In this document: piece after piece, positions 1 to 64,000 of the stretch
How positions within the stretch are numbered: position 1 is the first letter of the stretch
Layout of the letters: every line of letters starts with the position of its first letter
Source of the DNA: Sedimentisphaerales bacterium
GTDB taxonomy: Bacteria; Planctomycetota; Phycisphaerae; Sedimentisphaerales; UBA12454
NCBI GenBank assembly: GCA_050014075.1
Contig: JBEKEA010000002.1
Location: 26,860 to 90,859, forward strand
Length of the DNA stretch: 64,000 nucleotides
Reading direction: 5' to 3'
The notes under the pieces: generated by a model
The model's input: only the letters and a program-made list of their open reading frames with translations
What the model was told of the DNA's origin: nothing
Databases searched by the model: none
Made by a program: the position numbers and the translations under genes

Positions 1-157
1 GCGAACCTTCTCTGGCTTCGATGATTTTTTTATAAATATCTATCTTGTCCCAGTTTTTCCGCTGCTGCGGCTCGCGCTGGGTAAGATTGGCCTTCATCGC
101 AAAGTTTGTCTGAGGCAGATTTAACGTCTTACTGTAGTTTTTCTTGTCTTCGCTCAT
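1..157 (-). CDS. ileS: isoleucyl-tRNA synthetase, N-terminal fragment (continues beyond window start)
   Basis: Reverse translation from the ATG (complement of 155-157) gives MSEDKKNYSKTLNLPQTNFAMKANLTQREPQQRKNWDKIDIYKKIIEAREGS. This fits the conserved IleS N-terminus (TLNLP.T.F.M...L..REP....W). It is absent from the ORF track because the window edge truncates it. Confidence 0.8.
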   Translation of the reverse strand, partial: MSEDKKNYSKTLNLPQTNFAMKANLTQREPQQRKNWDKIDIYKKIIEAREGS

Positions 158-184
158 TGTTTTAGGTTCCTGATAAAACAAAGA

Positions 185-213
185 ATAATAGTTTCTATTC
201 CATTACCTGTCAA
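185..213 (-). promoter_or_regulatory. putative sigma70-type promoter for ileS
   Basis: The minus strand reads TTGACA (208-213), a 17-nt spacer, then TATTAT (185-190), about 28 nt upstream of the ileS ATG. Confidence 0.45.
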
Positions 214-230
214 GTATTTATAACAAAAAA

Positions 231-257
231 GCCTTGCAGGATTTTGGCCCGCAAGGC
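231..257 (-). terminator. rho-independent terminator-like hairpin
   Basis: GCCTTGC (231-237) pairs with GCAAGGC (251-257). On the minus strand the hairpin is followed by TTTTTTGTT. It lies between the small ORF at 285-383 and the ileS promoter. Confidence 0.5.
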
Positions 258-284
258 TTTAATACTAATTATATATTTAAGCCT

Positions 285-383
285 TTAGGGCGTCACACCA
301 ATAATTATAGCGATAATAATAGCGATGCGGGAGATTGGGTTGTTTGAAAGGCCTAAAGCAGATTGTTTTGAAATATTAGTCAT
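285..383 (-). CDS. possible 32-aa small hydrophobic peptide
   Basis: Reverse translation gives MTNISKQSALGLSNNPISRIAIIIAIIIGVTP with a hydrophobic C-terminus, followed by the terminator hairpin. There is no homology support and it is too short for the ORF track. Confidence 0.2.
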   Translation of the reverse strand: MTNISKQSALGLSNNPISRIAIIIAIIIGVTP

Positions 384-434
384 TTGAGTATCCTTATACC
401 AGTTTTTCGGCAATAGTCAAGGAGTTCTTAACTT

Positions 435-471
435 AGTTATCGGTTATCTGTTATCAGTTATCTGTTATCAG
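435..471. repeat. heptad tandem element, GTTATCN unit x5
   Basis: Reads agttatc ggttatc tgttatc agttatc tgttatc, then AGCACGAGCGG. The same junction GGTTATCAGCACGA recurs at 34972-34985. Confidence 0.85.
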
Positions 472-540
472 CACGAGCGGCTTCGACGATGTGTTTTTTG
501 TTATTGAAGCCAATTGAAAGCGGGGGTATAATTTAGGAAT

Positions 541-570
541 AGTTATCAGGGAGCAGTTATCGGTTATCAG
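541..570. repeat. heptad tandem element, GTTATCN family
   Basis: Reads agttatc agggagc agttatc ggttatc, with 7-bp phasing. Confidence 0.75.
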
Positions 571-722
571 CGAAAAAAGAAATATGAGACAGAAGACATC
601 AATCATGCGAAGGTTCGCCGAGTAATACGTGATGGTGGTTTTGTAAATGGTTATTAGTAAATTAAGATGTTATGTGGATTAATCTAATTATTATTCGATG
701 AGAGAGAATGACGGGAGGATTT

Positions 723-1763
723 ATGAAATCGCTGCTGATTGCTCTGACCGCTTTGTTTCTTTTTTCCCCGGCCACTTCGTTCGCTGGCGATCCTAACTTC
801 AAGATTGCGCCCAAGTTCGAGGCCGCGTGGATATTTTCCAAGGGGATTGCAGCCGTCAAGATTGGTGAAAAATGGGGGTACATAGACCGAGCGGGAGCCC
901 TGTCCATTCAGCCTCGATTTGATGCTGTCCAACTCTTGTACGATCCTAATGAACTTTTTTCCGAGGATCTTGCGGCAGTTCAGGTGCAAAAGAAATGGGG
1001 ATATATAGACAAAAAAGGGAATATGGTAATCGAGCCACGCTTCGACGAAGCAGAGAGTTTTCACGATGGATTCGCTCTGGTTGCATTGAACGAGGAAGGC
1101 TGTTCAAAGTACGGCTTCATCGACAAATCTGGAAAGTATTTGGTCAAGCCTATCTACGACTTCGGTGGCAATTTTTCACACGGAATGGCTAATGTCGTTG
1201 CCGGCAACCAGCAAGGCTATGTTGATAAACAGGGCAAGACCCAGATGCTGGGCAGATTCTCAGAGGTCACTAAATTCTTCGAGGGGTTGGCTGCGGTTCG
1301 TCAGGAGGGGAAATGGGGATACGTTGATGTAACCGGGAAAATCATTATCAAGCCACAGTTTGAGGAGTTTATACCAGGGTGGTTCTCGGAAGGCCTTTGC
1401 AGTGTTAAGGCGAACAACAAAAGGGGATTCATTGATAGAAACGGAATCATCGTGATTGAGCCAAAATTCGACCTTGTGGGCGAATTCGCTGAGGGGTTTG
1501 CCGTTGTAGGCATCGCCGGTTCCCATGGATACATTGACCGGACAGGCAAGATGGTTATTCAACTAAAATATGCAGACGCTTCCAATTTCTCGGAAGGCTT
1601 AGCGAAGGTATGCGTCACCCCTCTGGGACCATGGGGCTACATTAACACAAAAGGAGATCTGATAATCGCACCGCAGTTTGAAAAGGCAACCGATTTTTCT
1701 GAAGGTTTTGCTGCTGTGAGAGTCGGGAAGAAATGGGGGTATATATCGAAACCAACAAATTGA
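723..1763 (+). CDS. secreted WG-repeat (KWG-type) protein
   Basis: ORF 708-1763. The ATG at 723 is preferred because GGGAGGA lies 4 nt upstream. It has an N-terminal signal peptide (MKSLLIALTALFLFSPATSFA) and about 9 repeats of the (K)WGYIDxxGxxxIxPxFD pattern. Confidence 0.85.
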   Translation: MKSLLIALTALFLFSPATSFAGDPNFKIAPKFEAAWIFSKGIAAVKIGEKWGYIDRAGALSIQPRFDAVQLLYDPNELFSEDLAAVQVQKKWGYIDKKGNMVIEPRFDEAESFHDGFALVALNEEGCSKYGFIDKSGKYLVKPIYDFGGNFSHGMANVVAGNQQGYVDKQGKTQMLGRFSEVTKFFEGLAAVRQEGKWGYVDVTGKIIIKPQFEEFIPGWFSEGLCSVKANNKRGFIDRNGIIVIEPKFDLVGEFAEGFAVVGIAGSHGYIDRTGKMVIQLKYADASNFSEGLAKVCVTPLGPWGYINTKGDLIIAPQFEKATDFSEGFAAVRVGKKWGYISKPTN

Positions 1764-1844
1764 TACCTGAGTGTGTTGGCGGCGGTAAATGAAATTGCCG
1801 CGGTGTTCATCAAAGGTGCGAAAAGTGGAATGGTGAAACAAATT

Positions 1845-1912
1845 TAAGATTTGAAATTTGGAATTTCAGAGACGAACGACGAACCCCGTCATACGGTGAT
1901 GACGGGGCTAAC
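1845..1912. repeat. heptad run followed by ACGACGAAC-hairpin-GCTAAC module
   Basis: Reads aagattt gaaattt ggaattt cagagac gaacgac. Then a 9-bp stem CCCCGTCAT (1884-1892) pairs with ATGACGGGG (1899-1907), with a 3' flank CTAACC. A parallel module sits at 37737-37846. Confidence 0.75.
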
Positions 1913-1934
1913 CATTTAACGAAAACATAATACG

Positions 1935-2318
1935 CTACTGCGGTTCATCGCCCAATGGGATTTCGTCAATCCTGCATTCAGGGCATTTAGCAATCCTGAA
2001 AATGCCCCTCTGTCTTACAACGAGGCGTATGGGCTTGCCGTTCAAGTCAAAACAGCGCGCACAATACGGCGATGTGTCGAGTGTGCCATCAGCATTTCTT
2101 GCCCAATACACATTATTGCTAAAGAACAACCTGCCCGTTTCGACCGCATCGTATTTGGCAAGACGCTGCTCTGCCTCTTGCAGCCTTTGTTGCGTTTCCA
2201 AAAGCTTTTGTTGGAGTTCGAGGTCTTTGTTTATACTAGCTACTTTGGCAAGATTGGCGGGGAGTGTGATAAGTTGTTTGAGCCACGTCCAGAATGCATT
2301 AAACCAACCCAAAGCCAT
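1935..2318 (-). CDS. hypothetical protein: amphipathic N-terminus, coiled coil, C-terminal zinc ribbon
   Basis: ORF 1935-2339. The internal ATG at 2318 has GGAG 8 nt upstream. The middle segment is Q/E/L-rich (LELQQKLLETQQRLQEAEQRLAKY). The C-terminus has CARC...CPEC (CxxC x2). Confidence 0.5.
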   Translation of the reverse strand: MALGWFNAFWTWLKQLITLPANLAKVASINKDLELQQKLLETQQRLQEAEQRLAKYDAVETGRLFFSNNVYWARNADGTLDTSPYCARCFDLNGKPIRLVVRQRGIFRIAKCPECRIDEIPLGDEPQ

Positions 2319-2402
2319 AATTTGGTCTCCAAAACACACAGACTTATACGGAGAATATATAGGAAGTTTAGCTGTTTTGCAAGTAAAATCAAAAGTGAGA
2401 AG

Positions 2403-3017
2403 TTATCTTATCTTAAACTCATTTAGGTCTGTCTCTAACAGAAAACTTCTAAACGGTTCGTATTTAAAAGATTCGAAATTCAGCGGCGCGTATTCTTCAT
2501 CGCCGGACTGCAAAACAAATTTATCGTGCGCGTAAGCCGCTAAAATCCTGTGCTCGGGACAATCAGGGACATAGAAACAATATCGTTTGCCATTGCTATC
2601 GTTAAATTGTGCTTTGCAATAAGTATTGCCGCTTTGCTTTGTGCAAATGCAAACGCCTGCAAAACCACTATTATTTCTGGCTTTTACATTCAGGGCGTTT
2701 TGCCGGTATGTGGCAATTCTCAAGTTCTCTCTTCGATTATCGAATGTGTCGCCGTTAATGTGGTCAACAACCATTCCAGCCGGCGGATTGGTAATGAAAC
2801 GCGCAAGCGATACGAGCCTTGGAGGACTGGAGCCGAGAAGAATGGCAGGATAACTATTTCCATTTCCGGAAAAACGCAAGCCGATTATACCTTCGGCATA
2901 TTTGCTGCGTTGAGTAGGGCGAACATTGAAAATCTGATAATAAATATCAGGGTCAACTTTGACAGGCCGGCCTGCAATCGTGAAAGTCAGAAAATCGGTT
3001 GCGCTTTGTGTGGACAT
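2403..3017 (-). CDS. HNH endonuclease with AP2-like DNA-binding domain (homing or phage-type)
   Basis: Contains VVDHINGDTFDNRRENLRIATYRQN (HNH_3-type H-N-N core), followed by SGFAGVCICTKQSGNTYCKAQFNDSNGKRYCFYV, which resembles AP2/ERF-type strands. Confidence 0.7.
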   Translation of the reverse strand: MSTQSATDFLTFTIAGRPVKVDPDIYYQIFNVRPTQRSKYAEGIIGLRFSGNGNSYPAILLGSSPPRLVSLARFITNPPAGMVVDHINGDTFDNRRENLRIATYRQNALNVKARNNSGFAGVCICTKQSGNTYCKAQFNDSNGKRYCFYVPDCPEHRILAAYAHDKFVLQSGDEEYAPLNFESFKYEPFRSFLLETDLNEFKIR

Positions 3018-3242
3018 AGAAAAATAAGTGAAAAGTTAAAAGTTAAGGATATAGAAAAGGGAGATTTGATTAGTTTTAGAATTTACGGTTTGTCATTTAC
3101 AGTATCTTGGGAACTGTAAGCTGTTTAAAATAAGCATATTATGTGAATAAATGCCTTAAAATTCACTAATTATCAAACAACAAGGGTATTTTACTATATT
3201 TCTAACTAAAAATCAACTGAAAAATGAGATGAAAGGGATATA

Positions 3243-5093
3243 ATGGTGTTGTTGAAAAAACAATCAGATAAATATTGGTTTATTTTCATCTGTGCGGTAA
3301 TGACGATTGTTACGCTGGCGGTTTATTGGCAGATGCGCCAATATGATTTTATCAGCCTTGACGATTTCGGTTATGTAAGGGACAATCCGAATGTTCGCTA
3401 CGGATTCAGCTGGGCAAACGTCGGATGGGCGTTTAGCAGCGGTTACGCCAGTAACTGGCATCCATTGACATGGCTTAGTCATATGCTGGACTGCGAGCTT
3501 TACGGAACTAACGCCGGTATGCATCATCTGACTAATTTATTCCTGCATATCGCAAATGTTCTTTTGCTTTTTGCCGTTCTTAGGGCAATGACTGGTGCGC
3601 TTTGGCCAAGTGCCTTCGTTGCCGCGCTCTTCGCATTGCATCCGCTGCACGTCGAGTCGGTAGCGTGGATATCGGAACGCAAGGATGTTCTGAGCACTTT
3701 TTTCGCTCTGCTGACAATGGCGGCATATCTGCGATATGTCAAAAAACCGAGTATCGCACGATACCTGCCGGCGTTGCTGCTTTTTGCGTTAGGACTTATG
3801 GCAAAGCCTATGCTGGTAACTTTGCCGTTTGTGCTGCTTCTGCTGGATTATTGGCCTCTGGAGCGGTTTAAGCCGGCAAATATGAAAACGGCGAAGCGCC
3901 TTGTTTTTGAAAAAGGACCTTTTTTTATATTGTCGGCAGCATCGAGTATTATTACTATTTTTGTTCAAAAAATAATCACGGTCAACCAGCTTCCTTTAAA
4001 TCTTCGCATCGCCAATACATTCATATCTTATGTCAAGTATATCGAAAAGATGATTTGGCCGGTCAACCTGGCGATATTTTATCCGCATTCCGATATGAAA
4101 TTATCAATGCCGCAGGCTTTTGCTTGTGCTTTACTGCTGCTGGGAATATCTGCCGGAGTGATTTGCCTTGCCCGGAAACGAAAATACCTTTTGTTCGGCT
4201 GGCTGTGGTATCTTGGAACTCTGGTTCCGGTAATTGGTCTGGTCCAGGTGGGAGGTCTGGCTATGGCCGACCGTTATACATATATGCCGCTTACAGGGCT
4301 GTTTATCATTATTGCATGGGGAGCTAACGACCTGCTGACAGGATGGAAGTATAAAAAAATTATACATGGCATATCAGCGACTATGATTCTTTTGGCATTG
4401 GCTGTCTGGACATTTTTTCAGGCAGGATACTGGCGCAACAGCTTAACCCTTTTTGAACATGCTATCGCGGTTACTGAGGATAATTATTTGGCGCATAAAT
4501 GTTTGGCCGATGCCCTGCACGGCCAGGATAAAAATGAGGAGGCAATCGAACATTACCGCAAGGCGATTGAAATCGGCGAAAACTATGCATCTGCGTATGT
4601 CGGCCTGGGTTCAGTCCTGATTGATACTGGGAAAACCGACCAGGCAGAGGAGTATCTTGCAAAAGCGATACAACTCGACCCGGAGTCGGGCAAGGCGTAT
4701 GGCGAGCTGGGACGGGCTATGGCGAAAAAAGGTAAAATGAGTGAGGCGGCTGCTCTTTTCGAAAAGGCCGCTAGGCTTGAGCCTTACTGGATTGACCCGA
4801 TTAATGCTCTTGCGTGGAATCTTGCGACTTATAATGATGCAAAAATCCGCAATCCCGTCAGGGCGGTCCAGTTGGCAAAACGTGCATGCGAACTTACAAA
4901 TTATGAAAACCCCGCTATAATGGATACGATGGCGGCGGCTTATGCAGCGGCGGGCGACTTCAGCAAAGCGATAGAAACTTGTGAAAAAGCTCTGGCATTA
5001 TGCAAATCCGCTCAGCAGAGCGAGCTTAAAAGGGAAATTGAAAATCGGCTGATTTTGTATAAAGCCGGCAAACCTTATATCGAGGCACAGTGA
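3243..5093 (+). CDS. TMTC/DUF1736-type GT-C glycosyltransferase (putative protein O-mannosyltransferase) with C-terminal TPR repeats, paralog 1
   Basis: 616 aa and multi-TM. First-loop DD motif (FISLDDFGYV), the motif HPLHVESVAWISERKDVLSTFF shared by all four paralogs, and a TPR-rich C-terminus. Confidence 0.8.
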   Translation: MVLLKKQSDKYWFIFICAVMTIVTLAVYWQMRQYDFISLDDFGYVRDNPNVRYGFSWANVGWAFSSGYASNWHPLTWLSHMLDCELYGTNAGMHHLTNLFLHIANVLLLFAVLRAMTGALWPSAFVAALFALHPLHVESVAWISERKDVLSTFFALLTMAAYLRYVKKPSIARYLPALLLFALGLMAKPMLVTLPFVLLLLDYWPLERFKPANMKTAKRLVFEKGPFFILSAASSIITIFVQKIITVNQLPLNLRIANTFISYVKYIEKMIWPVNLAIFYPHSDMKLSMPQAFACALLLLGISAGVICLARKRKYLLFGWLWYLGTLVPVIGLVQVGGLAMADRYTYMPLTGLFIIIAWGANDLLTGWKYKKIIHGISATMILLALAVWTFFQAGYWRNSLTLFEHAIAVTEDNYLAHKCLADALHGQDKNEEAIEHYRKAIEIGENYASAYVGLGSVLIDTGKTDQAEEYLAKAIQLDPESGKAYGELGRAMAKKGKMSEAAALFEKAARLEPYWIDPINALAWNLATYNDAKIRNPVRAVQLAKRACELTNYENPAIMDTMAAAYAAAGDFSKAIETCEKALALCKSAQQSELKREIENRLILYKAGKPYIEAQ

Positions 5094-5112
5094 AAGGTAT
5101 TTTGTAAAACAG

Positions 5113-6768
5113 ATGTATAAAACTACAAACAAATATCATATTCACCTGATTTATATATTGCTGACCATAGTTACTTTTATCGCTTTTGAACCGATAATGA
5201 GCAATGGATTCATAAGCTTCGATGATGATGCGTATATTTATCACAACAGCAATATTACTACCGGCCTGACGGGTAAAAATATCGGTTGGGCATTTACGAA
5301 TATTCATGCCAACAATTACCATCCGTTAACTTCGCTGTCGCATATGCTTGATTGTCAGTTTTTCAAGCTGGACGCCGGCGCTCATCATTCAATCAATTTG
5401 CTTTTACATATAGCCAATACGTTATTATTGTTTACGGTTTTGAGCAGAATGACAAAAAGAGCCTGGGCGAGCGCATTTGTCGCGGCACTTTTTGCGCTGC
5501 ATCCGCTTCACGTGGAATCTGTTGCCTGGGCGTCGGAGCGAAAAGACGTGCTCAGCACATTTTTCCTGATGCTCACTCTTCTGGCTTATGCAGGTTATGT
5601 AAAACGGCCGGGGGCAGGACGGTATTTATTAACGCTGGTTTTGTTCGTATTGGGTCTTTTGAGCAAGCAAATGCTTGTAACGGTGCCGTTTATTCTGCTG
5701 TTATTGGATTACTGGCCGCTTGAACGATTCAAGAAAACTAAACTCAGCAGTCTGATACTTGAGAAAATTCCATTTTTGGTTTTATCGGCGGCTTTGGGTA
5801 TTGTTACCGTTATCATTCAGCACAAAATGGGGCTGCTGAAGACCTTTTCAAACTATCCGTTTCAATGGCGAATCGAAAATGCCATTGTGTCATATATTAT
5901 ATATATCGAAAAAATGTTTTGGCCTGTCAACCTGGCAATATTTTATCCGCATCCGAAGGGCGACATCACTTTTTGGCAAGTTGCGGGGTCGCTGCTTATC
6001 CTTTTATTTATAACATTTCTGGCTATATGGAAAATACGCCGATGGCCTTATGTCGCTGTCGGCTGGTTATGGTTTTTGGTGACCCTCGTGCCGGTTATAG
6101 GAATAGTGCAAGTGGGCCTGCAGGGCTGGGCAGATAGATATACTTATGTTCCTTATATCGGGCTTTTTATTATTGCCTGGGTTGCCTGCGACCTGCCGGC
6201 TGGGGTTCAATATCAAAAAACGATTTTTTCGTTATCTGCCTGCATTATTCTTTTATCGCTGGGCGCTAAGACCTTTATTCAGACTCTGTATTGGCAAAAT
6301 AACATTATGTTATATTCTCATGCCGCGGAAGTTGTTGAAAATAACTGGTGGGCGTATAATTTTATGGGAAAAGCGTTAGCTTCTCAGGATGAATTTAATG
6401 AAGCGATTGTGCTGTTCGAAAAGTCTTTGGCAATCTACCCGCAAAATATCACAGTAAATTATGAAATGGGCAAAGCATTTTTGGGGGCGGGCGACGCGAA
6501 CGATGCTGTAAAATTGTATCAGCAGATGCTTGGTCCGCTGCCGGATAATCCAAATGAGCCGGTCAAAGTTGATGATAATCCTGTTCTTAAAGATTTGTAT
6601 GTAAACGCGAATATTAATCTTGCAATCGGATTATCGCGGCAGGGAAATCTTAAAGAATCGGCCAGGCGTTTCGAGGAAGCTTTGCGGGTTGCGCCTGACG
6701 CAGAGGCGGCACGCAAGGGGCTTGAAGATTTAAAGAAGCAGGCTAAGGATAATTCTTTATTGCCTTGA
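5113..6768 (+). CDS. TMTC/DUF1736-type GT-C glycosyltransferase with TPR repeats, paralog 2
   Basis: 551 aa with the same architecture (FISFDDDAYI; HPLHVESVAWASERKDVLSTFF). Its TGA stop (6766-6768) lies inside the TTGACA -35 box of the duplicated polA promoter. Confidence 0.8.
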   Translation: MYKTTNKYHIHLIYILLTIVTFIAFEPIMSNGFISFDDDAYIYHNSNITTGLTGKNIGWAFTNIHANNYHPLTSLSHMLDCQFFKLDAGAHHSINLLLHIANTLLLFTVLSRMTKRAWASAFVAALFALHPLHVESVAWASERKDVLSTFFLMLTLLAYAGYVKRPGAGRYLLTLVLFVLGLLSKQMLVTVPFILLLLDYWPLERFKKTKLSSLILEKIPFLVLSAALGIVTVIIQHKMGLLKTFSNYPFQWRIENAIVSYIIYIEKMFWPVNLAIFYPHPKGDITFWQVAGSLLILLFITFLAIWKIRRWPYVAVGWLWFLVTLVPVIGIVQVGLQGWADRYTYVPYIGLFIIAWVACDLPAGVQYQKTIFSLSACIILLSLGAKTFIQTLYWQNNIMLYSHAAEVVENNWWAYNFMGKALASQDEFNEAIVLFEKSLAIYPQNITVNYEMGKAFLGAGDANDAVKLYQQMLGPLPDNPNEPVKVDDNPVLKDLYVNANINLAIGLSRQGNLKESARRFEEALRVAPDAEAARKGLEDLKKQAKDNSLLP

Positions 6769-6793
6769 CATTACGCCATGCAATAAATAAATT
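6765..6793 (+). promoter_or_regulatory. duplicated polA-type promoter driving paralog 3
   Basis: TTGACA (6765-6770), 17 nt, TAAATT (6788-6793), then 7 nt to the ATG at 6801. It is near-identical in layout and sequence to the polA promoter at 10180-10208. Confidence 0.55.
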
Positions 6794-6800
6794 ATCAGCT

Positions 6801-8411
6801 ATGGCAAAAAATTTCTACAGAATTGACGGCCGCACACGTATCATTTTAATTTGTCTTGTCCTAACGTCAATGGTGTTAGCAGTTTTTGCCCAGGTACGCA
6901 GTCACGAATTTATTAATTACGACGACCCAGCCTACGTTACCGGAAATAATGCTGTCCTGAATGGTTTGTCCGCTGACAGTATCCTCTGGGCCTTTACGAC
7001 AGGTTGCTTCGGCAATTGGAATCCGCTGACGTGGATTTCATATATGCTGGACCGGCAGTTCTTCGGCTCAGGTCCCGCAGGATTTCACCTCACTAATCTT
7101 ATTCTCCATATCGCCAATGCCTTGATTCTATTTATTGTCTTAAAACAAATGACAAATGCGGTTTGGCAAAGCGCCTTCGTAGCGGCCCTGTTTGCGATTC
7201 ATCCTCTTCACGTCGAATCCGTCGCCTGGATTTCAGGCCGCAAGGATGTTCTGAGTACCTTTTTCGCTCTGCTGACAATGGCCGCATATCTGCGATATGT
7301 CAAAAAACCGGGTATCGCACGATACCTGCCGGCGCTGCTGCTTTTTGCGTTAGGCCTTATGGCAAAGCCAATGATTGTTACTTTGCCTTTTGCTTTTCTT
7401 CTGCTGGACTATTGGCCGCTGAATCGTATCAGAAATTTTAGCGGACAAAATATTTATCGTTTGATTTTGGAAAAAGTTCCCTTCCTTGTTTTATCCGTCG
7501 CTGCAGGTGTCGTCACCTATTATACACAAAAAAATATTGGAGCACTGCCGTCTTTTGCTGGGATGCCTCTGAAGTATCGTATTTTAAATGCCTTAATATC
7601 TTATGCAAAATATATTGGAAAAATGTTTATTCCGACCGGTCTCGCTCCGTTTTATCCTCACCCCCGTGAAGACGTATCGATTTTATACGCTCTGATTTCC
7701 GCCATTATCTTATTGGCTATAACTATTGTTGTTCTTTATTTCGTCAAAAATCGTCGGTATCTCCTTACGGGCTGGTTCTGGTATCTCGGAACGCTGATTC
7801 CGGTTCTCGGTATCATTCAGATTGGTTCGCATGCTATGGCCGATAGATATACTTATGTTCCACTGATTGGTTTATTTATAATGGTATCATTTGGCGGTGC
7901 TGAATTATTCGGCAAACTGCGATACGGCATCCGGATTTCCGCCGTCTCGGCTGCCGTTATAATTTTTGCACTGATGATTTGCACTTACAGGCAGGTGGGC
8001 TTTTGGCGCAACAGCATTACACTTTTTGAACACACCGCACAAGTTACTCAAAATAATTATTTGGCATACAGCAACCTTTCAAATGCGCTTGGTCAAAAAG
8101 GAGATTATGATGCCGCTATAAAAAACGGACTTGAGTCGCTGCGTATTCGGCCGAATTACGACACGCCGTGCTATAATCTTGGAATGGCTTATTATAGTAA
8201 AGGTGACACGGAAAAGGCAATTTACTACTGGACAGAGGCTCTAAAAATCAATCCGAAGTTTCCTGAGGCCAATTACGCTCTTGCGACAGCATTACTTAAT
8301 AAGAATGAGGTCGCACAGGCGATAAAATATCTTCAGGAGGAATTAAAAATAAATCCGAACCACACCGGCGCTAAAAAACTTCTCTCTAAACTAATATCCG
8401 CTACTCGGTAG
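6801..8411 (+). CDS. TMTC/DUF1736-type GT-C glycosyltransferase with TPR repeats, paralog 3 (N-terminus derived from polA 5' end)
   Basis: The ORF track begins at a TTG at 6765. The ATG at 6801 is preferred because 6757-6845 aligns with the polA promoter and first codons (MAKNFYRIDG vs MAKTLYIIDG). Family motif present: HPLHVESVAWISGRKDVLSTFF. Confidence 0.8.
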   Translation: MAKNFYRIDGRTRIILICLVLTSMVLAVFAQVRSHEFINYDDPAYVTGNNAVLNGLSADSILWAFTTGCFGNWNPLTWISYMLDRQFFGSGPAGFHLTNLILHIANALILFIVLKQMTNAVWQSAFVAALFAIHPLHVESVAWISGRKDVLSTFFALLTMAAYLRYVKKPGIARYLPALLLFALGLMAKPMIVTLPFAFLLLDYWPLNRIRNFSGQNIYRLILEKVPFLVLSVAAGVVTYYTQKNIGALPSFAGMPLKYRILNALISYAKYIGKMFIPTGLAPFYPHPREDVSILYALISAIILLAITIVVLYFVKNRRYLLTGWFWYLGTLIPVLGIIQIGSHAMADRYTYVPLIGLFIMVSFGGAELFGKLRYGIRISAVSAAVIIFALMICTYRQVGFWRNSITLFEHTAQVTQNNYLAYSNLSNALGQKGDYDAAIKNGLESLRIRPNYDTPCYNLGMAYYSKGDTEKAIYYWTEALKINPKFPEANYALATALLNKNEVAQAIKYLQEELKINPNHTGAKKLLSKLISATR

Positions 8412-8462
8412 AGATATATCTTCTTGACAGGAACGTTCTGCGGGGACTACTATATTGTAATT

Positions 8463-8576
8463 ATGGCAAAAACTTTATACATAATTGATGGTCACGCGCA
8501 CATTTACGCGGCATATTATGCGCCAATGAGTCAAAAACTTTCCAGCCCAATCGGCGAACCAAAAATTATCCCTTAA
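8463..8576 (+). pseudogene. orphan 5' remnant of polA (37 codons)
   Basis: Translates as MAKTLYIIDGHAHIYAAYYAPMSQKLSSPIGEPKIIP*. The first 29 residues are identical to PolA (10217...), and the DNA is about 90 percent identical by eye over about 90 nt. Its TAA stop ends 3 nt before the paralog-4 ATG. Confidence 0.85.
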
Positions 8577-8579
8577 ATA

Positions 8580-10136
8580 ATGAATAAAATATCAAGCAAA
8601 TATTATGTCCCTTTAATCTGCATTGCCCTGGCATTTATAAACCTGGCGGTTTACTTGCAAGTCCTCAATCACGATTTCATCGACTTTGATGATGACCTGT
8701 ATGTTACTAAAAATACCAATGTGCAATCCGGCCTGACCTTAAAAGACATAAAATGGGCCTTCACAACGAACCAGGCGTATAATTGGCATCCATTGACTTG
8801 GATATCGCATATGCTGGATTGCCAGCTTTATGGTTTAAATCCTGCCGGCCATCACTTCACAAATGTAATTTTTCACATAGCGAATACCTTATTTTTATTT
8901 CTGGTCTTCAAACGTATGACCGGTAACTTATGGCAAAGTGCTTTTGTTGCAGCCCTGTTTTCTCTGCACCCGCTTCATGTTGAATCAGTTGCCTGGGTCT
9001 CGGAGCGAAAAGACGTCCTCAGCACCTTTTTCTTGTTGCTCACTATATGGTTTTACATACGCTACACTCATCACCGACGGCTCGCTGATTACCTGCTGGT
9101 TATGCTTACCTTAGCGCTAGGCCTAATGGCCAAACAAATGCTGGTAACACTACCGTTTGTTCTGCTTCTATTAGACTATTGGCCTCTGCAGCGATTTACA
9201 TGGCCGTTAAAACAAAAAAAACATAAAGGTACATCTGCAACAACTTCACTTTCTCGCTGCTTCGTGGAGAAAGTGCCCTTTTTGGCTTTGTCTTTTATCG
9301 CAAGTCTAATCGTTCTTTATGTCCAATCAAAAGCTACGCTTGTAAGAAGCACAATTCAGATGCCAATCGTTTTTCGCATTGCAAATGCAATTCTTGCTTA
9401 TACAAAATATATCACAGAGATGTTCTGGCCCTTTCATTTGGGGATTCTTTATCCATACCCACAGACCAATCCTCAACTGTGGCAGGTTTTGACCGCTGGC
9501 TTACTGCTTCTGTGCATCACTGCCATAGTGTTCCGTTTGTCCCGCAACCGTCGCTGGCTCATAGTTGGATGGCTCTGGTACCTTGGAACCCTCGTTCCCG
9601 TAATCGGACTGGTGCAGGTCGGACTTCAGTCAATGGCTGACCGCTACACCTATGTCCCTTTCATTGGTCTATTCATCATCATTACATGGGGCGCCGCCGA
9701 ACTTATTGCAAAACTAAAATACAAGAATATTATCTTTGCAGCAGGTGCCGGGGTGGTGCTCCTGGTTTTATCGGTACTCACTTGGCTGCAACTGTCATAC
9801 TGGGAAAATAGCATTACATTGCTTGAGCATACCGTAGCTGTCACTGCCAACAATGATATTATACACTACAACCTGGGCATACTGCTGATAGAGCAAGGCA
9901 AGACTGACCAGGCCATTGAACATTGGCTTGAAGCCGTAAGAATCAGGCCTGAACAGCCGACAATTCACAATAATCTTGCGATTTTATTTGCTAAGCAGGG
10001 CAAAATCGAGGAGGCAATCCAACAATATCGCCAGGTGCTCAAATACAGACCTAACGATACCGTCGCATATAACCGCCTTAAAGCCCTCTTGGCCGCTCAA
10101 GAGAAATCTGCTGCCGAAGACAAAACTCCGAAATAA
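8580..10136 (+). CDS. TMTC/DUF1736-type GT-C glycosyltransferase with TPR repeats, paralog 4
   Basis: 518 aa, with FIDFDDDLYV, HPLHVESVAWVSERKDVLSTFF and a C-terminal TPR region. No SD is visible upstream; it abuts the polA-remnant ORF. Confidence 0.8.
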   Translation: MNKISSKYYVPLICIALAFINLAVYLQVLNHDFIDFDDDLYVTKNTNVQSGLTLKDIKWAFTTNQAYNWHPLTWISHMLDCQLYGLNPAGHHFTNVIFHIANTLFLFLVFKRMTGNLWQSAFVAALFSLHPLHVESVAWVSERKDVLSTFFLLLTIWFYIRYTHHRRLADYLLVMLTLALGLMAKQMLVTLPFVLLLLDYWPLQRFTWPLKQKKHKGTSATTSLSRCFVEKVPFLALSFIASLIVLYVQSKATLVRSTIQMPIVFRIANAILAYTKYITEMFWPFHLGILYPYPQTNPQLWQVLTAGLLLLCITAIVFRLSRNRRWLIVGWLWYLGTLVPVIGLVQVGLQSMADRYTYVPFIGLFIIITWGAAELIAKLKYKNIIFAAGAGVVLLVLSVLTWLQLSYWENSITLLEHTVAVTANNDIIHYNLGILLIEQGKTDQAIEHWLEAVRIRPEQPTIHNNLAILFAKQGKIEEAIQQYRQVLKYRPNDTVAYNRLKALLAAQEKSAAEDKTPK

Positions 10137-10179
10137 GTCAGTTAAGTTACACTTTGCAGGCAGCCCTTTGCTTATTACC

Positions 10180-10208
10180 TTGACATCGCACCGGACAATA
10201 AATAAAGT
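10180..10208 (+). promoter_or_regulatory. putative polA promoter, near-leaderless
   Basis: TTGACA (10180-10185), 17 nt, TAAAGT (10203-10208). Only 8 nt (TATCAGCT) separate the -10 box from the ATG at 10217, and there is no SD. Confidence 0.5.
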
Positions 10209-10216
10209 TATCAGCT

Positions 10217-12931
10217 ATGGCAAAAACCTTATATATAATTGACGGTCACGCACACATTTATGCGGCGTATTATGCGCCAATGAGTCAGAAACTTTCCAGC
10301 CCGACAGGTGAGCCTACCAAAGCCACATATATTTTCACCACGATGATTTTGAAACTTCTCGAAACAAAAAAGCCGGATATGCTCGTTGTCGCGATGGATT
10401 CCAAAGAGCCAAGTTTCCGTGCGGAAATTTACAAAGAATACAAGGCACACAGGCAGCCGATGCCTGAAGATATGCCAAAGCAGATAAATCGCATCGAGCA
10501 GATTCTTGAAGCAATGAATATCCCAATTATCCGCAAAAGCACATTCGAGGCCGACGACATAATCGGGACACTGGCGGCTAAAGCCGTAAAAGCCGGCATT
10601 GATACTTATATCTGCTCCAAAGACAAAGATATGCTCCAGCTTCTTGAGATTGGCGTTCATATATATGATGTAAAAACAGACGCTGTAACTGATGCCAAAT
10701 CATTTAAGCAGGAAACCGGCTTTGAGCCGCGGCAGTTTATCGATGTCCTTGCGCTGCAGGGCGATGCGAGCGATAACGTGCCCGGCGTTCCGGATGTCGG
10801 ACCAAAAACAGCCATTGAATGGATAAAACAATATGGCTCGCTTGAAGGCCTTTACGAACACGCCGATGAAATTAAAGGCAAACGCGGCGATAACCTGCGA
10901 AACTCAAAGGACATGGCGTTTCTCAGCAGAAAACTTGTAACAATAAATTGCGATATGCCCGTTGAAATCGACCAGAAGAATTTTGCCGTCAAAGAACCTG
11001 ATAAAGAAAAACTTACTGCGGTTTTCACAGGACTTGGCTTTAACAGGCTTTTAGGCCAGCTCAGCCTATCGCAGACCGAAACGCAAACTGAGGAAATTCG
11101 TAATAAAGACGGTTTCAACTCGATAAAAACTGTTAAACATAATTATCATTTAATTGACTCGCCTGAAAAACTCGATGATTTTTCCGCAAAGTTAAAAGAA
11201 CAAAAACTGTTTGCTGTCGATACCGAAACAACCTCAATATCTGCACATCGTGCCGAGCTTGTTGGAATAAGTATATCCTGGGAGGCTCATAACGCATATT
11301 ATATTGCCGTCAAAGGACCGATGGGGGCAAAATGCCTGGGTCTGTCGGTTGTGAAAGGGAAACTCGCGGCGATTTTCGCGGATGAAAAAATAAAAAAAAT
11401 CTGCCAGAACGCAAAATACGATATGATTGTTCTGCACAATTCCGATATGCCCGTTAAAGGCCTTGTATTCGATACTATGATAGCTTCCTATGTCCTCGAT
11501 GCCGAGAGAAGAAGTCATTCGCTCGATAATATGGCGTTGGATTTTCTTAACTATCGCAGCATTCCGATTTTCGACCTGATTGGCAAAGGCAAAAATCAAA
11601 TGAGCTTCGAGCTGGTCGATACGGCATCGGCCTGCGATTACTCCTGCGAAGACGCTGATTTTACATTTCAGCTTTATCACTACTTGGGCGAAAAACTTGA
11701 AAAAGAGCCAAAGCTAAAACATCTCTTCGAAAAAATTGAAATGCCTCTTGTCGAAGTCTTAACCACAATGGAGCTTAACGGCGTAAAAGTCGATATCCAG
11801 ATTCTCAGGCAGTTGTCAATTGAGATAAATAATCTGCTCGATCAGGTAACTGAAAAAATCCACAAACTTGCCGGCAGCGCATTCAATATAGATTCGCCCA
11901 AGCAGCTTTCCGATATATTATTCGACAAACTCGGCTTAAAATCAGTGCGAGAGGGCAAAACAGGCCATAGCACCGATGCCGACGTCCTCGAGGAACTGGC
12001 CGGCGAACATCCAATTATCGAACAGATTCTTCAGCAACGCCAGTTAAGCAAACTCAAGAATACTTATACTGACAAACTCGGTGCGCTGATAAATCCGCGA
12101 ACCGGCAGGGTGCACGCAAGTTTCAACCAGACAATTACCGCTACCGGCAGACTCAGTTCTTCCGACCCCAATTTGCAGAACATCCCCATTCGCACGGATA
12201 TAGGCAAAAAAATTCGTTCCGCGTTCGTGCCGGAGAAAAAAACAGATAAAATCGTCAGCCTCGACTATTCGCAGATTGAGCTTCGTATGGTTGCGCATTT
12301 CAGCGGCGACAAGGAATTAAAAAAAGCTTTCGAACAGGATAAGGACATTCACAGTTTTGTCGCCTCGCAGATTTACAACGTGGACATAAAAGACGTAACG
12401 AGCGAAATGCGGTCACGCTGCAAGGCAGTCAATTTCGGCCTGATTTACGGGCAGGGAGCCTTTGGCTTGAGCCGGACTACGGGTATGAACGTCGGCGAGT
12501 CGAAAAAATTCATCGAAGAATATTTCGCAAAATACAGCTCAATTCAGAAATTTAAAAAAGATGCGATAGAGACAGCCATAAAAACCGGCTATGCTGAAAC
12601 CATTTGCGGCAGAAGGAGAACAATTACCGGCCTGGACAGCAAAAACGGCAATGTACGTTCGCAGGCGGAAAGACTGGTGATAAATACGCTGGTTCAGGGT
12701 TCTGCCGCCGATTTGATTAAAATCGCGATGATAACGATTCAGAAAAAAATTGAGAACGAAAACCTGCCTGCGAAAATGATTTTACAGATTCACGATGAGC
12801 TGGTTTTTGAAGCTGACGGGAAACAGGCAAAAAAACTCGCTGATATTTTCGGCGATGAAATGACCGGCGCGATAAAACTTAATGTTCCGCTCAAAGTCGA
12901 TATTACAATTGGCGATAGCTGGCTCGGATAA
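10217..12931 (+). CDS. polA: DNA polymerase I
   Basis: 904 aa with three regions: a 5'-3' exonuclease N-terminus (LYIIDGHAHIYAAYYA), a 3'-5' exonuclease region (FAVDTETTS), and polymerase motifs (DYSQIELRMVAH, QVHDELVFE-like QIHDELVFE). Confidence 0.97.
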   Translation: MAKTLYIIDGHAHIYAAYYAPMSQKLSSPTGEPTKATYIFTTMILKLLETKKPDMLVVAMDSKEPSFRAEIYKEYKAHRQPMPEDMPKQINRIEQILEAMNIPIIRKSTFEADDIIGTLAAKAVKAGIDTYICSKDKDMLQLLEIGVHIYDVKTDAVTDAKSFKQETGFEPRQFIDVLALQGDASDNVPGVPDVGPKTAIEWIKQYGSLEGLYEHADEIKGKRGDNLRNSKDMAFLSRKLVTINCDMPVEIDQKNFAVKEPDKEKLTAVFTGLGFNRLLGQLSLSQTETQTEEIRNKDGFNSIKTVKHNYHLIDSPEKLDDFSAKLKEQKLFAVDTETTSISAHRAELVGISISWEAHNAYYIAVKGPMGAKCLGLSVVKGKLAAIFADEKIKKICQNAKYDMIVLHNSDMPVKGLVFDTMIASYVLDAERRSHSLDNMALDFLNYRSIPIFDLIGKGKNQMSFELVDTASACDYSCEDADFTFQLYHYLGEKLEKEPKLKHLFEKIEMPLVEVLTTMELNGVKVDIQILRQLSIEINNLLDQVTEKIHKLAGSAFNIDSPKQLSDILFDKLGLKSVREGKTGHSTDADVLEELAGEHPIIEQILQQRQLSKLKNTYTDKLGALINPRTGRVHASFNQTITATGRLSSSDPNLQNIPIRTDIGKKIRSAFVPEKKTDKIVSLDYSQIELRMVAHFSGDKELKKAFEQDKDIHSFVASQIYNVDIKDVTSEMRSRCKAVNFGLIYGQGAFGLSRTTGMNVGESKKFIEEYFAKYSSIQKFKKDAIETAIKTGYAETICGRRRTITGLDSKNGNVRSQAERLVINTLVQGSAADLIKIAMITIQKKIENENLPAKMILQIHDELVFEADGKQAKKLADIFGDEMTGAIKLNVPLKVDITIGDSWLG

Positions 12932-12938
12932 GGCTCTA

Positions 12939-13835
12939 TTATTGTAAATCGCTAAAGGAAATAAGCTTGATATTATTTTCTTTAATACAATTCTTTATGT
13001 CGTTATCACACAAAACCTGAGCATCGAATTCATTGAACGCGGGCAGTTCATCAGAGGATTGTTCATTATATTTCGGGTGAAAGCCCATTTCAGATGTTCC
13101 ATAGGGAAGCGCTTTAAGGCATTGGATAACTCTTTCCTTTAACCCTTTTGGTGGAGTGGGTATGAGATAAGCTAAAGTAATAAATCTGTCCGGCGTAAGC
13201 AGTCCGTCCTTTCTCATAATTGAATGAGCGACCGCCCGTCTATTTGCCCTTCGAAATTTCATAAAATTCAATAATATCTTTTCCAGTTTGCAATAAATAT
13301 TTGCATTGGGGGCTGTCCAATATAATCCGTTATTTGTTCTGGCTGCGGGAATCCCATAGAGCTTGTGCAATTTTATTAAGGCCGCTCTCACGGCGGGTCT
13401 TCTATGAGTTCCATTGTGGCTGTCAAAATGTGTAATATGCACTCCCAAATCCAAAGCCCGCAATAATTGCGCTTCAAGTTCTCTGTAAACTTGTTCTTTT
13501 GCCTTGTCGTTGGATAGAAGATTTTTATGTTGTTTTGAAGCAGCCAGGAAATTACCTTGGAAATCTATTAAATTGTCAACTTTGTCGGGGTCGGTTAGAG
13601 GTTTTCCTTCCGTGAGATTTAAATGCAGCCCGATGGAAAGATTAGGAAATGCTTTAGCTCTCGAAATAGCATACTCTGCGGCCGGCATATTGCTCATTAA
13701 AGTGGCACTGGTTATTATGCCGTTGATATGACAATCAATTATGGCATCAGTAGTACCTTTGGAAAGCCCAAAGTCGTCGGCATTGACGATCAGTTTTTTA
13801 ACGTTAGTAAAATTCATCGCGGATAACATAAACAA
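12939..13835 (-). CDS. ChbG/YdjC-family carbohydrate deacetylase
   Basis: Contains LIVNADDFGLSKGTTDAIIDCHINGIITSATLM, HLNLTEGKPL and HFDSHNGTH, the YdjC-like pattern. The start may instead be the ATG at 13817. Confidence 0.75.
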   Translation of the reverse strand: MFMLSAMNFTNVKKLIVNADDFGLSKGTTDAIIDCHINGIITSATLMSNMPAAEYAISRAKAFPNLSIGLHLNLTEGKPLTDPDKVDNLIDFQGNFLAASKQHKNLLSNDKAKEQVYRELEAQLLRALDLGVHITHFDSHNGTHRRPAVRAALIKLHKLYGIPAARTNNGLYWTAPNANIYCKLEKILLNFMKFRRANRRAVAHSIMRKDGLLTPDRFITLAYLIPTPPKGLKERVIQCLKALPYGTSEMGFHPKYNEQSSDELPAFNEFDAQVLCDNDIKNCIKENNIKLISFSDLQ

Positions 13836-13960
13836 AAACAGGTCTAAAATCCAGCTTTTACTGGAACTATTTTAAGGTTTTACGAATACTTGTTTTTATC
13901 GCAAATATAGGATAAACTGCGGAGTCGGTTTTTTATCGTTAACTTTAAAAGAGAAATTGT

Positions 13961-14191
13961 ATGGGAAATTTCCCTGAAAATATTGGTAAAATGCTGATTT
14001 TTATGGGGGCGGTTCTGCTTTTTGCGGGAGCGGCTTTTCTTGTCCTGGGCAAAATCGGGTTTTTCCGCCTGCCCGGCGACGTAGAAGTCGGCGGCAAAAA
14101 CTGGCGTCTGTTTTTTCCGATTACCAGCAGTATTATCATTTCTATTGTTCTTACGCTTGTTTTATGGCTGATTAGCTGCCTGAGAAAATAA
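13961..14191 (+). CDS. DUF2905-family small membrane protein
   Basis: 76 aa with two TM segments and a central RLPGDVEVGGKNW motif typical of DUF2905. Confidence 0.65.
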   Translation: MGNFPENIGKMLIFMGAVLLFAGAAFLVLGKIGFFRLPGDVEVGGKNWRLFFPITSSIIISIVLTLVLWLISCLRK

Positions 14192-14198
14192 ATAAATT

Positions 14199-15443
14199 AT
14201 GCTCCAACTATTCAAAGACAAGAATTTACTGAAGCTCTGTTTTGCAGCGTTCTTTATGAGCGCCTGCCTGCAATTGGTCAGTATTGTGCTCCCCTTTGCG
14301 GTAAAGGCTATAAACGGCAGCGATACCGATGTCGGCCTGTGTTTTATGGCGCAGATGGGCACTTATGTTATTTTTTGTATACTGGCTGTTTTAATAATCG
14401 ACAAACTCAACCCCAAAAAAGTTCTGCTGATAGCCGCCGGTGCAGAAATTATTGTTTCATTGGGCTTTCTTGCGACAGTCAAATACGGAAACAGTAACGG
14501 CATATTCTTTAGTCCTGTAACACGGCTGATTATCCTGATGTCAATGAACGGAATCATCACAGCATTTTTCTGGCCGACGATGATGGGCTGGATTTCAACC
14601 GGTCACGAAGGACTTGAGCTTACAAAAAGATTCGGCTTTTATAACGTAACCTGGGGAATGGCAAATACGGCTCTGCCGATTGTCGGCGGGTATCTTATGG
14701 AAGTCAATTATCCATGGCCGCTGGCGCTGGCGGTTGTTTTCGCAGTCCTTTGTTTAATATCACTTTTTCCGACAAGGCATACGAGTCAAATTCCGGCAAT
14801 GCACCAAAATATCACCGATGACGCCGGCCGGCAGATACCGCTGGAAAACAGGTCTTTTGTCTGGATATCGCGAGTCGCTCTTTTTACTACATTAGTATGC
14901 GTTGGCATTTTCAGGAGCCAGCTTGGAATTTTGTATAAATTTCAGCTTGGATTTGCCGAATCTACTTACGGCTGGTCGGTTTCGCTTATGTGCCTTTTTA
15001 ATATTGCGGTTTTTTATATGATGGGCAAAAGCCACTATTGGCATTATAAGAAGGCACTCTACGCGGCAGCACAAGTTTCAATTATTGGCTGTATGGCGAT
15101 GATGATTATATGCAAAAGCCTCCCGCTGCAATTGCTCGCATCCGGTATGGCAGGGGTTTGGTATGGATACGTTTACAGTTCACATCAGTATTACGGCGTT
15201 TCAGGCAGCAAAAAACGTTCCAACCTCATGGCCGTGCACGAAACAATTATCGGCGCAGGTTTCGCAACGGGTTCTTTATTCGGCGGGATATTAAGCGATG
15301 CCTTCGGCAGATATTCGCCATACTGGTTTGGCTGTGCAGTTATTGTCGCAGGAGGATTAGTCCAGATAGTCTTGTGGTTTATTGCCCGCAGACCTGCTCA
15401 GATTTCCTCGAAGGAAGAAACATCTGTTTTTACATCGCCGTAA
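14199..15443 (+). CDS. MFS transporter
   Basis: 414 aa with about 12 hydrophobic segments and the MFS-like two-halves organisation. Confidence 0.7.
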   Translation: MLQLFKDKNLLKLCFAAFFMSACLQLVSIVLPFAVKAINGSDTDVGLCFMAQMGTYVIFCILAVLIIDKLNPKKVLLIAAGAEIIVSLGFLATVKYGNSNGIFFSPVTRLIILMSMNGIITAFFWPTMMGWISTGHEGLELTKRFGFYNVTWGMANTALPIVGGYLMEVNYPWPLALAVVFAVLCLISLFPTRHTSQIPAMHQNITDDAGRQIPLENRSFVWISRVALFTTLVCVGIFRSQLGILYKFQLGFAESTYGWSVSLMCLFNIAVFYMMGKSHYWHYKKALYAAAQVSIIGCMAMMIICKSLPLQLLASGMAGVWYGYVYSSHQYYGVSGSKKRSNLMAVHETIIGAGFATGSLFGGILSDAFGRYSPYWFGCAVIVAGGLVQIVLWFIARRPAQISSKEETSVFTSP

Positions 15444-15455
15444 GGCGATTCCTCA

Positions 15456-15487
15456 CTATTAACTATCAACTACCAACTATCAACTAT
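15456..15487. repeat. heptad tandem element, TAYCAAC unit
   Basis: Reads tattaac tatcaac taccaac tatcaac tat, starting 13 nt after the MFS stop. Confidence 0.85.
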
Positions 15488-15519
15488 AAGAAGTTTCACC
15501 CGCGAGGGTGAAACTTCTT
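15488..15519. terminator. perfect 14-bp-stem palindrome, candidate bidirectional terminator overlapping the xerD stop
   Basis: AAGAAGTTTCACCC (15488-15501), loop GCGA, GGGTGAAACTTCTT (15506-15519). It lies between the convergent MFS and xerD genes and encodes the last xerD codons (KKFHPRG). Confidence 0.6.
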
Positions 15520-16431
15520 ATGAATACTCCGCAGTCTTTCCATGTCAACGTGAGTATATATCTGCGTTGTCGCAATATCGACGTGCCCGAGCATCTCCTG
15601 CACGCTGCGCAAATCCGCTCCGCCGCTTAAAAGATGAGTCGCAAAGCAATGCCGAAGAGTATGCGTCGTCATCTGCTTTGGTAATCCCGCCCGGCAGGCG
15701 TATTTTTTTACAATTCGCCAGAGTTCAATTCTGCTAAGTGCTCTGCCCGTTCGCGAAAGGAACAGGGCGTCGCCGCTGCAAGGCTTGGCCAGTTTCCCTC
15801 GAAATTGCTCGATATATTGTTCAATAGCCCCAATCGCGGCATGGTTGAGAGGAATTACCCGTTCCTTTTTACCTTTGCCCAGGCATCGGACATATCCGAT
15901 TTTAAGATTCGCATCGCCAATTTTCAGCCCCGCGACTTCGCTCGCCCTTGCGCCGGTAGCGTAAAGTAATTCGAGAAGGGCACGGTCTCTGAAATAATAA
16001 GGCTCTTTCTCATCCGGACAGTCCATCAGTTTTGTAACCTGGTCTTTGCTGCAAACAATTGGAAGTTTCTGCCAAAGCTTTGGGCTTTCAAGAAATACTG
16101 TTAAATCGTCCTTGATGTGTCCCATCATTTTGCAGTAGCGCAGAAACATTTTCAGCGCGACTACCGAGCGGTTAATCGAGGCTTCTGCTTTATTTTGGCG
16201 GGCAAGGACCTTTGCGTAATCATAAAACTCAGCTGTAGTAATCTTATCAGGCTTCTTAATCCCTTTCGAAAGGCAAAATATGACAAATTCCCGCAGGTCT
16301 CTGCCATAGCCGAGGATGGTGTTTTCGCTAAGGCCGGCTTCGACGGTCAGGTAATTTAGGAATGCCAGCACCGTCTTTCCAAACGGCTCAGCATCTAAAA
16401 CTGTATTAAGATTCTGCACTTGTAACGACAT
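15496..16431 (-). CDS. xerD: tyrosine site-specific recombinase, XerD/XerC-like
   Basis: 311 aa with an N-terminal SAM-like core-binding domain (FLNYLTVEAGLSENTILGYGRDLREF) and a catalytic region (HTLRHCFATHLLSGGADLRSVQEMLGHVDIATTQIYTHV). Confidence 0.85.
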   Translation of the reverse strand: MSLQVQNLNTVLDAEPFGKTVLAFLNYLTVEAGLSENTILGYGRDLREFVIFCLSKGIKKPDKITTAEFYDYAKVLARQNKAEASINRSVVALKMFLRYCKMMGHIKDDLTVFLESPKLWQKLPIVCSKDQVTKLMDCPDEKEPYYFRDRALLELLYATGARASEVAGLKIGDANLKIGYVRCLGKGKKERVIPLNHAAIGAIEQYIEQFRGKLAKPCSGDALFLSRTGRALSRIELWRIVKKYACRAGLPKQMTTHTLRHCFATHLLSGGADLRSVQEMLGHVDIATTQIYTHVDMERLRSIHKKFHPRG

Positions 16432-16563
16432 ATTATGATAAAGTCCGATAAATTACGGTTTTTATGCTAATTTTAGGCAATTGTTTCATTGCTCTATGTT
16501 TTGTTTCGACAAAAGCACTCACTTTCCCTTAATATAAAGTTCAAAATGATAGAGAAGCAATAA

Positions 16564-16854
16564 ATGACACTATTTTATGTTTATTTCCTTGCGAGTTGTA
16601 AAAATGGCTATCTTTATATTGGCGTAACAAAAGATTTGATTGGCAGGGTTAGAAAACACAAAAATAATTCTCTCGATGGTTATGCAAAAAAACTCGGAAT
16701 TCACAATCTTGTTTACTATGAAACTTTTGATGATATTAACAAAGCCATTGCTCGCGAAAAGCAGTTAAAAAAATGGAAAAGGCAGTGGAAGATTAAATTA
16801 ATCGAAAAGGATAATTCCGACTGGAAAGATTTATATCCCAATTTAACCCTTTAG
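16564..16854 (+). CDS. stand-alone GIY-YIG nuclease-domain protein
   Basis: 96 aa with YVYFLASCKNGYLYIGVTKDLIGRVRKHK...YYE...AIAREKQLKKWKRQWK, the GIY-YIG (UPF0213-like) pattern. Confidence 0.9.
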   Translation: MTLFYVYFLASCKNGYLYIGVTKDLIGRVRKHKNNSLDGYAKKLGIHNLVYYETFDDINKAIAREKQLKKWKRQWKIKLIEKDNSDWKDLYPNLTL

Positions 16855-17100
16855 GATGATTCCTGCGTTCGCCAGGAATTTCTTCCTTGAAGCACCTTCT
16901 CTGGAGGTCATTCCCGAGAAGGTACTTCTTTGAATCCGCTACAGGGAATTCTTCCTTGAAGTATCTTCAATGCAGTGTCATTCCTGAGAACCTGCATCTT
17001 TGGCTCCACTACAAGGAACATCCGGCATTTCACCGTATTATCACTTGCTTATATAACTTCCTCAGATATAAATCATTCCTTGAGGAAGCAACATCGAATT
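16855..17100. repeat. degenerate tandem hairpin-repeat array immediately 3' of the GIY-YIG gene
   Basis: Hairpin ATTCCTG (16859-16865) pairs with CAGGAAT (16873-16879). GTCATTCC(C/T)GAGAA repeats at about 16907 and 16977, 70-nt spacing. AATT(T)CTTCCTTGAAG occurs twice. Hairpin CTTCCTCA (17057-17064) pairs with TGAGGAAG (17081-17088). Confidence 0.7.
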
Positions 17101-17176
17101 TTTAACTATGAAATACTTACAGGTTAGTTCTATGTAGTTTTGAAACCAGTTGTAGCTAAGTAGTAGAAAGAAAAAA

Positions 17177-17626
17177 TTGAGCGAGACTAAGTTTTATCAA
17201 AACATGACACAACTCGGAACGGGAATAGGAGTATGCTTTGACAAGAAACTAATTACTTCGGCGTTGGTCCTATTGTATTCAGCGATTGATATAACCAGTT
17301 GGCTGGCCTCAGACAAACCAAACGCAACAGTACGTGAGTGCTTTGTAACATGGGTTGAAAAATATTTATTGGCATCTAAACCATTAAAATGTACAGCACT
17401 TGAGTTGTATTCAGCCAGATTTGGTCTTGTACATACCTTGACACCCGACTCACAACTGGTTGAACAGGGGAAAGCACGTCTAATTGCTTACGCTTGGGGT
17501 ACTGCGAAGTCCAATGATCTGAGTAAATTAATCGATATGACAAAATTGTCGGATAAGGCCGTAGCAGTTCAAGTTGAAGAACTATGGCTTGGAGGCTTGG
17601 TTTGCTTGCGTTCAGCAAGGAGTTAG
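17177..17626 (+). CDS. hypothetical protein (possible frameshifted gene)
   Basis: 149-aa ORF with a TTG start, in an AT-rich region. After about 17600 the +1 frame stays open and reads AWRLGLLAFSKELEGNTSKAVRVYERADKFFSNLAIKPFEHLLDSNNLI. Confidence 0.4.
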   Translation: MSETKFYQNMTQLGTGIGVCFDKKLITSALVLLYSAIDITSWLASDKPNATVRECFVTWVEKYLLASKPLKCTALELYSARFGLVHTLTPDSQLVEQGKARLIAYAWGTAKSNDLSKLIDMTKLSDKAVAVQVEELWLGGLVCLRSARS

Positions 17627-17859
17627 AAGGTAATACATCAAAGGCGGTTAGAGTATATGAAAGAGCAGATAAATTCTTCTCAAATTTAGCCATTAAACCC
17701 TTTGAGCATTTGCTTGACAGTAATAACTTAATTTGAACAAGTTCAATGGTATTGTTATAAATAGAGTAACCGTTTATTTTTACTCCTCGAATTATTTTCC
17801 CGCCGCGGCGTTTCCTTAACTTTTCACTTCATTCGCTATCTCATCGGGGCTCGTCTAAA

Positions 17860-17936
17860 CTGATAACCGATAACTGAGTTTCTGATAACTATTAACTATC
17901 AACCAGCGACTTTTATCCGCCTCAGGTGGAAGCGAC
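17860..17936. repeat. heptad element (CTGATAA / CTATCAA units) plus GAGGCGGATAAA-type hairpin module
   Basis: Reads ctgataa ccgataa ctgagtt tctgataa ctattaa ctatcaa ccagcgac, then TTTTATCCGCCTCAGGTGGA, which is the reverse complement of the module at 57841-57858 and 54826-54840. Confidence 0.8.
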
Positions 17937-18424
17937 TATTTACTGGGAATAGTCAACTTGGAACCGACAACAAGATTACTCTTAGCTGTAAGTTTGGGAT
18001 TCAGTTTGAGTATATCGTTGACGCGGCTGCCGTTGCCGAGCTGGCTTTTAGCTATGCTCCAAAGGCTGTCCCCGCTTTTTATGGTATATTGTTTTGCATC
18101 TGTCGGGATGGAGTTGTCTGTCTTTGTATTTCCTGCGCTAGCGGTGGCGGCTGGTGCGGTTGCTGTTGCCTGCTCTGAGGCAGGGGTCGGGTTTTTAAGT
18201 GTTTCATTTTCGAATTTAGCCAGTTGCAAATCGCCGTTTAATTTATCTACAGTGGCGTTGCAATTATTAATTCTTTCCTGTGACGCTGCCTCTGACTGCT
18301 GCATCTTTTTTTGCATATCGGCGATTGCTGCCTTGCTCTTTGCATTTGTTATGAATACCCCGGCTCCTAATCCGGCTCCGAGTGCGACTATTACGATGAT
18401 AATAACTAATACGACTTTTTTCAT
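17936..18424 (-). CDS. membrane-anchored LysM domain protein
   Basis: N-terminal TM segment (VVLVIIIVIVALGAGLGAGVFI), a coiled region, and a C-terminal LysM domain (YTIKSGDSLWSIAKSQLGNGSRVNDILKLNPKL...GSKLTIP). Confidence 0.8.
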   Translation of the reverse strand: MKKVVLVIIIVIVALGAGLGAGVFITNAKSKAAIADMQKKMQQSEAASQERINNCNATVDKLNGDLQLAKFENETLKNPTPASEQATATAPAATASAGNTKTDNSIPTDAKQYTIKSGDSLWSIAKSQLGNGSRVNDILKLNPKLTAKSNLVVGSKLTIPSK

Positions 18425-18534
18425 TGTTAGTTTCTTTCAAAAATCCTTTTTAAATTCTTTGCCGGCTTGTTCCCGGCACTCAACATTAAACCGAATAGAA
18501 TATCAATACTCTCTAAAAACATCAAATGAATAAT

Positions 18535-19100
18535 CGGAGCGAAGCGGAGACCCCAGCGCTTAGTTTTGCTCGCGGGCAAAACTGCAGGGGATAGTTCCAA
18601 CACATCGTGACGCCTTAAAGCAATTTTGCCGTGTCAATCTGTGTTAATCCGTGTCTGAAAATCCTCTGTGGTCTCGGTGATCTCGGTGGCTAAAATATAT
18701 CTTCTTTGTCTTTGTGCCTTAGTGTCTTGGTGGCTATAAGCATTCAAAAAAACACAAAAATTATCAAAAAACAGGGCAAATTAATCAAAACTTGTCCGCC
18801 TCAGGCGTGATTAGTTCAAAAAAATCAAAAAAAATCAAAAATTTTCAAAATCTTTACTAAAACTTGTCCTCGCAACTACTTACAAACCATTTTTTAAAAA
18901 ATACTTACGCAAATAAAGGACTTATGGCAGACTCCATTTTACATTTTTTCCCTGTCTCGCCATAGTCTTTTGGCGATGGCGGAAACGCAAAATAAGGACT
19001 TACAGCTTTCGGATTTCGAAATTCGTATTTTTTTCATAGCGACTATCAATTATAAACTATGAACTAATTAACCAAACATTTCTTGCCATTCCACAGTAAG
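18535..19100. repeat. gene-free mosaic repeat block A
   Basis: Region 18838-18926 (reverse complement) matches 54066-54154 at roughly 85 percent by eye (CATAAGTCCTTTATTTGCGTA...GACAAGTTTTAGTAAAGATTTTGAAAA). It also shares the modules CTCTGTGG.CTCGGTG, GTCCGCCTCAGGCG, CGCCATAG...TGGCGATGGCGG and an ACGCAAA(T)AAGGACTTA duplication. Confidence 0.8.
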
Positions 19101-19204
19101 TATAGTATTATTTTAAAATAGTTAGTAGTTTTGTTTGCTTCGTATTTCGTTATAGGCCTCGGCCTAACTAACGCACTGCAAAGGACTTAATGAATATCGT
19201 CTCA

Positions 19205-19279
19205 CGGGGTGTAGCTCAGTTTGGCTAGAGCGCCTGGTTTGGGACCAGGAGGCCGTAGGTTCGAATCCTATCACCCCGA
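19205..19279 (+). tRNA. tRNA-Pro (anticodon UGG)
   Basis: A manual cloverleaf fits. Acceptor CGGGGTG/CACCCCG, D-arm GCTC/GAGC, anticodon stem CCTGG/CCAGG with loop TTTGGGA (anticodon TGG, G37), T-arm GTAGG-TTCGAAT-CCTAT, discriminator A. CCA is not encoded. Confidence 0.9.
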
Positions 19280-19322
19280 TATCGTTTTTTGACGAAAAAA
19301 ATCAGGTTTTTAAGGTAAAAAA

Positions 19323-21185
19323 ATGTGCGGCATTGTTGCTTATCTTGGCAAAAAACCGGCTCAGCCAATTCTAATAGAAGGCCTAAAACGACTTGAGTAC
19401 AGGGGTTACGACTCAGCGGGTTTGGGCCTGATAAATGGCAACGAGATAAAAATCATTAAATCCAGCGGCCGGATAAGCGTTCTTGAGGAAATTCTCGGCG
19501 ATCCTGACCCGAAAGAAGTTGTCGGCATTGGCCACACACGCTGGGCGACGCACGGCCAGCCGAACACTATAAATGCTCACCCGCACTTGGATTACACCGG
19601 CAAAATCGCGCTCGCTCACAACGGCATTATCGAAAATTACAGCACATTAAAAACCTGGCTCATCAGCAAAGGCTGCACGTTCAAAAGTGAGACCGACACT
19701 GAAGTTATCGCAAATCTTATTGGTTATTTATATTCGAATATTGACGGCGAAGATTGTCCCAAAGACGACCAGAACCGTTTTGAATGGGCTGTGCAGCACG
19801 CATTGAATGAGCTTGTCGGAACTTATGGCCTGGCAATACTTTGCGCCGATTTTCCTGAGATGCTGATTGGCGCGAAAAAAGGCAGTCCGTTGATTTTGGG
19901 CCTTGGCAAAAATGAATATGTTATCGCATCTGACGCCGCCGCGATAGTCGAGCATACAACTCAGGTTATTTATCTATCTGATAATGAAATGGTTACGATA
20001 ACCCCCCAGGGTTTTCACACAAAAACAATAGATAACGTTGAAATACATAAAGAGCTCAAGCAGATAGAATTTTCACTAAATGCGATTGATCTCGACGGTT
20101 TTAAACATTATATGCTGAAGGAAATCTACGAGCAGCCCAAGGCCCTTAGTATGTGCCTTGGCGGCAGACTTGATTTGCGCGATGGCAGGATAGTGCTCGG
20201 CGGAATAGGCAAATACTGGCGCGAATTTACAAGAGCGAAAAGAATTATCATTAACGCCTGCGGAACCGCCTGGCACGCAGGTCTTATCGGCGAATTCCTC
20301 ATCGAGCAATTAGCCAGAATCAACGCTGAAACTCAGTATGCAAGTGAATTTCGTTATCGAAATCCGATTATTGAAGACGATACGGTAGTTATAGCAATCA
20401 GTCAGTCGGGCGAAACGGCCGATACTCTTGCCGCTGTTGAGCAGGCCAGGGAACGCGGTGCAATTACGCTCGGCATTGTCAATGTCGTAGGCTCAACAAT
20501 TGCCAGGGCTACCGATGCGGGAGTTTATCTGAGGGTCGGTCCTGAAATCGGAGTCGCGAGCACAAAGGCGTTTACCGCTCAGGTCGCTGTGCTTGCTATG
20601 CTGGGCATTGAGCTTGGCAGAAGAAGACATCTTTCTTCTGAACAGGTCAGGTTATATATTGAAGAGCTTTCAAGGATTCCTTCGAAAATCGAAGATGTTC
20701 TTGCTCTTTCAGAACATATTAAAAAAATTGCCGAAGCGACGTGTGACAGAGAGAATTGGCTCTTTTTGGGCCGAGGGTTTAATTATCCGGTCGCTTTGGA
20801 AGGTGCGCTTAAACTAAAAGAGATAAGTTATATTCACGCAGAAGGTCTGCCCGCCGCGGAAATGAAACACGGCCCAATCGCGCTCATAACTAAAGGTATG
20901 CCTGCGGTTTTCATTGCGACTAAATGCTCGCAATACGACAAAATTATCGGCAATATCGAAGAAGTAAGAGCTCGCGGCGGGAGGACAATCGTTGTCGCCA
21001 ACAAAGGCGATGCTAACATCCGTCAATACGCTGATTTTCTTATTGAAGTGCCCGAAGTGTTAGAGGAATTGCAGCCGATGGTTACCGTAGTACCGCTGCA
21101 AATTTTAGCGTATCACGCTGCCGTCCTCCGCGGCCACGATGTAGATAAGCCCCGAAACCTGGCAAAAAGCGTAACGGTCGAATAA
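19323..21185 (+). CDS. glmS: glutamine--fructose-6-phosphate aminotransferase
   Basis: 620 aa with an N-terminal MCGIVAY (Cys nucleophile), two SIS domains, and the C-terminus KPRNLAKSVTVE. Confidence 0.97.
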   Translation: MCGIVAYLGKKPAQPILIEGLKRLEYRGYDSAGLGLINGNEIKIIKSSGRISVLEEILGDPDPKEVVGIGHTRWATHGQPNTINAHPHLDYTGKIALAHNGIIENYSTLKTWLISKGCTFKSETDTEVIANLIGYLYSNIDGEDCPKDDQNRFEWAVQHALNELVGTYGLAILCADFPEMLIGAKKGSPLILGLGKNEYVIASDAAAIVEHTTQVIYLSDNEMVTITPQGFHTKTIDNVEIHKELKQIEFSLNAIDLDGFKHYMLKEIYEQPKALSMCLGGRLDLRDGRIVLGGIGKYWREFTRAKRIIINACGTAWHAGLIGEFLIEQLARINAETQYASEFRYRNPIIEDDTVVIAISQSGETADTLAAVEQARERGAITLGIVNVVGSTIARATDAGVYLRVGPEIGVASTKAFTAQVAVLAMLGIELGRRRHLSSEQVRLYIEELSRIPSKIEDVLALSEHIKKIAEATCDRENWLFLGRGFNYPVALEGALKLKEISYIHAEGLPAAEMKHGPIALITKGMPAVFIATKCSQYDKIIGNIEEVRARGGRTIVVANKGDANIRQYADFLIEVPEVLEELQPMVTVVPLQILAYHAAVLRGHDVDKPRNLAKSVTVE

Positions 21186-21205
21186 AAAAACTCTGGTAGT
21201 TACAG

Positions 21206-21514
21206 TTAAACGTCTTCTACAAGAATGGCCTTGGCTGTATCTGTAAGCACTTTTGCTTTGTGTTTTTTGCCTGCCGGTATAAAGACGCCATCTCCCTGAC
21301 TGAGAGTTATTACTTTTCCATCGAAATTTATTTCCATTTGTCCTTCAAGTAAATAGCCGATATGCCCTTTTATGCACCAATCCTGCTCGACAAATTCTTT
21401 TGTATATTCTACTAACCGCATTTTCCTGCCGCCTTGTTCAAAGGCCTTGAACCTTACACCGGCCGCAGGTGATTGCCATTCCATCGAGTCAAAATCTATT
21501 TTGTATTGCTCCAT
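21206..21514 (-). CDS. cupin domain protein
   Basis: 102 aa containing GDGVFIPAGKKHKA, a cupin-2-like beta-barrel motif. Confidence 0.65.
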   Translation of the reverse strand: MEQYKIDFDSMEWQSPAAGVRFKAFEQGGRKMRLVEYTKEFVEQDWCIKGHIGYLLEGQMEINFDGKVITLSQGDGVFIPAGKKHKAKVLTDTAKAILVEDV

Positions 21515-22001
21515 TTTTCTGCGTCCTTAACAGTTTCTTCATTTTGTAATAATCAAGTTTTTTACCGTTTTTGACTTTCACAAAAGTCTTCTTTATGGTT
21601 TTATAGCCCAGCGAATCGTAAAATTTCTTGGCCGGCAGTGATGAATCCAGTTTGACAGTTCTGATTCCGGCCGAAAGGGCCTTTGTCTGGAGCTTTTGCA
21701 TAAGAAGTTTGCCTAAACCCTTTTTCTGGAATTTGGGATTAACAAAGACTCTCATAATATAGTCATCTATTAAAGTTGCGGTTCCGATGATTCGATTGCT
21801 TTTTTCTAAAACAATGGTGTATCCTTCTTTAGTGCCTTTTAAAATATTCTCATTATTGTGATAATCTTTAAAATATTTTATCGACTCGGCATTATAAAAC
21901 GGAAGATAATTTATATCGATTGTTTTATGTATCAAGTCTCTGACTGTGTCTAAATCAGACGATTTGAACTTTCTCATTTTTAGATTATTTTTTCCTGACA
22001 T
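21489..22001 (-). CDS. GNAT family N-acetyltransferase
   Basis: Contains VFVNPKFQKKGLGKLLM (acetyl-CoA binding Q/RxxGxG/A motif). 170 aa. Confidence 0.8.
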   Translation of the reverse strand: MSGKNNLKMRKFKSSDLDTVRDLIHKTIDINYLPFYNAESIKYFKDYHNNENILKGTKEGYTIVLEKSNRIIGTATLIDDYIMRVFVNPKFQKKGLGKLLMQKLQTKALSAGIRTVKLDSSLPAKKFYDSLGYKTIKKTFVKVKNGKKLDYYKMKKLLRTQKNGAIQNRF

Positions 22002-22002
22002 T

Positions 22003-22491
22003 TTATTTTCCAGTATCTTTTGCCATCATAATTATATCCGGCCGTTCAGTCCAGCCGGTATGTTTCCAGAACTTTCTGCCGGCACGGTTTTTCACAAAGG
22101 CGCATAGAGTACATTTTGAAAAACCTATGGCGGCCAATTTTGACAGTGCCCGATTTACCAGGGCTTTGCCGATTCCTTTTTTACGGTAGGAACGGTCAAC
22201 CGCCAAATGATATAAATGACCGCGTCTGCCATCGTGACCGCACAATAAGGTGCCAACTATTTTTTTATTATCGCGGGCGACAAAACTTAAACCCGGATTA
22301 CGCCGAAGGTATCTTGCCATTCCTTTTCTGGAGTCCGCGTCATTATGCAGCCCCATACCTTCGGTGCTTTCCCAGAGCCGAAGAGCTTCGTCGTAATCCC
22401 TGATTTTCATCTCAGCTATTTTAATTTCAGTTTTCATTGGAATTTTTGTATTTATTTTATCGTTTTTAGCAATTACCGTCAAGTAAGTCAT
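22003..22491 (-). CDS. GNAT family N-acetyltransferase
   Basis: Contains LAVDRSYRKKGIGKALV. The start may be the internal ATG at 22437 (MKTEIKIAEMKIRDY). Confidence 0.8.
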   Translation of the reverse strand: MTYLTVIAKNDKINTKIPMKTEIKIAEMKIRDYDEALRLWESTEGMGLHNDADSRKGMARYLRRNPGLSFVARDNKKIVGTLLCGHDGRRGHLYHLAVDRSYRKKGIGKALVNRALSKLAAIGFSKCTLCAFVKNRAGRKFWKHTGWTERPDIIMMAKDTGK

Positions 22492-22580
22492 CTCTCTGAC
22501 CGAAAGTTATTGCTTTTTCACCGAACATTTATTTTTCTTGCAAAGCATAATTAATATATATATCCTTGGTCAGGTTACTT

Positions 22581-24131
22581 ATGAAAAAAACGCCGAATAA
22601 TAAAAATCCTGAGCGCATTTTCCTTTTCTTAATCCTGTTTGCATCTTTGATTTTGTTTCTCGGCAGCCTTGGAAGTCAATGTTTGTGGCAGGATGAGGCG
22701 CAAACGGCTTTAATCAGCAAAACCATACTAACCGAGGGTGTGCCGCGTGGCACCGACGGCAAAAATTTCTTTTCCCAGGAGTTAGGCAGTGAATACGGCG
22801 ATAATTACATCTGGAAATGGCATACCTGGCTGTCGTTTTATGTAGTAGCCGCTTTTTACGCATTATTCGGAATCGGCACATTTGTTTCCAGGCTTCCCTT
22901 TGCGTTTTTCGGCATAGGCTGTGTCTTTATGACCTATCTGCTTTGCAGGGCGATGTGGGAGGACAAAAAAATCGCTTATACTGCGGCGGTGCTTTTGGTA
23001 ACCTGCGTTCCTTTTTTGCTTTTGGCCCGGCAATGCCGTTACTACAGTATGACCGCGTTCCTTTCGTTATGGGGACTGTATTCTTACGTTAAAATCCTCG
23101 AAGGCAGGAAACACGCTTATATCACTTTGTTTTTAGCTTCGGTATTTCTTTTCCATACCAATTATGTATATTGTGCGCCTTTGTTTTTCAGTATTCTGCT
23201 GCACGCCTTGCTTTTTTATCGAAACAAATTGCTGGTAATTTTGTTGCCGGTCGGCGTTGCGGTTTTAATCAATATTCCCTGGATAGTATGGTTGTCTGGA
23301 ATGAAATATGGAGATACTTACAATGCGAGATTTTTATATATCGAGGCATATCTTGGTTTCCAAACTGAATATGTCAGGGAAATGTGCACGTATGTGTTCT
23401 CGCCGTATTTTCTTTTGGCCATTCCGGCGACGGCTGTTATGTTAAAAATAAGGAATCAGCCCATTTTCTCTGAAGGTTCGCAATACGGGAAAATGTTATG
23501 CCTGCTAATATTTTTCGCGGCCTCGACGATAATCGCTCTTTCATTTGTAAGTCCCGCGCCTTTTTTCCGCTATTTGTCGCCGATAGTGCCCGTTTTTGTT
23601 ATTTTCACGGCTTGTCTGGCGGTTCTTATGGGCAGAATACATTTTTTAATGCCTGCTGCGTTTGTCGCGTTAATAATCATTGTCAGCCCTATGAAAGACT
23701 TTATATATGAGTTGACGCATGAGTATAAAGGCCCTATTGACGGAATCGTAAAATATTTAAACGAACACGGAAGCAGGGACGATATTGTCGCGATAACTTA
23801 CGGAGATATGCCGGTAAAATTTTATACGAATATGCGGGTTATCGGAGGCCTTACGGGCGAGAACCTTTCCGATGCTAAAAAGGCCAAATGGGTAATTATG
23901 AGAAAATATTCGATATGTAAGAGAGACGAGAGAGTTAAAAATTATCTGCTTAAGAATTTATCTCCGGAAAACTACGAAAGAATAACAATTGATTATCCTG
24001 ATATTCCTTTTGAGAATAGAGAAGAACTGGCTGGTTACCATACCGACAAGCTGGCCGGCCATCATTTCAGAACGGTTACAGACGAAGACAGAGTTTTGAT
24101 TCATCATAAAATCAACAAGGCCAATGAATAA
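22581..24131 (+). CDS. GT-C membrane glycosyltransferase (GT39/ArnT-like)
   Basis: The ORF track starts at 22566; the ATG at 22581 (MKKTPNN) is preferred. Multi-TM, with a first-loop motif LWQDEAQTALISKTIL typical of ArnT/PMT-like enzymes. Confidence 0.65.
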   Translation: MKKTPNNKNPERIFLFLILFASLILFLGSLGSQCLWQDEAQTALISKTILTEGVPRGTDGKNFFSQELGSEYGDNYIWKWHTWLSFYVVAAFYALFGIGTFVSRLPFAFFGIGCVFMTYLLCRAMWEDKKIAYTAAVLLVTCVPFLLLARQCRYYSMTAFLSLWGLYSYVKILEGRKHAYITLFLASVFLFHTNYVYCAPLFFSILLHALLFYRNKLLVILLPVGVAVLINIPWIVWLSGMKYGDTYNARFLYIEAYLGFQTEYVREMCTYVFSPYFLLAIPATAVMLKIRNQPIFSEGSQYGKMLCLLIFFAASTIIALSFVSPAPFFRYLSPIVPVFVIFTACLAVLMGRIHFLMPAAFVALIIIVSPMKDFIYELTHEYKGPIDGIVKYLNEHGSRDDIVAITYGDMPVKFYTNMRVIGGLTGENLSDAKKAKWVIMRKYSICKRDERVKNYLLKNLSPENYERITIDYPDIPFENREELAGYHTDKLAGHHFRTVTDEDRVLIHHKINKANE

Positions 24132-24187
24132 TCAGACAGCAGAATATTCAAGTCCGGGGGATAAAGTTGTATAATCTCTCTATAACA

Positions 24188-25765
24188 TCAATGGGGCGTG
24201 TTCGGATATTTCATGAGATACAGAGCATATATTTCGTCGGGCTGGATGCTTTCTGTAAATAGTCCAATTGAGGTTATGGGGTATTTTGTTCGTTTGATAT
24301 CAAAATCAAAACTAAAAAGGAGCACGACGTCTTCTTTTTTCTTTAACATATAATCATAACTTCTGTCTAAAAGGATATCTACAAATTCCTGACTTGACCC
24401 GCATTGTCGTACTAACACCTCCCACTTGTTGTCAAAAATAAGGTACGTCCCTAACCGGTTACTTTGCAGGTAATAAATCGGGGTATCCAGACGAGCGGCT
24501 ACTGCAGAGGCAACAGAATCAAAACAGCCTATTATGGGTTTTTGCGTCAACTTTTGTTCCACAAGATACTCGGCAACTTTTTTGCTGGCGGAAAAGGGAT
24601 ATTTCCAATCGCATCCGCATGCGTACAAGCCAGTGATTGCCTGTAGAATTAAAATAAAAGTAAAACAATAAACTGAGGCTCTCTGCAGTAAAACAGCGAT
24701 GTTTTCTAATAAACGATTGGGGATTTTGTATTCCGAATAATGTGAGTACAACCAAAAACAAATCACTAATACAATAAACAAATGTCCATGATGCCGCAGG
24801 GAGCCGAGATACATTATGTAAAAGAACAAGAAGAGTCCCACCGTTGCCGCACCATAGGAAATCGCAATGAAAGGTTTTTTTATAAATGCCAGCAAAAAGA
24901 AAAGAAATAAAACCACTGACAAGATAACTTGTGTGTTAAGTGAAGCGATAATATTCGTTTGCCAGAAATGCATTGCGTTGCTGGGGATTGGAACATAACT
25001 TCTCCATAACGTTGCAAGCGTCTGTTTTGCAAGGTCTATGTCCAGGTGCAGAATCGGGGGTTTTACCCAACTGTCGGGCGGGGTAATCATTTGAAACACA
25101 GAAAGGGAAATGCCCGAAATAAAAATTGCAACACCAAACAGAAACAGGAAAACTTCTTTTTTTATAAAAGCAACTCCAGCCTTCTTTGTGTAGAGCAGAG
25201 TCATAAAGTAAAGAGTTCCCAGCCAGATGGAAAGCATCAGGCTATACACATTGGCTTGTGCGCATATAGCCAGCAAACAAGGCAATATCCATCCGGGTTT
25301 TTTGCGGGGATCATAGAAGGAAAGAAACAAAAATAAGAAGAAAATGCCTATGGCATAATCCCGTGCGATTACTGCATACTCGTAAAGCGCAAAGTACCCA
25401 AAAGCAAACAATAACTTTTGAAGCCGTGAGAACGGTGAATAGTTTGTAACAAGATAAACCGTTCCTCCTGCAATAAGAAGGTGGATGATTTGCATCGCCA
25501 GGGGATTGCCGGTGAATTTGCTCGCAAAATAAGGAAACAAATACCAAAGAATGGGATGTCCATCATATTTTTTATGCTCTAACAGCTCGGAAAAAGAGTG
25601 ACTGTGCTTTACCTCCATCCATACTTGAAGTTCATCCCGCCACATTTCATGATGAAACAGAGTGACGGCTCCCAATAAGAGAAAGCCGCACATCAATCCT
25701 GTTGAAAAGAAGATTTTTGATCGCAGGATAGCGGGCAGGTTCTGTGTACTTTTCGGCAACCTCAT
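24188..25765 (-). CDS. polytopic membrane protein, possible GT-C glycosyltransferase
   Basis: Start trimmed to the ATG at 25765 (MRLPKSTQ) to avoid overlap with the upstream ACT gene. It has more than 10 TM segments and a first-loop MWRDELQVW (D-E) motif. There is no firm family assignment. Confidence 0.45.
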   Translation of the reverse strand: MRLPKSTQNLPAILRSKIFFSTGLMCGFLLLGAVTLFHHEMWRDELQVWMEVKHSHSFSELLEHKKYDGHPILWYLFPYFASKFTGNPLAMQIIHLLIAGGTVYLVTNYSPFSRLQKLLFAFGYFALYEYAVIARDYAIGIFFLFLFLSFYDPRKKPGWILPCLLAICAQANVYSLMLSIWLGTLYFMTLLYTKKAGVAFIKKEVFLFLFGVAIFISGISLSVFQMITPPDSWVKPPILHLDIDLAKQTLATLWRSYVPIPSNAMHFWQTNIIASLNTQVILSVVLFLFFLLAFIKKPFIAISYGAATVGLFLFFYIMYLGSLRHHGHLFIVLVICFWLYSHYSEYKIPNRLLENIAVLLQRASVYCFTFILILQAITGLYACGCDWKYPFSASKKVAEYLVEQKLTQKPIIGCFDSVASAVAARLDTPIYYLQSNRLGTYLIFDNKWEVLVRQCGSSQEFVDILLDRSYDYMLKKKEDVVLLFSFDFDIKRTKYPITSIGLFTESIQPDEIYALYLMKYPNTPH

Positions 25766-25796
25766 AACCCTTTTTAAAAAAACAGCATTGTTTAAA

Positions 25797-26258
25797 TCAG
25801 CCTTGCCTTGACGTCGGCGGACGCCGTTCCGCCTGACGCGAGTCGCTGTCCGATTCAAGAGATTCACCAAGTATCTTCATTGCTTTTTTAACATCTGCGA
25901 CTTTAAGAACCGCCGTTGTTTTGCCGCCTTTAGCACCGGCCGTAACATAAGCGTAAGCTATATTAATATGTTCCTTTGCCAGTTTTTCTGCAACTGCCGC
26001 GAACGCGCCGGCCCTATTAGGCAGTGTGACGCAAAGCACTTCCGTTTCGTTGAACTGCATATTAATATGATTAAGTACGTCCCGCATCTTGTCCGCCGAT
26101 TCCGGCACAATCCGCAGCACACCGTGCTCCACAGAGTCCATCACGGTAAGAGCGGTAATATTAATTTTTGCCCGTGCGAATTCCGAGAGAATCTGCGCCA
26201 TAATGCCGGGCTTGTTAACCATAAAAATCGAAAACTGCTTTTCAATAATCATACTCAT
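25797..26258 (-). CDS. ACT-domain protein (tandem ACT)
   Basis: Has two beta-alpha-beta-beta-alpha-beta-like units (FSIFMVNKPGIMAQILSEFARAKINITAL and LCVTLPNRAGAFAAVAEKLAKEHINIAYAY). Confidence 0.7.
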   Translation of the reverse strand: MSMIIEKQFSIFMVNKPGIMAQILSEFARAKINITALTVMDSVEHGVLRIVPESADKMRDVLNHINMQFNETEVLCVTLPNRAGAFAAVAEKLAKEHINIAYAYVTAGAKGGKTTAVLKVADVKKAMKILGESLESDSDSRQAERRPPTSRQG

Positions 26259-26263
26259 CCTCT

Positions 26264-26638
26264 CTAATTAGATTTTTGGAGTTTTTTCAAATCATTTATC
26301 GCAGCTTTGGTATCTGGATAAAACTTAAATATCTTGTCGAGGTTTGTAATCTTAAAAACACGGTAAAGCTGCGGATTTATCCCGCTGATTAATACATTTC
26401 CTTTCTGGGCAGATGATTTTTTCTTTGCGTCGAGAAGCAATCCTAATGCCTGCGACGAGAAAAATTTCACGCCGCTGAAGTCAATAATAATGTTTTTGGG
26501 CTTTTGATTTTTTATAAGCTCTGAAATTTGCTGTGCCACATCCTCCAGACCCTGTTCGGTGCCAAGGCTTGTAGTGTTAAAACATACTATCGTGGCAATC
26601 GGCTCGGTTATTATTTTTATTACATTATAATCTGTCAT
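26264..26638 (-). CDS. STAS-domain protein (anti-sigma-factor antagonist-like)
   Basis: Contains IIIDFSGVKFFSSQALGLLLDAKKK...ISGINPQLYRVFKITNLDKIFKFYPD, the SpoIIAA/STAS pattern. Confidence 0.75.
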   Translation of the reverse strand: MTDYNVIKIITEPIATIVCFNTTSLGTEQGLEDVAQQISELIKNQKPKNIIIDFSGVKFFSSQALGLLLDAKKKSSAQKGNVLISGINPQLYRVFKITNLDKIFKFYPDTKAAINDLKKLQKSN

Positions 26639-26688
26639 ATAGAATCGAATATATTATATATATCTGCGTTATAAAAGTCGAGAAAGAT

Positions 26689-27648
26689 TTATGTTTTAAA
26701 ACAGGCCGCGAAATGTCCGGTTGTCTTTTCTTCCAGCGGCGGTATTTCTCTGCAGCAAAATCCGTCTGCTATGGGGCATCTGCCCGAAAATGGGCAGCCC
26801 GCAGGCGCTTCCTGGCTGATTTCGGAGACAAATGCCGAAGATTTTTTCCTTTCCGGCACAGGCAGGGGAATAGCCGATAGCAGAAGCTTTGTATAAGGAT
26901 GCAGCGGTTTTTCATAAAGCACAGGTGCAGGAGCGATTTCAACAATTTTGCCAAGATACATTACCGCCACAATATCGCTGATAAATTCGACCACCGACAA
27001 ATCGTGAGCGATAAAAAGATATGTCAGCCTGAACTGCTCCTGAAGGTCCTTAAGCAGATTTAAAATCTGCGACTGAATTGAAACATCCAGTGCGCTTACC
27101 GGCTCATCGCAGATAACCAGTTTTGGCTCAACCGCAAGTGCTCTTGCGATGCCGATTCGCTGCCGCTGCCCGCCGGAAAATTCGTGCGGATAGCGATTGA
27201 TATGTGCCGCAGACAGCCCGACTTTCTGGAGCAGATTCGCTATTCGGTCTATCATCTCCGAACCTTTAGCGATTTTATGAATGCGCAGAGGCTCTGCGAT
27301 AATCGAACCCACCGTCATTCTCGGATTTAGCGAGCTGTATGGGTCCTGGAAAACTATTGATATATCTTTTCGTATCCTTCTCAGTTCCGACTGATGAAGA
27401 GGCAAAATGTTTTCGCCGTTGAAAGATACCTTTCCGCCTGTCGCGTGAATAAGCCGTGCAATCGTTCTGGCCGCAGTGGTTTTGCCTGAGCCGCTTTCGC
27501 CCACAAGTCCGAACGTGCTTCCACGCGGTATCTGAAAACTTATATCGTCAACGGCTTTGACGTGGCCGACAGTTTTTCTAAGCAGTCCCTTTTTGATGGG
27601 AAACCACGTCTTAAGATTTTCAACTTTTAGTAATATATTTGTGTTCAT
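26689..27648 (-). CDS. peptide ABC transporter ATP-binding protein (OppF/DppF-like)
   Basis: Walker A GESGSGKT, signature FSGGQRQR, Walker B LVICDEPVSALD, and the C-terminal oligopeptide-type Cys motif. Confidence 0.9.
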   Translation of the reverse strand: MNTNILLKVENLKTWFPIKKGLLRKTVGHVKAVDDISFQIPRGSTFGLVGESGSGKTTAARTIARLIHATGGKVSFNGENILPLHQSELRRIRKDISIVFQDPYSSLNPRMTVGSIIAEPLRIHKIAKGSEMIDRIANLLQKVGLSAAHINRYPHEFSGGQRQRIGIARALAVEPKLVICDEPVSALDVSIQSQILNLLKDLQEQFRLTYLFIAHDLSVVEFISDIVAVMYLGKIVEIAPAPVLYEKPLHPYTKLLLSAIPLPVPERKKSSAFVSEISQEAPAGCPFSGRCPIADGFCCREIPPLEEKTTGHFAACFKT

Positions 27649-27654
27649 TCGTGT

Positions 27655-28686
27655 TTACCTGTCCTGAGCCTTGCCGAATGGATTCGTGGTTAATTTTGTT
27701 TCGTATCCCGGCGCGTACCAGCACGCAGCGAAATGGTCTTTTGAAACTTCTCTTAATTCCGGTTCCACCGTTTGGCATTTCTTATCGTTGCATCCGATAG
27801 GGCAGCGGGTATGAAATTTGCAGCCGCTGGGGAAATTCAGCGGTTCTGGAACGTTTCCTGCGATGGTATTAAGTCTTTTTTGTCTTGCCCCGAGCTGCGG
27901 CAGCGAATGCAAAAGTCCCTGCGTATAAGGATGCAGCGGATTTTTAAATAATTCTTTGCACGAGCATTTCTCCGCGATTTTCGAAGCATACATTACCGCG
28001 ACATCATCGGCACGCTGGGCCACGACTCCGAGGTCGTGCGTAATCAGGAGGATACTCATATTTTCACTTTGCTGCAGTTCGTCGAGTAAATCGAGAATCT
28101 GTGCCTGTATGGTAACATCGAGCGCGGTCGTCGGCTCATCTGCAATCAGCAGCGAAGGCTTGCACGATATCGCCATCGCAATCATAACTCGCTGCCTCAT
28201 TCCGCCGGAAAGCAGGTGCGGATATTCTTCCATCCTCCGTGCCGGGTTGGGAATACGAACCTTATCAAGCATTTCCTGGGCCATTGACCACGCCTGGTCG
28301 TAAGTTTTTTTCTGATGCAGCGTAATCGCTTCGACAATCTGGTCGCCGATGGTATAAACAGGGTTTAAACTCGTCATCGGCTCCTGAAAAATCATCGCGA
28401 TTTTATTGCCGCGTATTTGCCGCATTTGTTTTTCAGAAAATTCAAGAATGTTTCTCTCTCTATAAAGGATTTTTCCAGATTCTATCCTGCCCGGCGGAGA
28501 CGGTATCAGCCGCATAATCGAAAGGGCGGTTACGCTTTTGCCGCATCCGCTTTCGCCGACAAGAGCAAGAGTTTTTCCCTTTTCAATTTCAAAGGACACA
28601 TCCTGCACAGCCTTTGCGACGCCAAGTTCGGTATCGAAAAAGGTCGAAAGGTTTTGAACCGATAAAATTATTCCGTTTTCTGTCAT
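27655..28686 (-). CDS. peptide ABC transporter ATP-binding protein (OppD/DppD-like)
   Basis: Walker A GESGCGKS, signature LSGGMRQR, Walker B LLIADEPTTALD. Confidence 0.9.
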   Translation of the reverse strand: MTENGIILSVQNLSTFFDTELGVAKAVQDVSFEIEKGKTLALVGESGCGKSVTALSIMRLIPSPPGRIESGKILYRERNILEFSEKQMRQIRGNKIAMIFQEPMTSLNPVYTIGDQIVEAITLHQKKTYDQAWSMAQEMLDKVRIPNPARRMEEYPHLLSGGMRQRVMIAMAISCKPSLLIADEPTTALDVTIQAQILDLLDELQQSENMSILLITHDLGVVAQRADDVAVMYASKIAEKCSCKELFKNPLHPYTQGLLHSLPQLGARQKRLNTIAGNVPEPLNFPSGCKFHTRCPIGCNDKKCQTVEPELREVSKDHFAACWYAPGYETKLTTNPFGKAQDR

Positions 28687-29879
28687 ACTGCCTTTCTCAG
28701 TTTCGGGTCGATTGCGTCCCGCAGACCTTCGCCAAGAAGGTTATACGCAGTTACCGTAAAAAATATCGCAAGACCGGGAAAGAAAGTCAGCCACCACAAA
28801 AATTCACCCGTCGTGCTAACGCCTGTACTTAGCATCTGTCCCCAGCTCGGCGTCGGCGGAGCAACGCCAAAGCCCAGAAAGCTCAGCGCCGATTCGATAA
28901 ATATCGCTCCAGCCACTCCGAATGTTATACTGACAAGAACCGGCGCGATTCCGTTTGGCAGCATATGGCGAAACAAAATGCTTCGCAGCGGCAGACCCAG
29001 CGAAATTGCCGCCTGCACGAAATCCTGGTTTCGCAGTTTGAAAAATTCCGCGCGTATGAATCTTGCGTCGTCCGTCCAGCTTGTTATGCCGATGATTATC
29101 ATTATATTCAGCAGACTTCGCGGAAAAAACGCGACGATAGTGATAATCAGAAAGAACGTCGGCACCGACATCATAATTTCCAGCAGTCTCATCCCGATAA
29201 AATCAATTTTTCCGCCGAAGTAACCCATTATCGCGCCGAAAACGATTCCGATAACGCTTGAAATGCCCACTGCCACAAATCCGACGGACAATGAAATGCG
29301 TGTGCCGTGAATGAGTCTGCACAAAACGTCCGAACCGACGTCATCTGTGCCGAGCCAGTGTTCATTGCTCGGCGGTTTCTGGCTGACCTTTATATCTGTT
29401 CGCCCGTATCCGTAGGGGACCAGCGGAAAAATCGCGTTGCTCGCTTTGCCGCTCGCTATCATTGCCCTGTAATCGGTGGCGTCGAGTTTGCGAGGAAAGA
29501 AAATTTGCAGGAGTATAATGCCGACAAGCAATATTCCTGTGCAGATTAACACCTGCTTCCATAATACTCCCGACCTCAGGAATGGGTCAATCTTTCGGCT
29601 GTTGCGCCTGATTAATGAAACCAGAGTGATACCGGTTATCGCGGCAAGAAATACCGAATAGTCATTTGCCGTAAGGGTATCGAAAAGCGGAAAATGCACT
29701 TTGCCGTTAATATTAATTATCAAAGGCTTGTCATTTGCGATAAACGGCGCAAGAACCGCAATAGTGAAAAGTATTATTATAAACCAGAGACATACCAGGT
29801 TCGTCCGGTTCTTTGAAAACTGCTGCCAGACAAGCTGACCGTAAGATGTTCCCCAGTTTTTTTTATCCGCTTCGTTCAT
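28683..29879 (-). CDS. peptide ABC transporter permease (OppC/DppC-like)
   Basis: 398 aa with the binding-protein-dependent transport EAA-type region (AAISLGLPLRSILFRHMLPN). Confidence 0.85.
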   Translation of the reverse strand: MNEADKKNWGTSYGQLVWQQFSKNRTNLVCLWFIIILFTIAVLAPFIANDKPLIININGKVHFPLFDTLTANDYSVFLAAITGITLVSLIRRNSRKIDPFLRSGVLWKQVLICTGILLVGIILLQIFFPRKLDATDYRAMIASGKASNAIFPLVPYGYGRTDIKVSQKPPSNEHWLGTDDVGSDVLCRLIHGTRISLSVGFVAVGISSVIGIVFGAIMGYFGGKIDFIGMRLLEIMMSVPTFFLIITIVAFFPRSLLNIMIIIGITSWTDDARFIRAEFFKLRNQDFVQAAISLGLPLRSILFRHMLPNGIAPVLVSITFGVAGAIFIESALSFLGFGVAPPTPSWGQMLSTGVSTTGEFLWWLTFFPGLAIFFTVTAYNLLGEGLRDAIDPKLRKAV

Positions 29880-30874
29880 TCCATACTCTCAAAACTTATT
29901 CTCGGGTCTGCGATTGCATAAGCGATATCGGCAAGCAGCAAGCCGACAATGTCGAGAAATCCTGCCGTTGTCGCGACCGCCATCACTACGTTGTAATCGC
30001 GAGTTGTAATTGCCTCGAATGCCAGTCTGCCCATGCCCGGTATGCTGAAAATACTTTCGATAATGACTGAGCCGCCAATCATTGCCGGCAGCAGAGACGC
30101 CATAATTGTAATTATAGGTATAACGCTATTTCGAAAGGCGTGCCTGAATGTTACCGTCCAGTTATCCAGTCCTTTTGCTCTTGCTGTGCGGATATAATCG
30201 CTGCGAAGATTATCGAGCATTCCCGCCCGCACCTGTTTTGTCAAATATGCAAAGCCCGAATAGCTCAGGCATATCACCGGCAGAACAAGATGCCACAGCC
30301 TGTCGCCCAGCCACGGAAAGAACGGCAAAGAGTCTGCGAAATTGCTGCTTAACCCCGCAGGCGGAAACCAGTTTTTGAATGTCGGTCCGCAAAAATAACC
30401 AATCATCATCTGTCCGACCCACATACTCGGCAGCGACCACAGCATAAATAAAATTATCGAGCTTACCTTGTCGGAGAATTTGCCCTGTCTTACCGCCGTA
30501 AATATTCCTAACGGGATTGAGATAAGATAAATAATCACGATTGAAATAAGGTTTAAGGTAATTGTAACCGGCAGCCGCTCCTTAATGAGGTCAATCACAG
30601 GCCGGTGATGTTTGATTGAATCGCCAAAATCCAGTTTGACGACGCGTTTCAGCCATATTGCGTATTGGACAGGTATAGGCTTATCAAGGCCGTATAACGC
30701 CATTCGCACCTTACGCACATCTGCCGCACGCTGAGCGTCCATCTGGCCGCCCGGCCCCATCGACAGGCTCACAGGGTCGCCCGGCGCAGCTCGGCTTATC
30801 GCAAAAACCATTATGGTTATGCCCAGTATCGTCGGAATCATTAACAATATTCTGCGTATTATATAAGTCGTCAT
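29876..30874 (-). CDS. peptide ABC transporter permease (OppB/DppB-like)
   Basis: N-terminus MTTYIIRRILLMIPTILGITIMVFAI. The ATG at 30874 is preferred over 30889 because the extension would read through the heptad repeat. Contains YIRTARAKGL. Confidence 0.85.
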   Translation of the reverse strand: MTTYIIRRILLMIPTILGITIMVFAISRAAPGDPVSLSMGPGGQMDAQRAADVRKVRMALYGLDKPIPVQYAIWLKRVVKLDFGDSIKHHRPVIDLIKERLPVTITLNLISIVIIYLISIPLGIFTAVRQGKFSDKVSSIILFMLWSLPSMWVGQMMIGYFCGPTFKNWFPPAGLSSNFADSLPFFPWLGDRLWHLVLPVICLSYSGFAYLTKQVRAGMLDNLRSDYIRTARAKGLDNWTVTFRHAFRNSVIPIITIMASLLPAMIGGSVIIESIFSIPGMGRLAFEAITTRDYNVVMAVATTAGFLDIVGLLLADIAYAIADPRISFESME

Positions 30875-30875
30875 A

Positions 30876-30908
30876 CTATTAACTATCAACCAGCAACTAT
30901 CAACTAAC
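30876..30908. repeat. heptad tandem element filling the oppA1-oppB intercistronic spacer
   Basis: Reads ctattaac tatcaac cagcaac tatcaac taac. It occupies essentially all 35 nt between the stop at 30910 and the start at 30874. No SD is visible. Confidence 0.85.
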
Positions 30909-30909
30909 T

Positions 30910-32649
30910 TTATTTATATCGCTGCTTTTCCTTCGGAACATACCACTCGAACGGGTCGATGCCGAGCTTATGAACTATTACGTTTTCAAATCGCCTGTCC
31001 ACAAAATAATATCGCGGCCTTGTAAACAAAAAAGTATAAGGCTGCTCATCATACAGTAATTTTTGAAACTTATAATATATAGCATCTCTTTTTTCTTCAT
31101 TAAGTTCCCGCCGCCCTTCTTCTATGAGTTTATCCGCCTGTGGGTTATTAAAAGACACATAATCGCTGCCGCTCTGAATTTGCGACGAATGGAATAACTG
31201 ATATGGGTCCTCTTCGACAACTCCGCCCCATTGTGACTCGGCAGCGTCGAAGTCGCGGTTATGAAGATTTCCTAAATATATTGACCATTCAACCGGATTG
31301 GGGATGACATCTATCCCAACTTTCGCGGCGTCATCTTTGAGCAATTTTGCTATTTGTTCCGATGATGCGCCTCCCGCAGGATACGAATATTTGAATCGCA
31401 GCGGGATTCCATCTTTGTCGCGAATACCGTCGCCGTCGTGGTCTATCCAGCCTGCCTCGTCCAGCAGTTTAGCTGCTAACTGAGGGTCATACGGCCAGGG
31501 CTTGATATTCGAGTCATTTGCTTTGCCGTAAATATAAAACGGCCCTGTAATTACCATTCCTTTACCGCGAGTAAGGATTTCCACCATTGCCTTGCGGTCT
31601 GTTAAGCAGGTCATTGTCTGCCGGACTTTTTTGTCTTTGAAAAATGGTCTCTGTTCGTTCCACCCGATATACCAGTAGGCAAATGTCGGGTCCCAGAATA
31701 TTATTGCTCTAAATTCCTTTGCAAAATCCGGTTCTTTTGGCAGGGTCGTAACCTGTTCAGAGCCGGGTTCAAACATATCAATGTCATGAGAACGCAACGC
31801 CTGAACGGCGGCAGGGGCGTTTGCGATAAACTTATAAACAATTTTTTTCAGATTCGGTTTTTTGTCCCAGTAATTTTCATTCCGCTTCAATACTACCTGC
31901 TGGCCGACATCCCATTTTTCAAATACATACGGCCCGCTGCCTACAGGATTTGAAACCCGCTTATTGAATTCCTCAGGATTTTTAAACTGATATATATGTT
32001 TTGGAAAAATATCGAGCTCACCAACGGATTCTATCGTCTTCCAATACCGCTCTTTTAGAATGAATTTAATCGTCCGGTCATCAAGTTTGACCGCATTGGT
32101 TATGTTTTGAAGGTAATTGCGAAGGCTGGCACAGTCGGTTTTAGGATTCATAATCGTCTGGAAAGAAAAGACCACATCGTCTGCCGTTACAGGTACGCCG
32201 TCCGAAAAATGAATGTTGTCTTTTAATGTGATGGTTATCTCCAGCCCATTATCTGAAATATCCATCTTTGCCGCAAGCTTTGGCTTGAGTTTTATGCTGT
32301 TTGCATCGAGGTCCTGTATAAAAAGGCTTTCGATGATTGTTGACTCGACAACATTTCTTGTGCTGATATCGGCATCAACCACCACCGGGTTCAAGGTTCG
32401 CGGCTCACCGGTAATGTCCCAGATAAGCCAGTCGCCCTCGTCGCCGGGATATTTATTTGCAGACTGGGCGGTTAAATTTGACTCCTGCTTATTCATTGTT
32501 GTCTGCCGCTGACCCGATACCGCGTCCAGGATGACATTAAGTCTTTCATACAGCCTGTCCGATTGAATCATCGACAAAACCTGCAGCAGTATTACCGCAC
32601 CGAGCAGTAAAACCAGAAAAAACGTAAATAATCCTGACCGGCCGTTCAT
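30910..32649 (-). CDS. family-5 ABC substrate-binding protein (OppA/DppA-like), membrane-anchored, paralog 1
   Basis: The ATG at 32649 (MNGRSGLFTFFLVLLL) is preferred: TGGAG lies upstream and it parallels paralog 2. SBP_bac_5-like body. Confidence 0.85.
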   Translation of the reverse strand: MNGRSGLFTFFLVLLLGAVILLQVLSMIQSDRLYERLNVILDAVSGQRQTTMNKQESNLTAQSANKYPGDEGDWLIWDITGEPRTLNPVVVDADISTRNVVESTIIESLFIQDLDANSIKLKPKLAAKMDISDNGLEITITLKDNIHFSDGVPVTADDVVFSFQTIMNPKTDCASLRNYLQNITNAVKLDDRTIKFILKERYWKTIESVGELDIFPKHIYQFKNPEEFNKRVSNPVGSGPYVFEKWDVGQQVVLKRNENYWDKKPNLKKIVYKFIANAPAAVQALRSHDIDMFEPGSEQVTTLPKEPDFAKEFRAIIFWDPTFAYWYIGWNEQRPFFKDKKVRQTMTCLTDRKAMVEILTRGKGMVITGPFYIYGKANDSNIKPWPYDPQLAAKLLDEAGWIDHDGDGIRDKDGIPLRFKYSYPAGGASSEQIAKLLKDDAAKVGIDVIPNPVEWSIYLGNLHNRDFDAAESQWGGVVEEDPYQLFHSSQIQSGSDYVSFNNPQADKLIEEGRRELNEEKRDAIYYKFQKLLYDEQPYTFLFTRPRYYFVDRRFENVIVHKLGIDPFEWYVPKEKQRYK

Positions 32650-32663
32650 ATAAAGCTCCAAAT

Positions 32664-32702
32664 CTATTGACTATTAACTATCAACTACCAACTATCAACT
32701 AC
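32664..32702. repeat. heptad tandem element between the two SBP paralogs
   Basis: Reads tattgac tattaac tatcaac taccaac tatcaac tac. It overlaps the stop codon of the upstream SBP gene. Confidence 0.85.
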
Positions 32703-34441
32703 TTATACTTCTGTTTATCTTTCGGCACAAACCATTCTTCTTCTTTAAGACCGAGTTTATGAACAATTACATTTTCAAATCGTGGTGAAATTATACGGTA
32801 TGTCGGCCTTGAAAACAAAAAAGTATATGGCTGTTCATAGTGTACAATACTATGAAATTTTCGGTTCAATTCTATACGTTTTTCCTCATCCATTGTGCAT
32901 CTTATCTGCTCAAGAAGTTTGTCGGCCTCAGCGTTTCTAAAGCACACATAATTCGACCCGTGATTATCTATTTGAGATGAGTGGAAAATCTGATAGTACT
33001 CTTCCATAATATCTCCGCCCCAGCCCATCACTATCGCGTCAAATTTATGGTCCGGCAGCTTTGTTACTAGGACCGACCATTCGACAGGGTCGGGTATTAT
33101 TTCAATTCCAAGTTTAGCGGCTGAATCTTTAACAATATTTACTAAATTCTGATATAAAGCATAATCCGCTGAATAGGAAAACTTGAATCGAAAAGGAATT
33201 CCGTTTTTATCGCGGATTCCATCGCCGTCGGTATCTTTCCAGCCGGCCTCGTCGAGAAGTTCGGCGGCTTTTTTAGGGTCATACGGCCAGGGCCGGATAT
33301 TGGGGTCGTTTTCTTTACTGAATATGTAATATGGTCCGGTTATTTCATGCCCGCTGCCTTTAAGAAGATATTCGAGAAGAGCCTTTCTGTTTATCATCTC
33401 TGTCATAGCAAGTCTTACCCGCCTGTCGCCGAAGAAGGGCGTATTTTCGTTCCACCCGATATAGAAAAATGGCGAACCCGGATTCCAGTATACAAGACAT
33501 TTAAAATCATTTTTAAATTTTTCATCTTTAATTGCGTCCATAAACTGGTCCGGCGAAGGAATCATCATGTCCACATCGCCGCTGCGCAGCGCCTGCAGTC
33601 TGGCCTTGTCGTTGATTATAAATTTATACATTACTTTTTTTATCTTTGGCTTGATGCCCCAGTAATTTTCGTTTCTGCGGAACGTTGCTTTATCTCCCGT
33701 GTCCCATTTTTCAAAAATATACGGTCCGCTGCCGATTGGATTTGATACCCGTTTATTAAATTCCTCCGGGTCTTTAAATTCGTAGATATGTTTCGGATAT
33801 ATGCCGATGTCCCAAAATGATAAAATTTCAAGCGCCTTGAAATATGGTATTTTCATATAAAATTTGACTGTCTTTTCGTCGACCTTTTCGACGCCTTTTA
33901 CATCAATATACGATTGTGCAAAATCAGCGGCATCTATTTTCGGATTTATGACGGTCTGGTAAGTGAAAATAACATCGTCAGCCGTAATTGGCACACCGTC
34001 TGAGAAGTGAATATCGTCTCTTAATGTAAAAGTAATTTCCATTCCGTCCGGCGATACTTCATAGCTTTTGGCCAGCAGCGGTTTCAGCTTGATTTCATTG
34101 TAATCGTAGGCCAAAAGAGGCTCAAAAACATTTTCAAACATCATCCATCTGGCATATATATCTGAGTTAACCGAAATCAGGTTAAGCGTTTTCGGCTCGA
34201 TAGCCAATGCCCACACGAGCCAGTCGCCCTCATCGCCTGCGGTTGCCGCAGCCTGATTTTCGGCTTGTTTTGCTGGTATTTGATTTTGCACTGGTGCGCT
34301 GAATATGATTTTTTCGAGTGAATTTAATCTTTGGCTGAATCTGCTAAACTGGTTTTGGGTTAATAACTGCAATAATATTATGATGATTAGAAGGAAGAGG
34401 AAAAAAAATGCCTTTGCGCCAGTACCCGGCAGTCCGTTCAT
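32699..34441 (-). CDS. family-5 ABC substrate-binding protein (OppA/DppA-like), membrane-anchored, paralog 2
   Basis: 580 aa with GGAGG 8 nt upstream of the ATG and an N-terminal TM anchor. It is colinear with paralog 1 (for example IHFSDGVP(V/I)TADDV(V/I)F, FNKRVSNP(V/I)GSGPY(V/I)FEKWD). Confidence 0.85.
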   Translation of the reverse strand: MNGLPGTGAKAFFFLFLLIIIILLQLLTQNQFSRFSQRLNSLEKIIFSAPVQNQIPAKQAENQAAATAGDEGDWLVWALAIEPKTLNLISVNSDIYARWMMFENVFEPLLAYDYNEIKLKPLLAKSYEVSPDGMEITFTLRDDIHFSDGVPITADDVIFTYQTVINPKIDAADFAQSYIDVKGVEKVDEKTVKFYMKIPYFKALEILSFWDIGIYPKHIYEFKDPEEFNKRVSNPIGSGPYIFEKWDTGDKATFRRNENYWGIKPKIKKVMYKFIINDKARLQALRSGDVDMMIPSPDQFMDAIKDEKFKNDFKCLVYWNPGSPFFYIGWNENTPFFGDRRVRLAMTEMINRKALLEYLLKGSGHEITGPYYIFSKENDPNIRPWPYDPKKAAELLDEAGWKDTDGDGIRDKNGIPFRFKFSYSADYALYQNLVNIVKDSAAKLGIEIIPDPVEWSVLVTKLPDHKFDAIVMGWGGDIMEEYYQIFHSSQIDNHGSNYVCFRNAEADKLLEQIRCTMDEEKRIELNRKFHSIVHYEQPYTFLFSRPTYRIISPRFENVIVHKLGLKEEEWFVPKDKQKYK

Positions 34442-34689
34442 CAGCTCAAACCTCCATTGTTTCTGTTATTTTCGACGACCCGGAAATTCTATCAAAAAAA
34501 CATCCTATGTGCCAATCTTTTCCATTCAGTGAGGTTGCATCTGAAAGCACAACTTCCAATCGATGATATTAAAATTTTTTGAACGAAAAATAATCCGCAG
34601 GACGCCACAGGCGGGACTTAGGAATGAAAAATTGGGAAATTTGAAAATTTTTTCGTTTATTTTTGACGCAACCATCTTAAAAAATAAGG

Positions 34690-34985
34690 AGTTAGGTCGA
34701 AAAACCCTTCGACTGCGCTCAGGGCAGGCGACGTAAAAAATGACGTAAGTCCTTTGTTTTCGAGGGGGTTTTTTATGTAAGTGTTTGCAGGGACAAGTTT
34801 TAGTGGCGTAATCCGCTAAGGGATGCCTCACGGCAGCCATCTCGACGATATAGATTTTGATTTTTTTGCCCTGTTTTGGAATGATTTACCCCTGTTTTTT
34901 GATGATTTTGGTGTTTTTTTAAATACAGTTATCGGTTATCAGATCATCAAGTTATTGGGAAACGGTTATCGGTTATCAGCACGAA
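34690..34985. repeat. mosaic repeat block B ending in a heptad element
   Basis: Shares TTCGACTGCGCTCAGGGCAGG, GTAAGTCCTTTG, GGGACAAGTTTTAGT, GATTTTGATTTTTTTGCCCTGTTTT and TTTTGGTGTTTTTTTAAAT with blocks A and C. Region 34927-34985 holds GTTATCN heptads, followed by GCGGGGGGATTTTTTATGG, which is also at 55029-55046. Confidence 0.75.
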
Positions 34986-35186
34986 CAACTCAGGCGGGGG
35001 GATTTTTTATGGTGGAGTTTGGGAAGAAAAAGTGTATAATTAAATATTGTTTAGTTTAATTTATCGGAGTGAAGGAAGAGAAAACATGCGGCATAAGTCT
35101 GTTGGCATTTTGTGCCGCCACAAGTTATCTTAATTTCCTTTTTCGCTGCTGTTAGTTTAGACCAAATTTTTTGGAAGAAGAAGAAA

Positions 35187-36050
35187 ATGAAAAAAAAACT
35201 TCGGGCAGCATTACTCATTATCGTTTTGCTGATGAGTATTCTTGCACAAGCTGATGATATCTATATATCGAGTTTTAATGGTCCCTATAACGGGGCAATT
35301 TATAAATACGATTCCAGTGGAAACAAGACTATATTTGCCTCGGGCTTAATGAATCCCTGGGGTCTTGCAGCTGACAAAAGCGACAATATTTATACAACTA
35401 AAATTGATGGACACATTTATAAATATGATATAAACGGAAATATGTCCACCTATGCAACAGGTATATTGAGTTGTTCGAGTTTAACGTTTGATAAAAATGA
35501 CAATCTCTACATTACCTGCGATATAAACGGGGAGGGACTAGTTTACAAAATTGATTCCAGCGGAAAAGGAAATGCTTTCGTCACAGGATTGGGCCATCAC
35601 CCCCAAGGCCTTGCATTTGACAATAACAATAATCTCTATGTGGCTGTTGTAGTAAACGGAATAGGGACAATCGAGAAATTCGATTCCAATGGAAACAGGA
35701 CTACTTTTGCATCCGGTCTTACAAATCCTCGCGGCCTGATGTTTGACAGTACGACTTCTTCTCTTTACGCTGCTGAGCAGAACAATATCGCGATATACGA
35801 TTTAATTGGAAATACAAGCAGTTCAATAACAGTAGACGGAGGGTGGCCATGGGGTATGGCATTTGACAGCAGCAGAAATTTATTCGTAGCCGATCACGAG
35901 ATGGGAAATATTTACAAAATAGACCCGAGCGGAAACAGAACCATTTTTGATTCAGGATTGGAAGGTCCTTATTCTATCGTGATAATTCCCGAACCGGCGA
36001 CGCTTTTGCTGATTGGATTAGGAGCGGTAGCGATGAGAAAAAAAAGATAA
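35187..36050 (+). CDS. PEP-CTERM-anchored beta-propeller (NHL/SMP-30-like repeat) protein
   Basis: The ATG at 35187 (MKKKLRAALLIIVLLMS signal) is preferred over 35112. Repeated GLxxPxGLAFD units. C-terminus IPEPATLLLIGLGAVAMRKKR. Confidence 0.8.
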   Translation: MKKKLRAALLIIVLLMSILAQADDIYISSFNGPYNGAIYKYDSSGNKTIFASGLMNPWGLAADKSDNIYTTKIDGHIYKYDINGNMSTYATGILSCSSLTFDKNDNLYITCDINGEGLVYKIDSSGKGNAFVTGLGHHPQGLAFDNNNNLYVAVVVNGIGTIEKFDSNGNRTTFASGLTNPRGLMFDSTTSSLYAAEQNNIAIYDLIGNTSSSITVDGGWPWGMAFDSSRNLFVADHEMGNIYKIDPSGNRTIFDSGLEGPYSIVIIPEPATLLLIGLGAVAMRKKR

Positions 36051-36073
36051 TAAATTTTGGGAGAAGAAGCGAT

Positions 36074-37186
36074 ATGAGGAATAAACGGTTATTTATTTGT
36101 GCAGGTTCTACGGTTATTATTTTCATCAGCAGTTTTGCCTGCGCATATAATCAGGTTATAGACCTTGGAACGCTGGGCGGCAGTATCAGCACTGCGTATT
36201 CCATAAATGACAGCGGACAAATTGTCGGGCGGGCTTATAATAGTTCCGGCACATGGCGAGCGTGTCTTTTTGATTCAACGGGGGGCGGCAGAAATACAGA
36301 CCTGGGAACGCCCGGCAGCAATGAAAGTTACGCATATTCAATCAACAACAGCGGACAGATTGTCGGCAACGGACGATACAGTCCGACAAATTACGATTAT
36401 CGTGCCAGTCTTTTTGATAACACTGGAAACGGCAATAATACAGACCTGGGAACATTCGGCGGAAATCAAAGTTACGCCTTGTATATCAATAACAGCGGAC
36501 GGATTGTCGGCAGCGCTTACAACAGTTCCGGCTATGCGTACGCCTGTCTTTTCGATAAGACTGGCGCCGGCCACAATGTCAGCCTTGGCACACTGGGCGG
36601 CAATTATAGTGAAGGCTGGTCAATCAACAACAGCAATCAGATTGTCGGCTGGGCATCGGATAGTTTGAGCCAGCAGCGAGCCTGTCTATTTGACAACACC
36701 GGCGGCGGACACAATATCGACCTTGGGACGCTGGGCGGCAGTCAAAGCAAAGCCTGGTCAAACAACGACAGTGAACAAATTGTCGGACATGCTTACATTA
36801 GTTCAGGTAACTGGCATGCGTGTCTTTTTAACGCTGCCGGAAACGGGGCAAATATCGACCTTGGAACGCTGGGAGGGACTGATAGTATCGCTTATTCCAA
36901 TAACGACATTGGGCAGATTGTAGGCTATTCTACAATAAATGGCGGCAGCAATTGGCACGCCTGTCTTTTTGATTCGACAGGAAACGGGAATAATATTGAT
37001 CTGAACAATTTAATAGACCCCGCATCCGGCTGGGTGCTGCAGGCGGCACAAGACATAAATAACAACGGCTTGATTGTGGGCTTTGGAATTCATAACGGCC
37101 AGGATCACGCGTTTCTGCTTGTTCCTGAGCCTGCGACGCTTTTACTGATTGGATTGGGTGCGGTGATGCTAAGAAAAAAACATTAA
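36074..37186 (+). CDS. PEP-CTERM-anchored HAF-repeat extracellular protein
   Basis: About 8 repeats of LGTLGGxxSxAxxINxSGQIVG...ACLFD. C-terminus DHAFLLVPEPATLLLIGLGAVMLRKKH. Confidence 0.8.
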   Translation: MRNKRLFICAGSTVIIFISSFACAYNQVIDLGTLGGSISTAYSINDSGQIVGRAYNSSGTWRACLFDSTGGGRNTDLGTPGSNESYAYSINNSGQIVGNGRYSPTNYDYRASLFDNTGNGNNTDLGTFGGNQSYALYINNSGRIVGSAYNSSGYAYACLFDKTGAGHNVSLGTLGGNYSEGWSINNSNQIVGWASDSLSQQRACLFDNTGGGHNIDLGTLGGSQSKAWSNNDSEQIVGHAYISSGNWHACLFNAAGNGANIDLGTLGGTDSIAYSNNDIGQIVGYSTINGGSNWHACLFDSTGNGNNIDLNNLIDPASGWVLQAAQDINNNGLIVGFGIHNGQDHAFLLVPEPATLLLIGLGAVMLRKKH

Positions 37187-37225
37187 GAACGTCCAACATT
37201 GAACACTGAACATTTAACTTTGAAT
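37187..37225. repeat. heptad element, TGAACAY family
   Basis: GAACGTCCAACATTGAACACTGAACATTTAACTTTGAATG is about 90 percent identical by eye to 58706-58743. Confidence 0.85.
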
Positions 37226-37303
37226 GTGGAACCGCCGAGGCGGGAAATTTTGTCGTTGAGTTTAGTGGAACCGCCGAGGCGGGAAATTTTGTCGTTGAGT
37301 TTA
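37226..37303. repeat. perfect 39-bp tandem duplication
   Basis: GTGGAACCGCCGAGGCGGGAAATTTTGTCGTTGAGTTTA occurs twice (37226-37264 and 37265-37303). Each copy carries a CCGC-CGAG-GCGG mini-hairpin. Confidence 0.95.
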
Positions 37304-37376
37304 AAAGAAGGGGAGATATAATTTTTTTGTTGCGTAGTATAGTCAGACAACAGAAACAAAAGACCGGGTGTGAATA

Positions 37377-37721
37377 ATGTATGAACATCGTTCAGAACCG
37401 CTGCTGCCGATAAGGCAGTTTATTTATCGATTTCTCCGGCATTTTTTGCTTGCGCTGGTTGTTATCGCCTTTGCGCTGGGGATAGGCATAATCGGCTATC
37501 ATCATTTTGGGGAACTTTCATGGATTGACTCTTTTCTCAATGCCGCGATGATTCTCGGAGGGATGGGGCCTGTCAATGAACTGCATTCGTCAGCGGCTAA
37601 GTTATTTGCCGGCTGCTATGCACTCTTTGCGGGACTTGGATTCATTGCCATTGCCGGTATCCTTATATTGCCGTTTGCACACCGATTTCTCCATACTCTC
37701 CATTTAGACGACCACGATTAA
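37377..37721 (+). CDS. small integral membrane protein, unknown function
   Basis: 114 aa with about 3 hydrophobic segments. No recognisable motif. Confidence 0.45.
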   Translation: MYEHRSEPLLPIRQFIYRFLRHFLLALVVIAFALGIGIIGYHHFGELSWIDSFLNAAMILGGMGPVNELHSSAAKLFAGCYALFAGLGFIAIAGILILPFAHRFLHTLHLDDHD

Positions 37722-37736
37722 AAGGAATAAGAAAGT

Positions 37737-37846
37737 GAAATCCGAAATACGAATATCGAAATCCGAAACAAATCAGAAATTCAAAATTTCAATGTTCAAA
37801 ACACACCAAAAACGACGAACCCCCACTAAAAGTGGGGGCTAAACAG
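37737..37846. repeat. heptad run (GAAATMC units) followed by ACGACGAAC-hairpin-GCTAAAC module
   Basis: Reads gaaatcc gaaatac gaatatc gaaatcc gaaacaa atcagaa attcaaa atttcaa tgttcaa. Then AACGACGAA, stem CCCCCACT (37820-37827) pairing with AGTGGGGG (37831-38), then CTAAAC. Confidence 0.8.
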
Positions 37847-37904
37847 GCGGGATAATCGATTATTTAATAATTGACAAATTATGGGGGATTGTTAGGATTA
37901 TAAT

Positions 37905-37942
37905 CAGATTACAGATAACAGATTATAGATTATAGTTAATAG
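37905..37942. repeat. heptad element, CAGATWA unit
   Basis: Reads cagatta cagataa cagatta tagatta tagttaa tag, just upstream of thrS. Confidence 0.75.
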
Positions 37943-37982
37943 AAAACTGAAATATTATTTAGGTTGAAAGACCAGAATATCG

Positions 37983-39902
37983 ATGGCGAAAGTAACACTG
38001 CCTGACGGCAAAGTATTGGATGTTCAAGACGGCCTGACAATCGGTCAGGTAGCGGAAAAAATAGGCAAGGGACTGGCCCGCGACGCAGTTGCCGGCAAAA
38101 TAAACGGCCAAACGGTCGATTTAAACACACCAATTAAAACAGATGTTTCCCTTTCAATTATAACAGTCAACAAACCTGACGGGCTGGAGATAATCCGACA
38201 TAGCTGCGCTCACGTTATGGCTGAGGCGATTTGCAGTATCTGGCCGAAGGCACAGCTCGTTTACGGGCCGACGGTCGAGGATGGGTTCTATTACGATATC
38301 GACCTTGACGACCCGATTCGGCCGGAAGATTTTGAAAAAATCGAAAAGAAAATGGCTGAAATAGCCGAGAAGAATGTGCCGATTACCCGGCGGGAATTGA
38401 GCAGAGGCGAAGCAGTCAAGCACGTCGCAGGCAATAAATATAAAATCGATAATATAAACCGCGCGACGGACGATACGATAAGTTTCTATTCGCACGGCGG
38501 TGGGTTCGAGGATTTGTGCAGGGGGCCGCACGTTCCGAGCACGGGCAAAATCGGATTCTTTAAGATTATGTCGGTGTCGGGGGCATACTTTCACGGCGAC
38601 CAGGCACAGAAAATGCTGCAGCGGGTTTACGGCACCGCGTGGGCGACGAAAAAAGAACTCGATGAATATCTGCACAGGCTCGAAGAGGCGAAGAAACGCG
38701 ACCATCGGTTCCTCGGCAAGCAACTCGATATTTACAGCGTGCACGACGATATCGGGCCGGGGCTGATACTTTGGCATCAGAATGGGTCGCTGATTCGGCA
38801 TATAATCGAGACGTTCTGGAAAGAAGAACATCTTAAACGCGGATACGATCTTATTTACACGCCGCACATTGCGACGGAAAAGATTTATCAGAAAAGCGGA
38901 CATCTGGAAAAATACTCAGAGATGATGTATGCACCGATGAAAATCGACGAGATGAATTATTATCTCAAGCCGATGAACTGTCCGGGCCATTATATGATTT
39001 ATAATAACAGTCCGCGGAGCTATCGCGATTTGCCGATGCGGTTCTGCGAATTGGGAATGGTGTATCGTTATGAGCCGAGCGGGACGCTGCACGGGATGCT
39101 GCGGGTTCGCGGGTTTACGCAGGACGATGCTCATACTTTCTGCACGCCGGGGCAGCTTGGGCAGGAGCTTGACCTGATTCTTGAACTGATGAATTTTATG
39201 ATGGTAACGTTCGGATATACTTATAAGGCGTATCTTGCGACTCGGCCGGCGAAATTTCTCGGCACGGAAGAGGAATGGGACCGGGCGACGAAAGAATTGC
39301 GGCTGGCGATGGAGAGACGCGGGCTGAAGTATGAAGTCGATGAAGGCGGCGGAGTGTTTTACGCGCCGAAGATTGATATTAAGCTGATTGATTCGCTGGG
39401 GCGCGAATGGCAGGGGCCGACACATCAGGTTGATTTGCAGGCGGCAAAGAGATTCGATATTCGATATGTCGGCGAAGATAATGCGCTGCACGAGCCGGTG
39501 ATTATTCATCGGACGGTGCTGGGCAGTATGGAGCGGTTCATCGGCGGATTGATTGAGCATTACGGCGGCAATTTCCCGCTGTGGCTGTCGCCGGAGCAGA
39601 TGAGGGTGCTGACTATCAGCGAAAAGTCAAACGATTACGCGCAAAAGCTGCACCAGAGATTGAAAGCTGAAGGATTGCGGTGCGGGATTGATATGTCCGA
39701 CGAAAAAGTCGGAGCGAAAATTATCCGGGCGCATAATGCAAAGACACCTTATATGCTTGTAGTCGGACCGAAAGAGGCAGAAACCCAAAGCGTAAGTGTC
39801 AGGATTCGCGGAGGCAACGAGAGCAAGAGCGTCAGCGTAGAGCAATTTGTCGCCGCGGCAAAAGAGAAAATTACTTCTAAAACACAGGATATAAATTTAT
39901 AA
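37983..39902 (+). CDS. thrS: threonyl-tRNA synthetase
   Basis: 639 aa with an N-terminal TGS domain, an editing-domain HSCAHVMA motif, a class II core and a C-terminal anticodon-binding domain. Confidence 0.97.
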   Translation: MAKVTLPDGKVLDVQDGLTIGQVAEKIGKGLARDAVAGKINGQTVDLNTPIKTDVSLSIITVNKPDGLEIIRHSCAHVMAEAICSIWPKAQLVYGPTVEDGFYYDIDLDDPIRPEDFEKIEKKMAEIAEKNVPITRRELSRGEAVKHVAGNKYKIDNINRATDDTISFYSHGGGFEDLCRGPHVPSTGKIGFFKIMSVSGAYFHGDQAQKMLQRVYGTAWATKKELDEYLHRLEEAKKRDHRFLGKQLDIYSVHDDIGPGLILWHQNGSLIRHIIETFWKEEHLKRGYDLIYTPHIATEKIYQKSGHLEKYSEMMYAPMKIDEMNYYLKPMNCPGHYMIYNNSPRSYRDLPMRFCELGMVYRYEPSGTLHGMLRVRGFTQDDAHTFCTPGQLGQELDLILELMNFMMVTFGYTYKAYLATRPAKFLGTEEEWDRATKELRLAMERRGLKYEVDEGGGVFYAPKIDIKLIDSLGREWQGPTHQVDLQAAKRFDIRYVGEDNALHEPVIIHRTVLGSMERFIGGLIEHYGGNFPLWLSPEQMRVLTISEKSNDYAQKLHQRLKAEGLRCGIDMSDEKVGAKIIRAHNAKTPYMLVVGPKEAETQSVSVRIRGGNESKSVSVEQFVAAAKEKITSKTQDINL

Positions 39903-39943
39903 CAGGATGCTTATAAAATTATTGAGATTGAAAGGGAAATAAT

Positions 39944-40453
39944 ATCAGCAAGATAAAACTAAAAGTCAATGGGCAAATCAGCGCCAATCCGGTCCGCCTT
40001 ATATCGGCGGATAACGCTCAAATTGGAGTTGTGAGCATCAGCGAGGCTCTTGAACAGGCCAAACAGGCGGAGCTGGACCTGGTTGAGATTGCTCCGGAAG
40101 GCAGCCCGCCGGTGTGCAGGATAATGGATTTCGGCAAGTATCTGTATGCTCTGAAAAGAAAAGAAAAACAAAATATGAAAAAGCAGCATGTAGTTACTTT
40201 GAAAGAAATCCGGCTGCGGCCAAAGACAGACCCGCACGACTGCGAAACGAAAATAAATCATGCCCGCGAATTTTTCAAGAAGGGGCACAAGGTGCAGTTT
40301 ACGATGATGTTCAAAGGACGCGAGATGATGCATGTTGATCTTGGACAGGCGATGATGAACAAAATTGTCGCGTCGCTGGAAGACGTTTCAAAAGTCGAAC
40401 ATCCTGCGTCTGTGCTGGGCAAAAGAATGACAGTGATAATGGTTCCCAAATAG
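39944..40453 (+). CDS. infC: translation initiation factor IF-3, probable non-AUG (AUC) start
   Basis: The ORF track starts at an internal GTG (40031), but the frame is open from 39932 and encodes ISKIKLKVNGQISANPVRLISADNAQIGV, the conserved IF-3 N-domain. There is no in-frame ATG, GTG or TTG upstream. AAAGGGA lies 6 nt before the ATC at 39944. Confidence 0.85.
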   Translation: MSKIKLKVNGQISANPVRLISADNAQIGVVSISEALEQAKQAELDLVEIAPEGSPPVCRIMDFGKYLYALKRKEKQNMKKQHVVTLKEIRLRPKTDPHDCETKINHAREFFKKGHKVQFTMMFKGREMMHVDLGQAMMNKIVASLEDVSKVEHPASVLGKRMTVIMVPK

Positions 40454-40563
40454 CCGGCAGAACAAGGGCGAAGAAAACAAAAGTAAATTGTTGACGCTGC
40501 GACGAAAGGTTGCTAAAATACTAATCTTTAATTTTTAAAACAAGAGATGTAAGGTTTAGAAAT

Positions 40564-40761
40564 ATGCCAAAGATGAAAACCCATAAGGGATTGAAGAAAC
40601 GCGTAAAAGTAACGGCCAGCGGTAAAGTTATGGCTCATAAGAGCTTTAAGGGGCACCTGATGACTGGAAAATCAGCCAAAAGGCGCCGCCGACTGGATAA
40701 ACCAATGATCATTACCGAAGTATATGCAAAATGTATGCGGGAAATGCTCAACCAGCATTAA
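40564..40761 (+). CDS. rpmI: 50S ribosomal protein L35
   Basis: [22 protein letters not shown]..., 65 aa, in the canonical position after infC. Confidence 0.95.
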
Positions 40762-40776
40762 TAAAGGAAGGCTGAT

Positions 40777-41133
40777 ATGCCACGAGTAAAAAAAGGGTCA
40801 GCAACCCGAAAAGCAAGAAAACGAGTCATGAAACGCATGAGCGGCCACCGAGGCGACGTCAGCAGGAATTACCATCTTGCCAAAGAGAGCGGAATAAGGT
40901 CTGAAGTATTCGCCAGAGTCGGACGCAAACAAAAGAAAAGACAATTCCGAAGACTGTGGATAATACGATTGAACGCAGCCTGCACAATGCGGAAAATTCG
41001 ATACGGCCAGTTTATCAACGGATGCAAAAAAGCCGCTATCGGGCTTAATAGAAAAATGCTCAGTGAAATAGCAATCGCCGACCCGGCCGCTTTCGATGTC
41101 ATAGTTGAAAAGGCGCGAGCCGCTTGTGCTTGA
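40777..41133 (+). CDS. rplT: 50S ribosomal protein L20
   Basis: MPRVKKGSATRKARKRVMK...RQFRRLWIIRLNAA, 118 aa. Confidence 0.95.
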   Translation: MPRVKKGSATRKARKRVMKRMSGHRGDVSRNYHLAKESGIRSEVFARVGRKQKKRQFRRLWIIRLNAACTMRKIRYGQFINGCKKAAIGLNRKMLSEIAIADPAAFDVIVEKARAACA

Positions 41134-42115
41134 GAAATTCAGACAAATCGGTAAGGACGCTCTTGAATCGCTCAAAAAGGTAACGAACCCGGCACAACTC
41201 GAAGAATACCGCATCCGTTTCCTTTCGCGAAAAGGAGCGGTAACAGAAATGCTGAGCCAAATCGGACAAGCTCTCCCTGAACAGCGAAAAGAAGCCGGGG
41301 CACTTGCCAATAAAATCAAACAGGAAGTAACCGAGGCGTTCGAACTTCTCAAAACAACCCTGCAGGGCGCAGGCACACAAAAAGGACCTATCATTGATGT
41401 AACTTTGCCGGGAGTGGAATTTGAAAAAGGCAAAGCACATATAATAACGCAAACCATAAATGAACTGCTCGAAATATTCGGCAGAATGGGATTCGCTATC
41501 GCATACGGGCCGGAAGTTGAGGATGAATGGCATAACTTCGTCGCGCTGAATATACCGGCCGGACACCCTGCAAGAGACCCTTCAGATAATTTCTGCATAG
41601 ATAATAATAAACTGCTGCGAAGCCAGACATCGACGATTCAAATTCGCACGATGGAAAAACAAAAGCCGCCGATAAGAGTTGTCGCGCCGGGCAGAGTTTA
41701 CCGGCCTGATACGGTTGACGCGACGCATATGTTTATGTTCCATCAGCTCGAGGCACTGGTGGTCGATGAAGGCATTTCAATGGTCGATATGAAAAGCACC
41801 ATCGCGCAATTTATCGCAGTATTTTTCGGAAAAGACGTCAAGTGGAGACTTCGTCCGAGCTTTTTCCCGTTCACTGAGCCAAGCGCAGAAGTGGATTTAC
41901 TGTTCGTCGCAAATGACGGCACAGAAAAATGGATCGAAGTTGGCGGATGCGGAATGGTTGACCCGAATGTTCTTAACGCGGTCAATATCGACAGCGAAAA
42001 ATATACCGGCTGGGCGTTCGGGTTCGGAATCGAACGGCTTGCAATGCGAAAATACGGCATTACAGATATAAGACTATTTATCGAAAACGATATCCGCTTC
42101 CTTAAACAGTTCTAA
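41126..42115 (+). CDS. pheS: phenylalanyl-tRNA synthetase alpha subunit
   Basis: Class II motifs (FRPSFFPFTEPSAEVD, GWAFGFGIERLAM). The GTG at 41126 is preferred, giving (M)LEKFRQIGKDAL and overlapping the rplT stop. The track's TTG at 41105 is also possible. Confidence 0.93.
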   Translation: MLEKFRQIGKDALESLKKVTNPAQLEEYRIRFLSRKGAVTEMLSQIGQALPEQRKEAGALANKIKQEVTEAFELLKTTLQGAGTQKGPIIDVTLPGVEFEKGKAHIITQTINELLEIFGRMGFAIAYGPEVEDEWHNFVALNIPAGHPARDPSDNFCIDNNKLLRSQTSTIQIRTMEKQKPPIRVVAPGRVYRPDTVDATHMFMFHQLEALVVDEGISMVDMKSTIAQFIAVFFGKDVKWRLRPSFFPFTEPSAEVDLLFVANDGTEKWIEVGGCGMVDPNVLNAVNIDSEKYTGWAFGFGIERLAMRKYGITDIRLFIENDIRFLKQF

Positions 42116-42926
42116 TACCTTTTGCGGCGAGGCGTTCTGCGGTTTTTGATTCAACTTCCTTTGTAAGTAATTCTTTGTCAAGCGGGGGTTGCTGCTGCGC
42201 GAGATAAGAGGTTAAAAAATGCGTTTTGTCGGCATCGGTTAAACTTTCACGAAGCATATTTATCTGCACAAGGTTTTTTATCCTTAACCGCATAGGCAGC
42301 TTATTAAATTTTTTCGTCCTCTCGTTGTCGAGAAAAATAAAATCGTATTTACCGTCCTGTTTTGGATTCGACAAGCTCACCACAGGTTTTACCAAAACGT
42401 TGCCGAGGCGTAAATCGCCGTGGGAAAAGCCCTGATTGTGCATCCTGCCGACGGTTTGGCCGAATTGCTCCATCAATTCTCTTTTTTCAGAATCCGCCAG
42501 TTTAATAAACAATTGGTAAATGGGCAGACAATCCTGAATTTCGGTCGTGATTAGAAAATCGGCGGTTATAAAGCCGGCAAAGGATTTTTGGCAGAGGGCG
42601 ACGGCGGGGGGAGTTGAAAAACCTTTTTCTCTCAGCATTCGGCCGGCCTTGAAGGCCCTGTCGGCTCTTGTAGAAATAAGGTTTTTTAGAATATCAGAAA
42701 AATTGCGATTGAGATAACGCTTGAGGATGAGATTATATACTTTCGACCTGAATAAAACAGAGAATTTTAAAACGGAGGCGAATTTTGAGGATGTTAGTTT
42801 TTCAAAAGAGCTTCTATGGCCGTTGGGAAACTGAACCTCAGATAAAATTACAGATTCAAAACCAGACGGGAAATCATCGGCGAGTTTAATTTTCCAGCCG
42901 GCCAGTTTGATTGTGCTGTAAGTCAT
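42102..42926 (-). CDS. lipopolysaccharide (Kdo/WaaP/InaA-family) kinase
   Basis: Contains HNQGFSHGDLRLGNVLV and FIFLDNERT, a protein-kinase-like catalytic loop plus DxD. Its 3' end overlaps the pheS 3' end by 14 nt (convergent). Confidence 0.7.
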   Translation of the reverse strand: MTYSTIKLAGWKIKLADDFPSGFESVILSEVQFPNGHRSSFEKLTSSKFASVLKFSVLFRSKVYNLILKRYLNRNFSDILKNLISTRADRAFKAGRMLREKGFSTPPAVALCQKSFAGFITADFLITTEIQDCLPIYQLFIKLADSEKRELMEQFGQTVGRMHNQGFSHGDLRLGNVLVKPVVSLSNPKQDGKYDFIFLDNERTKKFNKLPMRLRIKNLVQINMLRESLTDADKTHFLTSYLAQQQPPLDKELLTKEVESKTAERLAAKGIRTV

Positions 42927-42937
42927 AACAGAATCTT

Positions 42938-43774
42938 TTAATAGCCGAGGACGGCGATGCCGAGTTTGTTCGCGAGTTCTATCGTTTCGGGCTTATCGAT
43001 AATAATTGTTTTTCCTGCTTCGACAACCAGACAGGAAGCGCCGTTTTGAGACAGGGCTGTGATTGTATCAGGGCCGACGCAGGGGACATCGAAACGTAAA
43101 TCCTGGTCGGGCTTTGAGGCTTTTAAAAGAGTCCAGGCGCCTTTTTTGCAGGATTGGCCTGCGCGGACAATCATTTTTTCGGTGCCTTCAATCGCCTCGA
43201 CGGCAATTACGACTTTTTCCTTAACGGCAATGACTTGTCCAATGCCCATTTGCGCAATTGATTTGAGAAGCGGCCAGCCAAAGTCGATATCCTGCTGAAT
43301 GTCGGCTGGGGGCTTAATTTTTGTCATAACGCCTTTGTCGGCTAAATGCTCTTTACAATATTTTGTCGAGTCCTGCAAAATAATACCTCCGCAGGCAAGC
43401 TCATCGGCCAAGGCCTGCAACATCACCTGGTCAGTTTTATTTTTTCCCCTCAGACGCCAGTAAAAAATTCTAAGCGCCCGCCAGTCGGGCAGATATTTCA
43501 AAATCCGCCAGGGCGTAAAAAGTTTATCTTTGTGAACTTTGCCTACCAAAATGGCGTCGGTAACACCCTGGTTTTTTAATTTTCTAATCCAGGCGCCCGG
43601 ACGGGCAAGCGGAACCTGCGAATAATAATCAACTCCATCAGCAAGTGCCGGGTCGGGATTATCGCCAAGGCCGGTGCAAACGACGCGGCAGCCTGCCTGC
43701 TTTGCGCCCTGAGCAACGAGAAAGGGCAGCCTTCCTGCGCCCGCTATCAGACCTATAATTTTTTTATCACTCAT
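42938..43774 (-). CDS. lpxI: UDP-2,3-diacylglucosamine diphosphatase LpxI (DUF1009)
   Basis: IGLIAGAGRLPFLVAQGAKQAG N-terminus, about 278 aa, immediately downstream of and overlapping lpxD. Confidence 0.75.
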   Translation of the reverse strand: MSDKKIIGLIAGAGRLPFLVAQGAKQAGCRVVCTGLGDNPDPALADGVDYYSQVPLARPGAWIRKLKNQGVTDAILVGKVHKDKLFTPWRILKYLPDWRALRIFYWRLRGKNKTDQVMLQALADELACGGIILQDSTKYCKEHLADKGVMTKIKPPADIQQDIDFGWPLLKSIAQMGIGQVIAVKEKVVIAVEAIEGTEKMIVRAGQSCKKGAWTLLKASKPDQDLRFDVPCVGPDTITALSQNGASCLVVEAGKTIIIDKPETIELANKLGIAVLGY

Positions 43775-44813
43775 TATTAGAGGATTTTTTAAGGCGGCTA
43801 ATTGCCTTTTTCATTTCCGGCAGGTCCTGGATTAAGCTGTAAGCGCGTCTTGCCTTTGCGGCATCGATTGCCGGAGCGCCGACGACAGACTGGCCATCTG
43901 GAATATCGTTTATTACGCCGGCCTGGGCAGCAATCATAACGCAATTTCCGATTTTAATGTGTCCGACAATACCGACCTGAGCGGCAATGACGCAGTGATG
44001 GCCGATTGTCGTAGAGCCCGCGATGCCAATCTGGCCGACGAACAGACAATGGGGGCCGACTTTTGCGCCGTGGCCGATATCGATAAGGTCGCCGAATTTG
44101 CAGCCTTTGCCGATAATCGTATCGTCAATAGCGCCTCGCTGGATACAGCAATTTGCGCCGATTTCAACGTCGTCTTCGATTACAGCTCTTCCTATTTGCG
44201 GAATTTTGTGGTGTATGCCTTTATGCGTCGAGTAGCCGTAGCCGTCTTTGCCAATTGAGGCGTTTGAATTAATGATAACATTGTTGCCGAGTATGCTGCC
44301 ATCGTAAATCACAGCATTCGGATATAAAATGCAGTTGCTGCCGATTTTTGCATCAGGGCCGACGAATGCGCCGGGATAGATTATGGTATTTTCGCCGATA
44401 ACGGCGTTGTCGCATACGGTTGCGAAATCGTAAATGTTGCAGCCTTTACCGATGCGGGCTGTTTCAGCAATCGATGCTTTTTTCGAGATGCCGGTTTGTT
44501 TGTGCTGCCTGTGGCCGTAAAGAAGGATAGTGATTTGAGCATAGGCGTAATATGGGTCTTCGGCGATGAGCAGCGAGGCGGAGCAGGGAATGTCTTTGCC
44601 GACAATTATGGCGCCGGCTTTTGTGGTCGCAACGGCCTTTTCATATTTGGGATTGGATAGGAAACTTATGTCCGAAGTGGTTGCGCTGTCGAGTGTCGCG
44701 ACTGCAGAAATTACCATTTTCGCGTCGCCCTTGACCTTACCGCCTACATGCTGGGCCAGTTGTCCTAAAGTTTTAGTCTGCATTAGTGCCTTTTTTGTCC
44801 TTAATTCAAACAA
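43767..44813 (-). CDS. lpxD: UDP-3-O-acylglucosamine N-acyltransferase
   Basis: N-terminal LpxD domain (LGQLAQHVGGKVKGD...ISFLSNPKY) followed by a long left-handed beta-helix of hexapeptide repeats. Confidence 0.9.
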   Translation of the reverse strand: MFELRTKKALMQTKTLGQLAQHVGGKVKGDAKMVISAVATLDSATTSDISFLSNPKYEKAVATTKAGAIIVGKDIPCSASLLIAEDPYYAYAQITILLYGHRQHKQTGISKKASIAETARIGKGCNIYDFATVCDNAVIGENTIIYPGAFVGPDAKIGSNCILYPNAVIYDGSILGNNVIINSNASIGKDGYGYSTHKGIHHKIPQIGRAVIEDDVEIGANCCIQRGAIDDTIIGKGCKFGDLIDIGHGAKVGPHCLFVGQIGIAGSTTIGHHCVIAAQVGIVGHIKIGNCVMIAAQAGVINDIPDGQSVVGAPAIDAAKARRAYSLIQDLPEMKKAISRLKKSSNNE

Positions 44814-44840
44814 AGTATTATAACGCTTAATTACACAGGG

Positions 44841-45914
44841 TCAAGCACTTAAGAATTTAAGAGCGGCGCGGCTGACGAGGCCGACCGCATCGGGAGATGG
44901 CTTTTGAAAATCAGAGGAGTCGAATTTGAAGGTTTTTGTCTTTGGGCCAATGGGGGAATAAATATCGGGATTGGACGGCCCGAAACAGGTAATCGCTGGA
45001 ATGCCGCAAGTCGAGGCGATATGCGCGACGCCGGTGTCGTTGCCGACAAAGCAGCCGGCACAGCAGAGGAGCTGAAATGTCTGGGTAAGCGAAAATTCAG
45101 TCAGCATCGGGGCAAGGGCGGATATTCTGTCGATGGTTTTTTTGTTGAAACGTTCCAGTTCCGCAGGGCCGAGAAGGAAAATTACTGTTTCGCCGGCTTC
45201 GAGCAGCTCTTCGGCCAATAAATAAAAGTTATCTATGTGCCAGCATTTTTTTTCGCCTCCGCTGCCGGGATGAATTATGGCGGGTTTGTATTTTTTCTTT
45301 AAGCCGAGCGAATCGAGAATCCTGCGGCCCGCGGCAAGGTCGGATTTGAGGGGCTTTAGAAATTTTTTCTTATCAACGGTGAAACGGGGCTGCGATTTGC
45401 GATGGTTGTAATCGGGGCAGGAGGAGAGAATCGAATCGATATAAAATTTTGTGATGTGATACTTGTAACCTGCAGGAGGCTTTGGCAAGAGAGTAACGAC
45501 CTCGACGGCGTTGCTGCAGTTTGCGGTATAAATCAGGTTGTGCTCGAAGTCGTCGCCGGGTGAGCCGAGAAAAGTAAAGATATACTGGAAACCCGCGAAG
45601 GCGGTTACCAGCGGGTCGCCGTCCGGGACTTCAAAATCTTTTTTGGCGACGAAAAGCCTGTGCAAATCGACGGAGTCGAGGTCTCTTATACTGTCGATGC
45701 CGCTTCGGGTCGGGAAATATTCCATATAATTACTTCTGCCGAGAATGGTGATAGTGCCGATATCGAGAGTTTTTTTCAGGAATTGCGCAATCGGCAGCGT
45801 CAGGACGCAATCGCCTATAGCGCCGGGTTGAATAATCAGGGCACGGTTGGCGGTCTTATGCGATTCTTTTTCGGCAGAAGATAAAATATTCAAAATGTCG
45901 CGTTCTTCGTTCAT
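44841..45914 (-). CDS. glycosyltransferase family 9 (LPS heptosyltransferase-like)
   Basis: Contains ALIIQPGAIGDCVLTLP and FVGNDTGVAHIASTCGIPAITCFGPSNP, GT9 hallmarks. Confidence 0.8.
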   Translation of the reverse strand: MNEERDILNILSSAEKESHKTANRALIIQPGAIGDCVLTLPIAQFLKKTLDIGTITILGRSNYMEYFPTRSGIDSIRDLDSVDLHRLFVAKKDFEVPDGDPLVTAFAGFQYIFTFLGSPGDDFEHNLIYTANCSNAVEVVTLLPKPPAGYKYHITKFYIDSILSSCPDYNHRKSQPRFTVDKKKFLKPLKSDLAAGRRILDSLGLKKKYKPAIIHPGSGGEKKCWHIDNFYLLAEELLEAGETVIFLLGPAELERFNKKTIDRISALAPMLTEFSLTQTFQLLCCAGCFVGNDTGVAHIASTCGIPAITCFGPSNPDIYSPIGPKTKTFKFDSSDFQKPSPDAVGLVSRAALKFLSA

Positions 45915-46996
45915 TGGTCCAGAGCCTTGTCAATCCATGCGCCGCCGGCCATTTTAAGACCAAGAGGCGTTTGGAGATAATAAACAACAGCCTGGCCGGG
46001 CGTTACCGCTCGCAGAGGCTGGTCGAATTCCACTTTTACGCAATTTTGCTGCGGGTAAACGGTACCATCAACCGGCTTATGATTATAACGTATTTTTATT
46101 TTCGCCGCAAATGGCTGGGTCGGAATATCAATGAGCCAATTGGGACCGGAGGCCAGAAGCGATTTGCAAATCAGGTCTTCGGCGGGGCCAAGCGTTACTG
46201 TGTTTGTGATACTGTCGAGTTTTGTAACATACCAGGGAATGCCCATAGCGACTTTTACGCCTCTGCGCTGGCCGATAGTGAAATTATGAATGCCGGTATG
46301 TGTGCCGAGGATTTTGCCGGCGGTGTCGATAATGCTTCCCTCTTTCGCGACGTCGGGGCAAAGCTGACAGAGTTTGGCGGCGTAATCGTTATCCGGAATG
46401 AAGCAGATTTCCTGCGAATCGGGTTTGTCGCTTACTGAAAGACCAAGTTTTGTTGCCATTTGACGGGTTTGCTCTTTGTTATCGAAACTGCCGAGCGGAA
46501 AAATCAGATACGGCAAAACGGCACGGTCAATCATCGCAAGGGCGTAAGACTGGTCTTTTGCAGTGTTGGCGGCGGTGTAAAGAGCGGCCCCGGCGGGGTC
46601 GTGATGAATGGCAACATAATGGCCGGTAGCGAAAAAATCGGCACCGTTTGCTCTTGCGTAATCGAACAATTTTCCAAACTTGATGAGGCGATTGCACAGG
46701 ACGCAGGGATTTGGAGTTCTGGCGTGCTTGTACTGGCCGCAAAAATAATCGAGAATGGTTTTAAAATCTTCTCTTAAATCCAGGGCCTGGAATTTAATGC
46801 CGAGCTGTTTTGCAATAGCCCGGGCGTCGTCGCAGTGCTGCTGGGCGTGGTCGTGAACAATCATAAAGACTGCGGTGCAGTCGCATCCTGCCTCGAGGAG
46901 CAGCGCGGCAGCGGTAGAGCTGTCAACTCCGCCGCTGGCCGCGACAAAAACTTTTTTACCTTTTATTGACTTTGTATTATCCAATCCGGTGCACAA
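45911..46996 (-). CDS. mnmA: tRNA 2-thiouridine(34) synthase
   Basis: PP-loop VFVAASGGVDSS, with the conserved NPCVLCN and GHY motifs. Confidence 0.93.
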   Translation of the reverse strand: MCTGLDNTKSIKGKKVFVAASGGVDSSTAAALLLEAGCDCTAVFMIVHDHAQQHCDDARAIAKQLGIKFQALDLREDFKTILDYFCGQYKHARTPNPCVLCNRLIKFGKLFDYARANGADFFATGHYVAIHHDPAGAALYTAANTAKDQSYALAMIDRAVLPYLIFPLGSFDNKEQTRQMATKLGLSVSDKPDSQEICFIPDNDYAAKLCQLCPDVAKEGSIIDTAGKILGTHTGIHNFTIGQRRGVKVAMGIPWYVTKLDSITNTVTLGPAEDLICKSLLASGPNWLIDIPTQPFAAKIKIRYNHKPVDGTVYPQQNCVKVEFDQPLRAVTPGQAVVYYLQTPLGLKMAGGAWIDKALDQ

Positions 46997-47005
46997 CGAA
47001 TTTTA

Positions 47006-47842
47006 TTATTTCTTCTTTTCGAACAGTCCCTTGAGCTTACTTGCCGCATCCTGTGTTCCCTGGTCTGTAGAGCTGCCTGCGGGTTTGTCTGTGGGTTTAA
47101 AAAGCCCTTTTATGCTTTCGGTGGCCGATTCAAACGATTTTCCTGCATTCTGAATGGAACCAGTTAAATCGGACGGGAGAATGCCGGCGCCTTTAGCCGC
47201 TATTTCGGCTGAAATCGCTGCGAATATTTTGCCGACAACATCGCCGAGGGATGATTTTTCGCCGCCTAAGTTAGACAGATGTATTGATGCGATTCTTAAA
47301 GTTAAGGCATCGGATTTGCCGGGTATAGGGAGAAGTTTTGCGGTTACACCAATGTTTTTCATATCGACAGTTGAAATGTGAACGCTTTTGCCTTTTTTTG
47401 CCGGCTCGGCAGTCTTAGTCTCGGTTTGCTGCGGCTTTGGCATTGATTTGAGTATGTCGCTAAGATTGTTCGTCATGCCTTTCTGCTCGATTACCATAGT
47501 GACGCCGTCAATCGTAATATCGTTGATTTCGACAGGGTTGCTTAAAAGCGAACTGATACTGGTTGTTACCGAAATTGAGTTTGCTTCGAGAACATTTTTA
47601 TACTGGTAGCCGGGCGGGTTTCCGATTTTGAGATTGGAAATTGTAACGTTGCCAGAAAAAATGCTCAAGCTCACCATTGCCGCGGAGGCGTCGACGTTGA
47701 GCTGCTGCTTAACAGCGGTTTTAATAGCATACTTAAGTATGCCGTCGATGGAAACAAATCCGATAATCACCACAAGAAAAATTATTACAATTGCAGCGAT
47801 GAGAACATTGGAGCCATGACTTTTTTTAGTTTTTTCGGCCAT
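47006..47842 (-). CDS. membrane-anchored AsmA-like/DUF748-like protein
   Basis: N-terminal TM segment, then LSIFSGNVTISNLKIGNPPGY, which resembles the AsmA-family N-terminal region. Confidence 0.45.
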   Translation of the reverse strand: MAEKTKKSHGSNVLIAAIVIIFLVVIIGFVSIDGILKYAIKTAVKQQLNVDASAAMVSLSIFSGNVTISNLKIGNPPGYQYKNVLEANSISVTTSISSLLSNPVEINDITIDGVTMVIEQKGMTNNLSDILKSMPKPQQTETKTAEPAKKGKSVHISTVDMKNIGVTAKLLPIPGKSDALTLRIASIHLSNLGGEKSSLGDVVGKIFAAISAEIAAKGAGILPSDLTGSIQNAGKSFESATESIKGLFKPTDKPAGSSTDQGTQDAASKLKGLFEKKK

Positions 47843-47865
47843 TTTAGTACTCCTTCACACAAATT

Positions 47866-49560
47866 TTACTGGCTATTGTTCTTGACGATTTTATTTAACT
47901 GGTCCAGCAAATCCTGCGAGACCTTAAATCCCTGCTGCTGGGCGATTTTGGCGTGGTTGAGAGCCTGGCTGTATTTGTTGAGCATATAAAAAGTGATAGC
48001 GAGGTTGTTGTGAGCGGCAGGATAGTTCCAGCGAAACTCAACGGCTTTTAAATAAGAATCTTTGGCCTCCTGATATTGTTTTTGTTCCGAATACGCGACG
48101 GCCAGATTAAAATAAAGGTTCGGGTCTTTCGGACTTAGTTTTATCGCGGTTTTATATTTGTCTTCAGCGAGGTCGTAACGCTTTTTGCCCATATAAACGC
48201 CTGCAAGATTCTGGTAGGCTGCGAGCATATTCGGGTCGCATTTTATCGCGTCTTCATAGGCCTGGATTTCATCATCCGGCCAGCCGAGCTTGTCGCAAAC
48301 AAGACCGATGCCCAGATGCGCTCTGGCGTTGTGCGGGTCGAAATAAACAGCGGAGCGGAACTGTTCGATAGCATCGTAATACATTTCCTTCTGGAAATAG
48401 GCGTAGCCAAGACCGCAGGCGGCCTCGACGGAGTTGGGTTTTAAGGCAAGAACAAGACGGTAATTCGAAATGGCCTTATCATACTGAGCGCGGTCGTGAT
48501 AAATACCGGCAAGAATCATATATATATCCGGGTCGTGCGAATTGATGTCGATGGCCTGCTTGAGCACTGATATCGCTTTGTCGCTTTGACCTTTCGAATG
48601 ATACGCCTGGGCTAGCCCTTTGTAAATTTCCATATAATTGGGGTCAAGCTCGAGCGCAATGGAGTATTGCTTGATTGCAATATCCGTCTGGCCTTTTTTC
48701 CTGTACGCATTGGCAAGATTGTGATGAGTTTTGGCGTCGGCATAATTAATTCTCAGAGCCTCCTGGTACTGCTCAATCGCCAAATCGGGCATATTTTTCT
48801 TCACGTAAATATTGCCGAGATTGGTCCTGGATTCCGGCAGAGAAGGATTTAGCGCAACAGCCAGTTGCTGATAATAAAAAGCGTAATCTATCTGATTGCT
48901 GGTGTAATAAATATTGGCCAGGTTGTTAAAAAAGCATCCTATGGTTTCCTTCCTGGTGAGGTTTCGAAGGTAAATGCCGTTCGAGCTGTCAGGAATTTTG
49001 AATTCTTTTATATAGTGCTTGTCGGGCGGGCTTACGCCGCTCAGAGTGGTTTCAATATTGAACGATACGCCTTTATCTGTGCAGCGAACAAAGAAATGGC
49101 CCGGCACGACCACGCCATTGAGCGGCAGATTGAGCCTTTCGCCGATGGAAAGATACAGAATCGACAGGCTCAGACAATAACCTCTTTTGTTATCGATGAC
49201 GGTGTTTAGAAAAAGGTCGTCGGGATTGTCGGCGTTGCTTACGGGCTTAAAACCCATTTCCTTGAATAAAAGATTATTGATAGCCTCAGCTATCTTGTGG
49301 CTGTTAGTAGAATTACCGACATTTTTGCGGACCTGGTCGGCCATATCATCGATGATATCAAGATAATGATTAATGTTGAGCTGAGTGTTCCACCTTTTGC
49401 TTACCAGCAGAATACTGGCGGCAACGTCGATGTCGTCTTCGTCAAGCTTTAGAACCTGTTCAATCGAATTGGGATAATTTCCCGACGGAACGGCTTTTAC
49501 AGCAGGGGCAAATGCCAGGCAAGTTGTAATCAGTATGAAAGAATAAAATATCGTTTTCAT
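47866..49560 (-). CDS. secreted transglutaminase-like domain plus TPR-repeat protein
   Basis: Signal peptide, KRGYCLSLSILYLSIGERLNLPLNGVVVPGHFFVR (transglutaminase-like/SirB1-type), and about 9 TPR units. Confidence 0.7.
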   Translation of the reverse strand: MKTIFYSFILITTCLAFAPAVKAVPSGNYPNSIEQVLKLDEDDIDVAASILLVSKRWNTQLNINHYLDIIDDMADQVRKNVGNSTNSHKIAEAINNLLFKEMGFKPVSNADNPDDLFLNTVIDNKRGYCLSLSILYLSIGERLNLPLNGVVVPGHFFVRCTDKGVSFNIETTLSGVSPPDKHYIKEFKIPDSSNGIYLRNLTRKETIGCFFNNLANIYYTSNQIDYAFYYQQLAVALNPSLPESRTNLGNIYVKKNMPDLAIEQYQEALRINYADAKTHHNLANAYRKKGQTDIAIKQYSIALELDPNYMEIYKGLAQAYHSKGQSDKAISVLKQAIDINSHDPDIYMILAGIYHDRAQYDKAISNYRLVLALKPNSVEAACGLGYAYFQKEMYYDAIEQFRSAVYFDPHNARAHLGIGLVCDKLGWPDDEIQAYEDAIKCDPNMLAAYQNLAGVYMGKKRYDLAEDKYKTAIKLSPKDPNLYFNLAVAYSEQKQYQEAKDSYLKAVEFRWNYPAAHNNLAITFYMLNKYSQALNHAKIAQQQGFKVSQDLLDQLNKIVKNNSQ

Positions 49561-49862
49561 TTGCTTTGGCTCACAATGTCATCAATAGCTTGCTCGGTAA
49601 CATTTTTTACAGATACCTGTTTAACTTTGGCGGTCAGACCCGCTGTAATAGCTATATACGCTTTCGGAACGTTAAGTATCTCCGACAGAAAATTAACAAG
49701 TGCCTGGTTCGCTTTGCCTTTTTCGGGCACGGCGGAAAGCCTGATTTTTAACATTCCATTGTATATCCCCGCGACCTGCGTTTTGCTGCTGCGAGGCACA
49801 ACCTTGACATTAAAAAGCAGCAGGCCGTCTTTTTTGACAATTTTCAACGCGTCGTCAGACAT
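49557..49862 (-). CDS. DUF167 (YggU) family protein
   Basis: Contains VKVVPRSSKTQVAGIYNGMLKIRLSAVPEKGKANQALVNFLSEIL. Confidence 0.8.
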   Translation of the reverse strand: MSDDALKIVKKDGLLLFNVKVVPRSSKTQVAGIYNGMLKIRLSAVPEKGKANQALVNFLSEILNVPKAYIAITAGLTAKVKQVSVKNVTEQAIDDIVSQSK

Positions 49863-50169
49863 CTAAGCCGTATTCCCTGATATTTTTGCCGACGGCAGCC
49901 TGGATATAACGCTCTATCTGCGAGGCAAGCTCGCCGACGGCTTCAATTTGAAAATCCTCATAATGGCCGGGCACAAATTCACCGTTCAGCGCTTTTTTGA
50001 AGACCTTGACCCTTATAATCGGGCAGGCGTGGTCTTTTTTGCTGAAATCGGAGTTCTGGTGCTCGGTAAGCTCAATTCGCCAGTCTTCGCTGATGAATAC
50101 CAGCGCTTTGCCTGTAAAAACAGAGGTTGGAAAAAATTCATAAAGCGATTTAAGTATATCCATTTTCAA
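49855..50169 (-). CDS. hypothetical protein
   Basis: 104-aa ORF overlapping the DUF167 start by 8 nt (operon context). No recognisable motif. Confidence 0.45.
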   Translation of the reverse strand: MKMDILKSLYEFFPTSVFTGKALVFISEDWRIELTEHQNSDFSKKDHACPIIRVKVFKKALNGEFVPGHYEDFQIEAVGELASQIERYIQAAVGKNIREYGLDV

Positions 50170-50311
50170 TGCCTGTAAAAATCAATAGTATTATATCATG
50201 CTCAGTTTAATATTTCCGATAATCCGCGGGTAACACCTTTTAAATAAGATGTTGCGATTTTCATCGCGGAAGTTTCTTACCCTTAAGGGTATATTATAGC
50301 TTTTTAATAAA

Positions 50312-51256
50312 TTATTTCAAGCTGCCGATAAGTTCGGCAACAGCGGTAATATTTTGCCGCCGCAGGTAGTCCTTAATCCCCTGGATAATTTTAACCGCAC
50401 AATCAGGATAGATAAACCCGCCTGTGCCTATCGTAACGGCTGTCGCGCCGGCGATGATAAACTCAACAGCGTCGGATGCGGTTCTAATTCCTCCGCCGCC
50501 GATTATAGGAACGCCTGCCGGTTTGGCTACTTCATTGTAAACTTTATTCACAAGATAAACCGCAATCGGCTTTATGGCAGGGCCGGAAAGGCCGCCGGTG
50601 CGATTGGCCAGAACAGGCCGTTTGGTCTCAATATCGATAACCATCGCGGTAAAAGTATTAACAAGACTCAGGGCATCTGCGCCGCATTCAACCGCTGCGC
50701 GGGCAATTGCGCTGATGTCAGTAACGGACGGCGTAAGTTTGACAATGAGGATTTTGTCGCGGACGACTTTTTTTACCTCGGTTGTAATCTGGCGGACAAG
50801 AGCAGGGTCTGTGCCGAAGGTTATGCCGCCTTGTTTGACGTTGGGACAACTTATATTTAATTCCAGACCTGCTATTCGGCGGCATTGCGAAAGTTTGTCG
50901 GCAACGGCGACGTATTCATCGATGGTCTGGCCGGCGATATTTACAAAAAACGGAGTTTTATATCGTTCCATCATCGGGACTTTTTCCTGAATGAATTTTT
51001 CGACGCCGATGTTCGCAAGGCCGATAGCGTTTAGCATTCCCGAATCGGTTTCGACAATCCGCGGGACATCATTGCCAAGCCGAGGTTTGATGGTGATGCT
51101 TTTTGTTATAAAAGCGCCGAGCTGATTTATATCAAGAAAATCATCGAGCTCATCGACGTAGCCGCACGTTCCGGATGCGGTAATCAGCGGGTTAATCAGG
51201 CTGACTTTGCCGACATTTACTGAAAGATTAATATCGTTGTTTTTCTTTATTCCCAT
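50312..51256 (-). CDS. pyrD: dihydroorotate dehydrogenase, class 1B catalytic subunit
   Basis: Contains NPLITASGTCGY, GLELNISCPN and GGLSGPAIKPIA. Confidence 0.93.
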   Translation of the reverse strand: MGIKKNNDINLSVNVGKVSLINPLITASGTCGYVDELDDFLDINQLGAFITKSITIKPRLGNDVPRIVETDSGMLNAIGLANIGVEKFIQEKVPMMERYKTPFFVNIAGQTIDEYVAVADKLSQCRRIAGLELNISCPNVKQGGITFGTDPALVRQITTEVKKVVRDKILIVKLTPSVTDISAIARAAVECGADALSLVNTFTAMVIDIETKRPVLANRTGGLSGPAIKPIAVYLVNKVYNEVAKPAGVPIIGGGGIRTASDAVEFIIAGATAVTIGTGGFIYPDCAVKIIQGIKDYLRRQNITAVAELIGSLK

Positions 51257-52188
51257 ACGACCTCATCAGACCAGAAAACAGGGCCGTCCTTACAGCAGAG
51301 CTTGTATATAGTGTTTCCGCTCGCTTTATCGCGGCATTTAACCGCGCAGCTTTGGCATAAGCCTGTTCCGCAGGCCATCCTGCGTTCAAGGCTGACCTGG
51401 CAGGGGAGTTTGAACTGCGAACTAATCGCAGTGGTCGCGGAAAGCATCGCTTCAGGGCCGCAGGCGTAAACTATCGTGTCTTTGCCGTCAGGTTTATTTT
51501 TAGTAAGCCAGTTTTCTAAAGATTGCGAAATAAATCCCTTAGTGCCGGCAGTACCATCGTCTGTGCTTATAAATGTTTTGATATTAAGCCGGCTAAATTC
51601 GCCGAGGGTGATATCTGTTTCTTTCTTTAGCTTGCTCGTTTCAATATCGAAAAATGCCAGACCCGCCAATGTCTTTGCGCCGACAAAAGCAATTAACTCG
51701 ATAGGACATTGTTTTTTCAAGACCTTGGCAAGATGTATAAGTGGGGGAGCGCCCATTCCGCCGGCGACAAGTAACGCAAGTTTTTTATTTTCCGGCAATT
51801 TAAAGCCGCTGCCAAGCGGACCAATGAAATTAACAGAGTCTCCGATTTTGAGAGTTTTCATTCTCAATGTCGCAGGGCCCAGAACGCAATAAAGAATTTC
51901 CACGACAGTAGTATCATTATTGCAATCGATGTCGGCAAAGCTGAAAGGTCTTCGCAGAATAATATCTCTTTGAGCCGAGTCCCAAAGCTGGCCAGGAATT
52001 AACTTCTCAGACGGCAGGGCAAGTTTTGAAACATCAATTTCAATAAATTGGCCGGCAGATGCGTGTGAAAATGGGATGTTAGCCTTTTTTTCAAGTTCGA
52101 GAGTTAAACGGCAAAATTTATCGCCCAGGCTGCGATTCATTAAGACTGTCGCGTTGAAGATTCCTTTTTTTGACGGTGAGTCTGTCAT
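51247..52188 (-). CDS. pyrK: dihydroorotate dehydrogenase electron-transfer subunit
   Basis: FAD/NAD-binding fold with a C-terminal 2Fe-2S motif MACGTGLCQSCAV. Overlaps the pyrD start. Confidence 0.88.
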   Translation of the reverse strand: MTDSPSKKGIFNATVLMNRSLGDKFCRLTLELEKKANIPFSHASAGQFIEIDVSKLALPSEKLIPGQLWDSAQRDIILRRPFSFADIDCNNDTTVVEILYCVLGPATLRMKTLKIGDSVNFIGPLGSGFKLPENKKLALLVAGGMGAPPLIHLAKVLKKQCPIELIAFVGAKTLAGLAFFDIETSKLKKETDITLGEFSRLNIKTFISTDDGTAGTKGFISQSLENWLTKNKPDGKDTIVYACGPEAMLSATTAISSQFKLPCQVSLERRMACGTGLCQSCAVKCRDKASGNTIYKLCCKDGPVFWSDEVVWE

Positions 52189-52602
52189 AAGTAGCTATAT
52201 TTAAATCAATTACGCAATGAAATGTCAATACATTTATGGTGAGCCAGCTTGTCCTGTTTACCCTGAGCTTGTCGAAGGGAGCAGCATCGAAGGAGTCGAA
52301 TCCATAAAAAAACTCCCGGAATAGTCATCCACTGGCATTCCGGAAGTTCGCCACGGCTTAAAAGCCGCAAAAATCTCGTTTTCATCGGGCGTAAGTATAT
52401 CCATCACAGATATGATTGTCAATCTACTTAGAAAAATTACAAAAAATTGCATAACTATTTATGAATGAATAAGTTATGGTAAAAAAATACGAAAAATTGG
52501 AAAAATTTAGAATAAATCGCAAATATGCGCAATAAGTTATTGTGCAGTAATGACTTAGATTATTTGTTGATTTGCGTGCAGTTTCTTGTAGAATCTCTGC
52601 CT

Positions 52603-53988
52603 ATGTCTAAAATAAAAACAGGATGTTTTGCGGTACTGGCGCTGGTTTTTTTGCAGCAGTTGGCTTGCGGCGCGACTCTGCAGGAAAAGATAAATGAAAT
52701 AATTTCGAGGAAAGACCAGAAGAACGTTCAATACAGCATTGCGGTTCTCGATCCTCAAACCGGCAACTGCGTTTACAGTAATAATCCAGCAAGGTCGCTG
52801 ACGCCGGCTTCGAATATGAAACTTGTAACAAGTTTCACTACGCTGAAACGGCTCGGAGCCAATTATAATTTTGTAACAAAGGCCGGCCTGATTGACCAAA
52901 AACTTGTCGTAATTGGAAGCGGCGACCCGCTTTTAGGTCTGCCCGGCAAAGATTTCATTACGAAAATTGTCGATTCTCTTAAAGCTAAGGGAATTAATAA
53001 ATTAGACGGCGTAATAATCGATAGTTCTATTTTCGACGGCGAATACTTTCATCAGAATTGGCCAAAAGCACAGCTTAACAGGCCTTATGCCTGCGAAATA
53101 AGCGGGCTGAATTATAACGGCAACTGCATAAAAATTACCGCAACAAACGTCGCAGGCAAAATTAAACTGACTAAAGAGCCAAATACGATGTTTTTGCGAT
53201 TACTAAATAATGTTAATGTCGCACCGACATCAAAGGGCGAAAGCGAAGTAGGCTCAAACCGGACCGAGCAGGAAAATATGATTATGGTTTACGGTAAATG
53301 CAAAAATACCGCTTCATTCGATGTCGCAATCGAAAAGTCGCCGCAGTTTTTCGGTTATCTTCTTTGCGAAAGCCTTGGCAGGGCAGGGGTTGCGATTGCA
53401 AATCCTGTAGCAACCGAAGCAGGCGTCAATCCGCAAAATATGCAAATCGTCGCTGAATTCAATACACCCATAATGGAAGTAATTCATAACTGCAATAAAG
53501 ACAGTCTGCATATAGCCGCGGAGAGCCTTTTAAAGACTTTGGCTGCAAGTAGTTCCGGCGGCAAGGCAGGAAGCTGGCAGGGCGGCAGGAACGCAATAGA
53601 TAGTTATCTTGCGAGCCTGGGAGCTACCAAAGGCGAATATTATATCGACGACGGAAGCGGACTTAGCAGCGTAAATAAACTTTCAGCAAATGTGCTAACT
53701 AAAGTGCTTCTCGACGCTTATAAAAGCCCGCTTTGGCTGGCGTTCAAGCAGACACTTGCCGTCGGCGGAGTAGATGGCACAATAAAAAAACAATTCTATA
53801 AAGCAAAATATAAAAACAGGGTCTTCGCAAAAACCGGATATATCAACGGCGTTCGAGCCCTTTCCGGCGTGTGCGTAACCTTAGGCACCAACAAGGAATA
53901 TATCTTTTCAATCGTTACAAACAACGCAAATTACCCCACCAAAAAAGCAATATTCGATATCGTTCAGTCAATTATGGATTCTCAATAA
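52603..53988 (+). CDS. dacB: D-alanyl-D-alanine carboxypeptidase/endopeptidase (PBP4, peptidase S13)
   Basis: The ATG at 52603 (MSKIKTGCFAVLALVFLQQLACG signal) is preferred over 52525. SxxK active site PASNMKLVT, with a KTG motif (AKTGYI) near the C-terminus. Confidence 0.85.
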   Translation: MSKIKTGCFAVLALVFLQQLACGATLQEKINEIISRKDQKNVQYSIAVLDPQTGNCVYSNNPARSLTPASNMKLVTSFTTLKRLGANYNFVTKAGLIDQKLVVIGSGDPLLGLPGKDFITKIVDSLKAKGINKLDGVIIDSSIFDGEYFHQNWPKAQLNRPYACEISGLNYNGNCIKITATNVAGKIKLTKEPNTMFLRLLNNVNVAPTSKGESEVGSNRTEQENMIMVYGKCKNTASFDVAIEKSPQFFGYLLCESLGRAGVAIANPVATEAGVNPQNMQIVAEFNTPIMEVIHNCNKDSLHIAAESLLKTLAASSSGGKAGSWQGGRNAIDSYLASLGATKGEYYIDDGSGLSSVNKLSANVLTKVLLDAYKSPLWLAFKQTLAVGGVDGTIKKQFYKAKYKNRVFAKTGYINGVRALSGVCVTLGTNKEYIFSIVTNNANYPTKKAIFDIVQSIMDSQ

Positions 53989-53997
53989 TTGACTGGA

Positions 53998-54026
53998 GTT
54001 GATAGTTGGTAGTTGATAGTCATAAG
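53998..54026. repeat. heptad tandem element (GTTGATA, inverted orientation of TATCAAC)
   Basis: Reads gttgata gttggta gttgata gtcataag, 10 nt after the dacB stop. Confidence 0.85.
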
Positions 54027-55073
54027 TCGTTTGTTTACGTTGAAAAAACGTAAAAAGGTGCATTTCATAAGTCCTTTATTTGCGTACTGTTTTTTTGAAA
54101 AATGGTTTGTAAGTTTTTAGCGGGACAAGTTTTAGTAAAGATTTTGAAAAATTTTGAAAATTTTGGATTATTTTGAACGAATTTTGATTTTTTTGCCATG
54201 TTTTTATACGATTTTTCACTTTTTTTAATCACTGATTACGCAGATATAAAAGATATGTTTTCACCACAGAGAGCACCGAGGCCACAGAGATTTTTAGACG
54301 CTGATCCGCCTCCGTCAAGGACTATGGTGGACAAGTTTCGCAGATTACGTTCACCACGAAGGGCGGAAGAAACACGAAGACAATATTAATTTCACCACCG
54401 AGCCACAGAGCTCATCTGCCGTCGCTACGAGCTATGGCGGACAGGCAGAACGCACAGAGGCGATATTGCTTTAAGACATCCCTACGGGATTTAATAATTC
54501 TAAAATCAAACCCTCCCTGAAGCCGACCCATTCGACTACGCTCAGGGTAGGGCTTCGTCCGGGTTTATATTTTGTAATTATTGCCCCTAAGGGGCTTTTG
54601 TCTTAAAGCAATAGAACATTTTCACTATGCTGTATTGCAGTATACTGTAATACAGTATACTGCATACGAGTATAGAGATTTAAGATTTTTGATACTGGGA
54701 GTTTTTGATACTAAAGATTTTTTGAAGAAAGGGGAATTAGTGCAGGCGTCCGCCGTCGTCCCTAAGGGCTTCCGTCTTCGCCAAAAGGCTACGAACGGAC
54801 AGGATGACGAGATCTTCGCTTCGCTCCGAGGCGGATAAAAGTCGGTGGTGGTGGTTTTTGGTGTTGTAGGGGGCCCCCTTGCGGGGGTTTCCGCTGCGCT
54901 CCAACGCTGTGGCTCCGACGAAAAATTCTTTTTATAAAAGTGTTTTACGTAGCCACTAAGTCACCAAGACACGAAGATAATTTTAAATTCTAAATTTTTA
55001 ATGTTGAATTGCGGAGCCACCGAAAGCGGGGGAATTTTTTATGCGGCAAAAAGGAAATTTAAAATAGGTGACT
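54027..55073. repeat. gene-free mosaic repeat block C (about 1 kb)
   Basis: Region 54066-54154 matches block A (reverse complement) and partly block B. It has multiple CACCACAGAG/CACCGAGCCACAGAG units, four CCG(Y)C..TCGC...CTA(T/C)GG(Y)GGACAGG-type hairpin modules, GACTACGCTCAGGGTAGG, GAGGCGGATAAAAG and GAAAGCGGGGGAATTTTTTATG, plus a perfect palindrome at 54636-54664. Confidence 0.8.
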
Positions 55074-55099
55074 GTCCCTAGTTTTTCCTATTTTTCCAA

Positions 55100-55318
55100 T
55101 TAAGCCAATCCGTCTTTGAACTTTGGTGCAAGTACGTTCCCTCCTGGGAGGATAGTTTTATCCTCTCTTTGGATGGATCCTGGTTTGATAGCATCTCTCG
55201 GAATTTTCTTAACCTCGTGAGAGTATGGCTCGATGATCTCATAGTTCCCGTTTTTGTCAACGCGAATGTCATCTGCGCGACGGGTTTGACCGGCAATATT
55301 TAAACGAAACCTTGACAT
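55100..55318 (-). CDS. 72-aa orphan protein with strong expression signals
   Basis: MSRFRLNIAGQTRRADDIRVDKNGNYEIIEPYSHEVKKIPRD... with SD AAGAGGTG 5 nt upstream and a consensus promoter at 55363-55391. I recognise no family. Confidence 0.6.
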   Translation of the reverse strand: MSRFRLNIAGQTRRADDIRVDKNGNYEIIEPYSHEVKKIPRDAIKPGSIQREDKTILPGGNVLAPKFKDGLA

Positions 55319-55362
55319 AATTACACCTCTTTTCGAATAAAAATCTGTTTATTCTGGTGTAA

Positions 55363-55391
55363 ATTATAGGTAACTGTCATATAGTAGTCAA
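55363..55391 (-). promoter_or_regulatory. near-consensus sigma70 promoter for the 72-aa gene
   Basis: The minus strand reads TTGACT (55386-55391), 17 nt, TATAAT (55363-55368), about 45 nt upstream of the ATG at 55318. Confidence 0.6.
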
Positions 55392-55433
55392 GTCAAAAAA
55401 CATACAAAATAAATAAACGGCCACTATTTATTC

Positions 55434-55457
55434 GTCCCCTATTTATTCCTATTTTTT
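55434..55457. repeat. GTCCC-CTATTTATT-CCTATTTT boundary element (left of R-M pair)
   Basis: GTCCCCTATTTATTCCTATTTTTT. There is a direct copy at 55074-55095, an inverted copy at 57793-57822, and a related copy at 63961-63994. Confidence 0.65.
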
Positions 55458-55503
55458 CTTGAGATTTTAAAACAAAGATGCTGGATGACTTTCCCCAAAA
55501 ATA

Positions 55504-57009
55504 TCAAAACATTACCAATTGATGCGTCTCATTATTTTCAATCATATCGTTTTTCCCGCAAAAACCAGCAAGCTTTACAAGGCTAAGTAGATTCAATATT
55601 TCCAGAGTGATTGGTCTTTTGGAATCCCACCAGACATAGGCAGATAAAAATTCTTTTGCCGCCTGCGAAGATAACAATTCATAAAAAATTTCAGCCTGTT
55701 CTTTCGACCTGCAACTCAGAAAATAACAGGTATCATCAAAAACAACAGGCTTGTCATTATAAGGACCTATAAGACGAAATCGTATATTTTTATAGAAACC
55801 TGAGATGGCAATTTTCCAATCAGTAAAGGTATAATCTCCAATACCGAAAATTGAAAACTGCGGATTGTTTTTATATATAACACTTGTTCTTTGTTCAAAT
55901 AGGTCCGCATATTTCTTCAAATAATTCCAAGTTTTAGGCGAATGCTGTTTAATAACACTTGTTTGCTCGCCAACAAAATGCTGCGGCACAAGCATATAAC
56001 GATTTATAATTTTGATTTCACCATTAGCCAAATCGGAACTTTTAAGCATTGGGAAAAGACAATCATCTTCCAACTCAACCATTTCTCCAAAACCATTTAT
56101 ATAATGGTTACTTTCTTTTTTAAGCTCCATAACTTTAACACAGTCATGTTTTATGCCGGAACGCCATTTAAAAGGTTCACTTTTATCTGCCGATAGATGT
56201 TTCCACTTTTCAAATAACACAATATCAGGAATAAGACGATTTACTTTAAAAGCAGCGGTATGTTCAAGTGAGTTGCGATCAAAATTTTTATAAATTTTGC
56301 ACTGAAGAGTAGGATTTCTCTGTCCAATTTTGATCACGAAGAAGCAAGCATCCACTGCAACTTCAAAATGCTGCTGTGAGTTGATTTTGTATATATTGCT
56401 CCATTCGAGAGGCAACTGATTTTTCCACTGATAAAGCAATACTTTTCGAGCAACGGCAGTTTTACAGAGCATTGCCAAGCAGGCATCTCGACCTTTGAGC
56501 CGGTCTAACATACTGATTATCATCCATTCAGAAATATCAAAATTGCTCTTTCCTGTGACGGCATCCAGACCTTTCATATTCTGGAAGTTCGATTTTCCTG
56601 GCAGGTTTTTACCGCCAAAACTCCCCATCCCTGAATTAGTAACCCAAGGAGGATTGCCGATGACAAGAATCGGATCCGGCATTGATTCTATCTGTTTTTG
56701 CCAGTCGAAAGAAAAGAAATCACCTTGTTTTATCGCGGGTGTGACATTATTTATAAACGGCGTGATTTTCTCGCGAGCTTCGCTCAAATATTCTTCTGAT
56801 ATATCAAGACCGAAACATTGTTTTGCCGAGGTGAATACTTCCAATGCGGCAAATAAAAAATTACCTCTACCACACGTAGGTTCGATTATCGAAGCAGGAG
56901 AAAGTTCAGCTTTCAGTAGCAAACAAGCTTCTTTAGCCAAATCTCGTGGAGTCTGCCAATCGCCTAATTCTATTTTCTTTTTGTTTTTTGAAATATTCAT
57001 TATTAACAA
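55504..57009 (-). CDS. N6-adenine DNA methyltransferase (gamma-class, Eco57I/TaqI-like) with C-terminal target-recognition region
   Basis: Motif I IIEPTCGRGNFLFAALE and motif IV VIGNPPWV, in the gamma order. 501 aa. The region is visibly AT-rich relative to its neighbours. Confidence 0.8.
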   Translation of the reverse strand: MLIMNISKNKKKIELGDWQTPRDLAKEACLLLKAELSPASIIEPTCGRGNFLFAALEVFTSAKQCFGLDISEEYLSEAREKITPFINNVTPAIKQGDFFSFDWQKQIESMPDPILVIGNPPWVTNSGMGSFGGKNLPGKSNFQNMKGLDAVTGKSNFDISEWMIISMLDRLKGRDACLAMLCKTAVARKVLLYQWKNQLPLEWSNIYKINSQQHFEVAVDACFFVIKIGQRNPTLQCKIYKNFDRNSLEHTAAFKVNRLIPDIVLFEKWKHLSADKSEPFKWRSGIKHDCVKVMELKKESNHYINGFGEMVELEDDCLFPMLKSSDLANGEIKIINRYMLVPQHFVGEQTSVIKQHSPKTWNYLKKYADLFEQRTSVIYKNNPQFSIFGIGDYTFTDWKIAISGFYKNIRFRLIGPYNDKPVVFDDTCYFLSCRSKEQAEIFYELLSSQAAKEFLSAYVWWDSKRPITLEILNLLSLVKLAGFCGKNDMIENNETHQLVMF

Positions 57010-57671
57010 ATCTTTTGAATACCTTTAACTTTTCCCGCCTCATTAATTATACGTTGGTACTGAAGCCGCCATTGAAGTGCATTTGAAATAGTGAGATAAC
57101 CCATTTGAGGTGGATTCTTGAGGAGTTCTTGTGCTATTTTCTCAGCTTCAATGTCATCCACCGGCAACATTCTTTCATGTAAAAAGGCAACGATATCGTC
57201 GACATTTCCTTTATTTTCAATTATCTTACGAAGTCCTGTAGTCGTCTGGAAATCACCTGTGTTGTCTTTTTCGACAAATATAGTATGTAAAATCTTCAGT
57301 CTACCTGTTTTAAACTTTCCATCGTCAGTTTTGTCATAGACAAAAACGAGAAGAGAATAACCTAATCCATAAATTTTTTGCCGCGCTGACCTGTAAGGAC
57401 AGGAAGACTGAGGCTGCTTGATACTTGTAACTTTTATATCCACATTTAACTGCGGAAAATCTATTCCTGAAGCGGAATTACCTTCTGAAAAATCATACTT
57501 TCCAGACAAATACATTCGGAATTTCTGTTCAAAATAAGTACCTATGGCCTTCCCATCGGTTACTCCGAAAATAGCGGGTTCATCGTGTTTTGATTCGCGA
57601 ACAGCAAAATAATGAGCTTCTTCACAGAGTTTAGCCTCGCTTAATTTTAGTTTTGCCTTCATCCGTGCCAC
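57003..57671 (-). CDS. putative type II restriction endonuclease (PD-(D/E)XK-like)
   Basis: Overlaps the methyltransferase start by 7 nt. Candidate catalytic segment GIDFPQLNVDIKVT (D...D-x-K). No named family recognised. The start may be the ATG at 57662. Confidence 0.5.
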   Translation of the reverse strand: MARMKAKLKLSEAKLCEEAHYFAVRESKHDEPAIFGVTDGKAIGTYFEQKFRMYLSGKYDFSEGNSASGIDFPQLNVDIKVTSIKQPQSSCPYRSARQKIYGLGYSLLVFVYDKTDDGKFKTGRLKILHTIFVEKDNTGDFQTTTGLRKIIENKGNVDDIVAFLHERMLPVDDIEAEKIAQELLKNPPQMGYLTISNALQWRLQYQRIINEAGKVKGIQKIC

Positions 57672-57792
57672 AGGCCTACTTTAAGATAAATTGAAATTTA
57701 AAACCGCCAAAAATAGCAAACTAATCTTATCAGAATAATGACAGACAGGCAATAAAAAAGAACAGCACTAATTCAATTTATTTTACCGTAGT

Positions 57793-57870
57793 AAAATAGG
57801 AGTAAATAAATAGGTGCGGGACAGGCAAACCCTGCCAAGGTCCGCCTGAGGCGGATAAATGTTGGCAGGG
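57793..57870. repeat. inverted boundary element plus nested hairpin module ending GGGCTAACC
   Basis: AAAATAGG (57793-57800), AATAAATAG (57805-57813) and GGGAC (57818-57822) mirror the left element. Stem CCCTGCCAA (57830-38) pairs with TTGGCAGGG (57862-70) and encloses TCCGCCTGAGGCGGATAAA. Confidence 0.65.
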
Positions 57871-57879
57871 CTAACCGAT

Positions 57880-58650
57880 TTATATCGGAAGTGTAATTAT
57901 AAACTTTGTCCCTTGATTAATCTTTGAATCTACTTCGATAGTGCCGTTGTGGGAATTAATTATTTCCTTGCAGAAAACAAGGCCCAATCCAGAACCAACT
58001 CTTGCAGCGGGCCCCTCAGGGGTTTTTGTTGTAAAGAACGGCTCAAATAACTTGTCCATATTCTCCTGCTCAATTCCGCAGCCTGTATCGCCGACCTCTA
58101 TGATAACTGTATCCTGCTGCCTGCGAGCGGTTATCTGGAGCGTTCCGCCTAATGGCATCATCGCTTCACGAGCGTTTAAAATCAGGTTCATTAAGACCTG
58201 CTGCATCTGAACCGGCACAGCAAGAATATCAAGCTCTTCCGGTATTTCCATTTTGACTTTAAGACTGTCTTTTTCGAATTCCCTGCCGATACAGGAAAAG
58301 ACCTCTTCGATGAGCTGTTTCAATCTGCATTGGCGTTTTTCGAGGGCTTCGCCGTTGACGACGGCAAGCATACTTTCGAGAATTTCAGATGCCCTTGCGC
58401 TGTTGTGCACGGTCTTTTGCAGGGCTTTTTGAGTTAGCGGGAGGTCGGTTGGATTATTTAACGCAACCTGAGCGTAATTGCCCAGCGGCATAAGAATATT
58501 ATTAATTTCGTGAGCTACAATCGCACTGATAGTGCCCAGATTTGCCAGGGCCTGGAGCTTTGCCAGGCGTGCTTCAAGCTCTTTGTTCTGCTGTAGTTGC
58601 AGGTTAATCTCTTTGTTGAGAGAACGGCGCTTTTCAATCAATTGAGTCAT
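57880..58650 (-). CDS. cytoplasmic sensor histidine kinase (HisKA + HATPase_c, no TM or sensor domain)
   Basis: N-terminal coiled coil, H-box SAIVAHEINNIL, N-box LNLILNAREAM, G1 DTGCGI and G2 GSGLGL. Confidence 0.85.
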   Translation of the reverse strand: MTQLIEKRRSLNKEINLQLQQNKELEARLAKLQALANLGTISAIVAHEINNILMPLGNYAQVALNNPTDLPLTQKALQKTVHNSARASEILESMLAVVNGEALEKRQCRLKQLIEEVFSCIGREFEKDSLKVKMEIPEELDILAVPVQMQQVLMNLILNAREAMMPLGGTLQITARRQQDTVIIEVGDTGCGIEQENMDKLFEPFFTTKTPEGPAARVGSGLGLVFCKEIINSHNGTIEVDSKINQGTKFIITLPI

Positions 58651-58705
58651 TTACATGCTCCGAAGCAGCAAAGAAATAAGGGAAGTAAGGAATTAATGAT
58701 TAAAA

Positions 58706-58743
58706 TTGAACGTCCAACATTGAACATCGAACATCCAACTTTG
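58706..58743. repeat. heptad element, TGAACAY family
   Basis: TTGAACGTCCAACATTGAACATCGAACATCCAACTTTG is a copy of 37187-37225. The palindrome GCCTTTGGCAAAGGC follows at 58760-58774. Confidence 0.85.
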
Positions 58744-58902
58744 TTTGAATGAGGAATTTGCCTTTGGCAAAGGCTTCAAATGAGTATATTCCCTACATTC
58801 ACAATTCATTACTGCCGGCATTTTTTGCTATGAAAAAAACAATATTAGGATAAAATTACAATATTATATTTATCGACATTTAGGGCGTTTTTCCTTAAAG
58901 AT

Positions 58903-59157
58903 ATGGATAATAAAGCCGTTTTAGACGAGTTGCTTGAGTTACTTGAGAAAAATAATGTTAAAATACGTAAAGATTCGCTGGGCGGGGGAGGGTCGGGATT
59001 GTGCAAAATAAAAGGCGAATACCTGTTCTTTCTGGATATGGATTCGAGCTCTTATGAAGTTGCGATAAGCTGCGCAAAAGCTGTGAATGAAATTATAGAT
59101 ATTGAAACGATTTATTTAAAGCCGGAAGTAAGGGAGTTCCTTGAGGGAAATAAGTAA
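58903..59157 (+). CDS. hypothetical 84-aa protein
   Basis: MDNKAVLDELLELLEKNNVKIRKDSLGGGGSGLCKIKGEYLFFLD.... Lies divergent from the histidine kinase and upstream of the response regulator. No recognised family. Confidence 0.45.
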   Translation: MDNKAVLDELLELLEKNNVKIRKDSLGGGGSGLCKIKGEYLFFLDMDSSSYEVAISCAKAVNEIIDIETIYLKPEVREFLEGNK

Positions 59158-59183
59158 CTCAGTTATCAGTTATCGGTTATCAG
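59158..59183. repeat. heptad tandem element, GTTATCN family
   Basis: Reads ctcagttatc agttatc ggttatc ag, starting right after the stop codon at 59155-59157. Confidence 0.8.
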
Positions 59184-59225
59184 AAAATCAGGTTTGAAAT
59201 TGAAGATTAACGGAGTGAACAAACG

Positions 59226-59708
59226 ATGGCGAAGAATACGGCAAAAAAAACGAATAGCGAAGAAGAAAACGTCAAGACTGCAATAATACTCGTCGTTGAC
59301 GACAATGAGCAGAATCTTGAACTGCTGCAGGCATATCTCGAAGACCTTCAGTGCCGAACAATTCCCGCAAAGGACGGCGTAGAGGCGCTTGAGATAATCA
59401 AGAAATCAAAACCTGATTTGGTGCTGCTGGATGTTATGATGCCGAAGATGAGCGGGTTCGAGGTTTGCAGGAGAATTAAAAACAATCCGCAGACGACGGA
59501 TTTGCCGGTGATTATGGTTACAGCCCTTAATGAGCTTGGCGATATCGAAAGGGCGATTGAGTCGGGAACAGACGATTTTTTAAGCAAGCCCGTAAATAAA
59601 TTGGAGCTTATTACCCGCGTAAAAACAATGCTCAAACTCAAGCATCTTTCCGACCGACTCGAAAGAACCCTTGCATATCTGAGCGAAATAGAAAAACAAG
59701 CGAAATAA
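59226..59708 (+). CDS. single-domain response regulator (receiver plus short C-terminal coiled coil)
   Basis: Contains ILVVDDNEQNLELL, DLVLLDVMMPKMSGFEV and VIMVTA...KP. There is no output domain. Confidence 0.88.
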   Translation: MAKNTAKKTNSEEENVKTAIILVVDDNEQNLELLQAYLEDLQCRTIPAKDGVEALEIIKKSKPDLVLLDVMMPKMSGFEVCRRIKNNPQTTDLPVIMVTALNELGDIERAIESGTDDFLSKPVNKLELITRVKTMLKLKHLSDRLERTLAYLSEIEKQAK

Positions 59709-59720
59709 ACTAAATTCGAA

Positions 59721-59791
59721 GGGCAGACACACAGGTCTGCCCCTACATATCCCGGCAAACACATAGGACATAGGTTTGCCCCTACGTATCC
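59721..59791. repeat. two tandem variable-stem hairpins each followed by CCCTACRTATCC
   Basis: GGGCAGAC (59721-28) pairs with GTCTGCCC (59735-42), then CTACATATCC. GGCAAAC (59754-60) pairs with GTTTGCC (59774-80), then CCTACGTATCC. Confidence 0.8.
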
Positions 59792-60000
59792 TCACAATGA
59801 CATAACAGGGGGCCGATAATATTTGCGGCATAAAAGTCGCTAAACACGTCATAGGACTGCCTAAAAAACGGCGATTTTGAGCCAAAAAGCGGAATTTTGG
59901 GGGTAAATCGATTAAGACAGGCCATAGGGGGGTCGATACAGCAATAGCTTAAAAGTTAAAGTTAAAAACTCTAAACTTTGGAATTAAACAAGCTAATTGT

Positions 60001-61584
60001 ATGTCAAAAATACTTGAAATCCTCGGCAGGGCGGTCGCGGTAAATACTGCCGGCCTGCTATGGCAATGGATTGATATGACTATAACTTCTAACCCTCAAG
60101 GCGGGTATGAGGCTATTAATGAAATATTGAATTTGGTTTCCCTGGCCAGTTTTGATATCGCAGAGGAAAGAACCGCAAAATACCTGCTCGAAAGGCCCAG
60201 TTGCGCCGTCGGCAGAATGGCGGCGACCGCACTTTGCCTTGAGAAATCAGACCTTAAAGGGGCGATAGAAAATCTCCAGACGATTTATTGCAAGCAGCCT
60301 AATAATACAATCGCGCTGTATGCGATGGGGCATTGTTATGAAAGACTATATAAGGAAGCGGAAGCGATAGAATTTTATCAGGACTGCCTGAAGTTCAAGA
60401 ATTACCTGGAACTGCCGCGATTGAGACTTGCTGCTATATATTTCAAAAACGGGCAAATCGAAAAGGCAATACAGGAATACCGCAAACAAATCAGCGAATA
60501 TCCAGACGATATAGAAACTCTGGTTTTGCTGGGACATTTGTATATGGAAATAGGCGATAACGAATCGGCGGTTGAGGCGTTTAATAATGCTATTCTGATA
60601 CATCCTGACAATTTTAACAGCACGGCGGGCGAAGAAGAAAAAATCCAGGAATTGATGGACCAGCAAAGCCCTTATGAAGCTATAGATTATTTGAATGAGC
60701 TTCTGGAAAAACAGCCTGAAGCGGCGGATATACATATTCAGCTTGCGGAAATTTTCGCGCAGAACGCAGACTTTGCGCAAGCTGTAGTTCATCTTGAAAA
60801 AGCAATAAGATTCGAGCCAAATTGCCTGGCGGCTTATGTAAAGCTTGGGTCCTTATATGTAATTCATTCAAATTTGTCGCTGGCGGCTGAATTATTTAAT
60901 AAGGCAGGTGCGATAAATGACGAGATTGTTGATGCGTATGTCGGGCTGGCGGCGGCACAGAGGAAACTGGCCGACGAAACTTCAGCGATGGCGACTTTAA
61001 GCCTGGCCGGGGCTATTGTGCAAAACAGCTGCATATTATTTGCCGAGGCGGCAAGATTAAGACTTAGCGCGGCAAACGGGGTTGAAATCGACAAGCAAAC
61101 GGCCGACAAAATCGTTCTTGAGACGTTCGAAAGAGGATATATGGAAAATCCTGAAAATTTCTCTGTCGGATACGCCCTGGGCACAATTCTAATGAAACGC
61201 AGGCAATTCAAACAAGCAGGCGAAAAATTCGCAGATGTTTTCCAAAGAAACGAGACAAATTACAGGGCATTGACAAGACTGATACTTTGCTTTGCCGAAC
61301 TGAATGATAAAACAGCGGCAATGCGATATCTGGAAGCACAAAACAAACCAGGCAGCCAGCTAATAGAACTGCATTACAAAACAGCACTTTTATACTGCAA
61401 CAGGGCAGCATTCATGAACGCCCTTAAGACAAGCAGAAAAGAAGATCTCAAAGACTTCGATGCAGCCTGGACATTTACGACATTAAACGAAACACTTCAG
61501 AATATGGGGCTGATTGACCGAGCTTATGCCTGCTGGAATTTGCTGGGCGATATGGTCAATGCGGCTTCACAACGGACTGAATAA
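60001..61584 (+). CDS. TPR-repeat protein
   Basis: 527 aa with multiple 34-residue A/Y/L-patterned repeats (for example AEAIEFYQDCLKFKNYLELPRLRLAAIYFKNGQIEKAIQEY). Confidence 0.75.
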   Translation: MSKILEILGRAVAVNTAGLLWQWIDMTITSNPQGGYEAINEILNLVSLASFDIAEERTAKYLLERPSCAVGRMAATALCLEKSDLKGAIENLQTIYCKQPNNTIALYAMGHCYERLYKEAEAIEFYQDCLKFKNYLELPRLRLAAIYFKNGQIEKAIQEYRKQISEYPDDIETLVLLGHLYMEIGDNESAVEAFNNAILIHPDNFNSTAGEEEKIQELMDQQSPYEAIDYLNELLEKQPEAADIHIQLAEIFAQNADFAQAVVHLEKAIRFEPNCLAAYVKLGSLYVIHSNLSLAAELFNKAGAINDEIVDAYVGLAAAQRKLADETSAMATLSLAGAIVQNSCILFAEAARLRLSAANGVEIDKQTADKIVLETFERGYMENPENFSVGYALGTILMKRRQFKQAGEKFADVFQRNETNYRALTRLILCFAELNDKTAAMRYLEAQNKPGSQLIELHYKTALLYCNRAAFMNALKTSRKEDLKDFDAAWTFTTLNETLQNMGLIDRAYACWNLLGDMVNAASQRTE

Positions 61585-61757
61585 GCAAATAAACCTTATT
61601 ACGTTATGTGCGGCCATTTTCTAAAAAAGACGAATGAAACATAACATATATTATAGGACGTTATATATAATGCAACAAAACGCCATTAAGAATAGCTTTT
61701 AATGAATTCATCAGCTAAAACGGCCTTGAGGCGATTGTTTAAGGCCCTGTAGAAAGT

Positions 61758-62402
61758 CTATTCGTTTGACTCAGGAATTGTTCTTCGGGACTGCTTTGGT
61801 GCTGTTGTCGTTGTTTGGCCCGATTTAACCGGATTAGGCTTGATTGCAACAGGAATTGAATGCTTCTGGCATGTGCGGCTGACAATCTCAATGGCCTTGC
61901 AGATATTCTTATCGCCATATTGCAGCGAACAGGCAGAGACAACCTGGCAGGCATTGATAATGTGGTCGCGAGACGAGTTTTCCATACCGGCCGGCAGATA
62001 CTTTGAAATATAGGAAATATCTCTAAGAGGCGATATCGCAATAGTAAAAAGTATAAAATTAGTGATTAGTAATCCGCCGGCGAAGGCCAAAATTGCTCCG
62101 CCGATGGTATCTATCAGCCTGGGAAGCGAAACACAGAAAGTTTTAGTCAAATATATAAAGCTTATGAATTGCGTGATAATAAAATAAATAAGTGCCACTA
62201 AAAACATAACCGTGATATTTGCAGATGGGCCGAGGGGGTCTAAATACTCCCCTGCCAGGTCGAGAACCATCGGGGCAAGCATTACACCAAGATAAACGGC
62301 GAGAATAGCATTAAACGCGAAAGGCCAGACGGCGAAAAGGCCTTTTTTGTAGCCCCATAGCCCGAAGAAACCTGCGATAATTAATGTAAATATTAAAACC
62401 AT
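61758..62402 (-). CDS. CvpA-like membrane protein with Cys-rich C-terminal tail
   Basis: The ATG at 62402 (MVLIFTLIIAGFFGLWGYKKGLF) is preferred, which removes the overlap with the upstream ATPase. Four TM segments in a CvpA-like layout (RLIDTIGGAILAFAGGLLITNFILF). Confidence 0.5.
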   Translation of the reverse strand: MVLIFTLIIAGFFGLWGYKKGLFAVWPFAFNAILAVYLGVMLAPMVLDLAGEYLDPLGPSANITVMFLVALIYFIITQFISFIYLTKTFCVSLPRLIDTIGGAILAFAGGLLITNFILFTIAISPLRDISYISKYLPAGMENSSRDHIINACQVVSACSLQYGDKNICKAIEIVSRTCQKHSIPVAIKPNPVKSGQTTTTAPKQSRRTIPESNE

Positions 62403-62412
62403 AATTTCAGCC

Positions 62413-63951
62413 TTAAGAAATCTTCTTAATCTCATCGAGAGATGTAACGCCCGCAATAACAAGTTTCATTGCCTGCTTATGCAGATTGCTTTTCATCTGT
62501 TCATCGTCCTTTGCGCTGCTTGCGATAGTAATTTTGCTCTCGGAAATTTTACGTTTAACCTCCTCGTCAATAACCATAATATCAAAAACTCCAATTCTGC
62601 CTTTATAACCGGTGTCGCTGCAATTGCGGCAGCCAACCGGGGCATATATACCGGCAGGGTCAATATTTTTCTGCTGTAATGCTTTAATCTGCGCATTGCT
62701 CAGCGAGGCGTTTATTTTGCATTCATTGCAAAGTTTTCTGACAAGCCTCTGCGAAATTACGAGGTTAAGACCTGAAGCCATCAGCAAAGGACTGATGTGA
62801 AGATCTAAAAGACGGACCAGTGCGGCGCTATTGCTGCTGCTGTGCATAGTCGCCAAAACCATATGGCCGGTCTGAGAGGCCTTTAAAGCGATAGAAGCCG
62901 TTTCTTCGTCTCGAATTTCGCCAACCATTATAACATCCGGGTCTTGTCTTAATATGCTGCGAAGCGATTTTGCAAAGGTAATATCCGCTTTTGGATTGAC
63001 CTCAATCTGGCTGGCGCCGGTCAGGACGTATTCGACGGGGTCTTCAATCGTAATGACATTGCGGGTGTAAAAATCTATTTCCCTGAGCATCGCATAAAGC
63101 GAGGTGCTCTTGCCACTGCCTGTCGGGCCGCAGAAAAGTATCATCCCGGAATCTTTGCTTAAAGTATCCCTGACAATCTGGCAGGTTCGCTCGTCCATCC
63201 CGACTTCAGGTAAAGTCTGCGGCGCAAGGTTCTGGTTCAATATTCTTATGGAAAGTTTTTCTCCGTGCAATATGCCTGCGCTTGCAACGCGAAAAGATAC
63301 AGAGCCGTCGGGCGTTTTGGCGACAAAAGCGCCGTCCTGCGGCCGGCGTTTTTCGGCTATGTCCATTCCGGAAATCGCCTTAATACTGTTAACGACCGCG
63401 CCGCAAAGATAAGCATCAATTTTTTTATAAGGACTCAACACGCCATCGACTCTGAACCTGACGTCATAGTCAAAATTCTCAGCAGGGTTGATGAGTATAT
63501 CGCTGGCCAGCATTTCAACCGCATCGCCAATCAGTAGTTCGGCGACGGCGACGGTTTGCTTGGCATAGTCATCGTTAGATGTACCGCCGTATATTTCATG
63601 GATACTTCTACCGGATGGGTCGAGAAGTATGATTGAAGAGCTGCCTCGTGCCCCCCCTAACTTTGTGTATTTAATGGTTTTTATGGCGTGACCGAATGTT
63701 ACGATGAAAGCATCGGCTATCGAAACGCCGGTTTGCTCGACCTTCTTAAAAACATCGTAGGTAAAGAATAAAAACAGCACAAAAGGTGCGGCAAACAGCA
63801 TTAATACGTTTGTCCAGGGCTTCAAACGGGAGCTAATCAGGGTGCTAAACTCAAATCTCTGAAGCAGATACATACAAAGATAGACCCAGAAGATAAGAAA
63901 AGCCACTTTATATGGGCTAAACAGCAGTCCTGTCGCAACAAGCATTTTCAA
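62413..63951 (-). CDS. GspE/PilB-family secretion ATPase with N-terminal transmembrane anchor
   Basis: Walker A GPTGSGKST, Asp box DPDVIMVGEIRDEETA, His box GHMVLATMHSS, tetracysteine CNEC...CRNC. The first about 65 aa form 2 hydrophobic helices in place of the usual soluble N1/MshEN domain. Confidence 0.85.
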   Translation of the reverse strand: MKMLVATGLLFSPYKVAFLIFWVYLCMYLLQRFEFSTLISSRLKPWTNVLMLFAAPFVLFLFFTYDVFKKVEQTGVSIADAFIVTFGHAIKTIKYTKLGGARGSSSIILLDPSGRSIHEIYGGTSNDDYAKQTVAVAELLIGDAVEMLASDILINPAENFDYDVRFRVDGVLSPYKKIDAYLCGAVVNSIKAISGMDIAEKRRPQDGAFVAKTPDGSVSFRVASAGILHGEKLSIRILNQNLAPQTLPEVGMDERTCQIVRDTLSKDSGMILFCGPTGSGKSTSLYAMLREIDFYTRNVITIEDPVEYVLTGASQIEVNPKADITFAKSLRSILRQDPDVIMVGEIRDEETASIALKASQTGHMVLATMHSSSNSAALVRLLDLHISPLLMASGLNLVISQRLVRKLCNECKINASLSNAQIKALQQKNIDPAGIYAPVGCRNCSDTGYKGRIGVFDIMVIDEEVKRKISESKITIASSAKDDEQMKSNLHKQAMKLVIAGVTSLDEIKKIS

Positions 63952-63960
63952 ACTTTATTG

Positions 63961-63994
63961 CCCCTCACAAATCCTATTTTTTCCCTATTTTTCC
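63961..63994. repeat. CCTATTTTT tandem element upstream of the GspE-like gene
   Basis: CCCCTCACAAATCCTATTTTTTCCCTATTTTTCC is related to the elements at 55074-55095 and 55434-55457. Confidence 0.55.
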
Positions 63995-64000
63995 TTAATG

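Follow-up and report, generated by a model that had tools for sequence, protein, structure and literature searches.

The locus described here lies in a 64-kb stretch of DNA (referred to throughout as 'the window', by which is meant the whole of the stretch that was analysed), and consists of a small gene, ssn, followed directly by a series of hairpins and repeated units (Table 1). The chromosomal neighbours of the gene are xerD and glmS. It encodes a 96-aa protein, which is found in identical form in four independent assemblies, and ends in a TAG stop codon (16852-16854). A Pfam scan placed the GIY-YIG nuclease domain (PF01541) on residues 4-77 of the protein (E 1.2e-14) and detected no second domain, in agreement with the earlier note on this DNA, which had described a GIY-YIG protein that ends at 16854 and is a nuclease domain only. 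Five residues (Y7, Y18, R28, H32 and E65) are invariant in an alignment of 15 homologues, and the catalytic residues are accordingly not degenerate, the Y/Y/E set being kept together with the R and the H. No NCBIfam equivalog model matched the protein (the group I intron endonuclease model scored 17 bits against a cut-off of 56), and its sole match among solved structures is to a distant UPF0213 protein, BH0048 (PDB 1ZG2; E 3e-5, 27 bits).

Proteins of about 94 aa that consist of one GIY-YIG domain (CDD cd10448) have been described as the Ssn nucleases by Chenal et al. (Nat Commun 2025; PMC11893778), who handle Ssn (cd10448, 'GIY-YIG_unchar_3') as a family of its own. Ssn proteins bind and cut only single-stranded DNA, in a sequence- and strand-specific manner, beside hairpins of the form CGTCATTCCCGCG..GCGGGAATC; in Neisseria these are the oriented 'NTS' hairpin repeats (CGTCATTCCCGCGMAVGCGGGAATCYRG), for which the more general name is 'Ssn-related motifs' (SRM) (PMC11893778). 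For SsnA to bind, the sequence of the palindrome matters and a C must follow directly on its 3' side; for cleavage, which falls a few nucleotides upstream, the three bases (GTC) just before the palindrome are needed, and mutation of Y6, Y17 or E64 in the N. meningitidis enzyme abolishes cleavage; no activity was seen on double-stranded DNA or on RNA (PMC11893778). SRMs were reported in the flanks of 71% of ssnA homologues (on both sides in 42%), with more than 200 SRMs in some ssnA genomes, and in N. meningitidis SsnA lowers transformation by NTS-bearing DNA (PMC11893778). The same authors remark upon the IS-like layout of NTS-ssnA-NTS, and draw a parallel to IS200/IS605 elements and to REP/BIME sequences (PMC11893778). 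A literature search found no later work on SsnA, and nothing relevant on YhbQ or on RAYT/REP systems in combination with a GIY-YIG nuclease.

As a reference for this family, the N. gonorrhoeae orthologue of SsnA (L174:989-1273) was used in place of N. meningitidis CAX49033.1. It was obtained by a tblastn search of a plasmid collection, which yielded two N. gonorrhoeae chromosomes filed as plasmids; the orthologue is 94 aa long, its Y6, Y17 and E64 match the numbering of PMC11893778, and canonical NTS copies lie around its gene. BLASTP aligned 86 of the 96 residues of the window protein to this orthologue at 48% identity (E 3e-32), which, with the gonococcal orthologue as reference, lies within the family limits of PMC11893778 (BLASTP to Neisseria SsnA with E < 1e-10 and query cover of at least 75%). 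The length of 96 aa and the single GIY-YIG domain likewise fall within the form of the family (about 94 aa, 150 aa or less, one domain), and Y7, Y18 and E65 align with the catalytic Y6, Y17 and E64 of SsnA. The window protein is predicted on these grounds to be a site-specific single-stranded DNA endonuclease of the Ssn family.

Table 1. Coordinates of the features at the ssn locus and of the repeat arrays dispersed through the window
Feature	Position	Strand	Basis or remark
Promoter-like site TCGACA-18-TAATAT	16506..16535	+	Promoter scan; upstream of ssn
ssn gene	16564..16854	+	96-aa single-domain GIY-YIG protein, Ssn family; PF01541, SsnA identity, catalytic residues
Hairpin A: AGGATGA-ATTCCTG-CGTTCGC-CAGGAAT-TTCT	16853..16883	-	Stem core ATTCCTG-N7-CAGGAAT at 16859-16879; reverse complement aligns with the ends of B
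70-nt tandem repeat	16874..17018	+	Tandem Repeats Finder: 2.1 copies, 77% matches, score 176
Linker 1 (TTCTTCCTTGAAGCACCTTCTCTGG)	16880..16904	+	First half of the 70-nt unit
Unit B1: GTC-ATTCCC-N28-GGGAAT	16905..16949	+	Long-loop SRM variant, gene strand
Linker 2	16950..16974	+	Duplicate of linker 1
Unit B2: TGTCA-TTCCT-N28-AGGAA-CATCC	16975..17024	+	GTC box, covarying basal stem, C after the palindrome
Hairpin CTTCCTCA-N16-TGAGGAAG	17057..17095 (stems 17057-17088)	+	Repeat families and inverted repeats
Heptamer arrays (ACTATTAACTATCAAC..)	15455, 17888, 30875, 32670		
GTTATC-type arrays	442, 541, about 34950, 59154		

Downstream of the gene the order of elements is hairpin A, linker, B1, linker, B2 and the degenerate 5' half of a third B. 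Both of the hairpins named in the earlier note are present, the first as the stem core of hairpin A and the second at the far end of the series. In most relatives a reverse-oriented SRM stands behind the stop codon, and hairpin A is its counterpart; the stem is retained, as is, on the minus strand, the C after the palindrome, and the GAC (GTC) box has become TTC. The two B units are marked by GTCATTCCCGAGAA at 16907 and GTCATTCCTGAGAA at 16977, a spacing of 70 nt that bears out the repeated GTCATTCC(C/T)GAGAA reported at these positions. An array of 'degenerate tandem units' had been put at about 250 bp; the tandem array is real, and is the only one that Tandem Repeats Finder reports at the locus, yet it spans only 145 bp, the remainder being hairpin A and a degenerate partial unit. 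That partial unit, the third after the gene, is the degenerate 5' half of a B unit (AATCATTCCTTGAGGAAGCAACATC, about 17069-17095) and is overlapped by the distal hairpin, which also overlaps a 15-nt inverted copy of the 3' end of ssn (17065-17079, corresponding to 16823-16837). An open reading frame of 72 aa (16887-17105) runs through the repeats and was dismissed as spurious.

The closest orthologous locus (L165), which encodes a protein 90% identical to that of the window and is also a neighbour of xerD, contains a single B unit, and the 70-nt repeat of the window is therefore a recent, lineage-specific local duplication of linker plus B, which probably arose when the CAGGAAT and CAGGGAAT (GGAAT) boxes recombined unequally. 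The T found in place of C after B1 is a consequence of the duplication junction. In B2, every position critical in Neisseria is retained, and the CATCC at its end is the terminus of the module in relatives, so that B2 is the best-preserved candidate recognition site and, to judge from these positions, most likely the functional one. The motifs stand above chance, as the elements of the locus recur at matching positions in orthologous and paralogous loci of other samples.

A distinct variant of the repeat is shared by a 'subclade' of 11 loci that encode proteins at least 67% identical to the window protein, and that probably reside in Sedimentisphaerales-like bacteria. Right after the stop codon in these loci stands hairpin A, of the form (T)TAGGATGA-ATTCCTGC-loop-GCAGGAAT, which occupies the place of CTGGATTCCCGCTTTCGCGGGAATGACA in other relatives, with GAC replaced by TAC, TTC and similar triplets. 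After a linker of about 25 nt follows unit B, which on the gene strand reads TGTCA-TTCCY-GAGAAG..CWTTG..GCTACA-RGGAA-(T)CATCCTAA. The reverse complement of A aligns with both ends of B (CAGT[GTC]ATTCCTG...CAGGAAT(T)CATCCTAA), an alignment by which A and B are inverted copies of one another, A being short-looped and devoid of GTC. The A/B module is closed by TTAGGATGA/TCATCCTAA. No SRM box occurs within 200 nt upstream of the gene in the window or in the subclade.

The basal stem of B (5 bp) is paired in 18 of 18 aligned units and shows covariation at one of its pairs (C-G in 13, T-A in 5, never broken), with the box and the other pairs invariant. The 28-nt interior is conserved in sequence, and RNAalifold recovered no consistent fold for it across the 18 B units beyond the 5-bp basal stem, so that B may not form a compact hairpin of the SsnA type. 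An apical helix proposed for B was dropped, being paired in only 66% of cells. A possible stem of 5-7 bp that encloses the GTC box can be drawn in 5 of 8 linker-type units, in a register that varies. B-type units are restricted to relatives at least 67% identical and to one other locus, and always lie on the gene strand, at or past the gene end; two loci (L085 and L168) contain arrays of 5-6 B units that enclose remnants of ssn 3' ends.

The published SRM pattern, HGTCWYN(0-2)YYVSBRHN(0-5)WNVSBRGN(0-2)RNCYNB (scored as present when at least one match lies within 500 bp of the gene), has no match in the whole 64-kb window or in the 11 subclade loci. The same script found 9 matches in 2.3 kb of N. 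gonorrhoeae (L174), and the zero in the window is therefore not a script error; a match to this pattern is a feature associated with the family and is not common to every member. In its broader sense (a GTC box, a conserved palindrome and a 3' C, adjacent to the gene) an SRM is nonetheless recognizable in B2, although SRMs do not stand on both sides of the gene in the window. The conserved core of recognition may reduce to the GTC box, the 5-bp TTCCY/RGGAA stem and the 3' C.

The association between gene and repeat was followed in a wider sample of relatives, made up of 80 loci from genomes and 80 from metagenomes, at 53-74% identity and from more than 10 phyla, together with those that encode the closest homologues. 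Of 170 loci, 103 contain the published SRM pattern no more than 500 bp from the gene, and the nearest downstream SRM is usually reverse-oriented, at a median of 13.5 nt past the gene. The 8-mer box GTCATTCC/GGAATGAC, counted by itself over 167 non-redundant loci, follows the gene within 100 nt in 133 and precedes it within 200 nt in 121; the adjoining 100 nt contain 8-10 boxes per kb, as opposed to about 0.1 per kb beyond 700 nt. A layout of forward SRM, gene and reverse SRM is seen in 84 of the 167 loci. The statement in the earlier note that hairpins of the GGATTCC..GGAAT kind often trail small GIY-YIG reading frames elsewhere is thus borne out by the downstream count. Several database homologues end in read-through tails, such as ..LCHSRE, which is TGTCATTCCCGAGAA in translation.

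What the analysis shows outright is that the protein belongs to the family in sequence, that the motif is conserved, partly covarying and oriented and stays within the flank of the gene, that it has been duplicated locally, and that close relatives differ in having or lacking the whole (described below). Taken together, these observations make it highly probable that the locus is an 'ssn cassette', that is, a gene for an Ssn-type GIY-YIG endonuclease together with its cognate hairpin repeats, the latter in a subclade-specific variant. The system itself is not new, since the Ssn family and its hairpins have already been published (PMC11893778). Like the Neisseria system, the window has a nuclease of about 95 aa made up of one GIY-YIG domain, which is 48% identical to gonococcal SsnA and keeps its catalytic residues, and it has repeats right next to the gene in which the GTCATTCC 5' box, the TTCCY/RGGAA palindrome and the 3' C recur. 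It differs in that the loop is about 28 nt (as opposed to 3-5 nt in SRMs), there is no upstream repeat, the units are tandemly duplicated, and the reverse-oriented repeat after the stop codon has no GAC box; hairpin A accordingly has no Neisseria cleavage box, and B1 no Neisseria binding C. Unlike the genomes in which SRMs have multiplied, there is no genome-wide expansion within the 64 kb at hand, and the host belongs to a Planctomycetota-like (Sedimentisphaerales) lineage.

The genomic setting bears upon how the cassette came to its present place. XerD scores 333.7 bits with the model of the housekeeping equivalog (TIGR02225), above the cut-off of 329.6, and its best-named homologues are from Phycisphaerae/Sedimentisphaerales. 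Relatives in which XerD is 96, 84 and 81% identical have no ssn, and all three ssn-less relatives keep xerD, an MFS transporter gene and polA; in these relatives a DUF503 gene that is absent from the window stands beside xerD, with DUF2905 and YdjC genes in some. The orthologous xerD-proximal spacer of the relative with the 96% identical XerD is without the cassette. By blastn, similarity between the window and the ssn-less loci L175, L177 and L178 stops at 16534, just past the shared promoter-like site, which belongs to the xerD-proximal intergenic DNA and not to ssn-specific DNA. L165 represents a filled form of the L175 spacer, with the ssn cassette and about 450 nt inserted between the promoter and a gene of 200 aa, and the same spacer is occupied in L177 and L178 by two or three unrelated genes. 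A left junction can be placed at 16534/16535; no target-site duplication, clean right junction or excision footprint was found at the xerD spacer, because the spacer is variable in all relatives. These filled and empty sites show gain or loss of the cassette, and not transposition.

Such sites nonetheless raise the question of whether the ssn cassette is a present or recent autonomous mobile element, with Ssn as a transposase acting on the single-stranded hairpin ends in the manner of IS200/IS605 or RAYT/REP systems, and with the A(-)/B(+) order and the B arrays as junctions or footprints. This idea, which was also raised by the authors of PMC11893778, draws upon the inverted SRMs that bracket the gene within about 40 nt in the 84 of 167 relatives, upon the spread of 60-66% identical homologues across more than 10 phyla, and upon at least 5 unrelated cassette neighbourhoods inside the subclade alone (xerD in the window and L165, an MTase and DpnI pair in L166 and L171, murC in L173, an MTHFR gene in L169, and others). 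To these can be added the filled site in L165 and the empty one in L175, with the left junction given above, and the succession of A(-) and B(+), which is the order expected of abutting cassette ends. However, the cassette is present in a single copy, with no solo SRM elsewhere in the 64 kb and neither a target-site duplication nor a clean excision footprint at the xerD spacer; since that spacer is generally variable, and holds other cargo in L177 and L178, the gain may have occurred by ordinary recombination. Strand-transfer chemistry is moreover not known for GIY-YIG nucleases, and transposition has not been reported for any Ssn. An autonomous mobile element is for these reasons unlikely. 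A more specific form of the idea, in which Ssn cassettes would be miniature transposons with single-stranded DNA as their route of movement and a GIY-YIG enzyme to cut their ends, the A(-)/B(+) module closed by TTAGGATGA...TCATCCTAA would be a junction of abutted ends, and the tandem B units (the 70-nt duplication and the arrays of L085 and L168) would be scars of cutting and repair, is to be held with greater reserve, as a speculation that is probably wrong.

Several established systems of small nucleases and repeats provide a frame for the comparison, among them those to which the earlier note appealed (RAYT/REP and IS200/IS605), an analogy that is the same one drawn in PMC11893778. As with RAYT (TnpA-REP) and its REP/BIME sequences, a gene present in one copy is flanked by short palindromes of its own, paired in inverted orientation, and the A(-)/B(+) arrangement is BIME-like; however, RAYT proteins are HUH Y1 transposase-like, whereas the window protein is a GIY-YIG nuclease that does not have the HUH/Y1 fold, and REPs are dispersed in hundreds of copies whereas the window repeats are confined to the gene flank within the 64 kb. 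With the TnpA of IS200/IS605 elements, Ssn shares strand-specific recognition of imperfect single-stranded DNA hairpins and a cut placed a short distance away, but the former proceeds by HUH tyrosine transesterification and the latter by GIY-YIG hydrolysis, and Ssn is not known to excise or integrate DNA. The window protein may be similar in its working to these enzymes, yet it is not a member of either group. The UPF0213/YhbQ proteins (BH0048, PDB 1ZG2) are likewise stand-alone GIY-YIG proteins of about 100 aa, but the match to the window protein is weak (E 3e-5, as opposed to E 3e-32 for SsnA). GIY-YIG homing endonucleases of the I-TevI type have the catalytic domain in common with it, but the window protein has neither a DNA-binding extension nor a setting in an intron, intein or phage.

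Alternatively, the downstream hairpins might be signals in the transcription of ssn (a terminator, a stabiliser in the 3'-UTR or a cis-regulatory RNA) rather than DNA that is recognized by the protein. The 8-bp stem of hairpin A, followed by TCTTCCTT, scores as terminator-like, and the single-stranded fold of 16850-17100 beats all 200 shuffles (z = -4.9). Against this, the GTCATTCC box and the ATTCCYG stem keep their sequence, and not only their structure, from phylum to phylum, whether they lie before or after the gene and whichever way they point; no conserved fold was recovered inside B; the characterised SsnA does not bind RNA (PMC11893778); and there is no Rfam family at the array, in a gathering-threshold scan of the whole window in which the sole match was tRNA-Pro (19205-19279). 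That such signals account for the repeats as a whole is very doubtful, although hairpin A may double as a weak terminator.

The remaining alternative concerns the rest of the window, which the earlier note had taken to be saturated with small hairpin modules, with the GIY-YIG protein as the candidate driver of the dispersed repeats. The window is not saturated with modules of this kind: a search of the 64 kb for inverted repeats of 12 nt or more gave only 19, none of them resembling the hairpins of the locus, and the dispersed repeats consist of heptamer arrays, (NYTATCA)n, together with paralogous segments of genes (Table 1), unrelated to the hairpins in sequence. No SRM-like copy was found outside 16853-17095 within the 64 kb, nor any second ssn or GIY-YIG copy (tblastn); the cassette has seeded no motif copies elsewhere in the 64 kb. 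An array unique to its locus, and unrelated to other repeats, had itself been named in advance as grounds for abandoning the notion of a repeat driver, and within the window this is what is found. Despite the RAYT/REP analogy and the more than 200 SRMs of some ssnA genomes (PMC11893778), the absence of strict SRMs, of further GTCATTCC boxes and of further ATTCCY..RGGAAT hairpins (0 of each in 64 kb), and the unrelated nature of the repeats that are dispersed, make it scarcely credible that the protein drives them.

In the preferred reading, that of an ssn cassette, hairpin A would be an SRM in reverse orientation from which the GTC box has gone, and B1 and B2 (GTCA-TTCCY-N28-RGGAA, forward and long-looped) would derive from the local 70-nt duplication. 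By extension from the characterised homologues, the window protein would bind the B-type hairpins in a single-stranded plus strand, and would cut that strand a few nucleotides ahead of the GTC box, on its 5' side. Since the C that follows the palindrome of hairpin A persists on the minus strand, the protein might yet bind that strand; cutting there is unlikely, because the box has been lost. That the protein recognizes the adjacent hairpins had been suggested from the letters of the DNA alone, and homology to Ssn lends support to it (PMC11893778). Our best guess for the cellular role is action upon transient single-stranded DNA (incoming, replicating or under repair) that carries the motif.

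A reading made from sequence only had in this case arrived at a hypothesis that was already published, and was wrong in the link that it drew to the other repeats of the window. The repeat described here escapes the published search pattern on account of the long loop in its hairpin, and since long-loop variants are missed by that pattern, the roughly 29% of homologues that are considered to be without SRMs may include such cases. The filled and empty sites in the xerD spacer are a concrete place in which movement of the cassette can be tested. Ssn proteins are the only described nucleases that cut exclusively single-stranded DNA at defined sites, and each pair of enzyme and repeat is a potential tool; to these the locus adds a predicted pair from an uncultured, planctomycete-like lineage.

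The spacer upstream of xerD, the chromosomal neighbour of ssn (window 16432-16563 and its counterparts at the comparison loci L165, L175, L177 and L178/L179), is a variable spot, which among close relatives is empty or is occupied by the ssn cassette, by two genes or by three genes. One common promoter-like sequence precedes every version of this content, and a prepilin N-methylation motif is found in one gene of the two-gene version. In relatives, xerD is separated from the MFS transporter gene by a DUF503 gene; in the window, 53 nt (15441-15493) stand in place of the approximately 330-nt DUF503 stretch (by comparison with the reverse complement of L175, 2673-2998), and this replacement contains a heptamer array together with the first part of a perfect 16-bp hairpin (15486-15521).

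Such intergenic arrays, each made up of four to five NYTATCA heptamers (of ACTATCA and GTTATCA types), make up the window's true family of dispersed repeats. The xerD-ssn-ORF149 segment has one copy on either side, and the Ssn hairpins have no sequence in common with the heptamer arrays of the window. ORF149 itself matched nothing in Pfam or NCBIfam, and its position beside ssn is not conserved in L165 (the closest orthologous locus) or in other subclade loci.

Coordinates of the repeat arrays, ssn copies, ssn remnants and ORF149
Feature	Location	Remarks
Heptamer arrays	window 15455-15495, 17888-17928, 30875-30915, 32670-32710	
Further heptamer arrays	window 436-471, 541-581, 34926-34980, 59154-59194	
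ORF149	window 17177-17626 (+)	149 aa; directly 3' of the ssn repeat array
ssn 3'-end remnant, inverted	window 17065-17079	versus 16823-16837
ssn 3'-end remnant, direct	L085:890-920; L168:2335-2365	between B units; reads ..WRDLYPDLIS*
Tandem B units (5-6), 3' of ssn	L168:2281-2620; L085:836-1030	two related metagenome loci
Two ssn copies	L082:2001-2261; 3932-4192	1.9 kb apart; Rhizomicrobium contig

The gonococcal ssnA locus could serve as a reference because PLSDB, a plasmid collection, includes two 2.17-Mb Neisseria gonorrhoeae chromosomes filed under plasmids (NZ_CP119140.1 and NZ_CP119142.1), from which it was taken. The two Rhizomicrobium ssn copies are equally identical to the query, and it looks as if a cassette had been duplicated in tandem there. 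In L168, another GIY-YIG gene, a divergent one with 40% identity, lies approximately 1 kb downstream on the opposite strand. Because the repeat arrays of the window, L085 and L168 enclose short leftovers of the ssn 3' end, their composition suggests that arrays of B units (the long-loop hairpin repeats) have grown through duplication or decay of entire cassettes.

Follow-up and report, generated by a model that had tools for sequence, protein, structure and literature searches.

BOX elements of Streptococcus pneumoniae are intergenic repeats of fixed polarity with modules in the order boxA-boxB(n)-boxC, and the Correia elements of Neisseria can carry promoters and sites for bending proteins. 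Both are 100 to 300 bp long and have ends defined on both sides, with terminal inverted repeats and a TA duplication in Correia elements. BIMEs, which are built from REP hairpins of 20 to 40 bp and linked to RAYT (Y1) transposases whose genes typically lie between REPs, are found mostly at the 3' ends of genes. Inside them, successive REPs switch orientation, and a GTAG or CGTC tag marks the head of each (PMC2817692, PMC3733652). The NIMEs of Neisseria (RS units flanked by dRS3) have been implicated in recombination and rearrangement and in the exchange of genes next to them (PMC1797815, PMC9778887), and they operate together with natural transformation, with DUS sequences, and with the Ssn nuclease (PMC11893778).

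We have analyzed three gene-free blocks (A, B, and C) within 64,000 nucleotides (the window) of contig JBEKEA010000002.1 from a Sedimentisphaerales bacterium (Phycisphaerae, Planctomycetota). An earlier note had taken them for composite repeats that could encode structured RNAs or serve as recombination or regulatory hubs. Our best reading, to which we give somewhat more credence than doubt, is that the blocks belong to a family of non-coding repeat arrays, polar, mosaic, and specific to this lineage, which act at the DNA level and travel with small variable gene islets, to which they probably give homology for recombination. The family is a new example of mosaic intergenic repeats like those of Neisseria and Escherichia coli.

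Comparison with described repeat systems

The blocks resemble NIMEs in being arrays of repeat modules in intergenic DNA beside variable genes, lineage specific and present in many copies. The type of location seen for NIMEs, beside variable genes and at rearrangement points, is also that of A, B, and C, which lie at breaks in homology or synteny with close relatives. However, the 20-bp palindrome delimiting NIME units, ATTCCC-N8-GGGAAT (dRS3), does not occur in the three blocks; hairpins of the form ATTCCY...RGGAAT lie elsewhere in the window, at 16859-16949 (next to a GIY-YIG gene) and 29533-29583. NIMEs are not known to contain anything like the long polar core described below, with its TAAGTCC boxes and phased T-tracts. 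The published motif of SRM repeats, which cluster around a single-domain GIY-YIG gene, is HGTCWY..YYVSBRH..WNVSBRG..RNCYNB (PMC11893778), and it had 0 matches in the window. SRM-like hairpins were seen only directly after the GIY-YIG gene, at 16855-17020, and none in the blocks.

With BIMEs the arrays share the combination of small GC-rich hairpins, as independently inserting units, with other conserved motifs. Unlike the REPs of BIMEs, the hairpins found by pattern keep one orientation (- in A, + in C) with 3' ACAAG or ACAGG tails, and the arrays are mostly upstream of a gene and aimed at it. No GTAG or CGTC head was visible on the array hairpins in the sequences inspected, nor was a Y1_Tnp domain, expected for a RAYT, among the Pfam labels in ~77 kb of this genome. 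Ordered modules, fixed polarity, intergenic location, and a variable number of internal units recall BOX elements, but these arrays differ from BOX and Correia elements in measuring 0.4 to 1.1 kb with one sharp and one ragged end, and no duplication was noticed at the sharp one. Intergenic heptanucleotide runs are also typical of cyanobacterial STRR, which have other heptamer sequences and belong to another phylum, and heptamers are only one component class here. Two further classes did not fit: MITEs or transposon ends (ragged 3' end, no junction duplication seen, no inverted box cluster past the downstream genes) and integron cassette arrays with attC sites, the latter judged by layout and integrase (one core per contig, placed upstream of genes, and an only tyrosine recombinase that is XerD-like by cut-off).

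Architecture of the arrays

Module order is broadly common to the three blocks: a core, then tandem repeats of short words, then GC-rich hairpins or palindromes, followed in B and C by GCGGGGGATTTTTTATG and a promoter-like module. The modules had been described as differing in order and orientation, a claim that has to be given up, as every module searched by pattern lies on a single strand within each block, and block A is one polar array read in reverse (Table 1). The blocks are gene-free, as noted earlier, and fill whole intergenic gaps, so that B is larger than was thought. The small modules listed earlier were present within 1 to 2 nt of the positions given; for the hairpins with an ACAGG or ACAAG tail, the single one in A stands, while the pattern finds three in C instead of four.

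In the core (230 to 340 bp), the TAAGTCC/GGACTTA box occurs three to four times, and a GGACAAGTTTTAG(TAAAGATTTTGA) box is invariant. The T-tracts, which span ~120 bp, have a period of 10 to 10.5 bp and a spectral power ~11x that of shuffled sequence; this helical phasing implies intrinsically bent DNA. Exact copies of the boxes, some direct and some inverted, are confined to cores. Alignment of the cores reveals a sharp 5' boundary at AAAATAAGGACTTAG, outside which the flanks are unique to each copy, and a ragged 3' end that differs from copy to copy. Within the core there is a terminator-like stem with a T-run, and the core has two hairpin-plus-T-run motifs. B, C, and several metagenome copies end in a common module that resembles a sigma-70 promoter, with a putative promoter-like TATAAT in B and TAAAAT in C; the distance of this module from the core, read by eye, ranges from ~50 to ~800 nt.

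Table 1. Features of blocks A, B, and C, with positions in the window.
Feature	Position	Strand	Details or basis
Block A, full intergenic gap	18425-19204	-	all pattern-searched modules -
Core A, long form	18723-19059	-	nhmmer E 5.5e-59
GGACAAGTTTTAG box of core A, which also has two direct TAAGTCCTT(A/T)TTT(T)GCG boxes	18857-18924 (pattern)	-	pattern
Core A phased T-tract region	about 18723-18856	-	
Insertion of the GC-rich hairpin CCGCCATCGCCAAAAGACTATGGCGAGACAGG into core A, with GCGTT on one side and GAAAAAATG on the other	18951-18982	-	alignment of all cores, regex
Another small inserted hairpin, in the T-tract region of core A (reverse complement TAATCACGCCTGAGGCGGACAAG)	18791-18813	-	alignments, sequence
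Block A tandem words	18637-18720	-	CACCAAGACAC/AAGGCACAAAGAC; CACCGAGACCACAGAG at 18664-18679; ACACGGAT/ACACAGAT at 18637-18654
Hairpin CCCCTGCAGTTTTGCCCGCGAGCAAAACTAAGCGCTGGGG and adjoining stem half	18551-18624	-	hairpin itself 18551-18590
Unpaired half of large-palindrome closing stem ATTGCTTTAAGGC, beside hairpin CCCCTGCAGTTTTGCCCGCGAGCAAAACTAAGCGCTGGGG	18612-18624	-	
Block B, full intergenic gap	34442-35186	+	all pattern-searched modules +
Core B, short form	34589-34932	+	nhmmer E 1.4e-77, alignments; 5' boundary sharp
Order in core B		+	left box GGACTTAGG, AT-rich palindrome, AAGGAGTTAGG, hairpin slot with TTCGACTGCGCTCAGGGCAGG (34708-34728), TAAGTCCTTTGTTTTCGAGGGGGTTTTTT, GGGACAAGTTTTAG (pattern 34746-34803), phased T-tracts (34853-34920)
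Hairpin TCCGCAGGACGCCACAGGCG, 20 nt, inserted within core B left box	34594-34613	+	alignments
Terminator-like stem plus T-run in core B	34750-34767		
Proximal part of block B	34926-35040	+	GTTATCR heptamer runs 34926-34980; GCGGGGGGATTTTTTATG 34994-35011; putative promoter-like module ending TATAAT 35035-40
Block C, full intergenic gap	53989-55099	+	all pattern-searched modules +
Core C, long form	54023-54251	+	nhmmer E 1.6e-45; pattern 54068-54135, then T-tracts
Block C words CCACAGAG, CACCGAGGCCACAGAG, CACGAAG, interleaved with two hairpins	54264-54445	+	CCGCCTCCGTCAAGGACTATGGTGGACAAG 54306-54335; CCGTCGCTACGAGCTATGGCGGACAGG 54419-54445
Large imperfect palindrome, 146 nt, closed by TTGCTTTAAGAC / GTCTTAAAGCAA	54466-54611	.	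three inner hairpins, one with TTCGACTACGCTCAGGGTAGG
Tandem 15-bp units TGTAWTRCAGTATAC, three to four	54622-54680	+	
Proximal part of block C	54750-55065	+	long hairpin 54750-54803; GAGGCGGATAAA 54828-54839; more GC hairpins; CACCAAGACACGAAG words; GCGGGGGAATTTTTTATG 55026-55043; TAAAAT 55060-65
Low-GC (0.37) variable islet bordered by block C	55100-57862	-	Pfam labels, GC, alignment to L097
Terminal hairpin CCGCCTGAGGCGGATAAATG of the C islet	57840-57862		
CACCGAG(R)CCACAGAG	18664-18679 (-), 54274-54289 (+), 54396-54410 (+)		
TTCGACTRCGCTCAGGGYAGG	34708-34728, 54531-54551		
GCGGGGG(G)A(A)TTTTTTATG	34994-35011, 55026-55043		
GAGGCGGATAAA	54828-54839, 57848-57859, 17912-17923 (-)		

Hairpins terminate 3' in GGCGGACAAG, CGGACAGG, or GGGCAGG, and alignments show individual cores interrupted by small inserted ones. 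CCGCCATCGCCAAAAGACTATGGCGAGACAGG is not present at its core A position in the other long-form copies (C, L006, and L007), and TCCGCAGGACGCCACAGGCG is missing from the 11 other short-form copies. One hairpin inserted in core B is reversed. The hairpin CCCCTGCAGTTTTGCCCGCGAGCAAAACTAAGCGCTGGGG of block A also occupies the variable hairpin slot in cores L004, L008, and L016. Words, GC-rich hairpins, and large palindromes behave as separately inserting units, in a REP-like manner. The word and hairpin modules of C recur in identical order in L016 and L007, and no other piece of the long arrays is conserved as well as the run of TGTAWTRCAGTATAC units, which starts with two units that each include a 12-bp near-palindrome RCAGTATACTGY.

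Family size and distribution

We identified 16 cores of one architecture, 3 in the window and 13 in the JGI metagenome Ga0187886, which contains a related organism, using an nhmmer profile of the 16 cores and the two-box pattern TAAGTCCTTTNTTTNCG-N{20,50}-GGACAAGTTTTAG. The sample amounts to 16 copies in ~0.17 Mb from two related organisms, and the 13 metagenome loci were chosen by the pattern itself. That the modules are truly shared, and that they form a composite repeat family, was borne out: the pattern has three matches in the window, one per block (0 expected; 0/100 shuffles), and A and C are 87% identical in an alignment of 114 nt (E = 1e-20) and 82% identical in one of 141 nt. Median pairwise identity among cores is 74%, with invariant stretches of 19 to 25 nt in all 16 copies. 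Sequence recurring in 13 unrelated metagenome loci covers 39 to 61% of the three blocks, 0% of coding controls, and 0 to 33% of other intergenic regions.

The family is restricted in lineage, with no core copies in ~240 kb from 13 related genera; searches of Rfam and of phage, plasmid, and viral collections found none either. There is one core per contig, and those of the window are 16 to 20 kb apart. Besides the NCBI MAG contig, a metagenome contig from sample ERZ27250059 spans each of the window's three blocks. Short-read contigs often terminate close to these elements.

Polarity and neighbouring genes

Most cores (13/16) aim at a co-directional next gene (binomial p = 0.011), such as the PEP-CTERM/NHL gene that starts at 35187, downstream of block B; cores C, L014, and L016 face a convergent gene instead, no co-directional gene following block C. 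Genes on the 3' side have a GC content of 0.381 vs 0.452 on the 5' side (Mann-Whitney p = 2e-4), and they include DUF5677, a GIY-YIG nuclease, FRG, DUF4145, a DNA methylase, and an Eco57I-type restriction-modification enzyme, the genes next downstream of cores often being of the defence type. B, C, and most metagenome copies stand at one edge of a small low-GC variable islet and point inward, the cargo being restriction-modification, other defence-type, and secreted proteins. The islet beside C codes for a 72-aa ORF, a 498-aa Methyltransf_31 protein, and a 219-aa NspV-family protein. Block A adjoins no variable gene, its LysM neighbour being conserved in L105. No recombinase, transposase, or binding protein could be tied to the boxes.

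Breaks in synteny and mosaicism

Each of the three blocks coincides with a break in synteny or sequence homology with a close relative. At C, where the flanking peptidase is 91% identical in the sister species, the site is occupied there by a different repeat-built block without a core, adjoined by different genes (SDH_protease and an unrelated 71-aa ORF in place of the islet), and homology resumes at ~57863, past the islet (alignment to L097). This sister block is identical across five independent assemblies or samples, which, for this one species, indicates that turnover is not fast. In the comparison of A with L105 (GlmS 97% identical), identity stops at ~18540; the two blocks have unrelated content, and tRNA-Pro lies in the opposite orientation. 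At B, the left flank matches L014 at 96% identity as far as the core edge, where a mosaic core follows, and homology is absent beyond it; similarly, L008 and L009 share a near-identical flank and diverge from the core edge, although these single-contig breakpoints (L008/L009, L014) could be partly artefacts, as short-read assemblers can mis-join at repeats. Core B is a patchwork, with parts that resemble L010, a non-orthologous copy, more closely than the ortholog L014.

The copies are patchworks of one another at breakpoints, so the earlier suggestion of a recombination hub is supported by comparison, and the blocks may play that role; breakpoints and mosaicism are also expected from passive repeat accumulation in plastic, gene-poor regions. 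We propose that the dispersed copies would provide homology that can move from place to place. By recombining with one another and by gene conversion, within and between genomes, they would stay alike and have their modules shuffled, and the same exchange would let adjacent genes be replaced or moved. In many copies, a moved gene would come with a ready-made upstream region and promoter, and bending, termination, or protein binding at the core may assist.

RNA and coding potential

The absence of a credible ORF was confirmed, as ORFs of 78 to 191 aa in or overlapping the blocks had no Pfam hit and indels between core copies break any reading frame. The idea of a structured RNA did not hold for the conserved core. 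RNAalifold on 12 aligned core copies gave a weak consensus fold (-18 kcal/mol, covariation term +0.36) with compensatory change in 1/39 pairs and no covariation, and the inverted boxes mutate without compensating changes. At the Rfam gathering score only the flanking tRNA-Pro was found, and at E<=1 nothing appeared in A or B, while C matched one model, that of a eukaryotic lncRNA, at chance level (E 0.96). The large palindromes (120 to 150 nt) fold at -41 to -70 kcal/mol and do so strongly on both strands (-57 for + and -60 for - in the 146-nt one of C), so that DNA and RNA structure cannot be told apart. Domains homologous to that of C are present in L007, L016 (two copies), and L097, with the closing stem kept and different inner hairpins; the stem has one double change, AAGAC/GTCTT to AAGGC/GCCTT.

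Alternative explanations

The core could be mobile but non-autonomous, either resembling a MITE or forming one end of a larger unit that transposes or integrates, with the TAAGTCC boxes as binding sites of a transposase or recombinase encoded elsewhere. The sharp 5' end with unrelated flanks beyond it, the many copies at 74% median identity, the low-GC accessory cargo on the interior side, and the restriction to one lineage would fit, as would the three to four boxes per core, since repeated direct and inverted boxes recall the multi-site ends of some transposons. We still regard this as unlikely, as the 3' end varies between copies, no target-site duplication was noticed at the 5' junctions, none of the loci has a second, inverted set of boxes beyond the downstream genes, and no transposase or integrase is common to the core neighbourhoods; the IS1595 element in L006 breaks into the core and does not serve it, and the sole tyrosine recombinase of the window attains the equivalog cut-off for XerD and scores far under those for integron integrases. 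A bolder idea, and for us a long shot, is that an undescribed system of gene capture in Sedimentisphaerales uses the core as its platform for attachment and assembly, much as integrons use attC, except that the core would lie upstream and bear a promoter. There, a recombinase or nuclease recognising TAAGTCC boxes on bent DNA would exchange individual defence or accessory genes, along with the region upstream of each, among fixed sites of the chromosome and between genomes. A regulatory or architectural role, plausible but no more, seems rather improbable as the main explanation. Boxes and bent T-tracts would here nucleate a DNA-binding protein (e.g., a nucleoid-associated silencer of foreign genes or a transcription factor), and the two hairpin-plus-T-run motifs would protect the downstream gene against transcription coming from upstream. 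The helical phase of the T-tracts, the invariant boxes repeated in each core, the terminator-like stem, the polarity towards low-GC genes, and the promoter-like module closing several arrays (including B and C) speak for it. The variable distance between core and promoter is hard to square with a fixed regulatory geometry, a co-directional gene is lacking for three cores, and no binding protein was identified. In addition, the core is missing (C and A) or only mosaic (B) at the orthologous sites of sister genomes, and so is not needed by the neighbouring conserved genes.

That the blocks encode structured non-coding RNAs or long structured leaders we judge very unlikely. The stable palindromes, the closing stem kept while inner hairpins were swapped, its double change, and the hairpins of A and C sharing the orientation of the array are compatible with it, but the core lacks covariation, Rfam has no meaningful match, the palindromes fold as well or better in antisense, as expected for DNA palindromes, no conserved promoter was noticed by eye at the 5' edge of the arrays, and content is not conserved at orthologous sites. 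Neutral debris, meaning decayed genes or mobile elements, slippage products of low complexity, or assembly artefacts without shared origin or role, was already unlikely and deserves hardly any weight. Tandem heptamers and octamers do form much of each array, sister genomes do differ in content, and contig ends near the elements could suggest artefacts; however, 16 copies of a complex core with invariant stretches, conserved order and polarity, and blocks reproduced in more than one assembly on record are difficult to reconcile with it, and no likeness to any protein family, plasmid, or phage sequence points to a recognisable decayed gene or mobile element. The (AACTAYC)n and (GTTATCR)n runs of the window are found directly after stop codons and within arrays.

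Family of modular non-coding arrays

Blocks A, B and C, the three gene-free repeat arrays of the window, are members of a lineage-restricted, multi-copy, polar and modular family of non-coding DNA. They occupy whole intergenic gaps (see the table) in bacterial DNA of ~44% GC, and the window proteins are identical to those on contigs of the ENA metagenome assembly ERZ27250059. The window peptidase is 100% identical (aligned over 95% of the query) to one in an NCBI Sedimentisphaerales MAG, and the nearest GlmS proteins among species-representative genomes reach 84 to 89% identity, all in Planctomycetota/Phycisphaerae/Sedimentisphaerales MAGs. The DNA covered amounts to ~77 kb from the source genome plus ~90 kb from a related metagenome organism.

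Coordinates of the arrays and other features in the window
Feature	Position	Strand	Flanks or remarks
Block A, whole gap	18425-19204		LysM gene (-) / tRNA-Pro (+)
Block A, core	18723-19059	-
Block B, whole gap	34442-35186		SBP_bac_5 gene (-) / PEP-CTERM/NHL gene (+)
Block B, core	34589-34932	+
Block C, whole gap	53989-55099		Peptidase_S13 gene (+) / small minus-strand ORF
Block C, core	54023-54251	+
15-bp units	54622-54680		block C
Low-GC islet	55100-57862		borders block C
tRNA-Pro	19205-19279	+	upstream of glmS, same orientation
SBP_bac_5 paralogues	30910-34441		tandem
(AACTAYC)n	15455-15495, 30875-30915, 32670-32710, 53997-54028		right after stop codons or between adjacent genes
(GTTATCR)n	435-571, 17858-17876, 34926-34980, 59154-59184		intergenic
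GIY-YIG gene	16564-16854		96-aa single-domain protein
Hairpin and tandem units	to 17020		directly 3' of GIY-YIG gene
Genes with PEP-CTERM-like tails	35112-37186		two, adjacent
TPR genes	3243-10136		four tandem paralogues; PMT_2 recorded for the last
polA, first ~100 nt	10216-10314
Copy of polA start	8462-8560		88% identity
Shorter copy of polA start	6789-6837

The earlier note had described three blocks built from the same modules in different order and orientation. The sharing of modules is real, as the two conserved boxes of the main module, 20 to 50 nt apart, occur at just three places in the window, one in each block, and in none of 100 shuffles. A and C are similar over 114 nt at 87% (E = 1e-20), and every one of the smaller modules was found at most 1 to 2 nt from where it had been placed. 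The blocks also appear free of genes, as claimed, their longer ORFs having no Pfam match. The shuffling itself proved wrong: module order is broadly alike in A, B and C, and all searched modules lie on the minus strand in A and on the plus strand in B and C. Since the searched modules of each block share one strand, each block forms a single polar array, that of A running in reverse.

The proposed family of composite repeats was borne out, with a common core in the three window copies and in 13 further loci, all from one JGI metagenome, Ga0187886, and picked by the two-box pattern itself. These loci belong to a related organism, because in L014, one of the 13, synteny extends along the left flank of block B and the neighboring gene is 92 to 93% identical. 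The exact pattern had no match in 185,579 representative genomes, which means that they include neither the source species nor any relative close enough. A profile of the 16 cores (nhmmer) found no copy in 79 glmS loci, including those of 13 related Sedimentisphaerales/Planctomycetota genera (~240 kb), and module strings were absent or at chance level in a counted subset of these loci. Plasmids, phages and viral contigs showed no similarity to the blocks (no blastn match in the plasmid and phage collections, no match to the invariant 24-mer in viral contigs). Sequence recurring in the 13 metagenome loci covers 39 to 61% of blocks A, B and C, compared with 0% of coding controls and 0 to 33% of other intergenic regions.

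Anatomy of the array

Alignment of all 16 copies separates a short and a long form of the core. The short form (~330 bp; block B and 11 metagenome loci), with a pairwise identity of 63 to 88% (median, 74%; n = 12), begins abruptly at AAAATAAGGACTTAGGAACGAAAAATTG and continues with an AT-rich palindrome closed by GTAAGTCCTTT, the stretch AAGGAGTTAGG, a slot holding one of several unrelated hairpins (TTCGACTGCGCTCAGGGCAGG, CCCCACAGTTTTGCC...GGCAAAACTAAGCGTGGGG, GACGCACGGCCGTGCGTC) or none, GAAAAATGACG-TAAGTCCTTTGTTTTCGAGGGGGTTTTTT, and GTAAGT...GGGACAAGTTTTAGTAAAGATTTTGA. The long form (A, C and two metagenome loci, L006 and L007) has two direct TAAGTCCTT(A/T)TTT(T)GCG boxes in place of the left part. 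Both forms continue into ~120 bp of T-tracts with a spacing peak at 10 to 10.5 bp and a power ~11 times that of shuffled sequence, a phasing that is the signature expected of intrinsically bent DNA.

Past the T-tracts the copies diverge but draw on a common repertoire of modules: tandem words (CACCGAG/CCACAGAG/CACGAAG, ACACGGAT, GTTATCR), GC-rich hairpins with ACAAG/ACAGG tails, palindromes of 120 to 150 nt closed by TTGCTTTAAGRC/GYCTTAAAGCAA, and 15-bp units in a run. The 15-bp units (TGTAWTRCAGTATAC) of block C have homologues in the metagenome loci L016 and L007; each of the first two contains the 12-bp near-palindrome RCAGTATACTGY, and their order is swapped between the window and L016/L007. 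The run looks like an operator or iteron array. The long layout matches module for module in C, L016 and L007. Many arrays end, just 5' of a gene, with a purine-rich module (TTGAGT/TTGCGT, then TTGAAAAGAAAAAGAG, then TAGAAT/TATAAT), which we infer to be a sigma-70-like promoter, and diverged versions of it terminate B and C.

Copies are mosaics of each other that accumulate hairpin insertions. Core B carries a 20-nt hairpin within its left box that is missing from 11 other copies, core A a 33-nt hairpin and a second one within the T-tracts, both missing from the other long forms, and L008 yet another individual hairpin. These small hairpins appear to move independently of the cores. In L006, the long-form core is split within the T-tract region by a ~3.2-kb insert (positions 1246 to 4460 of that locus), which by eye reads as an IS1595-family transposase element. 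The window also has runs of two heptanucleotides, (AACTAYC)n and (GTTATCR)n, which recall cyanobacterial STRR repeats.

Synteny breaks and neighboring genes

The arrays border variable gene islets of low GC and mark all three synteny breaks of the region; A, B and C each proved to be a breakpoint against close relatives, a coincidence that the earlier note had proposed to look for. For block B, the SBP promoter region is 96% identical to that of L014 up to the left core edge, the alignment across the core is only a mosaic, and homology is lost past it. Within core B, one stretch matches a non-orthologous locus (L010) in preference to the ortholog L014, and the following stretch matches L014 in preference to L010, a patchwork that speaks directly for exchange of patches among dispersed copies. 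The tandem SBP_bac_5 paralogues differ in their identity to L014 (92 to 93% for the distal gene tail, only 60 to 88% for the gene adjoining block B), so divergence is uneven beside the repeat block.

At block C, a sister species (loci L096 to L100; peptidase 91% identical) has an 860-nt non-coding block with the same module classes in another arrangement and no core, and the genes after it, SDH_protease and a 71-aa ORF, are unrelated to those of the window islet whose place they take. Homology returns at ~57863, right after a CCGCCTGAGGCGGATAAATG hairpin. Five assemblies from as many samples carry the sister block unchanged; it is therefore a real and stable feature rather than a hypervariable one, which speaks against fast turnover of the phase-variation kind. 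At block A, a close relative with a GlmS 97% identical (L105) shares the LysM promoter (95 to 98% identity) up to ~18540, a few bases from where the earlier note began the block; the next ~700 nt are unrelated non-coding sequence with no core, and the tRNA-Pro is 100% identical but inverted. The tRNA is likewise inverted in 10 of 12 related genomes, which points to a recent local inversion beside block A, and no block separates rho from the tRNA in the closest representative genome, where the two abut. Two metagenome loci, L008 and L009, have a near-identical flank, which in our reading carries a PilZ-type gene, and diverge at the left edge of the core. Mis-joins at repeats are possible in short-read assemblies, and the repeats probably account for the fragmentation of such assemblies of this lineage at these sites.

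Of the 16 cores, 13 are oriented toward a co-directional next gene (binomial p = 0.011), in our reading 300 to 900 nt away, and a convergent gene faces cores C, L014 and L016. Mean gene GC is 0.381 on the 3' side versus 0.452 on the 5' side (Mann-Whitney p = 2e-4). The 3'-side genes are largely accessory, including defense-type genes (DUF5677, a LEM-3-like GIY-YIG nuclease, FRG, DUF4145, an N6/N4 DNA methylase, and an Eco57I-type restriction-modification enzyme) and others coding for a protein kinase, a dockerin protein, a large beta-helix/CBM protein, and an Rrf2 regulator. The islet bordering block C (GC, 0.36 to 0.38) codes for a 72-aa ORF, a Methyltransf_31 protein of 498 aa and an NspV-family protein of 219 aa, likely a restriction-modification system.

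Origin and role of the arrays

No described family matches the blocks, although mosaic intergenic repeats tied to genome plasticity are well known as a kind. Features that define BIME/REP, NIME/dRS3, MITE, integron attC and Ssn/SRM elements and all Rfam families were looked for in the blocks and not found, with the sole exception of one NIME trait, the place beside variable genes at rearrangement points. The integron reading was dropped, as there are no cassette arrays and the recombinase in the window is XerD, and an oriC-like element is ruled out by the many copies. A sigma-70, sigma-54 or ECF promoter within the core also seems not to be present, since by eye no hexamer pair has workable spacing; the single feature that a scan reported was a weak terminator-like stem, in core B. 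Ssn/SRM was likewise rejected as the source of the block hairpins: the published motif has no match in the window, and SRM-like hairpins occur only in the 3' flank of the GIY-YIG gene. The protein of this gene has PDB 1zg2 (UPF0213 protein) as its nearest solved relative, and the flank contains two tandem units of ~70 nt, both carrying GTCATTCC(C/T)GAGAA...GGAA(T/C), as well as an ATTCCTG-CGTTCGC-CAGGAAT hairpin. Gene and hairpins resemble the single-strand nuclease Ssn with its flanking SRM/NTS hairpins, where the NTS is CGTCATTCCCGCG..GCGGGAATC (PMC11893778), but the degenerate SRM motif is absent from the window.

Coding is ruled out by the 1-nt and 10-nt indels that distinguish the copies, and a 104-aa ORF crossing core B, used as a query for further copies, had no match in the protein collection. 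RNA genes, suggested for the blocks in the earlier note, are a very improbable explanation even for parts of the arrays. Rfam returned only the flanking tRNA-Pro and one chance-level match in block C, and the 12 cores gave a weak consensus fold (RNAalifold, -18 kcal/mol; covariation term, +0.36; 1 compensatory pair of 39), that is, no covariation in the conserved core. Mutations in the inverted boxes of B and four metagenome loci (L005, L010, L011, L013) were not followed by the partner box. The large palindromes keep the closing stem and swap inner hairpins for other hairpins, an indication that hairpins are selected for or generated; as the palindromes fold as well or better in antisense, DNA-level and RNA-level structure are inseparable here.

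The main competing explanation is transposition or site-specific capture by an enzyme recognizing the boxes. The sharp 5' end would fit, but the 3' end is ragged, there are no duplications, no second end and no linked enzyme, and we regard it as unlikely. The idea of a transposon end, or of a cassette with a second box cluster as its boundary, was also rejected, exact boxes being confined to the cores. Less likely still is that parts of the arrays bind a protein or act as insulators.

We lean, with some reserve, toward a joint reading in which the cores are portable homology and the hairpin modules passengers akin to REP (PMC2817692). Dispersed cores would act as portable stretches of homology, and recombination or gene conversion between copies would replace or move the adjacent gene, which would travel with a ready-made upstream region. 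Gene exchange through repeat homology is the role proposed for the NIMEs of Neisseria (PMC1797815, PMC9778887).

The polar design of the arrays is unusual: a core with boxes and a bend is followed by hairpin and word modules and, in many copies, by a shared promoter-like module. Work on mosaic intergenic repeats of bacteria has centered on a few cultured pathogens and model species, and this family adds a well-delimited example from an uncultured planctomycete lineage of peat and sediment, with a measurable tie to low-GC, defense-type genes and every local synteny break. Should this association prove general across the genome, the cores would provide an inexpensive way to spot variable islets in these genomes from sequence, and a lead on defense-gene exchange that lacks recognizable mobile-element genes.

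Other repeats in the window

The products of two adjacent genes beside block B end in PEP-CTERM-like tails (FPEPATLLLIGLGAV...), and the second gene has internal tandem repeats of ~138 nt. Elsewhere, the start of polA is duplicated twice within the region of the tandem TPR genes, which suggests that successive duplications of these genes each took along the polA start.

What the first reader, a model, noticed from the sequence alone, without database searches (positions are those of the whole stretch)
55074..57870. AT-rich type II R-M cassette bracketed by a recurring GTCCC / CTATTT(A)TT / CCTATTTT element
**The cassette.** The nuclease gene (57003-57671) and the gamma-class N6-adenine methyltransferase (55504-57009) overlap by 7 nt. 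They are visibly more AT-rich than the flanking dacB and histidine-kinase genes.

**The bracketing element.**

| Position | Orientation | Note |
|---|---|---|
| 55434-55457 | reference copy, GTCCC CTATTTATT CCTATTTT | left of the pair |
| 57793-57822 | inverted | same three blocks, with two 4-nt insertions |
| 55074-55095 | direct | on the far side of the neighbouring 72-aa gene |
| 63961-63994 | related | upstream of the GspE-like gene |

**Interpretation.**
- The element delimits gene-sized modules.
- That pattern would be expected for cassette boundaries (recombination sites) or for a shared regulatory site.
- No integrase or transposase lies adjacent.
Basis: partly seen in the sequence, partly recalled or inferred. 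Interest (0 to 1): 0.6.

Follow-up and report, generated by a model that had tools for sequence, protein, structure and literature searches.

The report
Ordinary restriction-modification pair amid short repeats
A normal, horizontally acquired restriction-modification gene pair sits in a gene-swapping slot of a planctomycete genome. The short repeat on either side of it is real, but it belongs to the host's repeat-rich spacer DNA and not to a mobile cassette.

Summary
The gene pair is confirmed. R (57003-57662, minus strand) is an NspV-family type II endonuclease. M (55504-57000, minus strand) is a gamma-class N6-adenine methyltransferase. GC is 36.9%, against 45.2% for neighbouring genes.

The pair lies in a slot between the convergent dacB and histidine-kinase genes:
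- The slot is empty in five more distant relatives.
- It holds unrelated cargo in the two closest relatives.

The repeat is real (phased CCTATTT doublets, far above shuffle expectation), but three points weaken the cassette reading:
- **It does not travel with the R-M.** Homologous R-M units in two other genomic contexts end 30-46 nt inside the repeats and lack them.
- **Copy c1 is inherited slot-edge sequence.** It matches the same edge in both close relatives.
- **Copy 63961-63994 is the conserved GspE 5' leader.** Its "GCCCC" is the complement of the ribosome-binding site.

No target-site duplication, hairpin, integrase or transposase was found. The genome carries other short intergenic repeat families too.

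Best reading: this is a host-side interspersed repeat or junction sequence, and nothing shows it to be an active recombination or regulatory site. The genome-wide distribution could not be tested. Interest is low to moderate.

The parts
57003..57662 (-).
   Evidence: NF052465 at 6e-103, 342.5 bits against cutoff 290. PADLOC REase_II at 2.6e-100. PF27258 NspV precomputed. More than 8000 homologues, 65-95% identical, across phyla.
55504..57000 (-). M gene: 498-aa gamma-class N6-adenine DNA methyltransferase, with motif I EPTCGRGNF and motif IV NPPW.
   Evidence: PADLOC MTase_II PDLC03310 at 6.9e-169. Pfam N6_Mtase 21.1 bits against cutoff 20.4. The exact protein occurs on 6 metagenome contigs. 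The ATG start is conserved in L010 and L011.
55502..57762 (.). The R-M unit as defined by homology, running from its own promoter region to the M stop codon.
   Evidence: 83.7% nt identity over 2261 nt to L010, which lies in a different genomic context (ilvC/rubrerythrin). Homology with L022 starts about 105 nt upstream of the R ATG.
57663..57765 (-). R-M promoter and 5' UTR. Candidate -35 TTGCCT and -10 TAAGAT with a 17-nt spacer, conserved with homologues.
   Evidence: Alignment A4 shows near-invariant TTGCYT...TCATTATTCTGATA...TTAAAGTARGCCTGT...ATG in the window, L010 and L022. Promoter function is inferred.
55434..55457 (+). c2: GTCCC CTATTTATTC CTATTTTTTC, 46 nt outside the R-M unit and about 43 nt upstream of the -35 of the 72-aa ORF promoter.
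55406..55433 (+). c2' (S2): AAAATAAATAAACGGCCACTATTTATTC, a second partial copy of the slot-edge sequence S, abutting c2.
   Evidence: 22/27 identity to L008 12303-12329. It is the second-best hit of the L008 and L017 S queries, at 18.5, which is borderline.
57793..57822 (-). c3: GTCCC GCAC CTATTTATT TACT CCTATTTT. It is inverted relative to c2, 30 nt outside the R-M unit and 6 nt from the HK terminator hairpin.
   Evidence: The outer GGGAC overlaps a GCGGGA shared with L017.
55033..55099 (+). S1, containing c1 (55074-55095: GTCCC TAGTTTTTC CTATTTTTCC). This is the inherited left edge of the variable slot.
   Evidence: It is the best hit of the L008 and L017 edge sequences in the window slot: scores 23 and 22 against null 95th percentiles of 20.5 and 18.5. 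In L017 the homologous sequence is the 5' coding end of a 93-aa ORF.
55100..55318 (-). 72-aa orphan ORF containing a single NHL-like beta repeat.
   Evidence: Only itself was found by word search. HMMER matches residues 10-44 to NHL repeats of large propeller proteins. AF2 gives pLDDT 75 with five strands.
55363..55391 (-). Sigma-70-type promoter TTGACT-17-TATAAT for the 72-aa ORF.
   Evidence: 11/12 consensus match, the best in the region. AAGAGGTG lies before the ATG.
63961..63994 (+). c4: CCTATTTTTT CCCTATTTTT doublet in the GspE 5' leader. GCCCC is the complement of the GspE Shine-Dalgarno sequence. It is not a module boundary.
   Evidence: The region is syntenic and conserved in L008 and L017, but the half-sites drift: GGAAAACAGGGAAAAAATAGG in L008, and the second site is partly deleted in L017.
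57829..57870 (.). Ancestral HK/dacB terminator hairpin CCCTGCCAA...TTGGCAGGG. A 20-nt GC-rich mini-hairpin (TCCGCCTGAGGCGGATAAAT) is inserted in its loop.
   Evidence: Alignment with L017 and L008.
53989..55032 (.). About 1 kb of non-coding, repeat-rich filler (REP-like GC hairpins, CACGAAG-type arrays, palindromes) between the dacB stop and S1.
   Evidence: No ORF with a family match. No Rfam hit. Repeats shared with L008 and L017.

Best explanation
**The R-M pair.**
- It is a conventional NspV-family type IIP restriction-modification operon, R then M, driven by its own promoter about 100 nt upstream of R.
- By family assignment, M should methylate the adenine of TTCGAA and R should cut unmethylated TTCGAA. 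This target is inferred, not shown.
- The pair was acquired horizontally as a minimal unit of about 2.26 kb, from promoter to M stop. This is shown by homology with two other genomic contexts and by its low GC.

**The slot.**
- The unit lies in a lineage-specific variable slot between the convergent core genes dacB and a histidine kinase.
- The slot is empty in five more distant relatives.
- It holds unrelated cargo in the two closest relatives.

**The repeat.**
- It is a short pyrimidine-rich motif: two CCTATTT units 10-14 nt apart, sometimes preceded by GTCC(C).
- It belongs to the host's slot and spacer DNA, not to the R-M unit.
- c1 descends from sequence at the left edge of the slot (shown).
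- c2 and c3 are further copies or near-copies at the junctions of the orphan-ORF module and the R-M unit (shown).

**How the arrangement arose (inferred).**
- Such copies arise, and are reused, when successive pieces of DNA are inserted or exchanged by illegitimate, short-homology or target-duplicating recombination in repeat-rich spacer DNA.
- On this view the copies are passive junction or interspersed repeats. They are one of several short tandem-unit repeat families in this genome, not dedicated recombination or operator sites.
- The GspE-leader copy is an unrelated occurrence of the same low-complexity motif.
For: **R-M identity**
-.

**Foreign composition**
- GC 0.369 against 0.452 +/- 0.034.

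**Unit boundaries**
- Window 55502-57762 matches L010 at 83.7% in a different context.
- L022 (R 95% identical at the protein level) shares only about 105 nt upstream of R and lacks c3.
- The L010 flanks lack the element.

**Variable slot**
- dacB and HK are adjacent in L007, L009, L018, L019 and L021.
- The cargo differs in L008 (SDH-type protease) and L017 (HU-like protein plus 93-aa and 205-aa ORFs).

**c1 is ancestral**
- The edge sequences of L008 and L017 hit 55033-55099 best, above the 95th percentile of shuffles.

**Other short repeat families exist**
- GTTATCN heptamer arrays occur at six or more intergenic sites.
- Only 2% of intergenic 24-mers have 3 or more relatives, and all of those belong to such families.

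**No mobility apparatus**
- No integrase or transposase within about 10 kb.
- No significant hairpin.
- No target-site duplication.

**No strain polymorphism**
- Five metagenome contigs are 100% identical to the window.
Against: - Inverted copies exactly bracket the R-M unit, 46 and 30 nt from its homology ends. This is more orderly than random interspersion predicts. Shuffle-based expectations for such matches are very low.
- Direct copies bracket the orphan-ORF module.
- All four copies lie in the last 9 kb of a 64-kb window, with none in the other roughly 25 intergenic regions. The element is therefore not evenly interspersed.
- A 26-nt near-identical copy lies next to an IS200-like Y1 transposase gene in an unrelated metagenome contig. 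This hints at a mobilisable repeat.
- The genome-wide distribution in the source organism could not be examined. The one metagenome scan did not even recover the known JGI contigs of this species, so it had little power.
Confidence: 0.5

Rival explanations
1. The element is the end or recombination site of non-autonomous cassettes that a recombinase or transposase encoded elsewhere moves in trans. One candidate is an IS200-like Y1/HUH enzyme. On this view c2 and c3 are the terminal inverted repeats of an R-M-carrying unit, and c1 and c2 bound an orphan-ORF cassette.
For: - Inverted c2/c3 bracket the R-M, and direct c1/c2 bracket the 72-aa module.
- The ancestral slot edge S resembles the element, as expected if insertion targets sequences like its own ends.
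- The slot content turns over between close relatives.
- L013 carries the element (25 of 26 nt with one indel) 50 nt upstream of a Y1_Tnp gene flanked by inverted ACGTACGTCCC.
- R-M units flanked by imperfect inverted repeats, without a transposase, are documented (PMC2853133).
Against: - There is no target-site duplication outside c2/c3 or c1/c3.
- The inverted repeats are short and need two 4-nt indels to align.
- R-M homologues in L010 and L022 lack them.
- The cargo in L008 and L017 is not bounded by a second copy.
- No Y1 or other transposase lies in the window or related loci.
- The metagenome pattern scan gave 4 hits, about the rough number I estimated for chance. Three of them are in clearly unrelated DNA.
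- The outer GGGAC of c3 looks like resident flank.
Confidence: 0.15
2. The element is an operator: two helically phased direct half-sites bound by a transcription factor. That factor would co-regulate the R-M operon, the orphan ORF and the GspE/HEAT divergent promoters.
For: - Half-sites are spaced 10, 11 and 14 nt apart.
- c2 and c3 each end about 40 nt upstream of a -35 hexamer.
- c4 lies in a divergent regulatory region.
- All copies are intergenic.
Against: - c2 and c3 have opposite orientation relative to their promoters.
- c1 has no gene downstream.
- The c4 half-sites change (T to C) or are partly deleted in L008 and L017, while the adjacent promoter is nearly invariant. The site is absent in L019.
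- R-M homologues keep the same promoter without the element.
- No DNA-binding regulator is encoded nearby. The neighbouring response regulator is receiver-only, and the 72-aa ORF is an all-beta NHL-like repeat.
Confidence: 0.12
3. The similarity is coincidental. Independent local tandem duplications of A/T-rich decamers in AT-rich spacer DNA happen to share a 7-mer. A GTCCC block that has different origins in each copy makes the similarity look stronger.
For: - Individually the matches are only marginally above shuffle maxima: 15-16 against a mean of 13.1 and a maximum of 15.
- GTCCC is edge sequence in c1, probable resident flank in c3, and a Shine-Dalgarno complement in c4.
- Gapped alignments of any two intergenic regions here reach similar raw scores.
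Against: - Three extra sites at >=15 are expected 0.053 times.
- Eight of the 13 AAATAGG 7-mers in 64 kb lie in the four sites.
- c2 ranks in the top 2% of real intergenic 24-mers.
Confidence: 0.15

Closest known systems
NspV / AsuII / BstBI-type type IIP R-M systems (TTCGAA)
   Same: - R matches the NspV Pfam family and the NCBIfam type II REase equivalog above cutoff.
- It has an adjacent co-directional gamma-class m6A methyltransferase.
- The R-then-M pair is conserved in every homologous locus examined.
   Different: - Specificity is untested.
- TTCGAA is not depleted in the window: 24 observed against 31.6 expected. In Microcystis, by contrast, it is extremely rare (PMC2779907).
- This is consistent with recent acquisition but does not prove it.
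Transposon-like R-M units flanked by imperfect inverted repeats, and R-M insertion with long target duplication (Furuta, Abe & Kobayashi 2010, PMC2853133)
   Same: - The R-M has no linked mobility gene and is bracketed by short imperfect inverted repeats.
- A neighbouring module is bracketed by direct repeats.
- Related genomes with an empty site exist.
   Different: - The published cases have 26-65-bp inverted repeats, an 8-bp target duplication, and repeats unique to the inserted unit.
- Here the repeats are 22-30 nt with indels and have no target duplication.
- One copy is ancestral host sequence.
- The repeats do not accompany the R-M elsewhere.
- A clean long-target-duplication example exists instead in homologue locus L011.
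Integron gene cassettes (attC) and Xer-dependent pdif modules
   Same: Gene-sized modules are separated by a recurring short site, some in alternating orientation.
   Different: - No integrase is present.
- There is no attC palindrome or GTTRRRY core.
- There is no 11-6-11 dif-like architecture; the units are direct repeats.
- Hairpin potential is not significant.
REP/REPIN-type interspersed intergenic repeats and their RAYT (Y1) transposases
   Same: - It is a short intergenic repeat occurring in both orientations.
- The genome is rich in other short repeat families.
- One near-identical copy lies next to a Y1 transposase gene in L013.
   Different: - There is no imperfect-palindrome hairpin.
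- Only four copies are seen, and they are clustered.
- No RAYT gene lies in the window.
- The link to L013 cannot be distinguished statistically from a chance hit.

Membership tests
NspV-family type IIP restriction endonuclease (PF27258 / NF052465) | The sequence matches the family model above the curated cutoff. | tested here: met
   NF052465 at 342.5 bits against cutoff 290, E 6e-103. PF27258 precomputed on the identical gene.
NspV-family type IIP restriction endonuclease (PF27258 / NF052465) | A cognate methyltransferase is encoded next to it as a conserved pair. | tested here: met
   R is followed by the same MTase family in the window, L010, L011, L012, L022 and an ENA contig.
NspV-family type IIP restriction endonuclease (PF27258 / NF052465) | It recognises and cuts TTCGAA, and M methylates it. 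| not testable with these tools
   The target is inferred from the family name only (NspV = TTCGAA, PMC2779907). TTCGAA is 24 observed against 31.6 expected, so there is no avoidance signal.
Gamma-class N6-adenine DNA methyltransferase | The AdoMet motif I precedes the catalytic motif IV (NPPY/W), with the target-recognition domain C-terminal. | tested here: met
   EPTCGRGNF at about residue 44 and GNPPW at about residue 118, followed by about 370 C-terminal residues. N6_Mtase 21.1 bits against cutoff 20.4. PADLOC MTase_II at 6.9e-169.
Transposon-like R-M unit with terminal inverted repeats (Furuta 2010) | Imperfect inverted repeats flank the R-M genes. | tested here: met
   c2 and c3 match in three blocks of 5, 9 and 8 nt with two 4-nt indels. 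The match is short and weak.
Transposon-like R-M unit with terminal inverted repeats (Furuta 2010) | A short direct target-site duplication lies just outside the repeats and matches the empty site. | tested here: not met
   Flanks are ...TATTTATTC|GTCCC and GGGAC|AGGCAAACC for c2/c3, and ...GGTGAC|TGTCCC for c1. No duplication of 2-9 nt is present.
Transposon-like R-M unit with terminal inverted repeats (Furuta 2010) | The repeats belong to the inserted unit. They are absent from the recipient's relatives and accompany the R-M. | tested here: not met
   L010 and L022 carry the R-M unit without the repeats. c1 is homologous to slot-edge DNA of relatives.
R-M insertion with long target duplication | Direct repeats of 30 bp or more flank the inserted R and M, with a single copy at the empty site. 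| tested here: not met
   The repeats around the R-M are inverted and shorter than 30 nt. Only the 72-aa module is flanked by direct S1/S2 copies, about 68% identical, which is inconclusive.
Integron cassette array (attC) | An integron integrase or attI lies nearby. attC is an imperfect palindrome with an RYYYAAC/GTTRRRY core. | tested here: not met
   There is no integrase within about 10 kb. No core sites are present. Fold z-scores range from -2.0 to +0.6.
Xer-dependent pdif modules | A 28-nt site made of two inverted 11-nt arms around a 6-nt spacer. | tested here: not met
   The element consists of direct repeats of a 10-14-nt unit.
C-protein-controlled R-M (C-box operator) | A small helix-turn-helix controller gene lies in the operon and its operator lies upstream. 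| tested here: not met
   The only small ORF is all-beta and NHL-like. It is absent from the other R-M loci.
REP/RAYT interspersed repeats | Hairpin-forming imperfect palindromes present in many copies, with copies flanking a RAYT gene. | tested here: inconclusive
   The hairpin feature is not met. Genome-wide copy number could not be tested. One Y1_Tnp-adjacent copy in L013 is a lead only.

The most novel reading that the evidence does not exclude
The GTCC(C)/CCTATTT doublet is the recognition end of a family of non-autonomous gene cassettes in Phycisphaerae. These include an R-M cassette and an orphan-ORF cassette. A trans-acting enzyme inserts them at a slot whose edge mimics the element. 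One candidate is an IS200-like Y1/HUH transposase of the kind seen next to a near-identical copy in L013. This would be a new way for R-M systems to move without linked mobility genes.
Probability: 0.1. Interest if true: 0.6.

Novelty: new member of a known kind. Interest (0 to 1): 0.25.

Why it matters
As it stands, this is one more example of a minimal R-M unit dropped into a strain-variable slot between convergent core genes, in a little-studied, uncultured lineage (Phycisphaerae/Sedimentisphaerales-like).

It is useful mainly as a well-delimited case:
- Three independent contexts define the transferred unit as "promoter to M stop".
- Seven relatives (five empty, two with other cargo) define the slot.

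If the flanking repeat turned out to be an active recombination end, it would explain how R-M genes move without linked mobility genes. That question has been open since the comparative work of Kobayashi and colleagues. The present evidence does not favour that reading.

Tried and rejected
- **Rfam, tRNA and terminator scans** of 53.8-58.0 kb found no RNA family. The only tRNA in the window is at 19205. Terminator-like hits were at background level.
- **Hairpin or attC-like structure** of the copies was not significant.
- **Target-site duplications** around c2/c3 or c1/c3: none.
- **Pattern scan of metagenome contigs** gave 4 hits, about the rough number I estimated for chance.
  - L014 is phage-like coding DNA and L015/L016 are eukaryote-like.
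  - The scan failed to return known JGI contigs of this species, so it says little.
- **Pattern scan of viral contigs**: 0 hits.
- **tblastn of the L013 Y1 transposase** against the window and all loci: nothing.
- **A second copy of the edge sequence in the L008 and L017 slots**: none above the null. The right-edge similarities I saw by eye there (AAAATAGG-N6-GTCCATAG in L017, CCACTATAG in L008) are therefore discarded.
- **Homology of the whole c3 region to the right flank of L017**: not significant, P = 0.13.
- **TTCGAA avoidance** as support for the predicted target: absent.
- **PDB sequence search** for R and M: no hits.
- **72-aa ORF as a controller or DNA-binding protein**: rejected. The fold is a small all-beta unit and the sequence matches a single NHL repeat.
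- **PADLOC and Pfam on the alternative cargo** of L008 and L017: no defence-system match.
- **Raw gapped alignment scores between whole intergenic regions** are not a usable null. Long, gappy AT-rich alignments inflate them. I replaced this with a 24-mer query test.

Full report
**Organism and source.**
- The window is 100% identical to ENA contig ERZ27250059 k141_190663 and to four short JGI/Logan contigs.
- The nearest genomes found with dacB as query are Phycisphaerales/Planctomycetota MAGs: fen_1357 at 91% dacB protein identity, and two others at 65-70%.
- The source species itself is not among the representative genomes that were searched.

**The gene pair.**
- ORF 57003-57662 (minus strand, 219 aa from its ATG) matches NCBIfam NF052465, "type II R-M system restriction endonuclease", at 342.5 bits against a cutoff of 290. 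It also matches PADLOC REase_II. The precomputed Pfam annotation of the identical gene is PF27258 NspV.
- The family is very large and strongly conserved: more than 8000 hits, 65-70% identity across phyla. This is typical of a horizontally circulating enzyme.
- ORF 55504-57000 (minus strand, 498 aa) matches PADLOC MTase_II PDLC03310 at 6.9e-169 and Pfam N6_Mtase just above cutoff. EPTCGRGNF precedes GNPPW, which is the gamma-class order.
- NspV recognises TTCGAA (PMC2779907). That target is inferred here, not shown.
- TTCGAA is not depleted in the window: 24 observed against 31.6 expected. This fits a recent arrival but proves nothing.
- The "7-nt overlap" depends on an upstream TTG. The ATG at 57000 corresponds to the start used in L010 and L011 and gives TAA-TA-ATG.
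- GC of the unit is 0.369, against 0.452 +/- 0.034 for 44 other genes.

**What travels as the R-M unit.**

| Locus | R protein identity | Context | Result |
|---|---|---|---|
| L010 (a different genome, R named Sedimentisphaerales, in the same sample) | 88% | between ilvC and a rubrerythrin gene | nucleotide homology covers window 55502-57762 (83.7% over 2261 nt) and stops there |
| L022 | 95% | short contig | upstream homology starts about 105 nt before the R ATG; further upstream the sequence is unrelated |
| L011 | 79% | a third context | the pair is flanked by a direct repeat of about 34 nt, a textbook long target duplication |

- None of these loci carries the CCTATTT element.
- The transferred unit is therefore "own promoter to M stop".

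**The slot.**
- dacB and the histidine kinase converge.
- In L007, L009, L018, L019 and L021 (HK 70-82% identical) the two genes are 2-50 nt apart.
- In the two closest relatives the slot is filled with other things:
  - L008 has an SDH-type ClpP-like protease and an 88-aa ORF.
  - L017 has an HU-like gene and ORFs of 93 and 205 aa.
- In the window the slot holds, in order:
  1. about 1 kb of repeat-rich filler;
  2. a 72-aa ORF with a near-perfect sigma-70 promoter;
  3. the R-M unit.
- No integrase or transposase lies within about 10 kb.

**The element: is it real?** Yes.
- c2 and c3 both satisfy the gapped pattern, with 0 expected.
- c1 is 18/20 identical to c2.
- Eight of the 13 AAATAGG 7-mers in 64 kb lie in the four sites.
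- Phased doublets number 6, against 0.28 expected.
- With c2 as query, three other intergenic sites reach a score of 15 or more, against 0.053 expected.
- Only 2% of real intergenic 24-mers do as well.

The core is a doublet of CCTATTT at 10 nt (c1, c2), 11 nt (c4) or 14 nt (c3).

**The element: what the copies are.**
- **c1.**
  - The slot-edge sequences of L008 and L017 find their best match in the window at 55033-55099. Scores are 23 and 22, against 95th percentiles of 20.5 and 18.5 (alignment).
  - In L017 this stretch is the 5' coding end of the 93-aa ORF. In L008 and the window the reading frame is broken.
  - c1 is therefore inherited edge sequence and possibly a gene remnant.
- **c2.**
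  - The second-best match of both queries is the c2 region (18.5, borderline).
  - There, a further partial copy (55406-33) abuts c2.
- **c3.**
  - It has a perfect doublet.
  - Its outer GGGAC overlaps a GCGGGA that L017 also has next to the shared terminator hairpin.
  - Wider homology is not significant.
- **c4.**
  - It lies in a syntenic regulatory region that is conserved in L008 and L017.
  - Its GCCCC is the complement of the GspE Shine-Dalgarno sequence.
  - Its half-sites drift in relatives while the neighbouring promoter is nearly invariant.
  - It delimits nothing.
- **Relatives.** L008 and L017 have no second copy of the edge sequence at the far side of their cargo.

**Mechanistic features sought and not found.**
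- No target-site duplication.
- No significant hairpin.
- No Rfam family.
- No recombinase.

**Leads.**
- One metagenome contig (L013) carries a 26-nt near-copy 50 nt upstream of an IS200-like Y1 transposase gene. That gene is itself flanked by inverted ACGTACGTCCC.
- The scan returned about the rough number of hits I estimated for chance, and the other hits are clearly unrelated. I treat L013 as a lead only.
- The scan did not recover known JGI contigs of this species, so it cannot speak to the element's distribution.

**Context of other repeats.** The same genome carries other short tandem-unit intergenic families:
- GTTATCN heptamer arrays at six or more sites;
- CACGAAG-type arrays;
- GC-rich mini-hairpins, one of them inserted in the loop of the HK terminator.

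The CCTATTT doublet fits this class.

**Conclusion.**
- The R-M identification stands.
- The element is real, but it is host-side. It is best read as a short interspersed or junction repeat of a repeat-rich, recombination-prone slot, and not as the boundary of the mobile R-M cassette.
- A trans-mobilised cassette end, an operator, or coincidence remain possible at roughly 0.15, 0.12 and 0.15.
- The closest literature is Furuta et al. 2010 (PMC2853133). It describes R-M units flanked by inverted repeats with 8-bp target duplications, and insertions with long target duplication. This locus fails the target-duplication and "repeats travel with the unit" criteria.

Noticed in passing
L011 5848-5888 and 8290-8330: A homologous R-M pair (R 79% identical) in another Phycisphaerae genome is flanked by a direct repeat of about 34 nt, GAGATTGATGTAATCATACATAATATGATTGCCC. 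This is a clean example of R-M insertion with long target duplication.
   Followed up: partly
L013 260-290, 340-1338, 1350-1420: An IS200-like Y1 transposase gene (332 aa, PF01797) is flanked by inverted ACGTACGTCCC. The CCTATTT element lies outside one end. Four tandem copies of GTCCCTTATAACCCC lie outside the other.
   Followed up: partly
window 55100-55318 (-) and promoter 55363-55391: The 72-aa ORF is an orphan with the best sigma-70 promoter in the region. Its residues 10-44 match a single NHL beta-propeller repeat of very large proteins. Only one small (69-aa) homologue appeared among 1.84 billion representative proteins. It may be an expressed single-blade protein or a gene fragment.
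   Followed up: yes
window 438-580, 17860, 34926-34985, 37900, 59158-59190; also L017 about 9700-9720: Arrays of the heptamer GTTATC(N) (for example CAGTTATCAGTTATCGGTTATCAG) recur in at least six intergenic regions. They form a separate short repeat family of unknown role.
   Followed up: partly
window 57829-57870: The shared dacB/HK terminator hairpin CCCTGCCAA/TTGGCAGGG has a 20-nt GC-rich mini-hairpin (TCCGCCTGAGGCGGATAAAT) inserted in its loop, compared with L017. Related GAGGCGGATAAA units occur at 54828 and in L008 and L017.
   Followed up: partly
window 54622-54678: A dense cluster of overlapping palindromes (TATACTGTAATACAGTATA and similar) lies in the non-coding filler between dacB and c1.
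   Followed up: no
whole window: Several palindromic hexamers are strongly under-represented. ACATGT is 0 observed against 2.2 expected, GTCGAC 3 against 11.7, CTCGAG 4 against 11.2, and CAGCTG 4 against 11.0. The predicted target TTCGAA is not. This suggests older R-M pressure from other systems.
   Followed up: no
L010 10493-11113; ENA ERZ1426815 contig gene 2544-3155: HNH_3 genes lie close to NspV-family R-M pairs in two other contexts. The L010 gene also has an AP2 domain; the ENA gene carries only the HNH_3 annotation. They are homing-endonuclease-like and could be linked to mobility.
   Followed up: no
window 57676-57695 and 57772-57791: A 20-nt, 85% complementary inverted repeat brackets the R promoter. 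The outer arm lies just outside the conserved R-M unit. Transcripts reading through from HK could pair it with the region just upstream of the R start codon. The repeat is not unusual in length for this AT-rich region.
   Followed up: no
L008 12320-13733; L017 7888-9550: The same slot in the two closest relatives holds other cargo. L008 has an SDH-type ClpP-like serine protease plus an 88-aa ORF. L017 has an HU-like protein plus ORFs of 93 and 205 aa. None matches a PADLOC defence model.
   Followed up: partly
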